Notes: generated from the sequence alone by a model not told the origin. A stretch of 64,000 nt of DNA from Candidatus Omnitrophota bacterium (GCA_043797665.1 JAZDPL010000058.1:5198-69197), one strand, 5' to 3'. Numbered from the stretch's first letter, positions 1 through 64,000 are shown. Made by a program: numbers and translations.

Positions 1-447
1 GGTACCGGCCAACATCGGACCGCCACAGATTAAAAGTCCGGGCAGATTGACCCGTAAAAGCGCCATTAACATTCCGGGAATAATTTTGTCGCAATTGGGA
101 ATTAAGACCAGACCATCGAAAGGATAGGCTTTAGCCATAACCTCAACGCTATCCGCAATAAGTTCCCGGGAAGCAAGCGAATACTTCATTCCCGAATGTC
201 CCATCGCGATACCATCGCAAACACCGATGGTACGGAATTCAAAAGGAGTCCCTCCGGCTAAATAGATTCCTCTCTTAACCGCCTCCGCAAGCAAATCCAG
301 ATGCTGGTGCCCGGGTATCAGTTCGTTTCCGGAATTAGCCACTCCGATGAAGGGACGCGCCAGTTCTGCTTCCGTATAACCCAAAGCCTTAAAAAGTGAA
401 CGGTGCGGTGCAAACCGGTAATCCTTTCGTAAAATATCACTTCGCAT
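1..447 (-). CDS. ilvD: Dihydroxy-acid dehydratase, N-terminal part (runs off the window edge)
   Basis: Manual translation from ATG at 447: MRSDILRKG...[11 protein letters not shown]...PGHQHL...[27 protein letters not shown]...[11 protein letters not shown], the classic IlvD motifs. Confidence 0.95.
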
Positions 448-455
448 GAGGGTAA

Positions 456-487
456 GGGGTTGCTCAACTTTATTGTTGAGCAACCCC
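456..487. mobile_element. Collapsed GGGGTTG-TIR MITE remnant (32-bp palindrome)
   Basis: GGGGTTGCTCAAC-tttatt-GTTGAGCAACCCC; same termini as the 261-bp element at 33766-34026. Confidence 0.7.
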
Positions 488-489
488 TA

Positions 490-2166
490 TTATACCACGA
501 TATGACTCCAGGGTAAAACCGAATTTTCCGGCAGAACCCCGGTCATCTTTTCCGTATTGATTCCACTTTCTTTTAGAGCCTCCTCCCAGAGGTCAAAATA
601 AGAATGCTCATCCCAACCGTCAAAACGTGCCCCTTTTTTCCAGGCGCCCAGGATTACTGAAGACATCCGGCGGTCACCCCGGGCAAGTAAACATTCCAAA
701 AAACTCTGTCCATAGGAACGAAACCTTGGCGAGATATAACGACGATTACCAAAAGACTTTTGTAAAAACATCTTCTTTTCCCGGATATCTTCTCCGCTTG
801 CCATCCCGCACCTCTCCAGAGGAGTATGCGGTTTGGGAATGAAGGTATTAAAGGAAAGGTTCAGAAAAAGTATCCGGCTCAATTCTTTGATTAGACTCAC
901 GATTTCCCGGAGGTCGTCTTCGGTTTCACCGGGCAGACCCAGCATAAAATACAGTTTAAGCCTGGTCCAGCCGGCTTCTCTTGCCTGTTGCGCCTGGCTT
1001 ATCAAGTCTTTGTCCCTCATCTCCTTGCCCAATAATAGACGCAGACGTTCGGAACTTTCCGGAGCAAAGGTGAGCGCCGGCTGTTTTTTCCCTTTTTCCA
1101 CCCGGGCGGCGGACAGAACAAGGGTGTCAGCCCGGAGAGAAGGGAAAGAAACCTTCACCGTCTTTAGACGGCAGTATGGTTCAAAAATCTTCTGCAATTC
1201 CTCCAGATTCGGATAATCGCCGGAAGAAAGGGAAAGCAACGAGACCTCTTCGTATCCGGTCGCAGACAAGGATTCTTTAATCAGGGTAAGAATCTTTTGG
1301 GGCGAACGCAGCCGACAGGGGTTATAGATAATCCGCGCCTGGCAAAACTGACAACGATGGACACACCCGCGCATAATCTCTATACCGATGCGGTCGTGTA
1401 CTATTGGCAGGTAGGGAACCAACCACCTTTTGGGGAAAGGCGCACCTTCAAAATTAGTTACCACCACCCGTTTAACCTTTTCCGGAACTCCTTCTCTTTG
1501 AACCTCCAACCCCTGATAAACACCGTAAGCATTATATTGCGGTTTATAAAAAGCCGGTACATATATACCGGGAAGTTTGCTCAGAGCGAGAAGCCGTTCT
1601 GCCCGGCTCCTTCCTTTATTTTCACTCAAGACATCAAGGATATCCAGAACCGCCTCTTCGCCTTCACCGACAAAAAAAGCGTCGCAAAAATCTGCCATCG
1701 GCTCCGGCGTAAAAGCACCGGTACCGCGGGCCAGAATTATGGGGTGCTCCCTGCTGCGCTCAATACTCCGGAGCGGAATACCTCCTAAAGAAAGGACGGT
1801 GAGAAAATTACTGCAGGAAAGTTCGCCGGCCAACGTCACCCCGAGCAGGTCAAATTCGAAAAGGGGTCGCCCGGATTCCAACGAGGTGAGGAACGTCCCG
1901 TTCTCGCGCAACATCTTTTCCAAATCACGTTCCGGAGCAAAGACCCTTTCGGCGAGATAGTCCTGGTGGGCATTGATTACTTCATAAAGAATCCGTATCC
2001 CTAAGTTGGACATCCCCAATTCATAGGTTTCCGGAAAACACAGGGCAGACTTCAGTTTTACGCTATTCCAATCCTTGCGGATGATATTTACTTCACTCCC
2101 GATGTATCGGGCCGGCTTTCGGATTAGATTTAAAATTTGAGAGTCCATCGAGATTGCCACGGCCAT
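490..2166 (-). CDS. B12-binding-domain radical SAM protein (TIGR03960-like)
   Basis: KPARYIGSE, FPETYELGMSNLG, CxxxCxxC (GCVHRCQFC), GARFDGW, C-terminal LPWSHI. Confidence 0.9.
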   Translation of the reverse strand: MAVAISMDSQILNLIRKPARYIGSEVNIIRKDWNSVKLKSALCFPETYELGMSNLGIRILYEVINAHQDYLAERVFAPERDLEKMLRENGTFLTSLESGRPLFEFDLLGVTLAGELSCSNFLTVLSLGGIPLRSIERSREHPIILARGTGAFTPEPMADFCDAFFVGEGEEAVLDILDVLSENKGRSRAERLLALSKLPGIYVPAFYKPQYNAYGVYQGLEVQREGVPEKVKRVVVTNFEGAPFPKRWLVPYLPIVHDRIGIEIMRGCVHRCQFCQARIIYNPCRLRSPQKILTLIKESLSATGYEEVSLLSLSSGDYPNLEELQKIFEPYCRLKTVKVSFPSLRADTLVLSAARVEKGKKQPALTFAPESSERLRLLLGKEMRDKDLISQAQQAREAGWTRLKLYFMLGLPGETEDDLREIVSLIKELSRILFLNLSFNTFIPKPHTPLERCGMASGEDIREKKMFLQKSFGNRRYISPRFRSYGQSFLECLLARGDRRMSSVILGAWKKGARFDGWDEHSYFDLWEEALKESGINTEKMTGVLPENSVLPWSHIVV

Positions 2167-2171
2167 TGATT

Positions 2172-2203
2172 TGGATTCCCGCTTACTACACGCGGGAATG
2201 ACA
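2172..2203. repeat. GTCATTCCCG-family hairpin repeat
   Basis: TGGATTCCCGC-ttactacac-GCGGGAATGACA; about a dozen related copies in the window. Confidence 0.85.
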
Positions 2204-2214
2204 GGGGATTACAA

Positions 2215-3309
2215 TTACAAAAAGGTCTCCTGGCGTTTAATACTCAAAAGAATCCCGACCGCACTGAGAGAGGTAATCAGGGAAGAACCCCCGTAACTTA
2301 AAAAAGGAAGCGGAATTCCCACCACCGGGAGAAAACCCATCGCCATCGCGATATTAACGAATATGTGGGTCGCAAACATCGTTCCGAAACCAACCGCAAT
2401 AAAAGTCCCGGCCCGGTCCCGGGTAAAAGAGGCAATCTTAAACACTTCGTTCAGAAACAAAAAATAGACCAGAAGGAGGGCAATACCTCCTAAAAAACCC
2501 CATTCTTCGGCTAAAACCGAGAAGATGAAGTCCGTGTGGTGTTCGGGTAAAAAAGCCAAGTGTGTCTGCGTTCCCCTCAAGAAACCTTTCCCGAAGAAAC
2601 CCCCGGAACCAATGGCGATACGGGACTGAAGGATATTGTAGCCAGCCCCTAACGGGTCAACACCCGGATTCAAAAAGACTGAGATACGCCGTTTCTGGTA
2701 ATTCTTCAAGAATAACCAGAATACCGGAAGGGCAAGTAAGCCTAAGAGAAAAAGCGTAAGGAGGTGCTTTTTGGGGGTACCGGCGATATAGGCAACCGCA
2801 AAGAAAATGGGCAGGAAAATGAAAGCGGTTCCCAGGTTCGGTTGGAGAAGAATTAAAATAAAAAGGGGCAGAAAGATAAAAAGAAATGCCCACAAAAAAG
2901 TAGTAAAACGTTTAACGGAATCTTTGTTACGCGCAAAATAGTTCCCCAGAGTGAAGATATAAATCAGTTTGGCAAACTCCGAGGGTTGGAAATAAAAAAA
3001 CCCGACCTTAAACCAGCGCTGGGCTTCTGCCCGCCCATGTCCGAAAACAAGAACCGACACTAAGAGCGCCAGACTGACCAGATAGAAAAGAATGGAACTC
3101 CGGCTCCAGAAATGGAAATCGCTTTTATAAAAAAAAGCCAGTGTCCCGAACCCTAAAGCGGTCCACAACAATTGTTTGCCGAAAAGTTCGGCCAGACTCC
3201 GCCCCACTACACGACTGGCGCTAAAAATAAGGACCAGCCCGATAAAAACAAGTATTCCGGTTAAAACCAACAGGAGCGGATAAGATTTCTTCCCGGATTT
3301 TTTAGTCAT
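2215..3309 (-). CDS. rodA: Rod shape-determining protein RodA (SEDS family)
   Basis: QPSEFAK, PEHHTDFIFSVLAEEWG, GIPLPFLSYGGSS; follows mrdA. Confidence 0.95.
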   Translation of the reverse strand: MTKKSGKKSYPLLLVLTGILVFIGLVLIFSASRVVGRSLAELFGKQLLWTALGFGTLAFFYKSDFHFWSRSSILFYLVSLALLVSVLVFGHGRAEAQRWFKVGFFYFQPSEFAKLIYIFTLGNYFARNKDSVKRFTTFLWAFLFIFLPLFILILLQPNLGTAFIFLPIFFAVAYIAGTPKKHLLTLFLLGLLALPVFWLFLKNYQKRRISVFLNPGVDPLGAGYNILQSRIAIGSGGFFGKGFLRGTQTHLAFLPEHHTDFIFSVLAEEWGFLGGIALLLVYFLFLNEVFKIASFTRDRAGTFIAVGFGTMFATHIFVNIAMAMGFLPVVGIPLPFLSYGGSSLITSLSAVGILLSIKRQETFL

Positions 3310-3312
3310 TTT

Positions 3313-5076
3313 TCAGGGATTCAGATTCCCGTTTAATACATACGGGAATGAGGAATTACTTTTTGCATTTGTTTTAGTGTCCGGGGTTATCTCTTCCCGC
3401 GGAGGGAAAAAATAATCCCTTAAAACCTGCCCGGAGATAGCGGCGGCTTCCGGAGAAGCGCCGCTGTCTAAAACCACCGCCATGGCAACCTGAGGCTGCT
3501 CCGCGGGCGCATAACAAACAAAACTGCCTCGGGTAGGCATACTCAAATCGCGGGAGGCGGTCTGAGCCGTGCCGGTCTTCCCGGCCACCGTAATACCCGG
3601 AACCGCAGCGGATGCGCCGGTTCCGGAGGCAACTACTGCGGTTAGTCCTTCTTTCAAAAGGGACATGGTCGGCTCGGAAACGAAGAAATAACTCCGGAGG
3701 GAGGGTCCGAACTCTTCAATCTTAATCCCCTCCGGACTGCTGATTTCCCTCACCACTTCCGGTCTCATAATATTGCCGCCATTGGCTACGGTCGCAATAA
3801 GATTAACCATCTGAATCGGCGTAACCAAAAGGGCGCCCTGCCCGATGGAAAGATTAAGCGCACCTCCGGATTCTCCGGGCCGGGGAACAAAGCCGGCTTT
3901 TTCACCCGGCAGGTCGATACCGGTCACTACTCCCAGCCCGGCCTTGGCCGCATATTCCAATAATTTGGTTTCACCGGCCTGGATTCCAATCTGTCCAAAG
4001 TAGACATTACAGGACTGAGTCAGCGCCTCTTTGAAAGATACCCAGCCGTGTCCTTCTTCTTTCCAGCAGTGAAACTCCCGGTCACCAAAAGTAAGCAGCC
4101 CGGTACACTCATATTCATCCTGAGAAGTCACTGCACCGGTCTCAAAAGCAGCGATGGAAGTAATAATCTTAAATACGGAACCGGGTGCATAGAAACCCGC
4201 CAGGGCACGGTTTAAAAATGGTTTATCCGGACGAAAAAGGTAGGGAGCGGGGTTAGACGGGTCATAAGTGGGTTTACTCACCAGCGCCAAAACTTCTCCG
4301 GTGGAAGGGGAAAGAACCACGACCGCTCCACTGCGTTCACCGAACCTCTCGAACGCCGCTTTTTGAAGACGACCGTCGATGGTCAAAACGATGGTGTGGC
4401 CGGGCTTGGATTCTTTTTGCCCTAAAATCCGCAGCTGTTGCCCCCGGGCATTCACCTCTACCTGGGTCCCGCCGCGCTGACCGCGTAAAAGAGAATCAAA
4501 CATCTTCTCAATGCCACTGCGCCCGATTAAATCGCCGGAACGTACACCCTCATTTTTTAAAACGGGCATCTCTTCTCTGTTCACTTCCCCCAGGTAACCG
4601 ATGATAGAAGCAGCCATCATACCCAATGGGTAATACCGGATAAGACCCGCCTGAATATAGGCTCCTTTCAACTGGTGGAGGTCTTCCTCTATCTGATGAA
4701 TCTGCTCCTGGGAAAGTCCGTGGAACAAAATGTGCGGCTCAAAAGGGTTGGCAAACTTCTCACTCATCTTTTTTCTAACCTCGGCCCGGCTCATGCCAAG
4801 AATAGGACTCAGAAGTTCTGCATATTTCTCACAGTCATTATCAAGGTCAAACGGAACAAAGGCTAAATTAAATCCTAACTTATCCTCGGCCAATACGGAT
4901 CCGTTCCGGTCTAAAATTTTGCCCCGGGGAATATCCAGATATAGTGTCCGGATTGAGTTATCCTGAGAAAGGCGTTTAAACCGCTGGTAGGCGAAAATCT
5001 GGAGATAGAGTAACCCCAGAACCAGTATCATCAGCGCGGCAGAAATAGACTTCCGTAAAACGTCAAAGCGGTCCAT
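3313..5076 (-). CDS. mrdA: Penicillin-binding protein 2
   Basis: SVFK, SCN and KTG motifs; probable ATG at 5076 overlaps the mreD stop (TAATG). Confidence 0.93.
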   Translation of the reverse strand: MDRFDVLRKSISAALMILVLGLLYLQIFAYQRFKRLSQDNSIRTLYLDIPRGKILDRNGSVLAEDKLGFNLAFVPFDLDNDCEKYAELLSPILGMSRAEVRKKMSEKFANPFEPHILFHGLSQEQIHQIEEDLHQLKGAYIQAGLIRYYPLGMMAASIIGYLGEVNREEMPVLKNEGVRSGDLIGRSGIEKMFDSLLRGQRGGTQVEVNARGQQLRILGQKESKPGHTIVLTIDGRLQKAAFERFGERSGAVVVLSPSTGEVLALVSKPTYDPSNPAPYLFRPDKPFLNRALAGFYAPGSVFKIITSIAAFETGAVTSQDEYECTGLLTFGDREFHCWKEEGHGWVSFKEALTQSCNVYFGQIGIQAGETKLLEYAAKAGLGVVTGIDLPGEKAGFVPRPGESGGALNLSIGQGALLVTPIQMVNLIATVANGGNIMRPEVVREISSPEGIKIEEFGPSLRSYFFVSEPTMSLLKEGLTAVVASGTGASAAVPGITVAGKTGTAQTASRDLSMPTRGSFVCYAPAEQPQVAMAVVLDSGASPEAAAISGQVLRDYFFPPREEITPDTKTNAKSNSSFPYVLNGNLNP

Positions 5077-5555
5077 TAGGCCAGTCCCCGGTGGTAAAGG
5101 TAAAAGGCCGGCATCGCCCATATTCCATTATACAACGAAAAGATAACCGGTTTCCAAAAGAGATTCGGGCCCCAGACCGGTAAGGAAAGCATCTGGTATC
5201 CGAAAGAAAAAAAAAGGGAGAAAAAGAGAGAAAAGAAAAAGGTACTTCGGACGGTAAGTCTGATTTTTTTACCTGAGAATTTGTTGGCTAAATACGCCGC
5301 CAGCAGGTAGATAAGACTATGGCTGCCAACCGGCGAACGGAAAAAAAGGTCCTGATATAACCCTAAAGAAAACGCTACTAACAGAGATGTTGTCTCAGGA
5401 TAGAAAAGGTTTAAATAAATAATAAAAATGAGGGTTAAATCCGGCGTGATATTCAGAAAACGCAGGTATTTAAAGGCTAAATATTGAACTCCAAAATTAA
5501 GCAGCAGAACCAGGACTAAATTGCGCGGGTTAAGGGTCTGACCCCTAATATACAA
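5076..5555 (-). CDS. mreD: Rod shape-determining protein MreD
   Basis: Hydrophobic 159 aa, PDLTLIF and GLYQDL motifs, between mreC and mrdA; start uncertain. Confidence 0.85.
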   Translation of the reverse strand: MYIRGQTLNPRNLVLVLLLNFGVQYLAFKYLRFLNITPDLTLIFIIYLNLFYPETTSLLVAFSLGLYQDLFFRSPVGSHSLIYLLAAYLANKFSGKKIRLTVRSTFFFSLFFSLFFSFGYQMLSLPVWGPNLFWKPVIFSLYNGIWAMPAFYLYHRGLA

Positions 5556-6222
5556 TTACCACCTCTTTCAGGGTTGAAAAGTTGGCATTGGGACGAACTG
5601 AAACCTCCCGGAAGAAACCTTTACCAACGCTTGACTTTTGCACTGTTCCCACCGGAAGACCGGGTGGGTAATGCTGGCTTATCCGGGAAGTAACGATTGG
5701 TTCATTGACCTTAACTTCGTTCTCCGCCGGGATATATCCCACCTGAATGCTCAAAGGACCGGTACTTTCAAGAACACCCAAATTCCCGCTTTCCTGCAGA
5801 GACACACTGATTCGGCTTTGGGGATTGAGAATCGTCATCACTCTCACCAGATTACCATCCTGTCTTACCACCTGACCAATCAGGTTCCCGTCTTTATCCA
5901 AAACGAGTAAATTTTCCCTTATCCCCTCAGACTGATTTGTCGCTACCGTAAGCCAGATGGGCCATCCGATCGGGTCAACCGAAGTTACTTCACCAATTGC
6001 CGCAATGGTACCCCCCTTGCGTTCTTTTAAATGCAAAAGGTCTCTTAAGCGGCGGTTCTCTAAAGTAAGTTCCTGGATATAGGACTTTTGATAACGAACC
6101 GCGGACTCGGGAATTGGTGTTTTGCCGGTAGTATTATATCCCCGGGCGGTCAGGCGAAAAATAGCACCGGATAACAAACATAGCAGGATTAAAACAACCT
6201 CTTTCTGAAACCTCCAGAGCAT
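5545..6222 (-). CDS. mreC: Rod shape-determining protein MreC
   Basis: TM helix, ENRRLRDLL coiled coil, YPPGLPVG motif; synteny. Confidence 0.92.
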   Translation of the reverse strand: MLWRFQKEVVLILLCLLSGAIFRLTARGYNTTGKTPIPESAVRYQKSYIQELTLENRRLRDLLHLKERKGGTIAAIGEVTSVDPIGWPIWLTVATNQSEGIRENLLVLDKDGNLIGQVVRQDGNLVRVMTILNPQSRISVSLQESGNLGVLESTGPLSIQVGYIPAENEVKVNEPIVTSRISQHYPPGLPVGTVQKSSVGKGFFREVSVRPNANFSTLKEVVIVY

Positions 6223-6224
6223 AA

Positions 6225-7265
6225 TTAAACATGAACCGGGGCAATCTTGCGGAAGTAACGTTCCTCCTCAAGCATCTTTCCGGTTCCTTTAACTACTGCC
6301 AGAAGCGGTTCCTCGGCTATATGAACCGGTATTTTGGTCTCTGCGGAAAGGAGATTGGCAATCCCGCGCAGAAGGGAACCCCCGCCCGCCATAAAGATAC
6401 CCCGGACCGCCAAATCACTGGACAGTTCCGGCGGCGTACCCTCCAAAAGAGCCCGTACTTCGTTGACAATGGCAACGAGATTTTCTTTCAGCGCTTCTCT
6501 AATCTCCTCGGAATGAACCAATATCTTGCGGGGCAGACCTTCAACCAAATCACGTCCGGTCACATCCATCGTTAACTCTTCTTCCAGAGGCCAGGCGGAC
6601 CCGATTTGAATCTTAATTTCTTCGGCGGTCCGCTCCCCGACCAGAAGGTTGTATTTCTTCTTCAGGTACTCAATAATGGATTCATCCATTTCATTCCCGC
6701 CGATGCGGATACTCCGGGAAAGGACGATATCACCCAACGAAATTACCGCCATTTCCGTAGTACCTCCACCCATATCAATAACGAAATTACCGATGGGCTC
6801 CTCTACCGGAAGACCGATACCAATCGCCGCCGCCTTAGGCTCCTCAATCAAATAGACGGTCCGGGCACCCGCTTTGGTAGCGGTTTCAATAACCGCTCGC
6901 CTCTCCACACTGGTAATCCCGGAAGGTATCGCGATGACCACCCGGGGGGGCAAAAGGAACCGGTGTCTGGCGCTCTTTACCCGGTCTAAAAAATACCGCA
7001 ACATCGTCTCCGTTGCTTCAAAATCCGCAATAACTCCATCCCGTAACGGTCTCATCGCAATTATGTTGGCGGGGGTCCTACCCAGCATCCTTTTTGCTTC
7101 CATTCCTACCGCAATAACTTTACGGGTTTCCCGGTCCATCGCCACAATGGACGGCTCGGAAAGAACAATCCCTTTCCCGTGGACGTAAACAACGCTGTTG
7201 GCGGTACCCAAATCAATTCCGATATCGTTAGCCAGCCGGAAATTGAAAAATTTGTTCATTGGCAC
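6225..7265 (-). CDS. mreB: Actin-like protein MreB
   Basis: GIDLGTAN, DMGGGTTE, GGGSLL motifs. Confidence 0.97.
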   Translation of the reverse strand: MPMNKFFNFRLANDIGIDLGTANSVVYVHGKGIVLSEPSIVAMDRETRKVIAVGMEAKRMLGRTPANIIAMRPLRDGVIADFEATETMLRYFLDRVKSARHRFLLPPRVVIAIPSGITSVERRAVIETATKAGARTVYLIEEPKAAAIGIGLPVEEPIGNFVIDMGGGTTEMAVISLGDIVLSRSIRIGGNEMDESIIEYLKKKYNLLVGERTAEEIKIQIGSAWPLEEELTMDVTGRDLVEGLPRKILVHSEEIREALKENLVAIVNEVRALLEGTPPELSSDLAVRGIFMAGGGSLLRGIANLLSAETKIPVHIAEEPLLAVVKGTGKMLEEERYFRKIAPVHV

Positions 7266-7342
7266 TCCTTTGTGATAAAATACTTAATTTCGCCCCTACA
7301 TTTCAACCTTTTTATTTTACTGTGTCCGGCAGGTAAAAGTCA

Positions 7343-9340
7343 ATGCGCTACTCTTTTAACTGGCTGCAGGAATTACTTCCGGCTGCTGAAATCTCATTCT
7401 CCGAATTATTATCCGGCCTGGCAAACATTGGCTTACATTCTCAGGATATCCTTTCCCAGAACGGCGATTATCTTTTTGAACTGGAAATACCTGCCAACCG
7501 GGGAGACCTTTTGAGCATGCGGGGTTTAGCCCGTGAAATCTCAATCTTTCTTGACCTGCCCCTTCCAATCTTATCAATCCCCTCCCCGAAAGAAGCAGAC
7601 CTTATCAAAAACATGAAAGTGGCTATCCAAAATCCGGACGCTTGTCCCTTCTATTCCGGCCGCCTGATTTCCGGCGTAGAAATTACCGAAACCCGGGGAA
7701 AGATATCCACCCGGCTTAAAGATTTAAGATTCCGGACCATAAATAACGCGGTCGACATTACCAATTATGTCCTTTTAGAATTGGGACAACCCCTCCATGC
7801 TTTTGATGCGGATAAGATTTCAGGAAACATTACGGTCCGCTTCGCCAAAGCCGGGGAAAAAATGTCTGCCCTGGATGGAACTGAGCGAAAACTCGACGAA
7901 CAGAACCTGGTAATTGCAGACTCGGCAAAAATTTTGGCTCTGGCCGGAATTATCGGTGGAAAAGACAGCGAAATTACCGAAGGAACCAAAAACATCTTTT
8001 TAGAAAGTGCTCTCTTTCAACCGGAAGTCATCCGGGCAAGTCGCAAGGCATTAGGTGTAGAGACCGAATCCTCTTTGCGGTTTGAACGGGGTATTGATCC
8101 AAAGGCAGTCGTTGCGGGCTTAAACCGGGCAGTAAACTTAATGTCTGAGGGAACGGACCTCAAATCCGGGACTCCAAATAGTCAACTTTATTGTTTAACA
8201 GCCCCTATGGTTCAAGACGGACAAATCCCCCCCCAAAAGGGAACTATTTCTCTCTATGCCACACACCTTGCCGACGTTCTGGGTATCGCAATTGAACCTG
8301 ACAGGGTTGAAATCTTATTAACGAAAATCGGTTGTTCCTTCCAAAAGGGTTGCCGAAAGGCTGATTCTTTTTGGTCGGTAGATTCTCCTTCCTATCGAAA
8401 AGACCTCTCTGAAGAGAGTGACCTGATTGAAGAAGTAGCGCGCTTTTATGGGTATGACCGGCTCCCTTCCCGACTACCCCAAATTCAATTAGTGCCGCCA
8501 CCGTCTAAAACCATCTTTTCGCTCACGGCACAAATAAAAAGATACCTTGTTTCCGCGGGATTTGACGAAGCAGTCACCTTGAACCTCCTCTCTTCCCGAA
8601 ACACCCATTCCGAAGTGAAAATTATCAATCCTTTAAACCAGGAACAGGAAACTTTGCGGGAAAGCCTTTTGCCCAACCTCATTCAGATTGGACTGGAAAA
8701 CATTCATCAGGGGAATTTGAAATTAGGGCTGTTTGAAATCGGCAAGGTGTATTCCAAAACCACTCAGGGTCCGGGTGAAGAATACCGGCTTGGAATTTTG
8801 ATTTCCGGGGAAAAGGGCGAGCTTTTGTTTATAAAATCATTACTTTTAAAATTAGCGGAGGGTTTAGGTTTGAATAACTTCAGGGTTGAAAAACGGTCAT
8901 CACCCTATTTAAAAGAAAGCGTGTCTCTTTCCTGCGGAGAAAAGGTGTGGGCTGTCTTTGGAGAGGTTCCCAATGCCAAAAATCCCTTGCTGGGAGCAGA
9001 GGTTTATCTCGAAGATTATCTTAATCCACCTCCTTCTCCGGACCGTTTTAAATCCTGGGCTAAATTTCCGGCGATAATCCGGGACTACTCTTTTTTATCT
9101 CCCGGCGCACTCCCCTGGAAGGAAATAGAAACTAAAATCTATCGCCGGTCCGAATTAATCGCACAGGTTAAACTCTTTGACCTCTACCGCTCACGGGAAT
9201 TACCAGAAGGCTTTTGCAGCATAACTTTTTCCGTTTCTTTCCAATCGGCAGAGAGAACCCTGACCCATTCGGAAATAGAATTAATCCAGGAAAGGATAAT
9301 CGCCGAATTAGAAAATCTGGGTTTAAAGCTAAGAAAATGA
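7343..9340 (+). CDS. pheT: Phenylalanine-tRNA ligase beta subunit (short form)
   Basis: NRGDLLS, INNAVDITNYVLLELGQPLHAFD, RFERG, DLIEEVAR, C-terminal FDX-ACB domain. Confidence 0.95.
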   Translation: MRYSFNWLQELLPAAEISFSELLSGLANIGLHSQDILSQNGDYLFELEIPANRGDLLSMRGLAREISIFLDLPLPILSIPSPKEADLIKNMKVAIQNPDACPFYSGRLISGVEITETRGKISTRLKDLRFRTINNAVDITNYVLLELGQPLHAFDADKISGNITVRFAKAGEKMSALDGTERKLDEQNLVIADSAKILALAGIIGGKDSEITEGTKNIFLESALFQPEVIRASRKALGVETESSLRFERGIDPKAVVAGLNRAVNLMSEGTDLKSGTPNSQLYCLTAPMVQDGQIPPQKGTISLYATHLADVLGIAIEPDRVEILLTKIGCSFQKGCRKADSFWSVDSPSYRKDLSEESDLIEEVARFYGYDRLPSRLPQIQLVPPPSKTIFSLTAQIKRYLVSAGFDEAVTLNLLSSRNTHSEVKIINPLNQEQETLRESLLPNLIQIGLENIHQGNLKLGLFEIGKVYSKTTQGPGEEYRLGILISGEKGELLFIKSLLLKLAEGLGLNNFRVEKRSSPYLKESVSLSCGEKVWAVFGEVPNAKNPLLGAEVYLEDYLNPPPSPDRFKSWAKFPAIIRDYSFLSPGALPWKEIETKIYRRSELIAQVKLFDLYRSRELPEGFCSITFSVSFQSAERTLTHSEIELIQERIIAELENLGLKLRK

Positions 9341-9639
9341 AGTACACAACAATCTCTGTTTCGCTTCTCGGCGAGAAGTATACTCTTTCCGGAAATGTGG
9401 AGATGCTCCGCCGTGCCTTGTCTATTTTTCAGGAAGTCCTGGAAAAGGTTAGAAGAGAGCATCAGGGAAGGGAAATATCTACCCACCGGTTAGCGGTAAT
9501 GACAGGCATGGCTTTGGCTTCTGAACTGGTGCACCTTCAGGAGAGAGAAAAGAAAAAGGCGGAACTATTAACTCTGGTTCAAACCCGGGTCAAGTCTTTG
9601 ATTTCAAAACTGAATCAGCATTCTGTTACAACCCCATAA
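9337..9639 (+). CDS. zapA: Cell division protein ZapA-like
   Basis: ATGA overlap with pheT stop; 100 aa, ISVSLLGEKYTL then RLAVMTGMALASEL and a coiled coil; pheT-zapA synteny is common. Confidence 0.7.
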   Translation: MKYTTISVSLLGEKYTLSGNVEMLRRALSIFQEVLEKVRREHQGREISTHRLAVMTGMALASELVHLQEREKKKAELLTLVQTRVKSLISKLNQHSVTTP

Positions 9640-9642
9640 TAC

Positions 9643-9672
9643 TTGACATCAAACATCAGATTCCATTATCAT
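9643..9672 (+). promoter_or_regulatory. Putative sigma70 promoter for tRNA-fMet
   Basis: TTGACA (9643-9648), 18 bp, TATCAT (9667-9672), just upstream of the tRNA. Confidence 0.55.
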
Positions 9673-9680
9673 ATCCTTAT

Positions 9681-9752
9681 TGCGGGGTGGAGCAGTGGCA
9701 GCTCATCGGGCCCATAACCCGAAGGTCGCAGGTTCGAATCCTGCCCCCGCTA
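9681..9752 (+). tRNA. tRNA-fMet (initiator, anticodon CAT)
   Basis: Cloverleaf; three consecutive G-C pairs in the anticodon stem (TCGGG/CCCGA), 1:72 mismatch, GGTTCGAATCC T-arm; CCA not encoded. Confidence 0.93.
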
Positions 9753-9776
9753 CTTTTATTTTTGTGACCCAAATTT

Positions 9777-11318
9777 ATGGCACAAAGACGAACCATCCTG
9801 GGTCTGGACATCGGAACAACTGCCATCAAAGCGGTTACTCTGGATACCGGCGCCGGAAAAGGAATATTAAGAAAAGTAGAAATAGTTGCCCTCCCCCCGC
9901 AAAAAGATGATGTCCTGATTGTAAATACAATCAAAAAGATTTTAGCCGAATTTAAAGCCAGGGAATTTGCTATTTCCCTGGCCGGCCGTCCCGCCCTGAT
10001 CCGATGCGTTGCCATTCCTGCAGTTGCGGCCGCAAAGGTAGAAGCCACGCTAAAAATTGAGGTCCAACACCGTATCCCCTTCCCTCTGGAACAGGTGGTC
10101 TGGTCCTTTCGCCGACTGCCTGAAATAACTGGAACGCTCGATTTCATTATCGGCGCGGTAAAAAAAGACATCGTCAGAAAAACGATGTCCCTCTTTGCAA
10201 AATTCAACGAACAGATTCCCTTTTTAGACGCTGACCCCATTGTTTTAATTAACCTTGCCTCCGGTGCCCCGGATTTCGACCGTACCAAAACCTACGCCAT
10301 TTTAGACTTAGGTGCGGACAGCAGCAACCTGATAATCTTTCAAGGGAATCTAGTCTTACACCGCGCCCTCACCATTACCGGCACCACCTTTACGGAAAAT
10401 CTAAAAGAAGAAAGAAACAGCGAATCTGCCGAGGCCGAAAGAGAAAAAACATCCCTGACTGAGGAATCAGAATTACCCACCAGCATTACCCAGACCGTCG
10501 ATAACCTGCTCTCCGAAATCCAGGCTTCGGTTGACTATTGGCGTTTTACGCAAAAGGGCCCGGAATTAAACTACTTTCTGCTTACCGGTGGCAGTGCTTC
10601 GTTACCGGGTTTAGCCAAAAGTTTGGAAGGTCGTCTCAGAACTCCTACCCGGCTGCTCGACCCCTTTGCCAATATAAACCTGGAAGAAAGTATCGAAATC
10701 AAACCGGAAATACGGAACCGTCTGGCGGTTGCAGTAGGGCTCGCCCTTAGGGCCCAAAATATTCTGCCTTGTCATTATGCCTTAGACTTTTTACCACCGG
10801 AATATATCCGGCTGAAAAAGACGCGCCGCAACCGTTTTTTTGTCCATTTTTCGCTTGTTTTGGCACTCTTCCTTTCCTTCTCGCCCAGTTTCTTTTTCTA
10901 TCAGGAAAGTAAAATAAAAGGGTCAGTCATTCAACAATTAAACTCCGATTTGAACGAATATGAACAGTATCTACCGGCTATCCAGGATATGGAAAGAGAA
11001 ATCAGTGAATTGCAGGAAAGATATAAAAATCTCGCTGGTATCTTAAACCGGCGGTATCTATGGCTATCCCGTTTGATTACCTTAGGACGGATATTACCCA
11101 GTTCCGGAATTTATCTTACCAAATTCACCCCGCAGGAGAATACTTTAATCCTGGACGGAATCGCAAAATCGTCCAATCTGGGATTGGCGTTCAGAGACGT
11201 CCGTCAATTTATCCTCAATCTTAATTCTCTTCCCTCTTTCCAGAATGCCGCCGTAGTTTCGTTAGAAAGAGATGCCACCGGGCAGTTGACGTTCCAAATC
11301 AGGGTGGGGGTGAAATAG
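9777..11318 (+). CDS. pilM: Type IV pilus assembly PilM-PilN fusion-like protein
   Basis: GLDIGTTAIKAV, LDLGADSS, LTGGSASLPGL, AVAVGLALR (PilM), then a TM helix, coiled coil and PilN-like ferredoxin-fold region. Confidence 0.8.
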   Translation: MAQRRTILGLDIGTTAIKAVTLDTGAGKGILRKVEIVALPPQKDDVLIVNTIKKILAEFKAREFAISLAGRPALIRCVAIPAVAAAKVEATLKIEVQHRIPFPLEQVVWSFRRLPEITGTLDFIIGAVKKDIVRKTMSLFAKFNEQIPFLDADPIVLINLASGAPDFDRTKTYAILDLGADSSNLIIFQGNLVLHRALTITGTTFTENLKEERNSESAEAEREKTSLTEESELPTSITQTVDNLLSEIQASVDYWRFTQKGPELNYFLLTGGSASLPGLAKSLEGRLRTPTRLLDPFANINLEESIEIKPEIRNRLAVAVGLALRAQNILPCHYALDFLPPEYIRLKKTRRNRFFVHFSLVLALFLSFSPSFFFYQESKIKGSVIQQLNSDLNEYEQYLPAIQDMEREISELQERYKNLAGILNRRYLWLSRLITLGRILPSSGIYLTKFTPQENTLILDGIAKSSNLGLAFRDVRQFILNLNSLPSFQNAAVVSLERDATGQLTFQIRVGVK

Positions 11319-12151
11319 TGGGATTATTAAAAAAGTACAGCGCGTTCTTTATGTGTTTTATCGCCTTACTTCTTGTGGGCAGCGGTGTTTATCTTGATAA
11401 AACTCTAATCAAACAAACCGAAGCTTTAACCAACGAAATAAATACCAAACGGGATAAACTGCAAAAGTATTATTCCGACGTTCAAAACGCACCCTCCCCC
11501 TATCGGGTCAGCCGGCTGACCCGGGAAAAGTTAACTTTAGAAGGCAACTACGAAACCCTTGCCAGCCGGTACGCCGGACTCTCGATTCTTACCCTCCCTG
11601 CAGACGAAATCTTCCCGCCGCTCTACTATAAAGAAACGATGTACCTGCTTCTGGACGACCTCCGGAGCGAAGCGGTGAGGGCAAATGTGAGCATACCCTC
11701 TTCCCTGGGAATCACGGAAACCGGACTCCCGTCCGCCGAAGAAGTTCCAACCCTGTTTATAATGCTGGATACGGTAAAACGACTCTGCGAGGAGGTCTTC
11801 CGGAGTAAATTATCAACCCTCAGTTCCATCCAGATCGGAAAGCCGGTTACCAACCCGCTTTATATTGAAATCCCCCTGACAATTTCTATAAGCGATACCA
11901 GCAGCCGGGTAGCATATTTCTACCAGAACTTAGGTTCTTCACAATCTATATTTGTTCTGGAACATATAACCATGACCCGGAGCGGTGATAAGGTGGATGC
12001 TTCCTTGAACCTCAAGCGGCTCATCTGGAGCAAGGAACTGTCCGAAAAAACAAAGATAATCGTAGCTCCGACTCAGAGTGCTCCTCAACAGGCTATGCCT
12101 GGTGGAGGTCCTCCCGGTATGCCTGGAGGACCTCCCGGACCACCACGTTAA
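11318..12151 (+). CDS. PilO-like inner-membrane platform protein with Pro/Gly/Met tail
   Basis: N-terminal TM, coiled coil, YIEIPLTISI PilO-like segment; position after PilM/N. Confidence 0.6.
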   Translation: MGLLKKYSAFFMCFIALLLVGSGVYLDKTLIKQTEALTNEINTKRDKLQKYYSDVQNAPSPYRVSRLTREKLTLEGNYETLASRYAGLSILTLPADEIFPPLYYKETMYLLLDDLRSEAVRANVSIPSSLGITETGLPSAEEVPTLFIMLDTVKRLCEEVFRSKLSTLSSIQIGKPVTNPLYIEIPLTISISDTSSRVAYFYQNLGSSQSIFVLEHITMTRSGDKVDASLNLKRLIWSKELSEKTKIIVAPTQSAPQQAMPGGGPPGMPGGPPGPPR

Positions 12152-12153
12152 TT

Positions 12154-13377
12154 ATGGTACGTGCAGAAAAAAGAGCAAAAATCAAGGCACTCTTAGCCCA
12201 AACCCGACGTAAAAAAACATCGCCGGCAAAACGAAAAGAAGCTGTTCGGGTTGAGCCGGCGGCTCCCGCAAAAGCGCCTGAAATAATCCGCCGCAAAGGA
12301 TTAGTCTGGACCTTCCGCCGAAAAAAAGCCGGCCCGCCGGTAACGCTACCCCAACCACCCCCACCACCAGACCTTGAGGTAAAACTACCCGAACCGCCGG
12401 CAGTGGAAGAAAAGCCGCCGGTTACAGACGAACTGACGCCCTCGTTACCCACCGAGTCCCGGGCGGTTACTGCGGTTACCCCGGCGGCAAAACAACCCAC
12501 TGCCCGCACAAAAATTCCGCTTCAGATAAAACCGGTTTCCTTCCTGAAAGAAAATTCTATCCGTATCCTGGTGATACTCCTTGTGGCAGGATGGGTGGGG
12601 GAACTTTATCTGCTTTACAATCGTCTGGACACAGTGCGCAAGCAGGTAGAAGAAGTCTCTTCCCTCACAAAACCTCATCCGCCGGAAAAGACAGCGGGTG
12701 GACCAACACCGACCGCCCTTTTGCCGGAAATGATTGAAATTGAAGGGATAAGGGACCCTTTCTCCAACGAATTGTGGCGCTTACGGGAAATCACACCGTT
12801 AACCCCGGAACAATTAGCGGTCAAAAAACCGGTTGTTCCTCCGGCACCAGAGCCGATTAAACCCATTCTCAAGCCGCCAAAACCGCAGGGATTCGAACCA
12901 CCCAAAGTACCAAAAGCAATTCCGGAAAGTGCCAAATTAGCAAAGATTCCTTCAATTACCCTTCCTTCTCCGGTAAACGTAACTCCACCGGCTACACCCG
13001 CGCTCAATCTGAATTTCCGCGGGATTCTTAACATCGCCGGTCTGGACTACTTCTTCATTGAAGGAAGCGGCGGCGGTTATCGTGCCCGGATCGGCGATAC
13101 GGTGGAGGGCTTCAAAATTTATGATTACCGTAACGGCACCCTTTCCCTTTCCAAAGATGGTTATACCTACCAGATCAACGAAGAAAGGGTCAGCCCACCC
13201 TTACGTTATCGCGGCAGACTGATTATGGCCGGAGAAGAATACTTCTTCTTACAGGGCACACGGACCTACCGGGCAATACTCGGCGAAGAAATAGAGGGTT
13301 ACCGCCTGGTCAAAAGAATCGGCGATTATCTCTACTTTATCAAGGACGATAAACTCTATTACTTAAAACAAGAATAA
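12154..13377 (+). CDS. Pro-rich membrane protein, PilP-like position
   Basis: Basic/Pro-rich N-terminus, central TM, RDPF motif, two tandem C-terminal beta-repeats (LNFRGIL..YFFIEG..IGDTVEGF / LRYRGRL..YFFLQG..LGEEIEGY). Confidence 0.55.
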   Translation: MVRAEKRAKIKALLAQTRRKKTSPAKRKEAVRVEPAAPAKAPEIIRRKGLVWTFRRKKAGPPVTLPQPPPPPDLEVKLPEPPAVEEKPPVTDELTPSLPTESRAVTAVTPAAKQPTARTKIPLQIKPVSFLKENSIRILVILLVAGWVGELYLLYNRLDTVRKQVEEVSSLTKPHPPEKTAGGPTPTALLPEMIEIEGIRDPFSNELWRLREITPLTPEQLAVKKPVVPPAPEPIKPILKPPKPQGFEPPKVPKAIPESAKLAKIPSITLPSPVNVTPPATPALNLNFRGILNIAGLDYFFIEGSGGGYRARIGDTVEGFKIYDYRNGTLSLSKDGYTYQINEERVSPPLRYRGRLIMAGEEYFFLQGTRTYRAILGEEIEGYRLVKRIGDYLYFIKDDKLYYLKQE

Positions 13378-13385
13378 TCCAAACT

Positions 13386-13491
13386 GTAGGGCGGGTCCCC
13401 TTACCATAGGATTGGTAAGGGCTCAATTCATTGAGCCCGCGGGTCGGATAAACATGTTCCTGCGGATAGTAAGCAGGAATCCGACCTCTAC
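13386..13491. repeat. Composite repeat: GTAG REP doublet with two nested elements
   Basis: GTAGGG...GGGCTCAATTCATTGAGCCC GCGGGTCGGATAA...ATCCGACCTCTAC interrupted by a 24-bp hairpin (13398-13421) and a TTCCTGC..GCAGGAATCC hairpin (about 13453-13482). Confidence 0.8.
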
Positions 13492-13564
13492 ATTTGGGGA
13501 CTTGTTGACTTGACTTTTGGACAAAGCAGCGTTTACAATAGGTAATAGGGATTAACAAAAATAT

Positions 13565-15451
13565 ATGTTGGGAATGAAATCAAAATTATTGCTATTTTTG
13601 GGATTAGTGACCCTTCTATCCTTACCGGTATCGGAAGCCGGGGAAGAAGCGGATGCTTTAAAAGCGACGGAAAAAGCCGCGCCGGTCTATCAAGAAGCCC
13701 AGTCGGCTTACTGGGCCGGCAACTACGCGTCTGCCAGTTCCCTCTTTTCCCGGGTATCCGCGATTGACCCTAACTATAATTCACTGAATGTTGCCCTCTA
13801 TCAGAACCTTGCCAGTTACCATCTGCGGGGCGAAAAGTCCGGGGTAATTAAAACCTACGTGGAGCCCAAACGGGAACAGATTTTAAAACGTGACATCTTA
13901 ATCAATGACGAAGAAGAATGGCTTCATTTGGTGGGGGAGACCGAAGCGGTCTTACAGGAAACCAGTACCTACCTTGCTAAAGTAAGCGCCTCAGAAAAAG
14001 TCTCCGGAGAGCAACTCATCGATTCCTGGTATTACCTCAAACAGGCAAGGTTAGCGTTTGAACGCAAAGAGTATCTGGATACTATTAATTACAGCCACAT
14101 CGCCAGGGAAAAAGCCGAATTCGTCTTTGAAAAGGTACTGGAACCGGGAAAGACAATCCTGGGAAAGGTCGGCGATACCATGGTCACCCTTAATGTGACC
14201 GACCTGGAACTAAAAGAAGCCCTGAAACAGATTTACGACTTAACCGGTGTAAATATCGTCCTCTCGGCCGGAATCTCCGGGACGGTGACGATGAACGTTA
14301 CCAACCTACCTTTGCGCCAGATTCTGAACCTCATCGTGGATACCAACGGATTGAAATATACGGAAAAGGATAACGTCATTACGATTCTGACTCCGGAAGA
14401 ATACGAAAAGACCGCAGAGGGTGTAGCCCTGCGCGGCAAAAAAGTCTATCCGCTCCAGTACACTGAAGCCCAGGGGATAGCCAAGGCGATTCGGGACACC
14501 ATGGGAATAGAAGCGATTACTGCGGACGTGCGGAGCAATGCCATCATTATCGATGCCACCAGTGCCCAGCAAGCCCAGGACGTGGCACAATTAATCAAAG
14601 AATTAGACATGCCGGTCAACCAGGTGCTGATTGAAGCGGAATTGATTGAGGTAACCTACCAAAAAGACAAAAGTTTAGGTATCAACTTTTTAATTCAAAG
14701 CCGGATGATGGACGACGTCAGAATCACCGGACCAACATTCAGCAGCGCAGACAGTTTAGACACTTTAGCCACCGGAACCGATTTATTATACTTCGGTCTG
14801 ACCCACCAGGATTTCCAGGCTATTGTTAGTGCCCTCTCAACAGAAGGGACCATCCACCGGCTTCAAAGCCCCCGGATAATGGCGATTTCCGGAAGTTCCT
14901 CGGTAATTTCTACCAAAGATACTTATCCTACAATCGCGGCAACTCTAACCGCAGCGACGACAACAACCCCCGAACGCGTCACCTATACTGTTACAGAGAC
15001 AGATGTAGAAACCACTTTTGAAATCACGCCCTTGATTCACAATAACCGAACTATTTCGCTCAATTTGGGTCTGGTGGTGGAAAGGGTAAGAGAGGTAATC
15101 AGTCTCCCAACCTTTATCGCCGGAATAACCCAGGATTACCCCCTGGTGACCACCCGGGAAGCATCCCAGAATGTTATCCTCTGGGATGGTCAAACTTTGG
15201 TGGTCGGTGGTATTGTCACCACGGATACTATCAAGAACGAGGTCAGGGTCCCATTCCTCGGTAACATCCCCATCCTGGGCAACCTTTTCAAAAGAACCAC
15301 CCTCTCAACTGAAGATTCGGAATTGATCCTCTTCTTAACCCCCCACATCGTCAAAAGTTACGAAGAAGGCAGAACCCTTACCCGGGAGGCACAAGCATCC
15401 GAGGCGAAAAAAGAACCGAAGAAGAGTATCGTAGACCACCCCGGGTTCTAA
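13565..15451 (+). CDS. Secretin (PilQ/GspD family) with N-terminal helical/TPR-like extension
   Basis: Signal peptide, STN-like region, QVLIEAELIEV, VPFLGNIPILGNLF, ELILFLTPHIV. Confidence 0.9.
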   Translation: MLGMKSKLLLFLGLVTLLSLPVSEAGEEADALKATEKAAPVYQEAQSAYWAGNYASASSLFSRVSAIDPNYNSLNVALYQNLASYHLRGEKSGVIKTYVEPKREQILKRDILINDEEEWLHLVGETEAVLQETSTYLAKVSASEKVSGEQLIDSWYYLKQARLAFERKEYLDTINYSHIAREKAEFVFEKVLEPGKTILGKVGDTMVTLNVTDLELKEALKQIYDLTGVNIVLSAGISGTVTMNVTNLPLRQILNLIVDTNGLKYTEKDNVITILTPEEYEKTAEGVALRGKKVYPLQYTEAQGIAKAIRDTMGIEAITADVRSNAIIIDATSAQQAQDVAQLIKELDMPVNQVLIEAELIEVTYQKDKSLGINFLIQSRMMDDVRITGPTFSSADSLDTLATGTDLLYFGLTHQDFQAIVSALSTEGTIHRLQSPRIMAISGSSSVISTKDTYPTIAATLTAATTTTPERVTYTVTETDVETTFEITPLIHNNRTISLNLGLVVERVREVISLPTFIAGITQDYPLVTTREASQNVILWDGQTLVVGGIVTTDTIKNEVRVPFLGNIPILGNLFKRTTLSTEDSELILFLTPHIVKSYEEGRTLTREAQASEAKKEPKKSIVDHPGF

Positions 15452-15465
15452 TACCAATTAAAACT

Positions 15466-15515
15466 GTAGGGGCTTGATTTATCAAGCCCGCGGGTCGGAT
15501 AAATCCGACCCCTAC
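15466..15515. repeat. GTAG-family REP doublet (50 bp)
   Basis: GTAGGGGCTTGATTTATCAAGCCC-GC-GGGTCGGATAAATCCGACCCCTAC. Confidence 0.9.
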
Positions 15516-15541
15516 ATTAAATTAAACTATACGAGGATACA

Positions 15542-16105
15542 ATGATGAAGAAATACTTAACGCTCTTTATGGTACTTTCCATCTTTATACCGGGCTCTTT
15601 ATGGGCACAAACGAAAGCGGCCAAAGCGACTAAACCGGACAAGGAACAGTTGCAGGCATTGTTAAGACCAAAGATAGAAGGCATGATTGTAAAACACCCC
15701 AGTATGGATGTGCGCATCTGGTCTATGGCGCTTTTGCAGAATTTAAATAAAGTTGACGATTTTGAACTGGTGATGCTGCCGGTCCTGATTGAGCAGCTGT
15801 CCAGTAAGGATGAAACCAGCCGGCTGGTTGCAATGCAGGTGCTCAGAGACGTTATTGACCTGGATAAAGAACAATGGGAAAGTATTATGGCTCCGGTTAT
15901 GGTCAATTTAACCAAAACGTCTAAATCCCCTGAAATTAAGACCTGCGCCATTACATGTCTTAAATTACTCGGTCAGTTGGACGAAAAGGATATGAAAATC
16001 TTACCCCTTCTGTTTGATTTGGCACAGAGCAATGACGCACAAGTACGGAAAACCGCTTTGGGGAGCATCAATGACATCCTGGCTAAAAAGAGTGGCGGCA
16101 CGTAA
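15542..16105 (+). CDS. Exported HEAT-repeat-like protein
   Basis: Signal peptide; repeats such as LSSKDETSRLVAMQVL and QSNDAQVRKTALGSI. Confidence 0.65.
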   Translation: MMKKYLTLFMVLSIFIPGSLWAQTKAAKATKPDKEQLQALLRPKIEGMIVKHPSMDVRIWSMALLQNLNKVDDFELVMLPVLIEQLSSKDETSRLVAMQVLRDVIDLDKEQWESIMAPVMVNLTKTSKSPEIKTCAITCLKLLGQLDEKDMKILPLLFDLAQSNDAQVRKTALGSINDILAKKSGGT

Positions 16106-16871
16106 AAGCTTGATATTCTGGCAAAGTTTCATCATTCTGGCGGGAAATTACTCCTCCATCTACCAGCGTGACCTTTTTCAATTGACACCACCGCCACCGG
16201 CAATCGAGGTCAAGACGATCGTCAGGGAACCGCTCCTGACGGAAATCCTTACCTTAAAAGGAACCGTTATCCTGGAAGGCTCGTTGCCGCTGGCGATAAT
16301 TGAAGACCGCCGCTCAAAAACAGAAACCATCTACCCGGAAGGAGGGACTGTTGCGGGAGCCAAGGTTGTAAAAGTGGAACAATACCGGATTACCCTTTTA
16401 GACAAGGAAGGCAAAGAAGTCAATCTTTTTCTTTCTTCCGTCAATGAACCTTCGTCTTCAATATCAATTACCGGCAAGCCGGCCATAGAAATCAGCGGTG
16501 CACCTTCCGGACCGGAACAGTCTAAACCTGCGGAAGAAACAAAAGTCCCGGAAATCCTGTCGGTAAGTCTGACTGCCGCCAGACAATCAGTAAACCAGAA
16601 CTATGAGGAGATTAAAAAACTTAGAATAGCACCGGTGGTCACGGAAGGAAAGGTTACCGGCTACCGGGTCAAGAACATTGAACCGAATTCTCTGGCGAGC
16701 CGGTACGGTTTTCAGAATGGAGATGTGGTCACCAAAGTAAACGGCTCCCCATTAGAGAGTCTCTCCCGTCTGAGTAATATATACCGCTCCATGGAACCGG
16801 GCAAACCGGTTTCCGTGGAAGTCGTACGTGCCGGTCAACCAATTACCCTGCTCTTCCAGGTACTCCCGTAA
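16092..16871 (+). CDS. gspC: GspC-like protein with C-terminal PDZ domain
   Basis: LTLKGTV..AIIED HR domain; GYRVKNIEPNSLASRYGFQNGDVVTKVNG PDZ; GTG start at 16092 assumed. Confidence 0.8.
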   Translation: MAARKSLIFWQSFIILAGNYSSIYQRDLFQLTPPPPAIEVKTIVREPLLTEILTLKGTVILEGSLPLAIIEDRRSKTETIYPEGGTVAGAKVVKVEQYRITLLDKEGKEVNLFLSSVNEPSSSISITGKPAIEISGAPSGPEQSKPAEETKVPEILSVSLTAARQSVNQNYEEIKKLRIAPVVTEGKVTGYRVKNIEPNSLASRYGFQNGDVVTKVNGSPLESLSRLSNIYRSMEPGKPVSVEVVRAGQPITLLFQVLP

Positions 16872-16888
16872 ATAATTCAAAAATCAAA

Positions 16889-18538
16889 ATGCAAAAATCG
16901 AAATTTTATAGGATGAAACGACGTTGCCTGATTATTATCTTATCAATCCTTTTTTCGGTATCCGGGTATCTTTGTGCGGAACAGACCTTTTCCATTGATT
17001 TCAATAACGTAACTCTGTCAAATTTCATCCAGGCGATGAGTCGTCTGCTGAACCAGAACTTCGCCCTGGCGCCCGGCGTCTCCGGAAACGTCACCATCTA
17101 TTCTGCCAGGCCCATTCCGGTCAAAGAAGCGGAGTCCGTCTTTTATACCGTGTTACACCTCTACGGTTTTACCGCTATTCCGGATAACAGAGCTAACCTT
17201 ATTAGAATCGTTCCTCTGGCAGAGGCAAAGGTCGGAAATATTGAAGTCGGTGCGGGCAAGGACCCGGAAAAGTTGACTGCCTTAGGAGAAAAATTTCTCA
17301 CCCAGATTGTCCCGTTGACCTACAGCAAGCCGGAAGCACTCCTGCCTCTGATTAACCCTTTTCTCTCCAAAAACGGTAATCTAAGTTCGGACAGTAAAAC
17401 CAATACCCTTCTCATTACGGATGTTGCCAGTAATATCAGAAAGATTCTTCTGGTCATCAACGAATTAGACAAACCAGCCCCGCCGGGACAGGAAACGCTC
17501 CGGATTTACCAGTTACTTAACGCCAACGCCCAGGAAGTGGCCCAGGTTTTAACCGCGGTAGCGGCCCAAAAGAGTAAGCCGGCCAAAGCAGGTGAAGTGT
17601 CCGTTCCCATCTCCGTTGTGGCGGCTCCCGCTACCAACAGTCTTTTAATTACCGCCGGTCCGGAAGATTACGCTTCCCTGGAAAATGTAATCCGGGAATT
17701 GGACCGGATGCCCGATCAGGTCTTGATTGAAGCCCTGGTTGCAGAAGTAAGCGGGGATTTAATAAGGGAATTCGGAGTGCAATGGCAGTACTTTGAACCG
17801 GAAGAAGGGAACTATAAAGGATTAGGGGCGGTCGGCGGAACGGTTGATGCCACCCTTATGAGTGAGATAGAGAGCGGGATTCCACCCGCCGGGCTCCTGG
17901 TCGGCGTAGCCAAAGGCAGTTCTTTTGATGTCGGAGCCATCCTTCGCCTCTACGGTAAAAACAGTAACTTCAAAATTCTTTCGACCCCCCAGATTGTTAC
18001 CACCGACAACAAAGAAGCAATAATCAAGGTGGCGGAAACCATCCCTTATTCCAAACAAATCACTTATTCTACCGATTCCTCGACAATTCCCACCCAGAGT
18101 TTTGACTACCAGGACGTGGGAATCACCCTCAAAATTACACCCCATATCAGCGAGGACCGGAACGTCCGCTTGGATATTGAACAGGAAGTAACCAAACTGG
18201 TCTCTTACTTATCGACTTCATCCAGCAGTGCCACCGTTCTGGCGCCCACCATCGCCAAGAGAAGCGCCAAAAGCAGCGTCATTATCGCCGACCGGGCAAC
18301 CTTAGCCTTAGGCGGGCTGATTCGTAATGACAGCGACGAAACAATAGAAAAGGTACCCGGTTTAGGTGATATTCCCATTCTGGGATACCTGTTCCGGCAC
18401 AAAACAAAAACCCTCACCCAGACCAGCCTCTATATCTTCATAACGCCTACCGTCATCACCACCAAAGAAGAAGCCGCCACACTTACGGAAGAAAAGAAAT
18501 CTCTTCTGAAGCAAACAAAACCACTCTCGGAAAAATGA
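16889..18538 (+). CDS. gspD: Type II secretion secretin GspD
   Basis: N0/N domains, QVLIEALVAEV, LSTPQIVTTDN, KVPGLGDIPILGYLF. Confidence 0.92.
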   Translation: MQKSKFYRMKRRCLIIILSILFSVSGYLCAEQTFSIDFNNVTLSNFIQAMSRLLNQNFALAPGVSGNVTIYSARPIPVKEAESVFYTVLHLYGFTAIPDNRANLIRIVPLAEAKVGNIEVGAGKDPEKLTALGEKFLTQIVPLTYSKPEALLPLINPFLSKNGNLSSDSKTNTLLITDVASNIRKILLVINELDKPAPPGQETLRIYQLLNANAQEVAQVLTAVAAQKSKPAKAGEVSVPISVVAAPATNSLLITAGPEDYASLENVIRELDRMPDQVLIEALVAEVSGDLIREFGVQWQYFEPEEGNYKGLGAVGGTVDATLMSEIESGIPPAGLLVGVAKGSSFDVGAILRLYGKNSNFKILSTPQIVTTDNKEAIIKVAETIPYSKQITYSTDSSTIPTQSFDYQDVGITLKITPHISEDRNVRLDIEQEVTKLVSYLSTSSSSATVLAPTIAKRSAKSSVIIADRATLALGGLIRNDSDETIEKVPGLGDIPILGYLFRHKTKTLTQTSLYIFITPTVITTKEEAATLTEEKKSLLKQTKPLSEK

Positions 18539-20154
18539 AAATTGGTGAAATTCTGGTCGGTCGCGGGTACTTTACCCAGGCCGACCTGGACAAAGGTCTT
18601 CACCTCCAGGAAGAACGACCCCAGATGCATATCGGGGAAATTCTGCGTGAGATGGGCGTGGTTGAAGAGGAAGCGCTTCTCGCCGGACTTTCGGAACAGT
18701 TGAGTATCCCTTTTCAAAAGGACTTAGCCTTATATTTTACCCAGGAGATTGGAGCCTTAATCCCTTTTGAACTATGGCATGGATGGACCGCAATACCCAT
18801 CAAAAAAGAGGGGAAAATCTTTATTGTCTCTACCGACCCTTTGGCTTTACCCCGAATGGAGATAGAAAAAAAGATGCAGTTTCCGGTAGACCTGGCTTTT
18901 GGCCTTTCCGAGGAAATCATCAACGTTTTAACTCAGGGCTACTGGCGACCGGCCCAAGAGAAACGTGAATATGAAGAACCTTCGGTCCTTTCCGAAATGC
19001 CGGTCATTGAAACCGAAGCAACCGGTGAAAACCTTCTTGATTTGGCTAACAAGGCACCGGTCATCCGGCTGCTCAACCAGATTATATTCCAGGCTCTCCA
19101 GCAAGGCGCCAGTGACATTCACCTCCAGCCCCAGAAGAATGAATTCCGCGTCCGTTACCGGATTGACGGAATTTTACACGATGTCTTCACCCTCTCGTCC
19201 ACGATACACCCGGCGTTAATATCCCGGGTTAAGATTCTTTCCAAACTCAATATCGCGGAACGCCGACTCCCTCAGGACGGTCGTACCACCGTCTCTTCAA
19301 AAGACCACCCTATTGACATCCGGGTGTCTATTCTACCCACCACCTGTGGCGAAGCTGCGGTTCTGCGCCTCCTTGACCCTTCCTCATTTCTCTTCTCTCT
19401 GGCAACCCTTGGTCTTTATCCGGACGAACTGGAACAACTGGAACAACTTATTTCTTCTGACCACGGTATCATTCTCCTCACCGGGCCTACCGGCAGCGGC
19501 AAAACAACTACTCTTTACGCTTCTCTGCAAAAGATCAACCAACCTTCCCGGAATATGATAACTCTGGAAGACCCGATTGAGTATCAACTTCCCGGCTTGA
19601 GTCAAATTCAGGTAAACCCTGCTATCGGCTTATCGTTTGCGGCGGGTTTGCGTTCCATCCTGCGTCATGACCCGGATATTCTGATGATTGGCGAAATCCG
19701 GGACAAAGAGACAGCCGATATGGCAATTCAAGCAAGTCTCACCGGACATCTGGTCTTCTCCACCCTCCATACGAACGACGCGGCCAGTGCGCTGACCCGG
19801 CTCCTGGAAATGGGTATTGAGCCCTATCTTATCTCCTCGGCACTCCTGGCGGTAATCGCCCAACGCTTAGTTCGGCTCCTTTGCCCCCGGTGTAAGGAAA
19901 ATACCTCAACAGAATCCCAACGTTCCCGCGGATGTGAATACTGCTTTCATACCGGTTACCGGGGTCGTACCGGAATCTTCGAGTTCTTAGCCATTGACGA
20001 CGAAATCCGCCAGATGATTATGCAGAAAAAACCCTCCCAGGAAATAAAAGATTACGCTTTAAAGAAAGGGATGCGCACCCTGCGTACTTCCGGGGAAATT
20101 AAGAACAAGGAAGGTCTGACCACGCTGGAAGAAGTCCTGCGTGTCACCACCTAA
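18535..20154 (+). CDS. gspE: Type II secretion/pilus ATPase GspE/PilB
   Basis: Walker A GPTGSGKT, TLEDPIEY, LRHDPDILMIGEIRD, CxxC...CxxC. Confidence 0.93.
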   Translation: MKIGEILVGRGYFTQADLDKGLHLQEERPQMHIGEILREMGVVEEEALLAGLSEQLSIPFQKDLALYFTQEIGALIPFELWHGWTAIPIKKEGKIFIVSTDPLALPRMEIEKKMQFPVDLAFGLSEEIINVLTQGYWRPAQEKREYEEPSVLSEMPVIETEATGENLLDLANKAPVIRLLNQIIFQALQQGASDIHLQPQKNEFRVRYRIDGILHDVFTLSSTIHPALISRVKILSKLNIAERRLPQDGRTTVSSKDHPIDIRVSILPTTCGEAAVLRLLDPSSFLFSLATLGLYPDELEQLEQLISSDHGIILLTGPTGSGKTTTLYASLQKINQPSRNMITLEDPIEYQLPGLSQIQVNPAIGLSFAAGLRSILRHDPDILMIGEIRDKETADMAIQASLTGHLVFSTLHTNDAASALTRLLEMGIEPYLISSALLAVIAQRLVRLLCPRCKENTSTESQRSRGCEYCFHTGYRGRTGIFEFLAIDDEIRQMIMQKKPSQEIKDYALKKGMRTLRTSGEIKNKEGLTTLEEVLRVTT

Positions 20155-20170
20155 GGGGTTGCTCAATAAT

Positions 20171-21373
20171 ATGCCCAGATTCCATTACCTGTGTCTGAAT
20201 GAGAAGGGTAAACGTATCAAGGGAGAGATAGAGACTCCGGATTTAAACATCTGCCGGGCAGACCTGAAAAAAAAAGGATTCTTCCCGATTAAAATTTCGG
20301 CTGGCGAGGCTGCAAAAAAACCTTTATTCCCCCGGTGGCAAAAAAGGAATCCCCAGGAACTCATCGGAGTTTTACGCCAATTGGCTTCTTTAATCTCCAG
20401 CCATATTCCGGTTCTGGACGCGGTGGAAACGGTCACCCCCCAAATTAAAGAACCTGGCCTTGTCCAGACATTTCTAAATCTGGCTGAATCCCTACGCCGG
20501 GGAAATCTTTTCTCCGAATCCTTACGCCGGGAAAAAATATTCCCGGAGAACCTGCCGGAATTGGTTGCGGTCTCGGAAGCCACCGGGACACTGGGCCTGG
20601 TTCTTTCTGAATTTGCCCGTTCCCAGGAAACCGCTCTGAGTCTGCGGCGCCGGATGGTTACCAATCTCATTTATCCTTTCTTTCTTCTCGGGGTATCTGT
20701 CCTCATCCTGATATTTCTCTTTATGGTGGTTTTACCCAAAGTCACCTCTGTCTTTGCGGAAAGCGAGGTGCCCCTCCCTGCTTTTACCCGTTTTGTCCTT
20801 TCGATAACCTATGGACTCCGGCACTTCGGCATCCCCTTCTTAATCATCGCCGGAGGAGTCTGCATAATCTGGCGAAAAAGTCAGACCACCCAGAAACGAC
20901 GGGAGTACCTCTGGCGGTTATTACGACGCTTAGCCTTTACCGCGGAACTTTCACGTAAATATTCGTTGAGTCTCTTTGCCCAAAACTTAGCCATTTTACA
21001 CAAAGGCGGCGTAAAACTGATTGAAGCACTCCGCCTGATAGAAAATATCGTCCCGGATAAAATTTTTCGCCAGGAAATCATCCGGATTGAATTTGACCTG
21101 AACAAAGGCGTTTCCCTGAGCCAGGCTCTGGGTAAAAGCAGCCTCTTCCCTCCTTTCCTTATCCAGATGGTGAGGGTGGGCGAAGAGACCGGCGAACTGT
21201 CGCCGATGTTAGAGAAGGTAGCCGGGGTTTATGCGGAAGAGGTGGAAACCGGTTTAGCCAGGCTGGTAACCCTTCTGGAACCAACCATGATTGTGGTAAT
21301 GGGAATTTTAGTGGGTGGCATCGTAGTCTCGGTCCTCCTGCCAATCTTTGAAATGTCCCGTATCATTAAATGA
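20171..21373 (+). CDS. gspF: Type II secretion inner-membrane protein GspF/PilC
   Basis: Two T2SSF domains, GEETGEL, LLEP; ATG at 20171 preferred. Confidence 0.92.
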   Translation: MPRFHYLCLNEKGKRIKGEIETPDLNICRADLKKKGFFPIKISAGEAAKKPLFPRWQKRNPQELIGVLRQLASLISSHIPVLDAVETVTPQIKEPGLVQTFLNLAESLRRGNLFSESLRREKIFPENLPELVAVSEATGTLGLVLSEFARSQETALSLRRRMVTNLIYPFFLLGVSVLILIFLFMVVLPKVTSVFAESEVPLPAFTRFVLSITYGLRHFGIPFLIIAGGVCIIWRKSQTTQKRREYLWRLLRRLAFTAELSRKYSLSLFAQNLAILHKGGVKLIEALRLIENIVPDKIFRQEIIRIEFDLNKGVSLSQALGKSSLFPPFLIQMVRVGEETGELSPMLEKVAGVYAEEVETGLARLVTLLEPTMIVVMGILVGGIVVSVLLPIFEMSRIIK

Positions 21374-21933
21374 AAGTATTGGGGATTAACGGAAGTCCCA
21401 GAATCGGCGGCAACACCGACATCATCCTGGACAAAGTCTTAGAAGGCGCATCCACGGCCGGGTCAACAATCGAAAAAGTAGGTTTGAATACCCTCAAATT
21501 TGTTCCCTGCCAGGAATGTTCACAAGCGCCAGATGACGGCATCTGCATCATTAATGATGATCTGCAGTCAGTTTACTTGAAAATAGCGCAATCCGATGCG
21601 ATAGTCTTAGCCTCCCCCATATTCTTTGGGAGTGTCTCGGCTCAAACCAAAATGATGATTGACCGTTACCAGTGTTTATGGCGGGCAAAATATCTCTTGA
21701 AGAAAGAACCGGGAACAAAAAGAAAGGCGGGGATATTTATTTCCGTGGAAGCCTCACACCGTCAGGATTTCTTTGCTAATGCCCGGTCAATTGTAAAAAA
21801 CTTCTTTGCTACTATAAACGCCGATTATACGAAAGAGTTATTAGTCGGCGGCGTAGCCGAAAAAGGAAGCATCCTTAAACACCCCGAGGTTTTGCAGCGG
21901 GCTTTTAACCTGGGGAGAGAACTTTTTTCATAA
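21370..21933 (+). CDS. Flavodoxin-family / iron-sulfur flavoprotein
   Basis: GSPRIGGNT, CQEC...C, ASPIFFGSVSAQTK. Confidence 0.85.
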   Translation: MKVLGINGSPRIGGNTDIILDKVLEGASTAGSTIEKVGLNTLKFVPCQECSQAPDDGICIINDDLQSVYLKIAQSDAIVLASPIFFGSVSAQTKMMIDRYQCLWRAKYLLKKEPGTKRKAGIFISVEASHRQDFFANARSIVKNFFATINADYTKELLVGGVAEKGSILKHPEVLQRAFNLGRELFS

Positions 21934-23236
21934 AAGAAATTTTTTCCTCTGCCTCTTGCCGCTCCGGTGCCTCGGCAAAAATTCTAATAATCGGTTCGGT
22001 GTTGGAAAACCTCACCAATACCCACCAATTCTTACCGGCGATACGAATACCGTCCCGCTGGTCAAACCCGCTTTCCGGAAACGCCCCCTTAATCCGTTGA
22101 ACCATCTCACCGGCTGAATAAGGCGGCTGTGCTATCTTATCTTTGACCAGAACGTAATCCGGCAGGTCTGCCACCAGTTCGGAAATCTTTTTGCCCCGCG
22201 TAGCAAGGTACTCCATAATGAGCGCCGCTCCCACCAGTCCGTCCCGGCCCAAATGGCCGGGCGGATAAATTACACCGCCGTTGCCCTCACCGCCGATTAC
22301 CGCCCCTGTTTCCTTCATCCGGTCAGCCACATAAAATTCACCTACCGGCGTCCGGTAAACCGGGACCTTATATTTTTTCCCCAGGTCTTCAATTACCATA
22401 CTGGTAGCAAGGTTGATTACCACCGGACCGGCTTGACGGGAAAGAATCCAATCAACACACAGCGCCAGAGTTAATTCCTCGGAAAGAGGAGTCCCGGCTT
22501 CGGAAACTACAGCCAGCCGGTCGCCGTCCGGGTCAAAGGCTAAACCCAAGTCGGCCTGAGTGTCCTTCACTTTCTCAGAAAGGTCAGTCAAGTTCTCCGG
22601 TCGTGGCTCCGGAGGATGGGAAAAGATTCCTGAAGGTTCACAATTTAGCGGAATTACCTCCGCCCCCAATCGTGAAAGAAGAGCGGGGGCGGCAAAAGCG
22701 GTAGCACCGTTTACACAGTCAACCACTACCCGGAGACCTTTCTTTTTAATCACCGAACCGTCAACCAATCTCATCAGACCTTCCAGATAGCCGGAAAGAA
22801 CGTCTCTCTGTTCCATTTGCTGGGCAATGTGCATGGACAGTGTTTCCGGTCTTTCTAAAGAAGCGTACCGGTAAACCTTATTTATCACTTCCGGCGAAAG
22901 AAAAAGTCCATCCCGGTCCAGAAACTTTAAGCCGTTCCACTCTGCCGGATTGTGGCTGGCAGTAATGATAACCGCACCGGCCGCAGAAATCTCCGGTACC
23001 GCAAATTCTATTGCCGGGGTAGGAATAACACCCAGGTCAACTACCGGATGACCGGTGGATAAAAGACCGGCGGCGACGCAGTGAAATGCCATTACGCCCG
23101 AGGGCCTGGTATCACGACCCACCACAATCCTGCCTTCCGTTATGACGGAACCAAAGGCAGAAGCCAATTTCAAACAAACCTCCGGGACAAAATCAACGCC
23201 GACCCTGCCCCGGGCGCCGGAAATCCCTTGTATCAT
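21905..23236 (-). CDS. glmM: Phosphoglucosamine mutase / phosphohexomutase
   Basis: TASHNP, DPDGDR, GGEGNGG, RFSNTEP. Confidence 0.88.
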   Translation of the reverse strand: MIQGISGARGRVGVDFVPEVCLKLASAFGSVITEGRIVVGRDTRPSGVMAFHCVAAGLLSTGHPVVDLGVIPTPAIEFAVPEISAAGAVIITASHNPAEWNGLKFLDRDGLFLSPEVINKVYRYASLERPETLSMHIAQQMEQRDVLSGYLEGLMRLVDGSVIKKKGLRVVVDCVNGATAFAAPALLSRLGAEVIPLNCEPSGIFSHPPEPRPENLTDLSEKVKDTQADLGLAFDPDGDRLAVVSEAGTPLSEELTLALCVDWILSRQAGPVVINLATSMVIEDLGKKYKVPVYRTPVGEFYVADRMKETGAVIGGEGNGGVIYPPGHLGRDGLVGAALIMEYLATRGKKISELVADLPDYVLVKDKIAQPPYSAGEMVQRIKGAFPESGFDQRDGIRIAGKNWWVLVRFSNTEPIIRIFAEAPERQEAEEKISFMKKVLSPG

Positions 23237-23237
23237 A

Positions 23238-23477
23238 TTACTTTTTCAGAATATCCGAGATGAATTTCACCGCGTTCCCGACGGTCTTTATCTGCAAAGC
23301 AGCCTCTTCATCCATCTCAATACCAAACTCCTCTTCAAAAGCAGCCACCAGTTCCAGACTTTGAATACTTTCGGCTCCCAGGTTTTTAACAAAATCCGAC
23401 TCCTCGGTAACCTTTGCCGGATCAACCTTCAATTGCCGTATTACTACCGCCTTGACTCTTTCCGTAACGTTATCCAT
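23238..23477 (-). CDS. Acyl carrier protein (atypical GAESIQ motif)
   Basis: 79 aa acidic; LGAESIQSLELVAAFEEEFGIEM...IKTVG. Confidence 0.88.
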   Translation of the reverse strand: MDNVTERVKAVVIRQLKVDPAKVTEESDFVKNLGAESIQSLELVAAFEEEFGIEMDEEAALQIKTVGNAVKFISDILKK

Positions 23478-23488
23478 TTTTCACTCCT

Positions 23489-24739
23489 TCAGCCCCTTGA
23501 TTTACGAACCGCCTCTAACCGTTCTTCTTTGGTCATCTCATGAACATAGGTAATTAAATCTTTTTCTTCCGGCAGCAGATTAACTTTCCTGCGGGACATT
23601 GTGGTTACTGCAGTCTCAATCTGGCTCTGCAGACCAAAACCTTTCATCACCTTGCCGCTGATAAACCAGGCAAAAGAAGGCAGATATTTCGGTAATAAAT
23701 AACCAACACCTACCACATTGCACATTATTCCGACTACGGTCCCGGTATTCAAAATGGTTCCGATACTGGTTTTGGTATGGTCACCGATAAAAGAACCCAC
23801 TTTTATCTCTCCGGTATTCATCAACTCTCCGCCGGAATAGACCGAAACCGCAGAATAATCGTTCTTAAGGTCGCTGTTGGTCGTCAGCGCTCCAAGGTTT
23901 ACCCACTCACCCACATAGGCGTGTCCCAGAAAACCGTCATGGTATTTATTGGAATGACCCTGGATGATGCTCTCTTCCACCTCCCCGCCAACCCGGCATG
24001 CGGGTCCGAAACTGCAACCCTCCCGGATTTTGCCTCCCACTATCTGACAATCAGGTCCGATATAGGAAGGCCCCTCTATTCGGGTAAAGGGAAAGACCTT
24101 CGCTCCTTCCGCTATGATTACCGGTCCCCCGTGGGTATCCAGAACCACCATGGGATGAATTTCCGCACCCGGTGCCACCCAGACCTCTTCTTTTGACCCG
24201 TAGATAACGCTCTCCGGCGCCATCCTGCCTGCTATCCCTTTCTTGCCCAGGGATTTAAACTCTTCTTTTATTGCCTCGCTATTATACTTTACCAGGTCCC
24301 AGGGATAATTTATCAGTTTTGCCGGTACTTCCTTTTCAGGAAGAAGGGCGACCTTTTTTAGAAGGGAACTCAAGTCGTCGTCAGCCTGAACTCTCTCTGC
24401 TGACAGATAGCCATAGAGAATCGTATCGCCACACACTCTCTGTTCTTCTCCTGTGGGAAGATTGAACCCGTCCGGTTCCAAAAGCCAGCGGCCATTGATA
24501 AACAGCAGATTTTCTTTCCCGGTCAAATTTTTTATCTCATTAACCGGTTTTTCATATTTACGTCGTAAAAGTGGTGCTAATTCCGGACGGCTCCAAAAAT
24601 AGATGTCATTGCCTAAAAAGTGTTTCTTGAATTTCTCCAGTAATGTGCTGGTCCCACACCGTAATTCCCAGACCGGTCTCAGGTAAGTAAGCGGATAGAG
24701 TTGTTTAGCCTTTTCATCCTCAAAAATCAGAACCTTCAT
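23489..24739 (-). CDS. GlmU-related sugar nucleotidyltransferase / left-handed beta-helix protein
   Basis: LYPLTYLRPVWELRCG N-domain; hexapeptide repeats; SNKYHDGFLGHAYVGEWVNLGA; ATG at 24739. Confidence 0.8.
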   Translation of the reverse strand: MKVLIFEDEKAKQLYPLTYLRPVWELRCGTSTLLEKFKKHFLGNDIYFWSRPELAPLLRRKYEKPVNEIKNLTGKENLLFINGRWLLEPDGFNLPTGEEQRVCGDTILYGYLSAERVQADDDLSSLLKKVALLPEKEVPAKLINYPWDLVKYNSEAIKEEFKSLGKKGIAGRMAPESVIYGSKEEVWVAPGAEIHPMVVLDTHGGPVIIAEGAKVFPFTRIEGPSYIGPDCQIVGGKIREGCSFGPACRVGGEVEESIIQGHSNKYHDGFLGHAYVGEWVNLGALTTNSDLKNDYSAVSVYSGGELMNTGEIKVGSFIGDHTKTSIGTILNTGTVVGIMCNVVGVGYLLPKYLPSFAWFISGKVMKGFGLQSQIETAVTTMSRRKVNLLPEEKDLITYVHEMTKEERLEAVRKSRG

Positions 24740-24757
24740 TATCTGTCCTCCACTTCC

Positions 24758-24788
24758 TGTCATTCCCGTATGTGGTTAACGGGAATCT
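24758..24788. repeat. GTCATTCCCG-family hairpin repeat
   Basis: TGTCATTCCCGT-atgtggtta-ACGGGAATCT. Confidence 0.8.
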
Positions 24789-24793
24789 ACACC

Positions 24794-25765
24794 CTATAGA
24801 TGTTTGGCCAATAGTGCGGTAATTATCGCCACTCCGTAAATATCCTTCGCTTTAGCACCCCGGGAAAGGTCATTGACCGGCCGGCGGAAACCCTGAATGA
24901 TTGGACCGTAGGCAGAGGCGCCGGCCAGGTACTGGGTCAACTTATAGGCAATATTTCCGCTGTCCAGGTCCGGAAAGGTTAAAACGTTAGCCTGGCCAGC
25001 CACCGGACTGTCAGGCGCCTTTTTGCCCGCCACGCGGGGAATCAGCGCTGCATCCGCCTGTAATTCTCCGTCAAAAATTATCTCCGGTGCCATACTTCGG
25101 GCAATCTCCACCGCCTTAATCACTTTTTCGGTGCGGGTGTGGTTAGCGCTTCCTTTGGTGGAAAAAGAAAGGAAAGCAACCTTTGGCTCAATCCCTAAAA
25201 GCCTCCGGCTGTTACGGGCGGTGGTCACTCCAATCTCAGCTAATTGCTGACTGTCAGGGTCAACGGCAGCCGCGCAATCGGCGTAAACTAAAACCTTGTC
25301 TTTTTCGCCGAAGAGTTCGCCGAAATGCATAATAAAGAAACTGCTCGGGATAGAAGATTGCGGCGCCAAACCAACCGCCAGAGCGGCACTTTGCAGAACG
25401 ATGGCCGTAGCCGAATCGATTCCTGCCACCATTCCGTCCGCTTCGCTTTCTGCCACCATCATCGCACCAAAAAAGATATTCCTGCGGCAAAGTTTTCCCG
25501 CCACCCCCGGACTGGTCTGATGTTTCCGGGCATAACCCTCACTGAACTTTTTCAGCCGATCTTGTTCCTTTTCCGGTTCTAAAACGGAAATCCCTTCGCC
25601 AAATGAAGAGACGGATGTTTTAACCAGAACTATCGGCTTTACTACTCTGTCTTTTGCCAGGCTGTTTACGGCAGACTGAATCTCCGGATTATCTCCTTCC
25701 GGAAAGACAATCCGTCGTCTCGGATTCTTCCTTACCTTCTCCGCCAATTCTGCTATCAGGTCCAT
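24794..25765 (-). CDS. pta: Phosphate acetyl/acyltransferase
   Basis: IVFPEG, LSFSTKGSA, DGELQADAA, FPDLDSGNIAYK, NDLSRG. Confidence 0.92.
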   Translation of the reverse strand: MDLIAELAEKVRKNPRRRIVFPEGDNPEIQSAVNSLAKDRVVKPIVLVKTSVSSFGEGISVLEPEKEQDRLKKFSEGYARKHQTSPGVAGKLCRRNIFFGAMMVAESEADGMVAGIDSATAIVLQSAALAVGLAPQSSIPSSFFIMHFGELFGEKDKVLVYADCAAAVDPDSQQLAEIGVTTARNSRRLLGIEPKVAFLSFSTKGSANHTRTEKVIKAVEIARSMAPEIIFDGELQADAALIPRVAGKKAPDSPVAGQANVLTFPDLDSGNIAYKLTQYLAGASAYGPIIQGFRRPVNDLSRGAKAKDIYGVAIITALLAKHL

Positions 25766-25872
25766 AATTAAATGAAACTCGAGAATAGTCAATTTTATTC
25801 TGCGTCAACCCCTATGATATAATACACCAAAAAGAAATATTCCGTCAATCAAAGGGGTTGCTAAATAATTAA

Positions 25873-26946
25873 ATGCGAATTTCTATCATTGCCACTGCGG
25901 GAAAAAAGGTGAGCGGCCAGACAAGGGTACTTCTGGAATACAGCCAGCACCTTACCAGATTTGGACACCAGGTAACGGTATACCGGCCAACAATCCGTTA
26001 CTCTTATAACCAGGCAGACGTCCGCCGCCGGATTAACCTGAAATTTAAAAAGGCTCTCTACCGATTATCCGGCCCGGCTATCCGGGGATACAGACTCTCC
26101 TGGTTCCAACCGGATTTTCCGATTCTGGCAATCCCGGAAGTTTCTTCACGGTATCTCCCTCCGGCAGATTTTATTATCTTCACTTCGCCGGCTTTAATTC
26201 CGCAAATCCCCCAATTCCCGGAAGACAGGGGAAAACCTTTCTTTATGGTACAATCAGGTTTCTTTGCTGAAAATCCAACACCTGTCCCATTAGAAATCAG
26301 CCTGATTGCCATCGCCAGCCGATTGCAAAAACATCTGAGCCGGAAATTCCCGGAGCGGAAAGTCCACCTTCTGGTAAATGGCATCAACCTGAAACAGTTT
26401 TCCAACCCGGACAAAATATTTAAGCCCGCCGAAGTTGTCGGAATGGTCTTCTATCAGAAGAGACCGGCACATAAAGGACTGGAAGACGGAATTCAGGCAT
26501 TTGAAACAGTGAAAAAGAATTACCCTCATTTGAACCTGCGTATGGTGGGTGAAAGAAGGGAAAGATGGCTACCCTCTTACGTGGAATTCTGGGATGGTAA
26601 TAACCAGGAAAACGTGGTGAAATTTTATCGTTCCCTTGATGTTTTCCTCTATCCCAGCCGGCTGGATGCCTGTCCCCTGCCGCCGATGGAAGCGCTTGCC
26701 TGTAAATGCGGTCTGGTGACCACCGACGTCAGCGGTATTTCTGACTTTACCGTTCCCGGAGAAACCGCTCTTGTCTCTCCGGCAGGTGCCCCGGATGCGC
26801 TGACTCGAAATCTGGCTTATTTGGCTGGTGCCCCTGACCAATTACGAAGACTGAGTCTTGCCGGCTACGAAAAGATAAAAGAATTTTCTTACGAGAATCA
26901 AGCCAAAAAATTAGAGGAGATTCTTAGGGGTTGCTCAACCCCTTAA
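25873..26946 (+). CDS. Glycosyltransferase family 4
   Basis: HKGLEDG, PPMEALAC GT-B motif. Confidence 0.88.
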   Translation: MRISIIATAGKKVSGQTRVLLEYSQHLTRFGHQVTVYRPTIRYSYNQADVRRRINLKFKKALYRLSGPAIRGYRLSWFQPDFPILAIPEVSSRYLPPADFIIFTSPALIPQIPQFPEDRGKPFFMVQSGFFAENPTPVPLEISLIAIASRLQKHLSRKFPERKVHLLVNGINLKQFSNPDKIFKPAEVVGMVFYQKRPAHKGLEDGIQAFETVKKNYPHLNLRMVGERRERWLPSYVEFWDGNNQENVVKFYRSLDVFLYPSRLDACPLPPMEALACKCGLVTTDVSGISDFTVPGETALVSPAGAPDALTRNLAYLAGAPDQLRRLSLAGYEKIKEFSYENQAKKLEEILRGCSTP

Positions 26947-28093
26947 GAATTTCCTCTAAAACCGCCGCCTGCTTTTCCAGGGAAAAATCCTGAATTTTCT
27001 GATAACCGGCCAGGGCAATCTCTTTTAACATCAGGGGATTTTCTATCAGAGTGATAACCTTTTCCGCAAGTAATTCCGGTCTTCCCGGAGGTACAACCAG
27101 AGCGGTTTTTCCCGGAACCGTAAAGTCGTCTATTCCGCCCACCTCAGTGGAAACAAGCGCACATTTGCAGGCAAGCGCTTCCATCGGCGGGTTGGGACAG
27201 GATTCAATCCGGCTGGGGAAGAGACAGATATCCAGCGAACAATAAAAATCAACCAGTCTCCTCTGTTCATACTCATTCCAGAATTCAATAAAGTCCACGT
27301 CCGGCAACCATTCTTCCTGAAATAAGCGCGGATAAAAATGAGTACGAGAGACGTTCCGGAATTCAATAAAGTCCGGCAACCATTCTTCTCTCCGGAAGCC
27401 GGCAGACCGGAATTTGAGGTGCGGGTACTTCCGGTGTATTAACTGCAAAGCGGCCACTCCGTCATCCATGCCCCGGTAGGTCCGCCTTCCCTGGCGGAAG
27501 AGCATGCCGATAACTTCCGCCGGTTTGAAAATTCTTTCCGGATAGGAAAAAAAGTTTGTATTAACCCCGTTTACACAAACAAAAAATTTTCTTTCGGGAA
27601 ATCTTTCCGACAACAAACTTTTATCCAGAGAAGATATGGCTATCAAAGGTATCTCCACCGGCAGATGGGCAATAAAAGAACTGCTGGAAACTACGTCACT
27701 GACCCGCATTACTGGGCGGCCTTTCCGGTCAGGAATCCGGGTAAGAACAGAAACCGGCAAAGGCGTACTGAACAAGAGAATATCCGCATCCGGCAAATAC
27801 TTTTCCGCCAGAGACGGTACGATAATAAATTCTGCTTTAGAGTGGAACCAGGGAACCCGGTAATCTCTCACCTCCGGTCCGGATATCCGGTGCGCCAATC
27901 GCTTTAGACCCTTCTTACTCTGCCGGTAAATTCTCTCCCGGAGTCCCTTTGGCATCCGCCACGACTTTTCACCTAATGACTTTATCAGCGTGACCTGATG
28001 TGACCGCAAGACTAAATGATTGGCATACTCAAAGAGCATCCGGTGGGTACCGGAAGGCATCCTGCCCGCTGTGGTAAGAATATTTATCTTCAT
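26924..28093 (-). CDS. Glycosyltransferase family 4 (paralog of 25873-26946)
   Basis: MKINILTTAG start at 28093; ESCPNPPMEALACKC; shares IFKPAEV.GM and DFTVPG.TALV with its neighbour. Confidence 0.88.
   Translation of the reverse strand: MKINILTTAGRMPSGTHRMLFEYANHLVLRSHQVTLIKSLGEKSWRMPKGLRERIYRQSKKGLKRLAHRISGPEVRDYRVPWFHSKAEFIIVPSLAEKYLPDADILLFSTPLPVSVLTRIPDRKGRPVMRVSDVVSSSSFIAHLPVEIPLIAISSLDKSLLSERFPERKFFVCVNGVNTNFFSYPERIFKPAEVIGMLFRQGRRTYRGMDDGVAALQLIHRKYPHLKFRSAGFRREEWLPDFIEFRNVSRTHFYPRLFQEEWLPDVDFIEFWNEYEQRRLVDFYCSLDICLFPSRIESCPNPPMEALACKCALVSTEVGGIDDFTVPGKTALVVPPGRPELLAEKVITLIENPLMLKEIALAGYQKIQDFSLEKQAAVLEEILKGLSNP
26927..26942. mobile_element. Minimal GGGGTTG-TIR remnant flanked by TTA/TTA
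   Basis: tta-GGGGTTGCTCAACCCC-tta at the overlap of two convergent GT genes. Confidence 0.65.
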
Positions 28094-29388
28094 TTTGCCG
28101 AATCTAAAATCCTTGCAAATTTCTGCGCCATCGTTCTCTGGCTGTACTTCATAATTACCTCTCTTCTTCCCTGGTAAATTACCCGGCCGGTCTTTTTCCA
28201 CTCCTGATACCATTCCCACACCCTGTTTTTAACCGTTTCTTTGTCCGGGCAGTGAACGCCGGCCCCGGTCTCAGAAAGCATTTCTTTGACCACTCCTCCG
28301 TAACCGCCGATAGCCAGAATCGGCCGGCCAGCGGCCAGGTACTCAAATACTTTAGCGGTATAAACACCCTCCTCTTTCGGGTCATCCCGGTTCAAAAGAA
28401 GGAGAATTTGCGATGTCCGCTGACATTTCAACGCCTCTTCTCTCAGCACCCTACCCTGCTGACTCACCACACCTTTCAAACCATAATCCAAGATTAGGCT
28501 CTCCAATCCTTTAGCCGGTGGACCATAGAAGTTAACTTTTACCTCGTTCGGTCCTATCTTTCCCTGGCTGAATAGTTCTTTCAAAGCGACAAAGAGCGGT
28601 TCCGGATTCCTCTTTCCCGCGTAGGTACTGCCGGTATAGGTTATGGTGAAATCCGGCTGGAGTTCTCTTTCGCCTTCCACAAATTCGTCCGGGTCAAAAC
28701 CGTTGGGAATTCCAAAAGACTGTCGGTGATGAAAATCCTCTAATCGTTGCGCCAGCGGATTGGAAACGGTTATCAAAGCATCCGCGTTGGCAAGCGTTTT
28801 TTTCTCTAACCCGGCTTCAAAATATCTCCTTATTCCTTGATGGCGGTAATAAGGGTCGAGCGTCCACAGGTCACGAAAATCAGCCGTCCAGAAGAGAAAC
28901 GGGTATTCTTTTTTCAACTGGGAAGCAACCAGATGGCAGGTTACCGGTCCGGAGATACTGACCATGGCAAGCGGTTTTTCCTGCTTAATAATAGCGCGGC
29001 CTGCCGTCAACGCAAATATCTTCCAGCCAACTTTGCTGTCAGGAAATGGTACTGTTTCCCGGAAATAGGAGCCGAGGGATTTCCCTGGTACCGGCTTGGC
29101 AACTCTCTCGTTGTGCTGACATTCCTGTAATCTTGCTTTGAGTCCTGCATCTCCCCTGCGCCAGATACGCATCCTTTCCCTTAAAGGAGGCACGGTCTCA
29201 ATGACCCGGAAAGAAGGTTCCGGATTCGCCGGCAGGAGTGGAGTGAGAACAACCGGTTCCCAGCCGGTTTCCGGTAAGTACTTAGCCAGACCCCTGGCCC
29301 GTAAGGAACCTACGTCTCTCTTGGGTGGAAAGAAGTAGGTAATAATTAAAACCTTCTTTCTTTTTTCACCCTGACAACAATCTTTCAT
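28090..29388 (-). CDS. Glycosyltransferase family 4
   Basis: ITYFFPP, DFRDLW, KVFEYLAAGRPIL. Confidence 0.88.
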   Translation of the reverse strand: MKDCCQGEKRKKVLIITYFFPPKRDVGSLRARGLAKYLPETGWEPVVLTPLLPANPEPSFRVIETVPPLRERMRIWRRGDAGLKARLQECQHNERVAKPVPGKSLGSYFRETVPFPDSKVGWKIFALTAGRAIIKQEKPLAMVSISGPVTCHLVASQLKKEYPFLFWTADFRDLWTLDPYYRHQGIRRYFEAGLEKKTLANADALITVSNPLAQRLEDFHHRQSFGIPNGFDPDEFVEGERELQPDFTITYTGSTYAGKRNPEPLFVALKELFSQGKIGPNEVKVNFYGPPAKGLESLILDYGLKGVVSQQGRVLREEALKCQRTSQILLLLNRDDPKEEGVYTAKVFEYLAAGRPILAIGGYGGVVKEMLSETGAGVHCPDKETVKNRVWEWYQEWKKTGRVIYQGRREVIMKYSQRTMAQKFARILDSAK

Positions 29389-30580
29389 AAAGATTCACAA
29401 GTTTTTTGCCTTCTTCCCGGAAATTGTATCTGGTTAAGACCGCTTCCTTTCCGTTCGCTCCCAGTTCCTCGCGCAAATCCGGTTTTTCGTAAAGCAATTT
29501 TATCTTTTCCGCCAGGTCTTTGGCGTCTCCAGCCCTGAATATCAGACCACATTTTGTATCTGCAATTATTCTCTGTAGTGAAGGGGTGTCGCTTGCCAGA
29601 ACCGGTTTCCCCATCGCCATATACTGGAATAGTTTATGAGGAGAACAGGCATTGGACTGGACGCTCCCTTCAAGCGGCACGAGGCAGATCGAACTCATTT
29701 TTATGTAATCGCCCAATCTCTCCAGCGGTTGCCAGGGTACAAAGGCGATATTATTCTGAAGATTATGTTTGACAACGAGATTTTTTAAAATTTTTTCGCT
29801 TTCCTTGTTTCCCCTTCCGACCAGCATCAGGATGATTTTCTGATACTGCTTGAGGTAAGATAACGCCTCAACCGCGGTTCTGACTTTGTAATAATGCATT
29901 ACTCCGGCATACAAAACAAAAAAACTTTCGGAAGGAAAGTTTACCCGGCTGCCCCCGGCATCTTCTCCGAATTCAAACCCATAGACGTTTCCGACCACAG
30001 AGATTTTACCGGGATTTATTCCGTGTGTCTGCACAAGCCGTTCTTTCATCTCCTGGTTTGTCGCGATTACGGCATCCGCAGCATTGCAGACAGTTCCTTC
30101 GTAAGCCAGCCAGCGTTCTTTTCTGTCCCGCAAGGCAATCATCGGATGTTTTATCCAATTCAGCCGGTTCTTCCAAAGATGGAGCGCGTAGGGATAATTT
30201 TCGTGCAGGTCCGCCACCACCGGGATTCCCTTTTTGCGGCTGACCGTGATTCCGGAAAGTACCATCGGCAAATCGTGTATATGGAGGACGTCAATTTTAA
30301 AGTCATCAACAAATTTTTCCAGGATACCGATGAGCGCCGGTTTGCGAAAGGTTAAGAAAAAGATGAGGCTGCCGACTTTTCTTGCCAGATAATTTCTCCC
30401 CCGGAAGTCAACCTTCCGCACCCTGATGCCACCTCTGGTGGTTTCCTCAGACTCTTTTTTCAGGTATTTTTTGTGGGATAAAACACAAACGGATATTCCG
30501 GCGCCGATGAGAGCACTGACTTCCTTTTCCACGCGAATGTCCGGAGGGAACTCGGCCTCAAGTACCATCCCGATTCTCAT
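29366..30580 (-). CDS. Glycosyltransferase family 4
   Basis: PPDIRVEKE, DLHENYP, PHKLFQYMAMGKPV. Confidence 0.88.
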   Translation of the reverse strand: MRIGMVLEAEFPPDIRVEKEVSALIGAGISVCVLSHKKYLKKESEETTRGGIRVRKVDFRGRNYLARKVGSLIFFLTFRKPALIGILEKFVDDFKIDVLHIHDLPMVLSGITVSRKKGIPVVADLHENYPYALHLWKNRLNWIKHPMIALRDRKERWLAYEGTVCNAADAVIATNQEMKERLVQTHGINPGKISVVGNVYGFEFGEDAGGSRVNFPSESFFVLYAGVMHYYKVRTAVEALSYLKQYQKIILMLVGRGNKESEKILKNLVVKHNLQNNIAFVPWQPLERLGDYIKMSSICLVPLEGSVQSNACSPHKLFQYMAMGKPVLASDTPSLQRIIADTKCGLIFRAGDAKDLAEKIKLLYEKPDLREELGANGKEAVLTRYNFREEGKKLVNLYERLLSG

Positions 30581-31248
30581 TCTTTAACCATGTATCGTTC
30601 AACCTTTTCCCTTAAAATCCTTTTCCCGCCGTGCATTTCGCTGGTAACGTCGGGATATTTGTCCGCAAAACCGAAAACGACGCCGCACATAATTTTCAGA
30701 TGTCCGGGTATCTCTAAGTTCTTCCTCAGAAAAAATTCAAAATTCTCTTCTATCGTAGCGTGCAAATTCAGTTTTATCTTGATTTTATTTATGAATTTTT
30801 TTATCCGACTTTTTTTCTTTTCCTCCTTTCTGTGGTATTCCGATAGATTAAAGATGCAACTGTCAATGCCTATGTTTTTTGCAAAATTGACCATATTTGT
30901 CAGCGCCAATCCAGTATCAATGTAGCAGAGATGTCTTGAAGCCTTTTTTTTCCTGTAAATCTTCCGGCTCATAGGTAGGGACATGTCGCAGAAGATTAAT
31001 ACGACGGCGGCAACCCCTTTGAAAAACGGTTTAAACTTAATTATTTCCGAAATCTTTTCTTCTTTGTCAATAACCAGGAACCTGAGTTCTTGGTTATTGC
31101 AGCCGGTCGGCGCCCATATGCCCGACTCAATTATGGATAATATCTTTTCCCTGGGAATTTTTCGGCCGTCAAACTGTCGGACGCTCCTTCGCAGTTTAAT
31201 CAGGTCAAGCAACTCTTTCCCTAAATTGTTGTTTGTTTCGTCTTCCAT
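30577..31248 (-). CDS. Nitroreductase family protein
   Basis: RRSVRQF, WAPTGCNNQ. Confidence 0.85.
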   Translation of the reverse strand: MEDETNNNLGKELLDLIKLRRSVRQFDGRKIPREKILSIIESGIWAPTGCNNQELRFLVIDKEEKISEIIKFKPFFKGVAAVVLIFCDMSLPMSRKIYRKKKASRHLCYIDTGLALTNMVNFAKNIGIDSCIFNLSEYHRKEEKKKSRIKKFINKIKIKLNLHATIEENFEFFLRKNLEIPGHLKIMCGVVFGFADKYPDVTSEMHGGKRILREKVERYMVKE

Positions 31249-31257
31249 AGTTTTAGG

Positions 31258-32583
31258 TTAGGGGTTGTTTAACAACCCCTTATCTCTGATCGCATTGACC
31301 AGTATCAATACACTCCGGTCAATTTGGTTGATTAATTCTCTTTTCCTCGTCAGCACCTTTTCTCTGTCAAACCAGCACCGGTTCTCGTCGTAACTTCTTA
31401 TCAAAGAAAGAGATTTTTCAGGCCCCATCTTTCTGCAATCTACAATTAAAAAATCGTCCAGGAACTGCGACATTATATCTCTGTATTTTATGTGCCATGA
31501 CAGACAAACTATCGGTACGGCCATGGAAAGTGCCGAAGACACGGAATGGTATCTACCGGTGACGTAAAAATTCAGCAGACCTATGAGGGCTCTGGCCTGG
31601 GCATAAGTCATTCCGGTATCCTGAATAATAAATACGTTCGTCTTTTTCTCCATGTCCGTGTAAATTTTTTTGCTTAAAGCCAGGTCGCACACCTTCATGT
31701 CTCTGCCGTCACCGATTGAATGCGGAATCAATAATACCTGCCGTCCGCTTTGCCGAAAATAATCAACGGCCATTTTAATCAGTCTTATATGGTTTTGTCC
31801 GCATGTTGAATCACGACCTTCCGCCTTTATTCCGGCAATAACCGAACTGGGGGAAATACCGGCTACGGGCTTTGAGGGGTCTGCACCCAGCTTGCTTATG
31901 TAATCCACCGCCCATTCCCTGCTTTCTGGAACCAACGCAATAGAAATATCGGGAAATGAATAAACCGGAACCTTCAAATTCAATTTTTTCAATCTTTTAA
32001 GGTTGTGTTCCCCCCGGACAAAGACAAAAGGGAGCCCGTCTAACTGTTTCTTTACGAAGAACCGGAAGATTTTGTGCGGAAAAGGGCCGTAGGACTTGGT
32101 ATATTTGAAGTAAGGCTTGCCGTATTTTTCTGCCAGGTATTGAAAACATACGGCACGCGCGCTGGAGGAAAAACTTTTCAGAAAAGTACTACCAATAAAT
32201 TCTATGCCGGATATATCTATGACCACATCGCTTTTTTTAAGAATATCAACCAGAAGCTCACAACGCCTTTCTTCAACGTACTTTCTGGGGACGGTACTCC
32301 AATTTTTTATAAACCGGATGAACCAGTAAGGAAGGTATGCGGAAAGACCGCATTTTTTTAGCGCGATGAGCGGGTCGGGAACCGGCGTGATGTTAAAGTT
32401 GAAATTATATTTTCCCAGGAATGATAAATCTTCCTCCCGATATTTTTCAGATAATACAAAGGTGTATTCAGCATTAAAATGTTCGTTAAATTTCTCAATT
32501 AGTGGGAAAGCAATTCCCTGTGCCCCGTAGTTGTGGCTCAAATAGGACAAGTCAGTAAGTAAAATCCTTATTTTTCTTGTCAT
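31258..32583 (-). CDS. Polysaccharide pyruvyl transferase family protein
   Basis: NYGAQGI, SYGPF, FVRG, FPD, TGRYHS motifs (WcaK-like). Confidence 0.82.
   Translation of the reverse strand: MTRKIRILLTDLSYLSHNYGAQGIAFPLIEKFNEHFNAEYTFVLSEKYREEDLSFLGKYNFNFNITPVPDPLIALKKCGLSAYLPYWFIRFIKNWSTVPRKYVEERRCELLVDILKKSDVVIDISGIEFIGSTFLKSFSSSARAVCFQYLAEKYGKPYFKYTKSYGPFPHKIFRFFVKKQLDGLPFVFVRGEHNLKRLKKLNLKVPVYSFPDISIALVPESREWAVDYISKLGADPSKPVAGISPSSVIAGIKAEGRDSTCGQNHIRLIKMAVDYFRQSGRQVLLIPHSIGDGRDMKVCDLALSKKIYTDMEKKTNVFIIQDTGMTYAQARALIGLLNFYVTGRYHSVSSALSMAVPIVCLSWHIKYRDIMSQFLDDFLIVDCRKMGPEKSLSLIRSYDENRCWFDREKVLTRKRELINQIDRSVLILVNAIRDKGLLNNP
31261..31279. mobile_element. Minimal GGGGTTG-TIR remnant flanked by TTA/TTA
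   Basis: tta-GGGGTTGTTTAACAACCCC-tta; encodes the last residues of the pyruvyl transferase. Confidence 0.65.
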
Positions 32584-32672
32584 ATTGTTAGAGTGAACCG
32601 TAACAGTTTAGTTTCCCTGAAAAAGTATATCCTTTTTACTGTAGATAGACATTTTTTTCTTTTCTCCTCTTA

Positions 32673-34034
32673 TTATTTTACCATAAGGTGGACCTGACGG
32701 GCGATGGAAAAAACGGAAGTAAGTCCTGGCGATTCAATGCCGATGAGGTTGATAAAACCGGGCAATCCCCGGTCAGCCTCATCCCGGATGATGAAGTCCC
32801 GGAATCCGTCACCTTGAATCCGGGGGCGGATTCCTGCCATATCCGGTCTGAAAGCTTCTTCGTCAAGTCCGGCAATCAGCCGCGATGCCTTCCGGTAAAA
32901 GGAACTCTTTTTGTCGGCGTCAACCGAATAATCTATCTTATCCACGTATTCCGTATCCGGACCGAAACGGAGTCTTCCGGCTAAATCAACGGTACTGTGG
33001 ACCCCTAATCCGGAAAGGTCCTCCTGAGGAACCGGGTAGACAAGTCTTTTGACCGGCGAAATCCCCTGATAGGAAAAGTACGAACCTTTACAGTACCGGA
33101 GCCGGTATCCTGCCTGTCCACAGTCAATACCGGCCAGCCCGGCAATAGTGTCCGCAGAAAGTCCGGCGGAATTAATCAAAATCCGCGTTGAAAAGGTATA
33201 ATTATCCTCTTTGATGCCGATAATATATCCCTCATTCTCCCTGTTAATAGCGACCACCTCGCTGTTAAAAGAAAAAAGAACGCCTGCAGTCTGAGCCATT
33301 GCGTAAAGACGTTTCATCAGGGTGTGGGAATCAATAATGCCGGTCTCCGGAGAAAGGATGGCGGCTACCCCTTTCACCTTGGGTTCCACTCTATTTATTT
33401 CCTTCTGCTCCAGAAACCGTAATCCTTCCACCCCGCTCTCTTTGCCCCGGTGCGAAATCTCTTCCAGAAAAGGAATCTCTGATTCCCCTGTGGCGACAAT
33501 CAATTTACCTGGTTTAGCGCAGGGAATGTTATACCTTTCGCAGTATTCGTAGAGGAGCCGCGCTCCCTCAACGCACATTTTGGCTTTCCACGAACCGGTT
33601 GGGTAATAGATGCCGGAATGGATTACTTCGCTGTTGCGGCTGCTGGTCTCCTGACCAAACGTCTCATGCCGCTCAAGAACAACCACGTTGTGGTATGGCC
33701 GGGAAAGTTCGGCTGCGACAGCCAAGCCCACTACGCCCGCACCGATAATGGTGATTTCAACCTCAGGGGTTGCCGCAGAATAAAATTGATTATTTGAAGT
33801 CCCAGATTTGAGGTCAGTGCAAGGCGCGAGGAAGGCTCTGTGCCCACTGTGGCACATAGCCGAGGAGCAACGCCGCAATGACCCAAAGATGGGACTTCCC
33901 GAAGTTTGGGCTGCGACTGCGTCGCTCATTGCTTCCGTACCACAGGGGGTACGCAATCTTCTTCGCTCCTTGTCTCGCTCCAAAATCACCTCTGGCAAAT
34001 AATCAATTTTATTCTGCGGCAACCCCTTAACCAA
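32673..34034 (-). CDS. NAD(P)/FAD-dependent oxidoreductase, L-2-hydroxyglutarate oxidase family; N-terminus occupied by a MITE
   Basis: IIGAGVVGLA, ETSSRNSEVIHSG, GIESPGLT; recognisable domain begins about 33764, upstream codons are MITE-derived, so the true start is uncertain. Confidence 0.8.
   Translation of the reverse strand: MVKGLPQNKIDYLPEVILERDKERRRLRTPCGTEAMSDAVAAQTSGSPIFGSLRRCSSAMCHSGHRAFLAPCTDLKSGTSNNQFYSAATPEVEITIIGAGVVGLAVAAELSRPYHNVVVLERHETFGQETSSRNSEVIHSGIYYPTGSWKAKMCVEGARLLYEYCERYNIPCAKPGKLIVATGESEIPFLEEISHRGKESGVEGLRFLEQKEINRVEPKVKGVAAILSPETGIIDSHTLMKRLYAMAQTAGVLFSFNSEVVAINRENEGYIIGIKEDNYTFSTRILINSAGLSADTIAGLAGIDCGQAGYRLRYCKGSYFSYQGISPVKRLVYPVPQEDLSGLGVHSTVDLAGRLRFGPDTEYVDKIDYSVDADKKSSFYRKASRLIAGLDEEAFRPDMAGIRPRIQGDGFRDFIIRDEADRGLPGFINLIGIESPGLTSVFSIARQVHLMVK
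33766..34026. mobile_element. 261-bp MITE with 31-bp perfect terminal inverted repeats
   Basis: GGGGTTGCCGCAGAATAAAATTGATTATTTG ... CAAATAATCAATTTTATTCTGCGGCAACCCC; flanks TCA/TTA; no transposase. Confidence 0.9.
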
Positions 34035-35148
34035 TCTTTTTTAAAATCCGGACGATGCGGCAAGCGGTCCTGCCGTCCCAGAGATGCGGTATACTGCTTT
34101 TCTTGTATCTTCCGGTCATAACCCGGTGAACCGTTTCTTTAATCTTCTCAGGATTAATACCCGCTAACGTAGCACTCCCTTTATCCAGGGTTTCTAACCA
34201 TTCCGTGCTTTCCCTGAGTACCAAACAGGGAATATTCATAATGGTCGTTTCCGTCTGTACTCCGCCGGAATCGGTCAGCACCATCCTGCTCTGGCTGAGA
34301 AGACTTGAAAAGTCAAGGTAACCCAAAGGTTCGGAAAAGATAATCTTACTTTTACGCACCAGATTCTCTAAATTAAAAAGGGTTAGATTTTTCCGGGTTC
34401 TGGGGTGACAGGGAAAGATAACCGGCAGGAATGAAGATATCTCCGTTACCACTTTTAATATCCGGATGAGGGTTTCCCGGTCGTCAACGTTGCCGGGCCG
34501 GTGTAAGGTCAAAAGGATATACTCACCCTTCTTAAATCCATACCTTTCTCTGACCCGGGAATGAATAATTTGTCCGGAGAAAAAACATTTAAAACTGTCT
34601 GCCATAATGTTACCCACGCAATGAATCCGGACCGGGGGAATTCCTTCCCGGATAAGGTTGCAATCAGCATAGGCAGACGGTGTAAAGAGAAGGTCAGAGA
34701 TGGCATCGGTCAAAAGCCGGTTTATCTCCTCGGGCATCGTCCGGTCAAAACTCCGTAAACCCGCTTCAATATGAGCCAGAAAAGGAGTCGGGGTGTTTTG
34801 CGCACAGCGAAACTTTACGGTCGCCAGGGCCGCAGCCAAAGTAGAATTGACATCTCCCACTACCATTACTATCGCTGGTTCTTCCTGCTGGAGTACTTTT
34901 TCGAATGCTACCATCACGCCAGCGGTTTGCCGGGCATGGGTTCCGGAACCAACCCCAAGGCAAATATCCGGGGAGGGTAGTTTCAGGTCCCGGAAAAAAA
35001 CATCTGACATATTCCGGTCGTAGTGCTGACCGGTATGAACAATAAGAGGTTCAAATTCGGCCGGAAATTTTTTTAATTCGTGCCAGAGCGGCGCTATCTT
35101 CATAAAGTTGGGTCTGGCTCCTGCTACCAGGATAATCTTCTTTTTCAT
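34027..35148 (-). CDS. wecB: UDP-N-acetylglucosamine 2-epimerase, non-hydrolysing (WecB/WbpI-like)
   Basis: GARPNFMKIAP, HTGQHYD, HIEAGLRS, TDSGG. Confidence 0.92.
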   Translation of the reverse strand: MKKKIILVAGARPNFMKIAPLWHELKKFPAEFEPLIVHTGQHYDRNMSDVFFRDLKLPSPDICLGVGSGTHARQTAGVMVAFEKVLQQEEPAIVMVVGDVNSTLAAALATVKFRCAQNTPTPFLAHIEAGLRSFDRTMPEEINRLLTDAISDLLFTPSAYADCNLIREGIPPVRIHCVGNIMADSFKCFFSGQIIHSRVRERYGFKKGEYILLTLHRPGNVDDRETLIRILKVVTEISSFLPVIFPCHPRTRKNLTLFNLENLVRKSKIIFSEPLGYLDFSSLLSQSRMVLTDSGGVQTETTIMNIPCLVLRESTEWLETLDKGSATLAGINPEKIKETVHRVMTGRYKKSSIPHLWDGRTACRIVRILKKIG

Positions 35149-35174
35149 GTTAATTTGCCATCAAAATGCATTGC

Positions 35175-35309
35175 TCTATCCCATCCCTTACCGATTCAAC
35201 GGTAAGGGAACCCGTAAGAGATAGGGGACCCGTATTCCCGCGTGTATTAGGCGGGAATCCATTTATTTTTGGTGTGGATACCCGCTTACTATCCGCGGCG
35301 GGTATGACA
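35175..35309. repeat. Nested repeat cluster: 24-bp hairpin element(s) plus an inverted pair of GTCATTCCCG-family hairpins
   Basis: CCCTTACC-gattcaac-GGTAAGGG (35185-35208), GGGGACCCG, TATTCCCGC..GCGGGAATCCA (35233-35261), TGGATACCCGC..GCGGGTATGACA (35275-35309). Confidence 0.75.
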
Positions 35310-36897
35310 GAGATTTTGTAGTCCCCGGTTCCAGAGAGGAAGGAGAATTCTTGAGGTATTTTTTCTTGCAGGCGGGACAGGTGCCTTTTTTGCCTGCGAA
35401 ATTCAGTTTAACTCCGCATTCGCACATCCAGCCGGTTATTTTAGCGGGAACGCCGGTAACTAACGCGTAGTCCGGAATATCCCTGGTTACCACCGCTCCG
35501 GCACCTACAAAAGCGTACCGGCCAATGGTATAACCGCAGACAACGGTAGCGTTGGCTCCAATGGTGGCGCCCTTCTTAACCACGGTTTGGCGCAGTTCGT
35601 GCCTCCGGGGTACGGCACTCCGGGGATTGAAAACATTGGTGAAGACCATCGACGGACCACAAAAAACATCGTCTTCCAAAATTACGCCTTCATAAACCGA
35701 AACGTTGTTTTGAATCTTGACGTTATTGCCGACGGTAACATTGGGACCGAGCACCACATTCTGGCCAATCTTACAATCTTTGCCTATCCGGGAACCACCA
35801 AGGATATGGCAAAAATGCCAGATCTTGGTTCCTTCACCGATTTCAACGCCATCGTCAACATATGAAGAAGGGTGGACAAAATAAGGAAGAGATTCTTCGC
35901 TTGACTCAGAATGACATCCGGCGGAAGGGTTGGAAAGGGAACGCTGGCACCGGTCAAGAATTTTAAGAACCCGCAGCCCCTCTTTACCATCGGTACGGGG
36001 CTGGTTCCGGTTATTCAGGCACTCTAAAAAATGGCGTGCTTCCGCCAGAAGGGGTTCTTCCATTTTAAGGAGCACCACCTCTGGCTCTGCTTTCTGAGCG
36101 GTGGGAACCCGGTCCTTCCAGGATACTTTGTGAGGATAAAGAACTAATTTTTCCGGAGTAGCGTCATCAAAAACCGCCATCTTCTCCTGACCAATAACCA
36201 CTAATTTTTGCTCCTTGTAAGGATGCAGCCAGGAAACAAAAATATGCGCCTGCACATCATTTTTAAATACGAAATGAGAAAGGGTTATGTCGGTAACACC
36301 CGGCTGGAGATAAATAGCGCCGGTAGCGGTCACTTTAATCGGTTCCTCTTCCAGAAGCATTAGAATAACCGAAATATCATGGGGGGCAAAAGACCACAGG
36401 ATATTCTCTTCACTCCGGATCTTGCCGAAGTTGAGCCGGTTGGAATAGAGGTAGTAAATCTGTCCCAGAGAGCCGGCGTCAATCAACTCCTTCAATTTCA
36501 ATACGGCCGGATGGTAGTTGAGGATATGGCCCACCATCAGGATTAACGATTTCTCTTCCGCGATACGTACCAGTTCTTTTCCTTCTTCTACCTTCAACGC
36601 TAAAGGCTTTTCCACAAAAACATCTTTTGAGTGTGACAAAACGGACCTGGTAATTTCATAATGACTGACCGCGGGCGTGGCAATAACAACAGCGTCTATT
36701 TCGGAATCAGCGAGGACCTCTTCGAAAAAAGTTGTGGGCCTGGGTTTCTTAGAACCGGAAAAATCACACGAAGCGAGAACGTTTTTTAAAACCGCAGGGT
36801 TTTCATCGCAAATAGTGTGTAAAACACCCAACCGGCTGAATACCCGGACGAGGTTCTTGCCCCAGTACCCGGCACCAATAACCGCAATATTCTTCAT
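35263..36897 (-). CDS. Gfo/Idh/MocA oxidoreductase fused to N-acetyltransferase (WbpB-WbpD-like)
   Basis: [15 protein letters not shown] in the N-part; [36 protein letters not shown] and CECG..CPAC in the C-part. Confidence 0.88.
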
Positions 36898-36920
36898 ATA
36901 GTCTGTCATTTGTGTTTGTA

Positions 36921-39395
36921 TTAATTCAAAACGATATTGACCAGTTTATCCGGCACCAAAATAAACTTTTTAATTTCTTTACCGATAAGGAGGGAAGAAA
37001 TTTTAGGATTGGCAAGTACCAGGGACTTAACCTCTTCTTCTGAGGTACCGCTGACTATTTCTACATGGTCCTTTATTTTCCCGTTGACCTGAACCACTAT
37101 CTCCACCTTCTCTGCCTTAAGAAACGTATCACTGAACTTAGGCCAGGGAACCTTTACGACGGAACCCTTTTCACCCGTCATCTGCCAGAGTTCTTCGCAA
37201 ATATGAGGGCAAAAGGGCGATAACAGAATAACTAACGTTTTTAACGCTTCGGAAAGAATTCCCGGCTCAATATCTTTTCGTTTCGTTACGGTGGAAAGGT
37301 AGTTGCTGAACTCCATCAGGTGAGCGATAGCGGTGTTGAACTGAAATTGGTTCACCACGTCTTCGGTGACACTCTTAACCGTTTGATGCTGCCAGCGGCG
37401 CAGTTCTTTCACCCCCACCTCAAGGGGGAGGTTAATGTAGGGGTCGGATTTATCCGACCCGCGGGCTCGATGAATCGAGCCCCTACTTTCTTCCGTCTGT
37501 TTCTGGACATACTTATCCACTAAATTCCAGACCCGGTTCAGAAAACGCCAGCAGCCTTCTACCCCCTTCTCACTCCATTCCAAATCAACCTCCGGCGGAG
37601 CGGCAAAGAGGATAAAGAGCCGGACGGTATCCGCACCGTACTTTTTAATCATCTCCTCGGGGTCAACGACGTTTCCTTTAGATTTTGACATCTTGGCACC
37701 GTCTTTAATCACCATACCCTGGCAGAGAAGGTTGGTAAAAGGCTCGTCAGACTTAACCAGGCCGGTATCCCGCAAAACCTTCACGAAAAACCTGCTGTAG
37801 AGAAGATGTAATATCGCATGTTCTATACCGCCGATATACTGGTCCACCGGCATCCAGAAGTTTACCTCGGTGGAATCAAAAGGTTTTTCCTTCCGGTCTC
37901 CGGAAGCATAACGCAGAAAGTACCAGGAAGAATCAACAAAGGTATCCATCGTATCGGTCTCACGGCGTGCCACACCTTTACATTTGGGACAGGAAGTTCG
38001 AACAAACGACTCGTTTCCTAAAGGGGAACCGCCTTCACCGGTGATATTGACTTCTCCGGGCAGAAGGACCGGCAGGTCTGTTTCCGGTACCGGTACGGTT
38101 CCGCATTTATCGCAATAAACAATGGGAATCGGAGTACCCCAGTATCTCTGACGGGAGATACACCAATCACGTAAACGATAATGAATCGTCTTCTTCCCGA
38201 TGCCGGTTTCAGCCATCCAGTCCGCTATTTTTTCCTTCGCCTCTTCACTTGCTAAACCGTTGAACCGGCCAGAATTGGCTAATCTGCCCGGTTCTTCATA
38301 CGGAAGAGGCGCGGGTGAACCGCCAGGCAGACCGATTACTTCCCGGACGGAAAGATTATAAACCCCGGCAAACTCAAAGTCCCGACTGTCGTGTGCCGGA
38401 ACCGCCATAATCGCACCGGTTCCGTATCCCGCCAGGACATAGTTAGCCAGCCAGACCGGTATCAACTCGCCGTTAACCGGATTTTGAGCCGCAATTCCGG
38501 TAAAGACGCCATCCTTTTCCATCTCTTCGGAAAGATTTACCCGGCGGCATCGGTTCAGAAAAATTTCAATCTCGGCTCTCTTTTCAGAAACCGCCATAAT
38601 CTCCGGAACAAACGAGTGGTCCGGAGACAGAACTACATAGGTGGCTCCAAAGATAGTATCGACACGCGTCGTAAAGACCGAAAGAATCCTGTTCAAGGAG
38701 GGAACCGGAAAGAAAATTTCCACACCGACACTCTTGCCAATCCAGTTTGCCTGCATCACCTTAACCCGCTCCGGCCAGCCAAAGAGCTTGGAGTTGTCCA
38801 GGAGTTCCTCCGCATAAGCGGTTATCTTAAAGAACCACTGCTCTAATTCCTTCTGAACCACCCGGGTACCGCAACGCCAGCAGACCCCGTCCACTACCTG
38901 TTCGTTAGCCAGAACGGTCTGACAGGAAGGACAGAAATTGGCTAGAGACTTTCTGCGGTAAGCCAGCCCCTTTTGATGTAGTTTTAAAAAGAAGAACTGG
39001 TTCCAACGGTAATAGTCCGGCGCACAGGTGACAACCTCCCTTTCCCAGTCATAGGAAAGGCCCAGGAGTTTTAACTGACGTCGAACCGTATCGACATTCT
39101 GGTATGTCCAGTCAGACGGATGAACCCCCTGTTTTATCGCCGCATTTTCCGCCGGCAGACCAAAGGCATCGTAACCGATCGGGTGAAGAAGTGAATAACC
39201 GGCCATTATCTTCTGACGGGCAATCACATCGCCAATAGTGTAATTCCTTACATGTCCCATATGAATCTGGGCGCTGGTGTAAGGAAACATTTCCAGGATG
39301 TAAGCCTTCTTTCCTTCCGGCTTGGTACGAAAGGTTCTTTCCTTCTCCCAGAAAGATTGCCACTTCCCTTCAATCCCGGTTGGTTCGTACTTCAT
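36921..39395 (-). CDS. leuS: Leucine-tRNA ligase
   Basis: [20 protein letters not shown]. Confidence 0.97.
37437..37486. repeat. GTAG-family REP doublet inside leuS
   Basis: GTAGGGGTCGGATTTATCCGACCC-GC-GGGCTCGATGAATCGAGCCCCTAC. Confidence 0.92.
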
Positions 39396-39466
39396 AAAAT
39401 CTACATCAAATTCTCTATGCTCCTAATGCCCGTTGTGCAGGAACACAGGGTAATTTACTGGTGTCT

Positions 39467-39703
39467 TTAATCCACCGCTTTCTGTACCGCTTCCTGCCTC
39501 TCTTCTAATTTCCCTTTCCCGGGACGGATTTGCGCTGACCAGGCGGCAACCTCATTCCAATCCCACACTACGTGTACTTCCCTCCACCTTACGCCTTCTT
39601 TGGTGAGCTTTTCCACGCGAAGTCCGTGTATTGACCACATAAATAAGAGGAAGGCAATACCCAGGAAAGTCAAAAAGATCAGATATGGTTTATTTGATTC
39701 CAT
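39467..39703 (-). CDS. Small membrane-anchored hypothetical protein (78 aa)
   Basis: ATG at 39703 immediately after tRNA-Ala; N-terminal TM helix. Confidence 0.45.
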   Translation of the reverse strand: MESNKPYLIFLTFLGIAFLLFMWSIHGLRVEKLTKEGVRWREVHVVWDWNEVAAWSAQIRPGKGKLEERQEAVQKAVD

Positions 39704-39705
39704 AG

Positions 39706-39778
<73 letters not shown>

Positions 39779-39789
39779 GTTTCTTTAAA

Positions 39790-39818
39790 ATTATAGCCTT
39801 TTTCTTCGTTTCCGTCAA
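39790..39818 (-). promoter_or_regulatory. Sigma70 promoter for tRNA-Ala
   Basis: TTGACG-17 bp-TATAAT on the minus strand. Confidence 0.75.
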
Positions 39819-39868
39819 TTCCCAGAAGGCTAAATTCCGTAAAAATCCTATAATTCATTTCCGGAGAC

Positions 39869-39896
39869 TTGACAAAGTTCCGGAAAATGGTACAAT
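39869..39896 (+). promoter_or_regulatory. Sigma70 promoter upstream of small ORF and 16S
   Basis: TTGACA-16 bp-TACAAT with extended TG. Confidence 0.7.
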
Positions 39897-39946
39897 ATCT
39901 TAAATCATAGAATTTTCGTTGTATCCGAAGGGAGGTGAAATAGTAA

Positions 39947-40171
39947 ATGGCTGAACAGAAAAAGAGTAGCACCGCGGTAATCGTGATTCTAATCGTGATC
40001 ATCGTTATCGCCATCGTGTTGGCTGTGGCAAGAGCGAAGAAATCACAGGCCCCGGCATTACCACCTCTTCCTCCGGGAGCAGGTATACCAGTACCACCGC
40101 CACCAGGCGGAATGCCACCAGGCGGAATGCCACCGGGACCACCAGAGCCACCAGCACCAAAGGTACCGTAA
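39947..40171 (+). CDS. Small single-TM protein with Pro/Gly-rich tail (74 aa)
   Basis: Strong SD GGAGGTGA, TM helix, PPGGM repeats. Confidence 0.75.
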   Translation: MAEQKKSSTAVIVILIVIIVIAIVLAVARAKKSQAPALPPLPPGAGIPVPPPPGGMPPGGMPPGPPEPPAPKVP

Positions 40172-40287
40172 GCATCTCTTGACAACAATACTCTTATCCG
40201 GAAAAAATTGTCGTGCTTCTGGAAAGAGGGGATTTTTTAGAAGAAAGTTCTTTGACAATATGGGTGTGTGACAGCTTTGCGTTTGTT

Positions 40288-41870
<1,583 letters not shown>

Positions 41871-41969
41871 CAAAGAGTAATCCAAAACCGAGGTGAAGTT
41901 CTAATCGGTGTAAAAAAAGGCTGTCACACACCCATATTTCTTTTAAGGAGTTGCTCAACTCCTAATAAT

Positions 41970-42002
41970 AAAAAAGCGACAGATGTTGCGGTCGCTTTTT
42001 TT
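41970..42002. terminator. Intrinsic terminator-like hairpin, possibly bidirectional
   Basis: AAAAAAGCGAC-agatgttgcg-GTCGCTTTTTTT. Confidence 0.6.
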
Positions 42003-42028
42003 CTTAGCGGGGGGTTGCTCAACCCCCT

Positions 42029-42101
42029 GGGCTCATAGCTCAGTTGGCAGAGCACTGTGCTGATAACGCAGGGGTGGAAGGTTCGAATCCTTCTGAGCCC
42101 A
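42029..42101 (+). tRNA. tRNA-Ile (anticodon GAT)
   Basis: GGGCTCATAGCTCAGTTGGCAGAGCACTGTGCTGATAACGCAG...GGTTCGAATCC..TGAGCCCA. Confidence 0.95.
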
Positions 42102-42212
42102 CTTGTAAGCATCATGGAAGAAGGATTCGAAGAGAGCAAAGTCAATCTCTGCGATGAATAAGAGCAGAGATAGCGAATGGCCGACCCTGAGCGTAGTGGG
42201 AGCGAAGGGCGC

Positions 42213-42231
42213 CGAATCCTTCTGAGCCCAC
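42213..42231 (+). repeat. 19-bp direct repeat of the tRNA-Ile 3' end (att-like)
   Basis: CGAATCCTTCTGAGCCCAC identical to 42084-42102. Confidence 0.9.
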
Positions 42232-42244
42232 CGGGGAGGGAAAA

Positions 42245-42853
42245 ATGGCGGAATTAAAACCGGAACAATACTTTATTCTCAGCACCGGTAAAAACGAATA
42301 TTGCGGTAAAGTAAAGGGTATCAAAAGCGAAACTGAATATCAGATAACCTTTATCAACAACAAAATATCCGAGTCCGAATTGAACGGACAGCCCGGCAGA
42401 GTTTATTATCAAAATAAAGACGGAAATCGCTGCTTTTTCCAGGCGATTCTTGAAGTAAAAGACGGCATTTTCTATTTTCAGCAAATTGATTCCGCCGTCT
42501 TTAGGGGACGTAGATTCTCCCGCTTTAAACTCAACTTCCCAATGACGGTAAAAAACGAAAACCTTCTGGTAAGCGGCGTGGTTAAAAACGATGCGTTATC
42601 CGGTCAGTTAACAAACGTTAAGACTTTCGATGTCAGCGCGGGAGGAGTAGGGGTAATATCGGAAACCCCTTTCCAGATAAATTCAATTCTCATCATTGAA
42701 CTGAATTTTTACGGAGAAAAGATCAAAGCAATAGTCGAAGTGAAATACTGTATCGAAAAAAAGACCCTGTTTCTTTCCGGCTTGGAATTCTCCGTGATAT
42801 CTGACGAAGCCCGTAAAAAAATAGAAGATTTATTCCTGGCATTGGAAGTCTAA
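42245..42853 (+). CDS. PilZ-domain (YcgR-like) protein
   Basis: RRFSR (RxxxR) and DVSAGG (DxSxxG) c-di-GMP motifs, SGLEF. Confidence 0.85.
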   Translation: MAELKPEQYFILSTGKNEYCGKVKGIKSETEYQITFINNKISESELNGQPGRVYYQNKDGNRCFFQAILEVKDGIFYFQQIDSAVFRGRRFSRFKLNFPMTVKNENLLVSGVVKNDALSGQLTNVKTFDVSAGGVGVISETPFQINSILIIELNFYGEKIKAIVEVKYCIEKKTLFLSGLEFSVISDEARKKIEDLFLALEV

Positions 42854-42884
42854 GGCGAGGACTCCATTATCAAAATGGAGGTTG

Positions 42885-44345
42885 TTAATCATTAAAGAGG
42901 TAGGAAAGAGAAGGAGGAAGTAGTTCTTTTTTGAAATAGTTTTTAGCCATAATTTCAATTTCGTCGATTGTCTCTTTGGGTCCACTGGCAATTACGTCAA
43001 CAAAACGAGTGCCTGCCTTATCCCGGATTTCAGAACGAAAAACCTCCAGAACATCGACCAGCATTTGGGGCCAATACCTTTTTCCTTCCACCGTAACAGG
43101 TCCTTTCCTCTTACTCAGTTCGTTAATGACCGTTCCGGTAGCCACCGCAATCTGACCTTCTTTATCGGTCAGACCGATTACCCGGTCAATCGCTTCGGTC
43201 ATGGTCAACATAGAAAGCATACTATCTGTTTCAAATTTCTCCCCGCCTATTTCAAAGGTAACCCGTCCGTATTTTTGACTTACTTTGTATATCCAGGTCA
43301 TCGGTCGGGCATGGATACCATCCACCCCGACAGGAATCTTAATCAGACGTCGTACCCGCCCGGTACATTTGGTTAAAAGGGCAAGCGCCAATACCGAACC
43401 ATCGGTACTGTATCTGTCTGCCCGTTTGAGGGTAAAATCAACGATCACTGAAACCAGGCGTGGTTCATTAATCAGATCATTAAACCTGTCTTTAATCATC
43501 TGGTCTTTGGTAATCAGAATGTGCCGTTCATAGAAGTGAGTCAAATCACGCATTACTTCAAAAAACCTTAATCCCATTGCAATATAACCGCGGAGACTCC
43601 AGAATTCCGGCTCTTTCTTCTCAATTTCGGTGTTATGAATGTGGGTGTCGTAGAAACTTTCTAAACCGTGAAAACCGCTTAAGATATGGGAAACGTCTCT
43701 TTCATTGACAAACATCTCTTTCTGCGCCAGATGTTCCTTAAATCCGGATAAAGCCTCGGCAACACCGATAAACTCCGTGGTCAGAAGTTCCACCGCATCC
43801 AACTGAGTGGTGGTAGAAGACACTAAACGATTTCTTTCTAACCGTGGCTGACCCGGGAGTTTTATATAAGTATCCAGATTACTCTTTTCCGGCAGGGGAA
43901 GCCCGTAATTTTTAACCACCTGGAGGGATTCGGCACAAAGACGCTGGATGGTCTGGTAAAAATAAGAAAGAACCCCGCCGGCGGCAAAGAATAAATCTTC
44001 CTTTTCCGCAGGATCTTCCTTTAGTTTACGGGTATCGTAACGGCTGATGATACCTTCCTCTAAGGTAAACGCCGCCCGGCAAAACCACCGGATACCAGCC
44101 ATTAATTCCCGAAAGAAGAACAGTTCGTTGGAAAACGCCTCGGCGTCATCAAAGATTGTTTCTAATTCGTGCGCTTCACTTCGCAGGTAATTGATAAAAT
44201 AACGTCCGGTTTTTCCCTTCACTTCTAAAAAGTAATCTGCCAAAAAGAAGAATTCCGGATTGGTCGATAACAGAGTTTTCAGAAAGGAACGTGCCGAAGC
44301 ACGGTTCTGGAGGGTATAGTTCTTAGGGGTCAACTTAGACCTCAA
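42885..44345 (-). CDS. Uncharacterised protein with C-terminal HPr-like domain
   Basis: About 330-aa helical N-region, then GIHARPM and DSMLSML HPr motifs. Confidence 0.75.
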   Translation of the reverse strand: MRSKLTPKNYTLQNRASARSFLKTLLSTNPEFFFLADYFLEVKGKTGRYFINYLRSEAHELETIFDDAEAFSNELFFFRELMAGIRWFCRAAFTLEEGIISRYDTRKLKEDPAEKEDLFFAAGGVLSYFYQTIQRLCAESLQVVKNYGLPLPEKSNLDTYIKLPGQPRLERNRLVSSTTTQLDAVELLTTEFIGVAEALSGFKEHLAQKEMFVNERDVSHILSGFHGLESFYDTHIHNTEIEKKEPEFWSLRGYIAMGLRFFEVMRDLTHFYERHILITKDQMIKDRFNDLINEPRLVSVIVDFTLKRADRYSTDGSVLALALLTKCTGRVRRLIKIPVGVDGIHARPMTWIYKVSQKYGRVTFEIGGEKFETDSMLSMLTMTEAIDRVIGLTDKEGQIAVATGTVINELSKRKGPVTVEGKRYWPQMLVDVLEVFRSEIRDKAGTRFVDVIASGPKETIDEIEIMAKNYFKKELLPPSLSYLFND

Positions 44346-44358
44346 GCGTAAGGGATTG

Positions 44359-44943
44359 TCACAGAACCCCTAGTTCAAAACAGACAAAACGCCGGATGGC
44401 GATATTTTCTCCAATACGGGCTATCGTCTCATTCAGATAGTCAGAAATAGTTTTTTCCGGTTCTCTGATGAAGGTCTGATTCAAAAGAACGTACTCTTTG
44501 AAAAATTCCGTTAATTTTTCAGTGAGAATCTTCTCTCGTTCTTCCGGCGGTTTATCTTTTGCCTCTTCTTCCCACCATTTCTTTCGCTCGGAAAGCATCC
44601 CTTCCGGAATCTCTTCCTTTTTCACACATAAAGGTTTGGCGGCTACTACCTGAAGGCAGATATTCTTGGCAAAATTCTGAAAGAGTTCATTACGGGCAAC
44701 AAAATCGGTTTCACAATTTATCTCCACCAAAACCCCGATTTTACCCCCGGTATGAACATAACTGGCGATAATTCCCTCTTTGACAACACGGGTACTTTTT
44801 TTAGCCACAATCTCTGCCCCGCGACGATTAAGAACTCCCTTCGCTTTCTCAAAACTTCCTCCGGCTTCTTCCAGGGCTTTTTTACAATCCATCACGCCCA
44901 GGCCGGTCTCCTCCCGCAACTGTTTAATCAAATTAGTATCCAT
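44359..44943 (-). CDS. tsf: Elongation factor Ts (short form)
   Basis: IKQLREETGLGVMDCKKAL, EINCETDFVA, GENIAIRRF. Confidence 0.97.
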   Translation of the reverse strand: MDTNLIKQLREETGLGVMDCKKALEEAGGSFEKAKGVLNRRGAEIVAKKSTRVVKEGIIASYVHTGGKIGVLVEINCETDFVARNELFQNFAKNICLQVVAAKPLCVKKEEIPEGMLSERKKWWEEEAKDKPPEEREKILTEKLTEFFKEYVLLNQTFIREPEKTISDYLNETIARIGENIAIRRFVCFELGVL

Positions 44944-44984
44944 TTCCTTTTACTCCGTTTTTAATACAAATGCATTATTTATTA

Positions 44985-45061
44985 TGTCATTCCTGCATGC
45001 CTTAAGCGGGAATCCAGTGATTATTAGTATGGATTCCTGTTTACTATCCACAGGAATGACA
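44985..45061. repeat. Inverted pair of GTCATTCCCG-family hairpins
   Basis: TGTCATTCCTGC..GCGGGAATCCA (44985-45016) and TGGATTCCTG..CAGGAATGACA (45030-45061). Confidence 0.85.
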
Positions 45062-45082
45062 ACTTACTTATTGCATTGTGTA

Positions 45083-46018
45083 TTAGGGTTTAGTCTTTTT
45101 AAAACTGCGCCTTACCTTTGCTCTTATCCGTGGCCTGGGTTTCGGCTTAGCCGGCGTTTTCTTCCCTTTACCCTTTTCCTCCTTTTTCTCTTTCTCCAAA
45201 ACGACCGGAGAGGGTTCTTCTTCACCTAACGGTTCCGGACCGGCAATCACCTCTTGCACAACTGCCGGCTCTTTAACTTCCTCTTCCCTGGTCACTTCCA
45301 CTTCCACTTTCACTTCTGGTGTGGCCAGACGGGACCTATCTTCCTGCCCGGCGCTAATGGCAGACTTGAATTTGGAAACGAGTACCCGCAAACCTTTGAT
45401 GCCGTCGTCATTGGCGGGAATCGGATAATCAACCAGGTCGGGATTGGAATTGGTGTCCACTACCGCTACCACCAATAAACCCAATTTTCTGGCTTCCCGA
45501 ATCGCTATCTCTTCTTTTTTGGCATCAATTACTAAAAGAATATCCGGAATGCGCTGCATATTTCGTACACCTTCCAGATTTTTTAAAAGCCGTCCTTTCT
45601 CTTTACGGACGGTTGCGGCTTCCTTCTTGGTTAATTTTTCTAAAACCCCTGCCGCCTCTTTTACCTCCAATTCATTGAGCCGGTCGATACGCCGTTTTAC
45701 GGTCGGGAAATTGGTAAGGGTTCCGCCCAACCAGCGGTTTGCCATATAGAGAATACCCAGCTGGCCTGCCGCTTCTTTAACCAGCTCGCGTGCCTGCCGT
45801 TTGGTCCCTACAAACATTATCCTCTTACCTTCCTGGGCTGATTTTTTTAAAAACTCGCATGCCTTCTCTAAGTATATTTTGGTCTTCTCTAAATCGATAA
45901 TATAGATACCCTGCCGTTTTCCAAAAATAAAGGGTTTCATCCGGGGGTCAAACCGCTTGCTAGGATGCCCGAAATACAGCCCTCCTTCTAAAAGTTCCTG
46001 TAAGGTTACATTTTCCAA
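45083..46018 (-). CDS. rpsB: 30S ribosomal protein S2 with charged C-terminal extension
   Basis: GIYIIDL, FVGTKRQA, RWLGGTLTN, DTNSNPD, PANDD; TTG start with GGAGG SD. Confidence 0.97.
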   Translation of the reverse strand: MENVTLQELLEGGLYFGHPSKRFDPRMKPFIFGKRQGIYIIDLEKTKIYLEKACEFLKKSAQEGKRIMFVGTKRQARELVKEAAGQLGILYMANRWLGGTLTNFPTVKRRIDRLNELEVKEAAGVLEKLTKKEAATVRKEKGRLLKNLEGVRNMQRIPDILLVIDAKKEEIAIREARKLGLLVVAVVDTNSNPDLVDYPIPANDDGIKGLRVLVSKFKSAISAGQEDRSRLATPEVKVEVEVTREEEVKEPAVVQEVIAGPEPLGEEEPSPVVLEKEKKEEKGKGKKTPAKPKPRPRIRAKVRRSFKKTKP

Positions 46019-46057
46019 ATCTATCCTCCTCTTTAATATATTATAGTCTATTTCAGC

Positions 46058-46963
46058 CTATAATTGCAAATCCATGGGGTTGTTAAACAATAAAAGTTTT
46101 CTTTTCATTAATGCGATATGCTGAGGTGTAGTACCGCAACATCCGCCAATAATCCCGGCGCCGGCTTCAACCAATCCCTGTATCTGCTCAGCCATATCCG
46201 ACGGTCCCAGCGGAAAGAAAGTTTTCCCGTTTGAAAGATAGGGTTTACCCGCGTTCGGCTTTGCCCACAGCGGAGAATCGGTATGTTCCCTCATTTGACT
46301 GATGACCGCAATCACCTCCGGAACGCCTTCTCCGCAATTGCTCCCGATGGCTAACACGTGCGCACCAAAAGATTCCGCGACGTCTTTCGGACTTTCACCC
46401 ATTAAAGTCCGGGGTCCCTTCCGACCGGGGAAAAAGGTGAAAGAAACTACCAACGGAATGTCCTGTTTCTCCCTGATTGCCGCAACGATTACTTTAACTT
46501 CCGCGGCCGAAGACATCGTCTCAAGTAATACGAAATCAACCCCTCCTTCGACTAAAATGGCCGCCTGTTTCTGATAAGCGGCGGCTAACTTTTTCGGGGA
46601 TAAACTTCCTATTGGTTCCAAAATCTCGCCGCTGGGCCCAAGGTCACCGGCGATAAAAAATGTCTGTTCCTTCCGGAGTTCCCGGGCAATGAGAACCGCT
46701 TTCCGGTTTATCTCTTCAAACTTCCCCTCCAAACCAGACCGGCGTAATTTAAAAAGGTTGGCACCAAAAGTATTGGTAAGAATAATCTCGCTTCCCGCAT
46801 CTAAATAATCCCGGTGTATTTCGGCAATTGCCTCGGGTTGAAAAAGATTGAGAGTTTCCGGTGCCTGACCTGATGCCAATAATCCTCTTTCGGCTAGAAG
46901 TGTACCCATTGCACCGTCAGCCAGTATAACCCCTTTTTGCTTTAAAAATTCTTCGAACGACAT
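46058..46963 (-). CDS. Stand-alone homocysteine S-methyltransferase domain protein
   Basis: DGAMGT, TNTFGAN, GSNC, PNAG, GGCCGTTP; ATG at 46963. Confidence 0.88.
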   Translation of the reverse strand: MSFEEFLKQKGVILADGAMGTLLAERGLLASGQAPETLNLFQPEAIAEIHRDYLDAGSEIILTNTFGANLFKLRRSGLEGKFEEINRKAVLIARELRKEQTFFIAGDLGPSGEILEPIGSLSPKKLAAAYQKQAAILVEGGVDFVLLETMSSAAEVKVIVAAIREKQDIPLVVSFTFFPGRKGPRTLMGESPKDVAESFGAHVLAIGSNCGEGVPEVIAVISQMREHTDSPLWAKPNAGKPYLSNGKTFFPLGPSDMAEQIQGLVEAGAGIIGGCCGTTPQHIALMKRKLLLFNNPMDLQL

Positions 46964-46987
46964 AGTACAAGCGTATTGCTTACCATG

Positions 46988-47105
46988 CCCTTTCCAATCC
47001 GATGGAAAGGGGACCCGTATTCCCGCATACTTAAAGCGGGAATCCAAAACTTGTCGCCTGTATGCTATAAGCGTGGATTCCTGCTTACAATCCGCAGGAA
47101 TGACA
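46988..47105. repeat. 24-bp hairpin plus inverted pair of GTCATTCCCG-family hairpins
   Basis: CCCTTTCC-aatccgat-GGAAAGGG-GACCCG-TATTCCCGC..GCGGGAATCCA; TGGATTCCTGC..GCAGGAATGACA (47074-47105). Confidence 0.8.
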
Positions 47106-47107
47106 AA

Positions 47108-48295
47108 TTATTTATTACGTTTTCTTAAATTCTGTTGGGTGTATTCCCATAAGAACCGTCCCGCCTGCTGAAAATCATCTAAATAATCCTTCAGTTCCGG
47201 TGTCTCGAAATTATCCACCAGCGGCTGTCCGTATCTATTCATCTCCGTGCCGACCACGACCAGTATTTTTAGATTTCTTGCCGCGGTCATCAGCGATTTG
47301 AGATTGGCGGATTTAAGCGCTTTTTCTGCCGGGTCTTTGATGTTCCAGAATCTTTCCGGAATAATATTAACCAGCGGCATACCCTTATCCTTTAAAAAAG
47401 CAAGGGTTTCTTCTATATTTTTTTCTCCGGCACTGGTTCCGTCGTTAAAAGTAGCGGTCGGAACCGCTCCCGTTAACTGAACCATCTCCACGACCTCTTC
47501 CAAAAGCGGAAAAGTATCCGTCTCCGGCTTAATGTAACCAACCCCTTTCCCCTTCATCAGTTTCATCCTTGCCAGTTCCTGGAAACTATGGGGTTGTTCT
47601 ATCTTATTCTTCAATTCTTCCTCAGGCACTTTTAGTACTTCAGCCCAGAACCCAATCCGTTTTTCCAAACCGGGAAACAGTTCTACGGCTCTCTGATAAT
47701 AAGCGGTAAGAATATGCCGCTCGGTCGCGTTACCTTTCGGTGTCAGCGGTAATACATCCGTCTTGTAGTTGATTGTAACCGGGGTCAAAAAACCGTTGAC
47801 CCTTTCAACGATCAGCCGGTTTCGCGCCTGAGCCCGTTTTTTCAGCGAATCCAGGATGGCTGCGGCACGACTTCCTCTCTCCGGTTGGCTGAAGAAACCG
47901 GTACCCATAATGTAGAATACGCCGGGCTCACCCGGCGAGTTAATCACCTTATCCGCATACTCTCCGACGAAGACCCGGGTCTCAAAACCTACTTCGGTCT
48001 TGATACCCAGAATCTCTGCGGACGTAAACGTCTCCTCCAGACCGTCCAGAACGTCAAAATCCACAATCCCGGCCATATCCAGTCCGCGGCAGAATGCTTC
48101 CCACAGAAAGTGCGACGGCGAAAATCCGTAGGCACTGAACGAAAAGAAGGTGTGGCCGTGGAGATTAAGCCAGCCCCGGTTCGTCTGTACCGGAATCTCT
48201 CCCCGGTCAGACATTGCCTTTAGACTTTGTAAGGCTGAATACCGCTGGCTAACGTCAAAGTCGTCCAATTGTCGTATCAGTTCTTCTTTTTCCAT
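47108..48295 (-). CDS. PHP-fold-like protein with non-canonical metal ligands
   Basis: NLHGHTFFS, GIVDFDVLDG, GFETRV, GTEMN at the usual PHP motif positions. Confidence 0.6.
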   Translation of the reverse strand: MEKEELIRQLDDFDVSQRYSALQSLKAMSDRGEIPVQTNRGWLNLHGHTFFSFSAYGFSPSHFLWEAFCRGLDMAGIVDFDVLDGLEETFTSAEILGIKTEVGFETRVFVGEYADKVINSPGEPGVFYIMGTGFFSQPERGSRAAAILDSLKKRAQARNRLIVERVNGFLTPVTINYKTDVLPLTPKGNATERHILTAYYQRAVELFPGLEKRIGFWAEVLKVPEEELKNKIEQPHSFQELARMKLMKGKGVGYIKPETDTFPLLEEVVEMVQLTGAVPTATFNDGTSAGEKNIEETLAFLKDKGMPLVNIIPERFWNIKDPAEKALKSANLKSLMTAARNLKILVVVGTEMNRYGQPLVDNFETPELKDYLDDFQQAGRFLWEYTQQNLRKRNK

Positions 48296-48338
48296 ATCCT
48301 TAGGGATTTCGGCAACCCCTTATATTTTAACCAACACA

Positions 48339-48367
48339 TTGACGAAAAAGCAAGTTTCCCATATAAT
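48339..48367 (+). promoter_or_regulatory. Sigma70 promoter for dapB
   Basis: TTGACG-17 bp-TATAAT. Confidence 0.75.
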
Positions 48368-48378
48368 ATAGCAATAGT

Positions 48379-49155
48379 ATGGTTAGAATAGTGGTGGCAG
48401 GTGCGGCGGGCCGGATGGGACAGACAATTATAAACACTCTTCCGGAATTTCCGGAACTGTCTCTGGTGGGTACGGTAGAAAGACCGGACCATCCCAATCT
48501 GAACCGGGAATCCGTCCCGGGCATACCCATATCGTCCGATGTTGAGAAAAGTCTGGAGGCGGGCGATGTTTTAATTGACTTTACCACGCCCTCCGGAACG
48601 CTCCGGAACCTTAAGGTCTGCCTGAAACTACGCAAGGGTATCGTTATCGGAACAACCGGCTTTAAACAAGAAGAACTGGCAGAGATTAAAACCGCGGGTG
48701 AAAAAATACCGATTCTCCTTTCACCCAATATGAGTTTAGGAGTAAATCTTCTCTTCCACCTAACAGAGGAAACCGCTAAAAACCTTCCAGACTACGAAGT
48801 GGAGATTGTGGAAACCCACCATAACCAGAAAGCTGACGCACCCAGCGGTACTGCCTTGAACCTGGCGGAAATAGTGGCAAAAGCCCGTGAGCAGAATTTA
48901 ACAGAAACCGCAGTTTACGGAAGACACGGGCGAGCGGGTCCCCGTAAAAACTCCGAAATCGGTATCCATGCTATCCGGACCGGCGACGTGGTCGGTGAAC
49001 ATACCGTCATCTTTGGGACCACCGGCGAACGTTTGGAATTGACACATAAAGCCGGCTCCCGCCAGGCTTTTGCCCGCGGTGCTCTGAAAGCCGCCCTGTT
49101 TGTTTCTCAAAAAAAATCCGGTTTCTATACGATGCATGACCTATGGGGTTGTTAA
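48379..49155 (+). CDS. dapB: 4-hydroxy-tetrahydrodipicolinate reductase
   Basis: GAAGRMG, IGTTG, ETHHNQKADAPSGTA. Confidence 0.96.
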   Translation: MVRIVVAGAAGRMGQTIINTLPEFPELSLVGTVERPDHPNLNRESVPGIPISSDVEKSLEAGDVLIDFTTPSGTLRNLKVCLKLRKGIVIGTTGFKQEELAEIKTAGEKIPILLSPNMSLGVNLLFHLTEETAKNLPDYEVEIVETHHNQKADAPSGTALNLAEIVAKAREQNLTETAVYGRHGRAGPRKNSEIGIHAIRTGDVVGEHTVIFGTTGERLELTHKAGSRQAFARGALKAALFVSQKKSGFYTMHDLWGC

Positions 49156-49163
49156 ACAATAAA

Positions 49164-50324
49164 ATGGTAATAGAAACCAACAAAAAGCTGCAGAAACTGC
49201 CTCCTTACCTTTTCGTGGAGATTGACCGCAAAAAAGCACAACTAAAATCCGCAGGCGTGGATATCATTGACTTCGGAATCGGAGACCCGGATACACCTAC
49301 ACCCGAATTTGTAATCTCGGCAATGGCTAAAGCAATCACTAAACCGGAATACCACCGTTACCCTTTAGGGCGCGGGAAACCGCTCTTCCGTAAGGCAGTA
49401 GCGGAATGGTTCCAAAGACGGTTTGGTATCGTAGACCTCAATCCGGAAAAAGAAGTCGTAGCATTGTTAGGGTCCAAGGAAGGTATCGGGCACCTTCCCT
49501 TTGCCTTTCTCAATCCGGAAGATACAGTCATTACGCCGGAACCAGGCTACCCGGTTTATGCCAACGCCACCATCCTGGCCGGCGGAACGCCTTACCTGTT
49601 ACCGCTTAAAGAAGATAACGGCTTTCTTCCTGACCTCAGCAGTATCCCGGATTCTATCTGCAACAAAACTAAAATTATTTTTCTGAACTATCCCAACAAC
49701 CCTACCGGGGCAGTGGCTCCGGACAGTTTCTGGAAAGAAACGATAGGATTTGCGGAAAAATACGGAATAATCTTAGCCTCAGACGCTGCCTATTCTGAAA
49801 TCTATTACCAGGAAAAACCAAAAAGCCTCTTCCAGTTTCCGGGAGGAAAAGAGGTGGGTATAGAATTCCATTCTTTTTCCAAAACCTTTAATATGACCGG
49901 CTGGCGCTTAGGGTTTGCCTGCGGCAACGAAAAGATCATCTCCGGTTTGTCCGCGGTCAAAGAAAACCTGGATTCCGGTGTCTTTGATGCGATTCAGGCG
50001 GCCGGAATTGCTGCCCTCTCCGCACCGGAAGAATTCACGGAAGGTTTGCGCCGGATGTACCGCAAAAGAATGGAAATTCTGGTTAACGGGTTAAACGAAT
50101 GCGGATTCTCAACCCGACCTCCCGCCGGGACCTTTTACCTCTGGCTCAAAGTCCCGGAAGGAAAAAAATCGGCTGGATTCTCCTCATATCTTCTGGAAAA
50201 GTTCGGAATTCTGACCACACCGGGCAACGGATTCGGACCGGACGGAGAAAGCTATATCCGTTTTTCAGTAACGCTGAGCGAAGACAGAATTAGAGAAGCA
50301 ATAAACCGCCTGAAAAATTCTTGA
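49164..50324 (+). CDS. dapL: LL-diaminopimelate aminotransferase (class I PLP)
   Basis: LPPYLF, NYPNNPTG, DAAY, SFSKTFNMTGWRLG; adjacent to dapB. Confidence 0.85.
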   Translation: MVIETNKKLQKLPPYLFVEIDRKKAQLKSAGVDIIDFGIGDPDTPTPEFVISAMAKAITKPEYHRYPLGRGKPLFRKAVAEWFQRRFGIVDLNPEKEVVALLGSKEGIGHLPFAFLNPEDTVITPEPGYPVYANATILAGGTPYLLPLKEDNGFLPDLSSIPDSICNKTKIIFLNYPNNPTGAVAPDSFWKETIGFAEKYGIILASDAAYSEIYYQEKPKSLFQFPGGKEVGIEFHSFSKTFNMTGWRLGFACGNEKIISGLSAVKENLDSGVFDAIQAAGIAALSAPEEFTEGLRRMYRKRMEILVNGLNECGFSTRPPAGTFYLWLKVPEGKKSAGFSSYLLEKFGILTTPGNGFGPDGESYIRFSVTLSEDRIREAINRLKNS

Positions 50325-50328
50325 AAAT

Positions 50329-50387
50329 GTAGGGGTTCAATTTATTGAACCCGAGAGATACGCGGGTCGGATGAATCCGACCCCTAC
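50329..50387. repeat. GTAG-family REP doublet
   Basis: GTAGGGGTTCAATTTATTGAACCC...GGGTCGGATGAATCCGACCCCTAC. Confidence 0.88.
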
Positions 50388-50402
50388 ACTAAGGAGTCTA
50401 AA

Positions 50403-50825
50403 ATGGTTGAGGTGGTAATCGTAGTAGGAAGTGAATCTGACCTGTCTTTTATTGCACCGGCGGAAGAGGTCTTAAAGAAAAATCGCGTCTCTTATCAGGT
50501 TAAGGTCCTCTCCGCACACCGCAATCCAAAAGAGACTGCGGCTTTCGCCCAAAAAGCAGCCGGTAACGGCATAAAAACAATCATTGCGGCAGCCGGCCTT
50601 TCGGCTGCCCTGCCCGGTTTTATTGCCAGCCACACGGAATTGCCGGTTATCGGAGTTCCGGTTCCGGCCGGTCATTTAACCGGCATCGATGCCCTGTTAG
50701 CGATTCTCCAGATGCCTGGCGGCGTACCGGTAGCCACCATGGGATTGGGCAAACAGGGACCAAAAAACGCAGCGTTGCTGGCACTTCGCATTTTAAAACT
50801 GACTAAAAAATCCAAAAATCACTGA
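50403..50825 (+). CDS. purE: N5-CAIR mutase
   Basis: GSESD, SAHR, AGLSAALPG, PVIGVP, QMPGGVPVAT. Confidence 0.95.
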   Translation: MVEVVIVVGSESDLSFIAPAEEVLKKNRVSYQVKVLSAHRNPKETAAFAQKAAGNGIKTIIAAAGLSAALPGFIASHTELPVIGVPVPAGHLTGIDALLAILQMPGGVPVATMGLGKQGPKNAALLALRILKLTKKSKNH

Positions 50826-50827
50826 AT

Positions 50828-50904
50828 TGTCATTCCTGCGGATAGTAAGCAGGAATCCATACTCGTAATTACTGGATTCCCGCTAAACCCTTGCGGGAAT
50901 GACA
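50828..50904. repeat. Inverted pair of GTCATTCCCG-family hairpins
   Basis: TGTCATTCCTGCGGATAGTAAGCAGGAATCCA and TGGATTCCCGC..GCGGGAATGACA. Confidence 0.87.
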
Positions 50905-50933
50905 CCTACTGTAGGATATTCGAAAGGAGGCAA

Positions 50934-51959
50934 ATGAAGATTGGAATTCTGACTGGCGGCGGTGATTGCCCGGGTCTAAATCCGGCAATTCGGGGTTGTG
51001 TCTATCGCGGCCTTGATTTTGGTTACGAATGTTTGGGCTTTCTGGAGGGATGGAAGGGAATTTCTGACGGGAATTACATCCCTTTAGGCTTAACAGAAGT
51101 GGAAAATATCATTGACCGGGGCGGTACTATTTTAGGTACCAGCCGTTATAACCCTTTCAAAAAAGAAGGCGGTACGGAGAAGGTGGAGGAAACGATACGC
51201 CGGGTCGGTATTGGCGCCCTGGTGGCAATGGGCGGCGAAGATACCTTAGGCGTGGCGAACAAACTTCACCAGCGGGGCTGTAAAGTTGTGGGTGTACCCA
51301 AAACGATGGACAACGACCTCTCGGCAACCGATTATACCTTCGGCTTTGATACCGCGGTTACCCGGGCCATTGAGGCGTGTAGGGCGTTATCCGACACCGG
51401 ACAGAGCCACCGCCGGATAATGATACTGGAAGTAATGGGCAGGCACGCCGGCTGGGTCGCTCTCTTCACCGCTTTAGGCTCCGGCGCTGACTGGGTTCTT
51501 CTGCCCGAATTCAAACCAGACCTGTCGGCAATGCTTAGACACCTCAAGGGTATCTACCAGCGGAAGAAATTTGCCCTGGTAATAATTTCGGAAGGTACCG
51601 ATTTTACTGAAGGAGCAGAAAAATCCGCCGGTGAAAAAGATTCCTTCGGTCACGTTATCCTGAAAAAACGCGGGGTGGGCGAGCAGATTGCCAATTACAT
51701 TGAGAAAGAAACCGGGATTGAAACCCGGGTTTCGGTCATTGGTCATATGCAGAGGGGCGGTGCACCAACCCTCTTTGACCGTATACTGGGCCTCCGGGCA
51801 GGCGCAAAGGCTGCGGAACTTGTTTCCGAAGGCAAATTTGGAATGATGGCAGCATTAAAAGGACAGGAAGTGGTGGGCGTACCCCTGGCAGAAGCGGTAG
51901 CCCATCTGAAAATAGTTGACCAGAAGTGGTACGACCTGGCTGGCGTCTTCTTTAAATGA
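50934..51959 (+). CDS. pfk: 6-phosphofructokinase, PPi-dependent signature
   Basis: GGDCPGLN, GGED, PKTMDND, MGR. Confidence 0.88.
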   Translation: MKIGILTGGGDCPGLNPAIRGCVYRGLDFGYECLGFLEGWKGISDGNYIPLGLTEVENIIDRGGTILGTSRYNPFKKEGGTEKVEETIRRVGIGALVAMGGEDTLGVANKLHQRGCKVVGVPKTMDNDLSATDYTFGFDTAVTRAIEACRALSDTGQSHRRIMILEVMGRHAGWVALFTALGSGADWVLLPEFKPDLSAMLRHLKGIYQRKKFALVIISEGTDFTEGAEKSAGEKDSFGHVILKKRGVGEQIANYIEKETGIETRVSVIGHMQRGGAPTLFDRILGLRAGAKAAELVSEGKFGMMAALKGQEVVGVPLAEAVAHLKIVDQKWYDLAGVFFK

Positions 51960-51972
51960 CTCGCAGAGACAA

Positions 51973-52161
51973 GTAAATTACCCCGTGCTTCCGCACGGGG
52001 CATTGGGACATTAAAAATGTTTGTATTCAACATTCATGGTAGGGGCTTGATTTATCATGCCCGCGGGTCGGATAAATCCGACCCCTACAATTTTGATTGC
52101 AAAACAACTCCAAAAGGAAACCCTTTCCTCCCCGTGCTACCGCACGGGGTATCCAGGGTTT
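51973..52161. mobile_element. IS200/IS605-like miniature element (PATE-like) containing a REP doublet
   Basis: Two near-identical hairpins CCCCGTGC(TTCC/TACC)GCACGGGG at 51981-52000 and 52130-52149; REP doublet at 52039-52088. Confidence 0.6.
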
Positions 52162-52168
52162 ATTTTTC

Positions 52169-53125
52169 ATGAAAATTGCGGTATTAACCACCGGTGGCGA
52201 TGCCCCCGGAATGAACCCGGCAATTCGGGCGGTCGTTCGCCGCTCCCTTGCTTTGGGCTGGGAAATCTGGGGAGTAGAACGAGGCTTCCAGGGCTTGGCT
52301 GACGACGACCTGCGACTGATGGAACACGGTTCGGTCAGCGGTATCATCAGCCAGGGCGGTACCGTCTTAAAAACGATTCGCTGCCCGGGATTTAAAGACC
52401 CCGGATTCAGACAAAAGTGTTACCAGAACTTAAACCGACGCGGAATTACAGGGCTGGTGGTCATCGGTGGCGACGGCTCCCTGGCAGCCGGCAGGCTCAT
52501 CGTAACCGAGAGTCCAATCTCACTGGCATTTATTCCAGCCAGCATTGACAACGACATTCCGGGAACCGACGAGACCATCGGATTCGATACTGCGGTCAAT
52601 ACCGCCCTGGAAGCAATTGACAAAATCAGAGACACCGCCACCAGTCACGAAAGGGTATTTCTGGTTGAGGTAATGGGTCGGGAAAAAGGATTCCTGGCAT
52701 TAGCGGTGGGCTTGGCGGCCGGTGCGGAAGTAACCCTGATTCCGGAAATACCGTCTACCACTGAAAAAGTGGCCGATATCCTTCTGGAAGGACAGAAAAA
52801 AGGGAAACACAGTATGATTGTAGTGGTGGCGGAAGGTGCGGCAGAAGTGACTGATTTAGCAGAAAAGATTGGCGCCAGATATCCGGGCGAAGTACGTTAT
52901 TCCATCTTAGGTTACATTCAGAGGGGCGGCGCACCTTCGGCGCGGAGCCGTTATTTAGCCTTTCTCTTCGGCAGCCGGGCAATAGAAGCGCTGGCTGAAG
53001 GTCAGAAAGCGGTATTCGTCGGTCTGGAAGCCGAGAAGGTAATCACCCGGAACCTTCTGGAAGTCTTTCCCAAGAAAACCGTGGACCAAAACGTCTTCCG
53101 CTTGGCCCACCTCCTCTCCGCGTAA
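52169..53125 (+). CDS. pfkA: 6-phosphofructokinase, ATP-dependent signature
   Basis: GGDAPGMN, GGDGS, PASIDND, MGR; ATG at 52169. Confidence 0.92.
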   Translation: MKIAVLTTGGDAPGMNPAIRAVVRRSLALGWEIWGVERGFQGLADDDLRLMEHGSVSGIISQGGTVLKTIRCPGFKDPGFRQKCYQNLNRRGITGLVVIGGDGSLAAGRLIVTESPISLAFIPASIDNDIPGTDETIGFDTAVNTALEAIDKIRDTATSHERVFLVEVMGREKGFLALAVGLAAGAEVTLIPEIPSTTEKVADILLEGQKKGKHSMIVVVAEGAAEVTDLAEKIGARYPGEVRYSILGYIQRGGAPSARSRYLAFLFGSRAIEALAEGQKAVFVGLEAEKVITRNLLEVFPKKTVDQNVFRLAHLLSA

Positions 53126-53126
53126 C

Positions 53127-53221
53127 GTCATTGCAGAAGCGTGGCAATCCGACGTCCTTTGTCATTGCAAGGGTACCCTTACAGATGAATCTGTAAGGGG
53201 CGTAGTATGCGTGGCAATCTC
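53127..53221. repeat. GTCATTGC...GTGGCAATC repeats, one carrying the 24-bp hairpin
   Basis: GTCATTGCAGAAGCGTGGCAATCC; GTCATTGCAA-gggta-CCCTTACAGATGAATCTGTAAGGG-..CGTGGCAATCTC. Confidence 0.7.
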
Positions 53222-53225
53222 ATCC

Positions 53226-53858
53226 TTAGTGGTTTTTCAAATAATAAACCAGATTTTCCAGTTCCATCGCCATATCCACGCTCTTAATCTGGACATTATC
53301 GGGAATGACCAGATAACGGGGCGCAAAGTTAAAGATAGCCTCTATTCCGCTGTTTACCAACCTGCGGGCGATATCCTGGGCAGAATCCGCCGGTACGCTT
53401 ATTATCGCTACTTTGACCCGGTGCTTTTTGATAAACTTCTCCATCTCCCGGTCAGCCAGAACTTTAATGCCGCCGGTTATCTTACCGATTTTGGCGGGGT
53501 TATTGTCAAAAGCAGCCAGAATCTTAAAACCGAAACGCTTAAAACCCGGGTAAGTAAGGAGCGCGGTTCCTAACTTTCCCACACCGACCAGGACGACCTT
53601 CCATCTACGGTCAATACCTAAAATTTCTTCAATGCTGCTCCGTAACCGGCGTACACTATATCCTACACCAGGCCGACCGAAAGAACCAAAATAAGCTAAG
53701 TCCTTACGTGCCTGGGCACTGGTAATGTGCAGGTGCCTGGTGAGCCGCTCCGAGGAAATGACCCGGATACCCTGCTTCTCCAAAAACCGCAGGATACGCA
53801 GGTAGAGCGAAAGCCTCCGGACCGTTTCTTCCGGAATACTCCAACGCCTTTTTCTCAT
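53226..53858 (-). CDS. rex: Redox-sensing transcriptional repressor Rex
   Basis: IPEETVRRLSLY, RKDLAYFGSFGRPGVGY, VGVGKLG, NFAP; ATG at 53858. Confidence 0.95.
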   Translation of the reverse strand: MRKRRWSIPEETVRRLSLYLRILRFLEKQGIRVISSERLTRHLHITSAQARKDLAYFGSFGRPGVGYSVRRLRSSIEEILGIDRRWKVVLVGVGKLGTALLTYPGFKRFGFKILAAFDNNPAKIGKITGGIKVLADREMEKFIKKHRVKVAIISVPADSAQDIARRLVNSGIEAIFNFAPRYLVIPDNVQIKSVDMAMELENLVYYLKNH

Positions 53859-53895
53859 GACCCTCCCAGTAAATACTACACGCAGGAACAGGTTC

Positions 53896-53927
53896 TGGAT
53901 TCCCGCTAACCACACGCGGGAATGACA
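53896..53927. repeat. GTCATTCCCG-family hairpin repeat
   Basis: TGGATTCCCGC-taaccacac-GCGGGAATGACA. Confidence 0.85.
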
Positions 53928-53983
53928 TGGGGTTGACTGAGTATTTACATTTATTATACTATAATTATGTCTGGAGGTGTAAA

Positions 53984-54676
53984 ATGAAGACAAGAATATT
54001 CAAGTCAAATCTCCTGAATGTAGGGGTCGGATTTATCCGACCCGCGGGCTTGATGAATCAAGCCCCTACCGTTTGGATTAACAGGGGTATAAATTCCTGT
54101 AGGTTCAAATTCCTGTTGATTCTTGTTCTCTTTTTGTTACCGTTGGTAACTGCGGCGGAGAATACCGGAAATGTTTTAGCCAAACTCAGTGTGGAAATCA
54201 GGGGGAAAACCATCCCCATCAACGGTGCCCAGGTTACGGTTATGGATAAGACTCTTGACTTGGAAGCGATTGATATCCGAGCAAAGTGGCAGACCCAGAG
54301 TAACCTGTCTGACAACATCCGTCAGCAGAATAGTAATAATGTCATCAGTTTCGAAAAGTGGTTTAATCTGGTATCCAAAACCCAGGATAAGACCTACCAC
54401 CTCTATCGGTATGCCTACCTCGTTAAGGCAATTGAAAACAGTCGCTGCGCGGGCCGGACCCAGATTCGTCACGGCATTGTGAGTAAACGTACCGACCATA
54501 ACGGTGAAGTTTTGATACGCTACCTTAAACCGGGCAACTATTACCTGGGCGCCTACCGTAAAAGGGGGAAGATTCTGGTCGTCTGGATAGTACCTTTTTC
54601 CATCGGCGCCGGACAGTCTACCGAACTCACCCTTAATAACAGCAACGCCTACGAAATCTACCATCCGGACATGTAA
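53984..54676 (+). CDS. Exported hypothetical protein (prealbumin/carboxypeptidase-regulatory-like beta fold)
   Basis: SD GGAGGTG, hydrophobic segment, RTDHNG..LKPGNYYL..LTLNNSN; REP doublet within the N-terminal codons. Confidence 0.6.
   Translation: MKTRIFKSNLLNVGVGFIRPAGLMNQAPTVWINRGINSCRFKFLLILVLFLLPLVTAAENTGNVLAKLSVEIRGKTIPINGAQVTVMDKTLDLEAIDIRAKWQTQSNLSDNIRQQNSNNVISFEKWFNLVSKTQDKTYHLYRYAYLVKAIENSRCAGRTQIRHGIVSKRTDHNGEVLIRYLKPGNYYLGAYRKRGKILVVWIVPFSIGAGQSTELTLNNSNAYEIYHPDM
54020..54069. repeat. GTAG-family REP doublet inside CDS
   Basis: GTAGGGGTCGGATTTATCCGACCC-GC-GGGCTTGATGAATCAAGCCCCTAC. Confidence 0.9.
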
Positions 54677-54680
54677 TAAA

Positions 54681-57266
54681 ATGGTTTACAGAGGGAGGAA
54701 AACACAGGAAATCTCGTTCCCATTGGGCGGAATCGGAACCGGCTGCATCGGGCTTGCCGGCAACGGACTTCTGAAAGACTGGGAGATATTCAACAAACCC
54801 AATAAAGGAAGTTTTAACGGCTTCTCCCATTTTGCGGTCAAGGCGGAATCCGGGAACAAGGTTTTAGACACCAGAGTTCTGGTAAGTGATGAATACCCGC
54901 CGTTCACCGGTGCCGACAAGGCTGCATACAGCGGTTTTGGTTTTGGACTTTCGCGCTCTACCCTTCAGGGCATTCCCCATTTTCAATCTTCGGAATTTAC
55001 CGGCGAGTTCCCCTTCGCCACCATAAGGTTTAAAGACAAAAAATTCCCGGGCAAGGTAAGCCTGCAAGCCTTCAATCCGTTCATCCCTTTAAATGACCGG
55101 GATTCCAGCCTTCCGGCGGCTTTCTTTACCGTCACAATCAAGAACAATACGACACGAAAAATTCCGTACACCGTTAGTGCAGTCTTGAAAAATCCGCAGG
55201 GCAAAAAGAGTTACCACCGGTTCCATCAATCAGGTACGCAAAAGGTGCTTAATTTGAGTTCTAAAGAATGGCAGGGAAGCGAGCCGGAATACGGGAACTT
55301 ATCATTAGCCACTGATGCGGAAGATTACAGTTATCAGGAATACTGGTACCGGGGCGGCTGGTTTGATAATTTAGGCGTATACTGGAGAGACTTTACACAA
55401 CCGGGGAAGTTTAAGAACCGTTCTTACCCGTATGACGGAAAAAACTACGACGACCACGCGGATTTGGCGGCTCACTTCTCACTCAATCCCGGCGAAACAA
55501 AAGAAGCAAGGTTTGTCCTCACCTGGAACTTCCCGAATATGACCAACTACTGGAACCCGGAACCTGGCGATAAGGAAAAAGATTGTAAACCAAAAACGTG
55601 GAAGAATTATTACGCCACGATCTTTAAAGATTCTACGGAGAGTGCCGGATATGCGCTCCGGAACTGGAACCGGCTTTACGAAGAGACCTTACGATTCAAA
55701 AAAACCTTGTTTTCTTCCACGGTTCCGGACTACGTAATGGATGCGGTTTCCGCCAATCTTTCTATTCTGAAATCACCCACGGTTTTGCGTTTAGAAGACG
55801 GTTCGTTTTACGGCTTTGAAGGCTGCAGTGCTACCGGTGGCTGCTGTGAAGGCTCCTGCACCCATGTCTGGAACTACGCCTACGCCCTGCCCTTTCTTTT
55901 CCCTGAATTAGAACGCTCCATGCGGAACTTAGAATATAAATATAGTATGCGGCCGGACGGCAAGATAGGCTTCCGCCTGCAGATGCCGATAGGCAGACCG
56001 CTCTGGGACTGGCATGCCTGTGCGGACGGGCAGTTCGGCGGCATAATCAAGTCATACCGTGACTGGAAAATCAGCGGAGACAGCCATTGGCTGAAATCAA
56101 TCTGGGAAAGTATTAAAAAAACACTTGAGTTTGCCTGGGCAGAAACTAACGAGGACAAATGGGATTCGGATAAAGATGGGGTCTTAGAAGGCAGACAGCA
56201 CCATACCTTAGATACCGAACTCTTTGGTCCCAACTCTTACTTAACCGGCTTCTACCTGGCCGCCCTGAAAGCCGCTTCCAAGATGGCCGACTACTTTGGT
56301 GAAAAAGATAACGCAAAGAAATATCAGAATCTTTTTCTCAAGGGCAAAAGATGGTCTGACCAAAACCTCTTTAACGGCGAATATTACTTTCAAAAAATAG
56401 ACCTCAAGGATAAATCCGTCTTAGAAAGGTACCGGGAATTTGACCGGAAATTTGGAAGCAGCGTGGAAGAGTTTTACTGGGATACAGAACATCAGGAGAT
56501 AAAACATCAGATTGGCAACGGCTGTCATTGCGACCAGGTTGTCGCACAGTGGCACGCCAATATCTGCGGTTTGGGCGAGATATTTGACCGGAAGAAGGTC
56601 AAAAAAGCGCTCAAATCCATTTACCGGTATAACTTCAAAAAAACGATGCGGGACTTCTTCAACGCCTGCCGTATTTTTGCTCTCAACGACGAATCCGCTC
56701 TGGTCATCTGCGACTGGCCCAAAAAAGGCAAACCCGCGGTCCCTCTGACCTATGCGGAAGAAGCGATGAACGGCTTTGAATATCAGGCAGCCATCCATAT
56801 GCTCCAGGAAGGATTGGTAAAAGAAGGCTTAGAGGTGGTAAAAGCAATCCGGGACCGTTACGACGGCGAAAAACGAAATCCCTGGAATGAGTTTGAGTGC
56901 GGGAGTAATTATGCCCGGTCAACCGCATCTTACGCCCTATTACCGGCCCTGTCCGGATTTGAGTTTGATATGGTCAAAGGGCACCTCGGGTTCCATCCGG
57001 TTCGCGAAGAAAAAAAATGTCAGTACTTCTGGTCTTTGGATTGCGCCTGGGGAACCTATCAAAGGAATAACCGTAAGATTACTCTTAAGGTTGAAAAAGG
57101 AATCCTCCAGTTAAAAAGTTTCAGCGACAGCCTTTTGAAAACAGTCAGGGCGGTAAAAACTAATACCGGAAGATTCCAGAAAGAGGGGAATCACATAACC
57201 TTTTCCGAACCGGTAACGCTTAAATCCGGCGAAAAACTTACTATTGAAATTCTAAACGCAGGCTAA
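54681..57266 (+). CDS. GH116 family glycoside hydrolase (non-lysosomal glucosylceramidase-like)
   Basis: FPLGGIGTG, SSLPAA, GSCTHVWNY, DGQFG, NPWNEFECGSNYARS. Confidence 0.88.
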   Translation: MVYRGRKTQEISFPLGGIGTGCIGLAGNGLLKDWEIFNKPNKGSFNGFSHFAVKAESGNKVLDTRVLVSDEYPPFTGADKAAYSGFGFGLSRSTLQGIPHFQSSEFTGEFPFATIRFKDKKFPGKVSLQAFNPFIPLNDRDSSLPAAFFTVTIKNNTTRKIPYTVSAVLKNPQGKKSYHRFHQSGTQKVLNLSSKEWQGSEPEYGNLSLATDAEDYSYQEYWYRGGWFDNLGVYWRDFTQPGKFKNRSYPYDGKNYDDHADLAAHFSLNPGETKEARFVLTWNFPNMTNYWNPEPGDKEKDCKPKTWKNYYATIFKDSTESAGYALRNWNRLYEETLRFKKTLFSSTVPDYVMDAVSANLSILKSPTVLRLEDGSFYGFEGCSATGGCCEGSCTHVWNYAYALPFLFPELERSMRNLEYKYSMRPDGKIGFRLQMPIGRPLWDWHACADGQFGGIIKSYRDWKISGDSHWLKSIWESIKKTLEFAWAETNEDKWDSDKDGVLEGRQHHTLDTELFGPNSYLTGFYLAALKAASKMADYFGEKDNAKKYQNLFLKGKRWSDQNLFNGEYYFQKIDLKDKSVLERYREFDRKFGSSVEEFYWDTEHQEIKHQIGNGCHCDQVVAQWHANICGLGEIFDRKKVKKALKSIYRYNFKKTMRDFFNACRIFALNDESALVICDWPKKGKPAVPLTYAEEAMNGFEYQAAIHMLQEGLVKEGLEVVKAIRDRYDGEKRNPWNEFECGSNYARSTASYALLPALSGFEFDMVKGHLGFHPVREEKKCQYFWSLDCAWGTYQRNNRKITLKVEKGILQLKSFSDSLLKTVRAVKTNTGRFQKEGNHITFSEPVTLKSGEKLTIEILNAG

Positions 57267-57328
57267 ACCCTGCGGCTACCTGTAGCGGTGCGATTTATCG
57301 CACCTGTAGGGCAAGGCTTTAGCCTTGC
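57258..57328. repeat. Cluster of three variant GTAG REP palindromes
   Basis: GCAGGCTAAACCCTGCGGCTAC; GTAGCGGTGCGATTTATCGCACC; GTAGGGCAAGGCTTTAGCCTTGC. Confidence 0.72.
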
Positions 57329-57333
57329 TTCCT

Positions 57334-59386
<2,053 letters not shown>

Positions 59387-59409
59387 TTAGGTTTGCATAT
59401 CAAATAAAT

Positions 59410-59468
59410 GTAGGGGGCGGATTCATCCGCCCCGCTACTCTTTCGGGCTCAATGAATTGAGCCCCTAC
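59410..59468. repeat. GTAG-family REP doublet
   Basis: GTAGGGGGCGGATTCATCCGCCCC...GGGCTCAATGAATTGAGCCCCTAC. Confidence 0.88.
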
Positions 59469-59471
59469 GTT

Positions 59472-60593
59472 TTAAATGTTAGTTAAATAAAAAACCATTT
59501 TATTATAATATTCGCTTGCCCGCTCTTCTTCCCAGCAGGTCCCCGCAAATATAATCCTCTTGTTTTTTACGTCTTTCAATTTCTCTAAATCCTGTCGGGA
59601 ACGCCGGATAATCTCTTCTTTGGTACTCTTTGCCCGTTCGCTGAAGTTCATATAGGCGTCGTCCACGTAACCGGAAACAAAGACGATTTTGTCCCCGGTC
59701 TTCTCCGCCATCTTGTTGATGGGAAATTCGTGGAAGTCCACACCCATAAGACCTTTCGTACCTAAAAGGTTTCCGGCCTGGTGGATGTAGTCTCCGCAGG
59801 AGTGGAGGAAGACACCGCCAAATTCCCGGGCAATCATTTCGTTGTAGGGTACCACAAACTCCGCGTATATCTTAGGTGAGATTACCGCTAAATAATCATC
59901 GCTCAGATGAATCCCGTAGGGAAGCCAGTTGCCGTGGCTGTAACAGAAGATATTGGTTACCTTCTCTTCAAAAGTGCGCACCATACTGATTATGGTTTCG
60001 GCAACCATCTTCATCAGGAGGTGTACTTCCTGAGGATGGGTGTAGACCGCTTCAAACAACCGGGTATCCTGCATTACAATACCTGCGGTATCCACCGGAC
60101 CCTGAATATCCGGAAGGGATATCGGAAATCCAGGACCGACCTTGTCCCGGAAGTAAAGCGCCTTCTCTAACGCTAAGTTAAATATCGAGGCTTTCTTTAT
60201 GTCCGGCTTCAGATGAACAATGTCTTTCGGGTCATCAATGATGTGTTCGGTCCAGGGCAGTTTGTCCTCAAAAAATCTGGTCGGACAACCGAAGGCTGAG
60301 GCGATAGTACCAACACCCGCGCTGGGAGACAAAGAAAAGAGGGCGTCGTCTTTAAATTTAGCGGACAACTTCTGCTGGAATCCTTTAATCTGCTCTTCCA
60401 AATGAAACTGATGGTCCTTTATCGCCCGGGCTGAATTTCCACTGCCCTCTGCCTGTTTTTCTAAAGAGAAGTCTTCATACTTACCGATATTGAAAAAGAA
60501 CGGTAAACGGTCCAACGGCTTTCTCTCGTAAAAACTGGTAATTCTTTTCTTTATCCCGGCTATCTCTTCCTTGGATTTATTCGGTATTTCCAT
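59472..60593 (-). CDS. Uroporphyrinogen decarboxylase / MtaA-CmuA superfamily protein
   Basis: ASAFGC, DIQGPVD, SDD..ISP..YAEFVVPY, LHSCG. Confidence 0.75.
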   Translation of the reverse strand: MEIPNKSKEEIAGIKKRITSFYERKPLDRLPFFFNIGKYEDFSLEKQAEGSGNSARAIKDHQFHLEEQIKGFQQKLSAKFKDDALFSLSPSAGVGTIASAFGCPTRFFEDKLPWTEHIIDDPKDIVHLKPDIKKASIFNLALEKALYFRDKVGPGFPISLPDIQGPVDTAGIVMQDTRLFEAVYTHPQEVHLLMKMVAETIISMVRTFEEKVTNIFCYSHGNWLPYGIHLSDDYLAVISPKIYAEFVVPYNEMIAREFGGVFLHSCGDYIHQAGNLLGTKGLMGVDFHEFPINKMAEKTGDKIVFVSGYVDDAYMNFSERAKSTKEEIIRRSRQDLEKLKDVKNKRIIFAGTCWEEERASEYYNKMVFYLTNI

Positions 60594-60606
60594 AATCATA
60601 GTTATA

Positions 60607-61659
60607 TTATAACTCAAAAGTGGTAATTTCGCGCAGTCCGTCGCCGAAAAGGTTATAAGTCAGGACCGTTACAAAAATAAGGAGACCCGGGATAAGCATC
60701 CAGGAATGGTAAAAAATTACTTCCAGATTACCCATCGCGCCGGAGAGGATATTACCCCAACTGGCTTGCGGTTCCTGGATTCCCAGGCCAATCAGAGAAA
60801 GGGCTGATTCCGCCAGAATATAGCCGGGTACGGAAAGAGCCGCGGCAGTAATGGTATAGGAAAAAGTCTGGGGCAGGATATGGTGCCAGATGATGCGCTG
60901 ACCGGAAAATCCTAAGGTCCGGGCAGCCACGATGTAATCCTCTTCCCGGATAGAAAGCACCATTCCCCGGACTACCCGGGCTAAACTTGCCCAGCCGATT
61001 AAAGAGAGAATGGCTACCACCATCAGATACACCTGAAAAGAAGAGAGGGTCGTTGGGAAAACCGCCCGGAGGGCCAAAATGAGATAAAACCCGGGAAAAG
61101 ACATCAAAAGTTCGGAAAAGCGCATCAGAATGTTATCTACCTTTCCACCGTAATAACCGGCGATGCCGCCAAAGAAAAGTCCCAACGAAAAAGATATGGC
61201 TACTCCTAACAGCCCCACCGAAAGTGAAATACGGCCGCCGTATAGTATCCGGCTGAAAACGTCCCGGCCGAACTGGTCACTGCCTGATAAATAAATCTTC
61301 GCCGGTTCTTCCACACCAACCAGATAGCGGTCAAACGGAATGAAACCGAATAGTTTCCGGACCGTACCTTTGAACCAAAAATGGATGAAATAAGGCTGGG
61401 AAAGGTCAGGTTGATAAGCAATCTCATCCTTTCCCGGGGGCAAATAATTATAGACAAATGGCCTCAGATGCCAGGTACCATTTGCCTCTTGAAAATGGAT
61501 TCTGGTGGGCGGACAGAAAGGCTTGGTACGCTCCTGTTGGTCGTAAGGATAAAGCGCCAGAACGTCGGCAAAAAAAGCCGCCCCATAAAGGAACACCAGC
61601 ACCCAAAAACTGACGTAAGCAACCGGTTTTTTCTGCCGGAGACTCCGCAATAATTCCAT
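60607..61659 (-). CDS. Peptide/nickel ABC transporter permease (OppC/DppC)
   Basis: GSDQFGRDVFSRILYGGRISL, EAA-like YIVAARTLG, NLFGDGLR; upstream ATGs lie in a REP. Confidence 0.9.
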   Translation of the reverse strand: MELLRSLRQKKPVAYVSFWVLVFLYGAAFFADVLALYPYDQQERTKPFCPPTRIHFQEANGTWHLRPFVYNYLPPGKDEIAYQPDLSQPYFIHFWFKGTVRKLFGFIPFDRYLVGVEEPAKIYLSGSDQFGRDVFSRILYGGRISLSVGLLGVAISFSLGLFFGGIAGYYGGKVDNILMRFSELLMSFPGFYLILALRAVFPTTLSSFQVYLMVVAILSLIGWASLARVVRGMVLSIREEDYIVAARTLGFSGQRIIWHHILPQTFSYTITAAALSVPGYILAESALSLIGLGIQEPQASWGNILSGAMGNLEVIFYHSWMLIPGLLIFVTVLTYNLFGDGLREITTFEL

Positions 61660-61669
61660 GGCGTTTAGA

Positions 61670-61719
61670 GTAGGGGTTTGATTCATCAAACCCGCGGGTC
61701 GGATAAATCCGACCCCTAC
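61670..61719. repeat. GTAG-family REP doublet
   Basis: GTAGGGGTTTGATTCATCAAACCC-GC-GGGTCGGATAAATCCGACCCCTAC. Confidence 0.9.
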
Positions 61720-61720
61720 G

Positions 61721-62980
61721 TTAAATTATTATTTCCTTTATTCCTTCCTGGCTTGCTTGGGGTCCGATTAACGCTAAATTCAAATTTTCTCGCTGGAGAA
61801 TCTGGTTGGCTACGCTCTTAATCTCTTCCGAAGTAACCGCCTTTATCTTTGCGATTATCTCTTCCGGAGTCTCAATCCGGCGTCGGGTGACTAACTGACC
61901 GCCTAAAAAACTCATATATTCCGAGGTGCTTTCCAAACGCAGGTTGAACTGTCCAACCACAAAGTCTTTTGCCCGGTTCAACTCTTCTTCCGGAACCTTT
62001 TCTTCTTTTATCCGGGAAATCTCCCGAAGAATTATCTTTAAGGCTTCCCTGAGGGTAGTAGTGGAAGTCCCGGCATCAATTACAAAAAAACCAGTATCCA
62101 CAAGGGTTGCCGCACCGGCGGAAATCTGATAACAAAGACCCCTCTTTTCCCGCACCTCCACAAAGAGCCGGCTGCTCATATTACCACCCAGAACCACGGT
62201 TAAGAGGGAAAGGGGCCAGCGCCTCTCATCTTCATCCGAAAAAGCCCGGCCGCCTAAACAGAAGTGGACCTGCTCGGTCTCTTTTGTCAAAAGAGAAAAA
62301 CCCGGTCCCGGGTCTTTTTCTTTTGCGGCTAAAAAAGAAAGGCTTTCGCCCTCAGGGATAGGCTGAAGAAAATCTCCCGCTTCCTTCCTGGCTTGTACTG
62401 AATCAAAATTACCCGCGATACTGAGAACCAAAGACTTTGCCCTATAAAAACGCTGCCAGTATTCATAAAGACTATCCCGGGTTAAACCAGCCATCGTCTC
62501 CGGTGTTCCCGCGATAAACCGGCCTAAAGGGTGGTTCGGAAAGACCAGAGCGTGGAAGAGTTCGTGGACATAAGCAGAGGGGATGTCCTGGTACATCTTA
62601 ATCTCTTCCAAGATTACGTTACGCTCGCGTTCAATCTCCTCCGAAGGCAAACCGGGAGAGGCAACCATATCCGAAAGAACGTCTAAGGAAAGGGTAAGGT
62701 GTTTGGCAAAGGGCATCTTAACGTAGTAACAGGTTGTCTCTTCAGAAGTGAACGCGTTAAAAGTGCCGCCGACACCCTCAATCAATCGTTTCAATTCCTC
62801 ACCGGTCCGCTTTTTGGTCCCTTTGAAGAGCAAATGCTCCAGAAAGTGAGCGGACCCGTTCTCTTTTTCCGATTCGTACCGGCTGCCGGTACGGACCCAG
62901 ATGCCGGTAGTTACGGAGTTGTATCCCTGCATCGGGTTCAAGATTATTTCTATTCCGTTCTTAAGGGTTAATATTTCCAT
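61721..62980 (-). CDS. M16 family zinc peptidase
   Basis: HFLEH (HxxEH), NAFTS, SSRLFVEVREKRGLCY. Confidence 0.93.
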   Translation of the reverse strand: MEILTLKNGIEIILNPMQGYNSVTTGIWVRTGSRYESEKENGSAHFLEHLLFKGTKKRTGEELKRLIEGVGGTFNAFTSEETTCYYVKMPFAKHLTLSLDVLSDMVASPGLPSEEIERERNVILEEIKMYQDIPSAYVHELFHALVFPNHPLGRFIAGTPETMAGLTRDSLYEYWQRFYRAKSLVLSIAGNFDSVQARKEAGDFLQPIPEGESLSFLAAKEKDPGPGFSLLTKETEQVHFCLGGRAFSDEDERRWPLSLLTVVLGGNMSSRLFVEVREKRGLCYQISAGAATLVDTGFFVIDAGTSTTTLREALKIILREISRIKEEKVPEEELNRAKDFVVGQFNLRLESTSEYMSFLGGQLVTRRRIETPEEIIAKIKAVTSEEIKSVANQILQRENLNLALIGPQASQEGIKEIII

Positions 62981-64000
62981 TTATGTGTTATTCTGTTTAC
63001 TCTCCAGAATGGTGAGGACAAATAAAAAAAGTACGCCCTGGAGAAGAAGTAACAAACCGGCAGAAAGATTTAAATCTTTCAAAAGCAAGGCCGGTAAACC
63101 CAGACCCAAAGCCAAAAAGTAAATGACCAGTACTGATTCCCGATGGGAAAGGCCGAACTTCAGCAGGCGATGGGAAAGGTGGTCTTTGCCCGGAGTAAAG
63201 ATAGACCGGCCTTCTCTGGTTCTAATTATCATTACCGAAAGGGTGTCAAAGAGCGGGATGGCTAAAATAAAGATGGGTGCCAGAATCGGAAAATAGGTGG
63301 GTGCCTCCCGGCAATAAAAGGTCGCGGTGATAGAAATAACCGCCAAAAAATAACCTACGAAAGTACTTCCTGCCTCTCCCAGAAATATTTTGGCCGGCGG
63401 AAAGTTGTAGCGTAAAAAACCGGCACAGGCCCCCGCAAAGATCGCCAGAAGAGTGGCGATAAAGAGGGTACCGGTCTGGGAAGCGTAAAGGAAAAAAAGG
63501 AAGGAGGCGATAAGAGCAATACCCGCCGCCAGACCATCCATATTATCTAAGAGGTTAAAACTGTTGGTAACCAGAAGGAACCAGCCTAAGGTCAGGATAA
63601 AAGAAAAAAAAGGACCGGGAAGAAAAAGAGTGATTCGTAAATCCCAGAAGAAGAGAAGGAGACCGATTAAAGTCTGCCCCAACAGTTTCCAGCCGGCCTT
63701 AATACCGACGATATCGTCGAGCAAGCCGAAGAGGAAGATAAGTATTCCACCGGAAAGGATTATCAGCAGCCTGGGCAGAACTCCCAGAACACCCGGCAGA
63801 TGCCGGATAACCTCTTTTAGATACTCAGGATAACTACCGGCCGAAGCCAATTTAAAGAGAAGGAACGCAGACAGCAATCCCAAACCGACCGTAAGGAGAA
63901 ATGCGGATATAACTCCGGCACCACCTAAAAGTGGCGTGGGAACCTGATGTACCTTCCTGGGCGCCGGCCGGTCAACCAGCCCTTTGTTGAGCGCCACCTT
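62981..64000 (-). CDS. MraY/WecA-family polyprenyl-phosphate HexNAc-1-phosphate transferase (5' end outside window)
   Basis: DRPAPRKVH..PTPLLGG, GLLDD, NLLDNMDGL, YNFPPAKIFLG, DHLSHRL. Confidence 0.9.
   Translation of the reverse strand, partial: KVALNKGLVDRPAPRKVHQVPTPLLGGAGVISAFLLTVGLGLLSAFLLFKLASAGSYPEYLKEVIRHLPGVLGVLPRLLIILSGGILIFLFGLLDDIVGIKAGWKLLGQTLIGLLLFFWDLRITLFLPGPFFSFILTLGWFLLVTNSFNLLDNMDGLAAGIALIASFLFFLYASQTGTLFIATLLAIFAGACAGFLRYNFPPAKIFLGEAGSTFVGYFLAVISITATFYCREAPTYFPILAPIFILAIPLFDTLSVMIIRTREGRSIFTPGKDHLSHRLLKFGLSHRESVLVIYFLALGLGLPALLLKDLNLSAGLLLLLQGVLFLFVLTILESKQNNT

Follow-up and report, generated by a model that had tools for sequence, protein, structure and literature searches.

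A hairpin that recurs four times in the 64-kb window (the whole stretch of DNA analysed, 64,000 nucleotides) is probably a very small mobile DNA that carries no genes, consists of a hairpin with a 5′ tag, and is moved into G-purine steps. The four 24-bp hairpins listed in the preliminary description were recovered at the positions given in Table 1 (4 matches to a degenerate pattern vs 0 in 100 shuffles), and the three inner stem pairs quoted there do differ by compensatory changes. The hairpins are real, with a stem of 9 bp rather than the 8 bp first proposed and a loop of 6 nt, because the loop-closing bases pair and covary (A-T, G-C, C-G, T-A). The “GACCCG-like tail” is likewise present and, in the orientation of the element, is a fixed 7-nt 5′ tag, R-CGGGT-N, so that the unit is 31 nt and not 24. 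This oriented unit comprises the tag, the 9-bp stem, a loop of the form T-N-G-R-A-T and the returning stem with its AAGGG end; 29 nt are the element's own sequence and the remaining two are always-flanking bases. CGGGT is exact in 89 of 101 scan rows. A covariance model applied to the window returned exactly four 31-nt copies and no more.

Table 1 Copies of the element in the window and the repeats that host them.
Feature	Position	Strand	Details
Copy 1	13391..13421	+	G 13391, CGGGT 13392-13396, spacer C 13397, hairpin 13398-13421; covariance model 52.5 bits
Copy 1, stem CCCTTACCA, loop TAGGAT	13398-13421	+	predicted DNA fold -7.9 kcal/mol
Host of copy 1, GTAG REP	13386..13440	+	GTAGG, insert, CTCAATTCATTGAG CCCGC
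Copy 2, inner	35185..35215	-	ACGGGTT, stem CCCTTACCG, loop TTGAAT; hairpin 35185-35208; covariance model 53.8 bits
Outer degenerate copy around copy 2	35174..35233	-	ACGGGTC CCCTATCTC TT (inner copy) AT GGGATAGAG; 2 stem mismatches
ATTCCCGC...GCGGGAAT hairpin	35234..35258		hosts the outer copy (35174..35233) at its GGAAT end
Copy 3	46988..47018	-	ACGGGTC, stem CCCTTTCCA, loop TCGGAT; hairpin 46988-47011; covariance model 50.4 bits
Host of copy 3, ATTCCCGC...GCGGGAAT hairpin	47019..47043		junction GGAAT / A...G / CA
Copy 4	53169..53199	+	variant tag AAGGGTA, stem CCCTTACAG, loop ATGAAT; hairpin 53176-53199; covariance model 43 bits
Host of copy 4, GTCATTGC...GGCAATC repeat	53161..53219	+	GTCATTGC, insert, GCGTAGTATGCGTGGCAATC

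The base of the stem is fixed (CCCTT/AAGGG), and the inner four to five pairs need complementarity alone. Covariation at stem pairs 5-9 is exclusively of the Watson-Crick type. In 43 copies drawn from 7 genomes, pairing holds in 100% of cells and one-sided changes number 0; two-sided changed cells amount to 41, compared to 10.8 in shuffles, a value matched by 0 of 500 shuffles. This covariation supports selection for the structure. The element would act as DNA rather than as RNA, because every change in the stem keeps Watson-Crick pairing, mismatches of the T.G and C.A types are rare to the same degree (8 vs 7 in the structural scan), and its orientation relative to tandem flanking genes is unbiased (31 same, 20 opposite).

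A structural scan of the 2.69-Mb genome (G000, 86% complete) yielded 97 copies, which are the 101 scan rows minus 4 reverse readings, and the covariance model yielded 116. The exact-tag pattern had 93 matches, compared to 0-1 in three Markov shuffles (chance expectation ~1). Among the 116 covariance-model matches, none was a longer element with these ends. The host is an uncultured groundwater bacterium. Covariance-model matches were present in 7 of 41 relatives (116, 48, 18, 10, 7, 3 and 3), all within two genera, and a search of the whole collection placed the exact pattern in 6 other species genomes. The family is restricted to two sister genera of Omnitrophota/Ratteibacteria, a distribution that fits a recent, lineage-restricted burst; its stem/loop variants number 40. 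Most copies are single; head-to-head pairs were seen at C38 13561/13601 and C82 17580/17626. Crude open reading frames contain 21 of the 97 copies, 19 of them no more than 275 nt from an over-extended start or 45 nt from an end. Deep within a long reading frame lie 2 of the 97, and the element is otherwise almost always intergenic.

The genome scan agreed with the proposal that copies lie mostly in or beside other repeats. A 14-mer of at least four copies occurs within 20 nt of 69 of the 97 copies, compared to 16.7% of random non-coding positions and 3.9% of random positions in the whole genome, a 4- to 5-fold enrichment over random non-coding DNA. The stricter wording, that the hairpin is found only inside repeats, goes too far: for 18 of the 97 the nearest multicopy 14-mer is more than 30 nt away, and one insertion lies in unique 5′-UTR DNA. 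Host contexts number at least ten, the element's own loop included, and exist in filled and empty versions, which speaks against the refuting possibility named earlier, that the hairpin is a fixed sub-module of one family.

The neighbouring repeats named for the four window copies were all found, the two ATTCCCGC hairpins with the same junction. Copy 1 occupies the place of GG in empty relatives of its GTAG REP host, and at orthologous sites, empty REPs of this type read GTAGGGGCTCAAT / GTAGGGGCTTGAT (including L157, L168 and L231); the GCGGG of its tag can pair with the host CCCGC in a predicted three-way fold. The reported nesting of copy 2 was read directly: the inner copy splits the loop of the outer one, where empty CCCTATCCCTTGAATGGGATAGGG copies show TTGAAT. 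At the type of junction occupied by copy 3, 128 empty hairpins show GGAAT-GA-CA. Empty members of the copy 4 host repeat read GTCATTGC-GA-GC or GTCATTGC-GA-GG, and the bases following GTCATTGC (n = 96) are GAGC in 13, GAGG in 6 and ACGG in 4.

Genome-wide, 36 of the 97 copies have a paralogous empty site (12 + 12 nt, at most one mismatch per side), which is not a true ancestor; the commonest filler at these sites is GA (13), G (11), GG (4), AA (4), GT (2), GGG (1) or GAT (1). Hairpin ends of the type ATTCCYGC (n = 333) are followed by GACA in 128 cases and by the filled ACGG in 11, and CTCAGRAT ends (n = 150) by GACA in 97 and ACGG in 5. Empty sites in related genomes, suggested earlier as a check, were also found, at orthologous sites of the same-genus genome G001, compared over 790 kb of ~1.3 Mb, and of metagenome contigs. 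The element at G000 C85 49567 corresponds to GA in G001, and that at C86 19715 to GG. Conversely, G000 is empty at sites in C68 and C8 that are filled in G001 and metagenome contigs, and near C21 69870, where contigs L147/L153 carry an insertion in unique 5′-UTR DNA, after a TATAAT box and ahead of the start codon. Five such single-element orthologous differences were found. Only one is a GA-type filled/empty pair, and those with GG are equally consistent with a plain 29-nt insertion. Judged from these sequence comparisons, the element was inserted and is no fixed sub-module, and the pattern of presence and absence points to mobility.

Variants occurring in more than one host class (11 of 40), and the 11 different variants among 16 copies at ATTCCYGC ends, argue for independent insertions. 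Some composites of host and element later spread as a unit. One ~200-nt repeat contains 13 copies (8 of the 13 were classed, all with one stem variant), and the four CACTTGCCA copies have one host in common. In most of the 37 displayed orthologous alignments between G000 and G001 (21 + 16), entire repeat clusters have been gained or lost, and public runs, which cover no more than 12% of the test stretch, showed cluster-level differences only.

Comparison of filled and empty sites gives an exact junction rule, in which an empty Y-G-R-M becomes a filled Y-R-(CGGGTN...AAGG, 29 nt)-G-M. Targets are G-purine steps, chiefly Y-GA-M (AAT-GA-CA, TT-GA-AT, GCT-GA-AGC) and also GG in G runs; they occupy a loop, a foot or an arm of another hairpin repeat, or the loop of the element itself. 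The first base of the element follows the second base of the target: A begins 11 of the 13 copies with a GA filler, and G begins 12 of the 16 with a G, GG or GGG filler, the other 4 belonging to one long repeat with G then A. The base to the left of the element is T, C or G and never A (0 of 101 rows), the base to its right is C, A or G, and the last four bases of the left flank vary (GAAT 14, CGAC 10, AAAG 7, GAAC 5, others). GA is chosen strand-specifically and never as TC, which implies sequence recognition. The self-nesting junction is constant at five loci, with TT before and AT after the insert, and recurs at C38 13135, C86 12542, L022 and L027. The junction is not uniform in the CCTTTGCAAAAG host, where two variants of the element have a 3′ arm that reads AAAGG rather than AAGGG and lengthen the site by 30 nt, not 29; this looks like microhomology joining. 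The swapped G and R flanks show that more happens than simple cut-and-paste at a single bond. Of the suggestion that a mobile element targets palindromic repeats, insertion stands; the target is the G-purine step, which hairpin repeats happen to offer, and targeting of REPs as such was not demonstrated.

The suggested check for copies that flank a RAYT gene was negative. The one RAYT gene of G000 (143 aa, G000:C47:11213-11641) has GTAG REPs on both sides instead, and the nearest 31-mer of the element is ~2.2 kb away; GTAG is found at the element only where the host is a GTAG REP. A further 3 genomes encode RAYT relatives (52-57% identity) and carry 0 copies of the element. Searches for TnpB and for an IS200/IS605 TnpA-TnpB pair found none, type IB topoisomerase was found in none of the 41 genomes examined, and no dedicated enzyme linked to the element was found. 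RAYT, as the sole HUH/Y1 enzyme found, is a weak candidate for the mover. The single reverse transcriptase gene is accompanied by an ORF for a four-helix bundle and by an N-rich ORF similar to a template repeat; from this arrangement, it looks like the diversity-generating retroelement type.

In the preferred reading, of a gene-less mobile DNA, the mover would be a protein encoded elsewhere, with the tag, the stem base CCCTT/AAGGG and the loop as its recognition features, and it would read the target when this is single-stranded or extruded as a hairpin. A more specific version is tentative and rather unlikely: an undescribed strand transfer, with cuts on both sides of the dinucleotide, may exchange the 29-nt hairpin into the G-purine step of such DNA and leave the swapped G/R flanks as its footprint, the same enzyme class acting in the small dispersed repeats (SDRs) of cyanobacteria. 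If true, this would define a new class of minimal mobile DNA, one that has a chemistry of its own.

There is a similarly small chance that the element has no enzyme of its own, and that breaks or stalls at extruded hairpins lead templated repair or copy-choice to copy a short stretch from a filled hairpin through microhomology, so that the 31-mer would spread as a by-product of the processing of hairpins. Insertion replaces two bases of the target and neither keeps nor duplicates them, the CCTTTGCAAAAG-host junction falls within shared A/G runs, and different variants occupy the same orthologous site near C45 5800 in G000 and in metagenome contigs, which fits conversion between copies; the failure to detect a dedicated enzyme also agrees. 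Against this, host families share at most 1-3 junction bases, which is little homology, the junction is base-identical across unrelated hosts, copying of a donor flank would not make the first base track the target's second base, and the strand-specific preference for GA implies sequence recognition.

Spread through RNA, with reverse transcription at nicked targets of an RNA made from the element, is improbable. A reverse transcriptase gene is present and the AAAGG junction fits, small target losses and 3′-junction microhomology being typical of target-primed reverse transcription. However, that reverse transcriptase resembles the diversity-generating type, G-U pairs are absent with T.G and C.A balanced, no bias towards the transcribed orientation exists, and both junctions are exact. 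Equally doubtful, and largely refuted, is the view that the element is an integral module of mosaic, BIME-like repeats and spreads solely within composites: the ~200-nt repeat with its 13 copies, the CACTTGCCA copies with their single host and the cluster-level differences fit it, but the excess of empty hosts (128 vs 11 and 97 vs 5), the variants shared across and diverse within host classes, the single-element orthologous differences and the insertion in unique DNA do not. A selected, non-selfish hairpin serving as a protein-binding DNA site or RNA stabiliser or regulator is the least probable. Strong covariation, an invariant loop and stem base, intergenic location and the L147/L153 copy upstream of a start codon are opposed by the lack of orientation bias and G-U pairs, by Rfam 15 (no window feature other than rRNA and tRNAs reached the gathering score; 0 matches at E ≤ 0.1 at 7 element-bearing loci), by the lack of a T run 3′ of the hairpin in copies read directly, by sites not conserved between two same-genus genomes, and by self-nesting, which destroys the outer hairpin.

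The gene-less mobile DNA favoured here has several known counterparts. Miniatures derived from IS200/IS605 move by single-strand, hairpin-guided transposition without target duplication, and their insertion point lies directly 3′ of a conserved target of 4-5 nt, every base of which is kept. The element resembles such miniatures in its hairpin with adjacent bases, lack of target duplication, strand-specific target and preference for single-strand-prone DNA, and differs in its variable left flank, its rearranged GR step and its one hairpin rather than two subterminal ones. A MITE was considered and rejected, as there is no target duplication (two bases are replaced or rearranged) and no inverted counterpart of the 5′ tag exists.

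The small dispersed repeats SDR1-8 of Nostoc punctiforme and relatives are, according to Elhai and colleagues (2008), reportedly “very small mobile repeated elements” of 21-27 nt, and an RNA intermediate is said to have been proposed for their spread. As far as the available accounts describe them, SDRs share with the element a length of tens of nucleotides, the absence of genes, a hairpin with compensatory changes, embedding in other repeats, nesting in their own copies and confinement to one coherent clade. The element is slightly longer (29-31 nt), carries a single-stranded CGGGT tag, belongs to Omnitrophota/Ratteibacteria rather than cyanobacteria, and varies by Watson-Crick changes only, which points to DNA in contrast to the RNA intermediate reportedly proposed for SDRs. 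SDR5, in the available text of its descriptions, inserts between bases 3 and 4 of GCGATCGC in a manner described as plain (PMC4390886, PMC13756078). The element shares with the SDR5 so described a precise insertion at a G/A step after a pyrimidine, and differs in that its target GR step is swapped around the insert. Because its hosts are Omnitrophota/Ratteibacteria and not heterocystous cyanobacteria, the element is regarded as an analogue of the SDRs and not a member, a distinction set by host phylum with SDR1-8 compared by description only.

REPs, as described by Di Nocera et al. 2013 (PMC3733652), carry a conserved GTAG or CGTC tetranucleotide at one end, and certain families of them regularly occur within other palindromes, of which empty versions exist too. 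The element is, like the REPs and BIMEs of that account, a short palindrome with an unpaired end tag, high in copy number, intergenic and part of mosaic clusters. Its tag is CGGGT, neither GTAG nor CGTC, it does not flank RAYT, and, unlike REPs as described there, it nests in itself and has a defined dinucleotide target. The preliminary description did not recognise the element as a described family, and the family is new; its kind has been described already, in SDRs and in REPs within palindromes. The element is a new family of a rare kind of near-minimal mobile DNA, and its insertion signature, the swapped G and R flanks, is the most useful new detail.

The four hairpins of the preliminary description were recovered at the positions it gave, and a degenerate pattern of them matched the window four times compared with no match in 100 dinucleotide-preserving shuffles. 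The hairpin was thus upheld, but the unit proves longer than the 24 bp originally proposed: the same 5' extension is always present genome-wide, giving an element of 31 nt. In all copies of the source genome, a draft assembly of 2.687 Mb in 93 contigs (48% G+C, 86% estimated completeness) in which the window occupies C21:5198-69197, the oriented element consists of R-CGGGT-N and a hairpin whose 9-bp stem begins with CCCTT, whose 6-nt loop is T-N-G-R-A-T and whose return strand ends in AAGGG. A strict scan for an exact CGGGT and a single spacer base, then a 9-bp stem in which one mismatch was tolerated and a loop of 6 nt, gave 93 hits in this genome compared with 0, 1 and 1 in three second-order Markov shuffles of it. 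A looser scan returned 101 rows which, after removal of four reverse readings of palindromic copies, correspond to 97 copies. The proposed covariance model, built from 43 copies (the four in the window and 39 from other genomes), recovered, with filters off, the four known window copies and no others there, and gave 116 matches in the source genome. No match to the element was found in Rfam.

Across the 101 rows, stem pairs 1–4 are C-G, C-G, C-G and T-A, and pair 5 is T-A in 93 rows and A-T in 7. Pairs 7 and 8 each occur as two pair types, while all four Watson-Crick pairs were observed at pair 6 (36, 27, 24 and 13) and pair 9 (55, 26, 18 and 2), with two non-pairs in total within pairs 5–9. 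The loops are mainly TAGGAT (42), TTGAAT (34) and TCGGAT (14). In the 43-copy alignment, for which the selecting pattern had left stem pairs 6–9 free, all 261 cells were paired and four of the nine stem pairs changed on both sides. Double changes were counted in 41 cells compared with 10.8 in shuffles, none of 500 shuffles reached 41, and the signal was lost when the partner column was slid. One-sided pair changes were absent from this alignment, and hence so were G-U intermediates. Stem mismatches in the source genome are concentrated in the three outermost pairs, T.G (8) and C.A (7) mismatches are balanced, and DNA folds of the 31-mers range from -7.9 to -9.5 kcal/mol. The hairpin or duplex palindrome is read, on indirect support, as being recognised as DNA rather than RNA. 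GCGGGTC, a heptamer of the element tag, is present as well in GTAG REP dimers (..GAGCCCGCGGGTCGGAT..), where it lies in the spacer and the second arm, and in the first window copy the tag pairs with the CCCGC of the REP to give a three-way fold.

That the element is inserted into other repeats, and is not a fixed sub-module of one of them, was supported by paralogous and orthologous empty sites in several host families. Many copies have flanks that recur together elsewhere in the source genome, separated there by just one or two bases. Using flanks of 12+12 nt with at most one mismatch each, paralogous empty sites were found for 36 of the 97 copies, the commonest filler being GA for 13, G for 11, GG and AA for 4 each, GT for 2, and GGG and GAT for 1 each. 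The clearest host is the ATTCCYGC...GCRGGAAT hairpin, in which 333 pattern matches are followed by GACA in 128 cases and by ACGG, the start of the element, in 11; filled hairpins of this type resume with CA after the element. At 150 CTCAGRAT ends, the corresponding counts are 97 and 5. Additional hosts, written with the empty-site filler between hyphens, are the loops of GTCATYCTGAGC-GA-AGCGAAGRATC and GCAGGCT-GA-AGCCTGC, GTCATTGC-GA-G, the 5' arm of GTAG REPs (GTAGG-GG-CTCAAT), CCTTTGCAAAAG-G-GGGATTG, a ~200-nt repeat (GCGCGAC-GA-AGGTT), the stem of a reversed element copy (TAT-GA-CAA) and the element's own loop (TT-GA-AT). The suspected nesting of the second window copy within a copy of itself was borne out, with the junction TT-31-mer-AT, and the identical junction was observed at two further loci of the source genome and two of G001, a genome of the same genus.

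The 97 copies comprise 40 stem/loop variants, 11 of which were found in more than one host class, and the 16 copies at ATTCCYGC ends represent 11 variants. In the ~200-nt repeat, with ~17 empty and 13 filled copies, a single stem variant is present in all eight classed filled copies and the other listed copies read alike, which indicates that the composite of host and element was amplified after a single insertion. This composite is also present in G001 and in metagenome contigs. A pair of end motifs, (T)GTCAT on one side and ATC on the other, is common to several host families, both in the window and genome-wide: GTCATYCTGAGC..CGAAGRATC, GTCATTGC..GGCAATC and TGTCATTCCYGC..GCRGGAATCCA, the last with 333 hairpin ends. 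This suggests one superfamily of hosts with interchangeable stems.

Repeat context was assessed with 14-mers present in at least four copies, words that account for 3.45% of the genome and 15.6% of its crude non-coding part. Such a word lies within 20 nt on at least one side of 69 of the 97 copies (random non-coding positions, 16.7%; random genome positions, 3.9%) and within 30 nt of 79 (23.3% and 6.1%, respectively), counts that rest on exact words and therefore underestimate diverged repeats. The claim that the element is found only inside other repeats accordingly describes most copies but not all, as 18 of the 97 have no repeat 14-mer within 30 nt. Of 21 copies within crude ORFs (at least 120 codons), 19 lie within 275 nt of an over-extended ORF start or 45 nt of an ORF end. 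The other two are deep in long frames running through repeat arrays; both are in the CCTTTGCAAAAG...GGGATTGAGGGGGA host, and the frames may be genuine genes with repeat arrays in frame or may be open across the repeats by chance. No orientation bias was seen relative to flanking genes, with 31 copies in the same and 20 in the opposite direction, or to local GC skew, with which 24 of 59 agreed (skew on draft contigs being a weak measure).

An A never directly precedes the element (T 42, C 39, G 20 in the 101 rows), and the base after it is C in 35, A in 32, G in 29 and T in 5. For the known empty states, Y-G-R-M becomes Y-R-(CGGGTN...AAGG)-G-M with a net gain of 29 nt, and the base at which the 31-mer starts tracks the one at the second position of the target. 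Among the 13 copies for which GA is the commonest filler, 11 start with A; the remaining two lie in loops of the GTCATYCTGAGC repeat, whose second most frequent filler is GG. Where the filler is G, GG or GGG (16 copies), 12 start with G, and the other four belong to the ~200-nt repeat, with G then A. At GG targets the swap is indistinguishable from a plain 29-nt insertion between two Gs, whereas at GA targets it is distinguishable, as the A moves 5' and the G 3' of the insert. Two different variants in the CCTTTGCAAAAG host have AAAGG instead of AAGGG; there the junction lies inside a host A/G run and the net gain is 30 nt.

Alternative routes to these junctions were considered by reasoning on the junction sequences. 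A 2-nt crossover with duplication predicts flanks that are absent at AAT-GA-CA and TT-GA-AT sites. A pre-existing AG target is implausible, since no tetranucleotide starting AG was among those listed after the 333 ATTCCYGC hairpin ends. Insertion at a single bond, whether Y/G, G/R or R/M, cannot yield the observed AAT-A...G-CA or TT-A...G-AT. Judged from these sequences, the swapped-flank signature would exclude standard insertion chemistries.

The search for empty sites in a related genome was performed against a 790-kb part of G001, which contains 27 copies and has flanks 90–97% identical to those of the source genome. Colinear flanks were found there for 30 of the 97 source copies, with 21 of the alignments examined, and the reciprocal comparison yielded alignments for 16 of the 27 G001 copies. 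The majority of differences between the two genomes are whole repeat clusters gained or lost. Five single-element differences were nevertheless identified, as listed in the table, and a possible sixth is blurred by flank divergence. One of these sites lies just past the end of the window, where two metagenome contigs of a related strain carry the element between the TATAAT box and the start codon, with its AAGGGG end at the position of the ribosome-binding site GGGAGG of the source genome. At another orthologous site two lineages carry different element variants, with pair 9 C-G, loop CCGGAT and 3' arm AAGAG in one and A-T, TAGGAT and AAGGG in the other, reflecting either compensated change at the site itself or substitution of one copy for another.

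A metagenome scan gave 93 loci, of which 41 were placed on the source genome and 28 on the compared part of G001. Because 26 of the 28 have the same element in G001, the scan yielded just one new informative site. Four public runs contain related strains with 90–99% identity to a 9.9-kb stretch carrying five copies, the best runs containing 5–12% of its words. One related-strain contig lacks a 136-nt repeat cluster with two copies inside, having nine other letters instead, and related-strain contigs carry an extra 38-nt GCAGGCTGAAGCCTGC hairpin of another family; these differences indicate that hairpin repeat families in general turn over quickly. Single-element polymorphism was not seen in the public runs, which cover at most 12% of the words of the test stretch.

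Features of the 31-nt element, its hosts and candidate genes (C, contigs of the source genome G000; L, other element-bearing or examined loci)
Feature	Location	Description
Element copies in window	13391-13421 (+), 35185-35215 (-), 46988-47018 (-), 53169-53199 (+)	31-nt hairpin repeat
Self-nested copies	window 35174-35233; C38 13135; C86 12542; L022 and L027 (G001)	Identical junction
Tag heptamer in REP dimers	window 13437-13443; L002 1317-1323	
Hosts with shared end motifs	window 35234-35258, 47019-47043, 53161-53219	
~200-nt repeat, examples	C15:12568-12872; C79:14113-14313; C89:18441-18640	
Copies deep in open frames	C1:10011-12692; C85:44518-46083	893 and 521 codons
Single-element difference	C85 49567	Filled in G000; GAGC-GA-AATC in G001
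Single-element difference	C86 19715	Filled in G000; GG inside G run in G001
Single-element difference	C68 near 39660	Filled in G001 and metagenome contigs; GTAGGGGC in G000
Single-element difference	C8 near 39200	Filled in G001 and metagenome contigs; GTAGGGGC in G000
Single-element difference	C21 near 69870 (compared region C21:69826-69930)	Filled in L147/L153; unique G000 sequence between TATAAT box and ribosome-binding site of gene
Possible sixth difference	C85 near 49509	Compared with L039/L206
Site with two variants	C45 near 5800 (C45:5495-6057)	Compared with L170, L219, L222
Cluster absent from related strain	C38:13535-13672 (L138)	136 nt
Extra hairpin in related strains	C38:7465 (L138)	38 nt
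RAYT gene	C47:11213-11641	143 aa
Cassette with reverse transcriptase	C50:7709-11332 (L140)	Outside window

The distribution of the element is narrow. The exact pattern was found at 39 loci in six other species genomes of the whole collection, 29 of them in G001 and the remainder in genomes including Candidatus Omnitrophota and Candidatus Ratteibacteria. Covariance-model matches were obtained in seven of 41 relatives (116, 48, 18, 10, 7, 3 and 3), all from two genera of one family and comprising G000, G001, G003 and G005–G008, and the element was not found in the other 34 genomes searched, namely G002, G004 and 32 relatives at class level. A conserved 'master' locus was considered for L023, L026 and L034, which have identical flanks (GGAGG before and GT after the element), but the right flank is itself a multicopy repeat there.

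Several candidate enzymes were evaluated. Two Y1/HUH protein matches were found in the source genome. One is the 143-aa RAYT, encoded between housekeeping genes; the preliminary description proposed looking for element copies beside such a gene, but GTAG REPs lie on both sides instead. The other, of 450 aa, has a Y1-like domain without two histidines at the positions where we presume them to belong. RAYT relatives are present in 12 of the 41 genomes, three of which have no element copies. Close RAYT orthologues (at least 82% identity) occur in the source genome, G001 and G006, the genomes with the most element copies, a pattern confounded by descent. Given the flanking GTAG REPs and the three genomes with relatives and no copies, the RAYT is not supported as a dedicated mover. 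CCCTT is the cleavage site of poxvirus-type type IB topoisomerase; however, PF01028 was detected in none of the 41 genomes, including the source genome, while a Deinococcus control was positive. No TnpB or IS605 match was found. A retron-like source of hairpin single-stranded DNA was dismissed, as the sole reverse transcriptase is of the diversity-generating retroelement type by its neighbours. The cassette resembles such a retroelement, with a 116-aa four-helix-bundle (Avd-like) ORF, a 346-aa reverse transcriptase and a short ORF whose N-rich end, GGSWNNNANNCR...NRNNNNGFR, resembles a template or variable repeat.

Elements this small mark the lower size limit of mobile DNA, and the present family, with ~100 near-identical copies, offers an unusually clean handle on what moves them. 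The features for its recognition, namely tag, CCCTT/AAGGG stem base and T-N-G-R-A-T loop, are sharply delimited, and its target is a single dinucleotide. Because the junction signature would exclude textbook mechanisms, a concrete assay of candidate enzymes needs only a few oligonucleotides. Such elements also remodel promoters and 5' UTRs, as at L147/L153, and build layered mosaics of hairpins, which confound the annotation of repeats and small RNAs in genomes of uncultured bacteria.

Neither the 31-nt family nor three of its commonest 24-mers was found described in the library searched. The preliminary observation holds, and its reading as a mobile element is supported. The element represents a new family of a kind of minimal mobile DNA that is known but barely understood, here in a phylum new for it. 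Its detailed anatomy (a tag, a stem base and loop that are fixed, and inner pairs that are free), its G-purine target and the swapped-flank signature are new. The closest described things are the small dispersed repeats (SDRs) of Nostoc and its relatives, reported by Elhai and colleagues in 2008. According to papers citing that work, HIP1 is associated with SDR5, a unit of 21 nt (PMC13756078), and the exact insertion point of SDR5 is between bases three and four of GCGATCGC (PMC4390886), likewise a G/A step after a pyrimidine. REPs are sorted by GTAG or CGTC tags by Di Nocera et al. (2013, PMC3733652), who also describe some REP families inside other palindromes that are found empty as well. 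Compared with REPs so defined, the element carries a tag that is neither GTAG nor CGTC.
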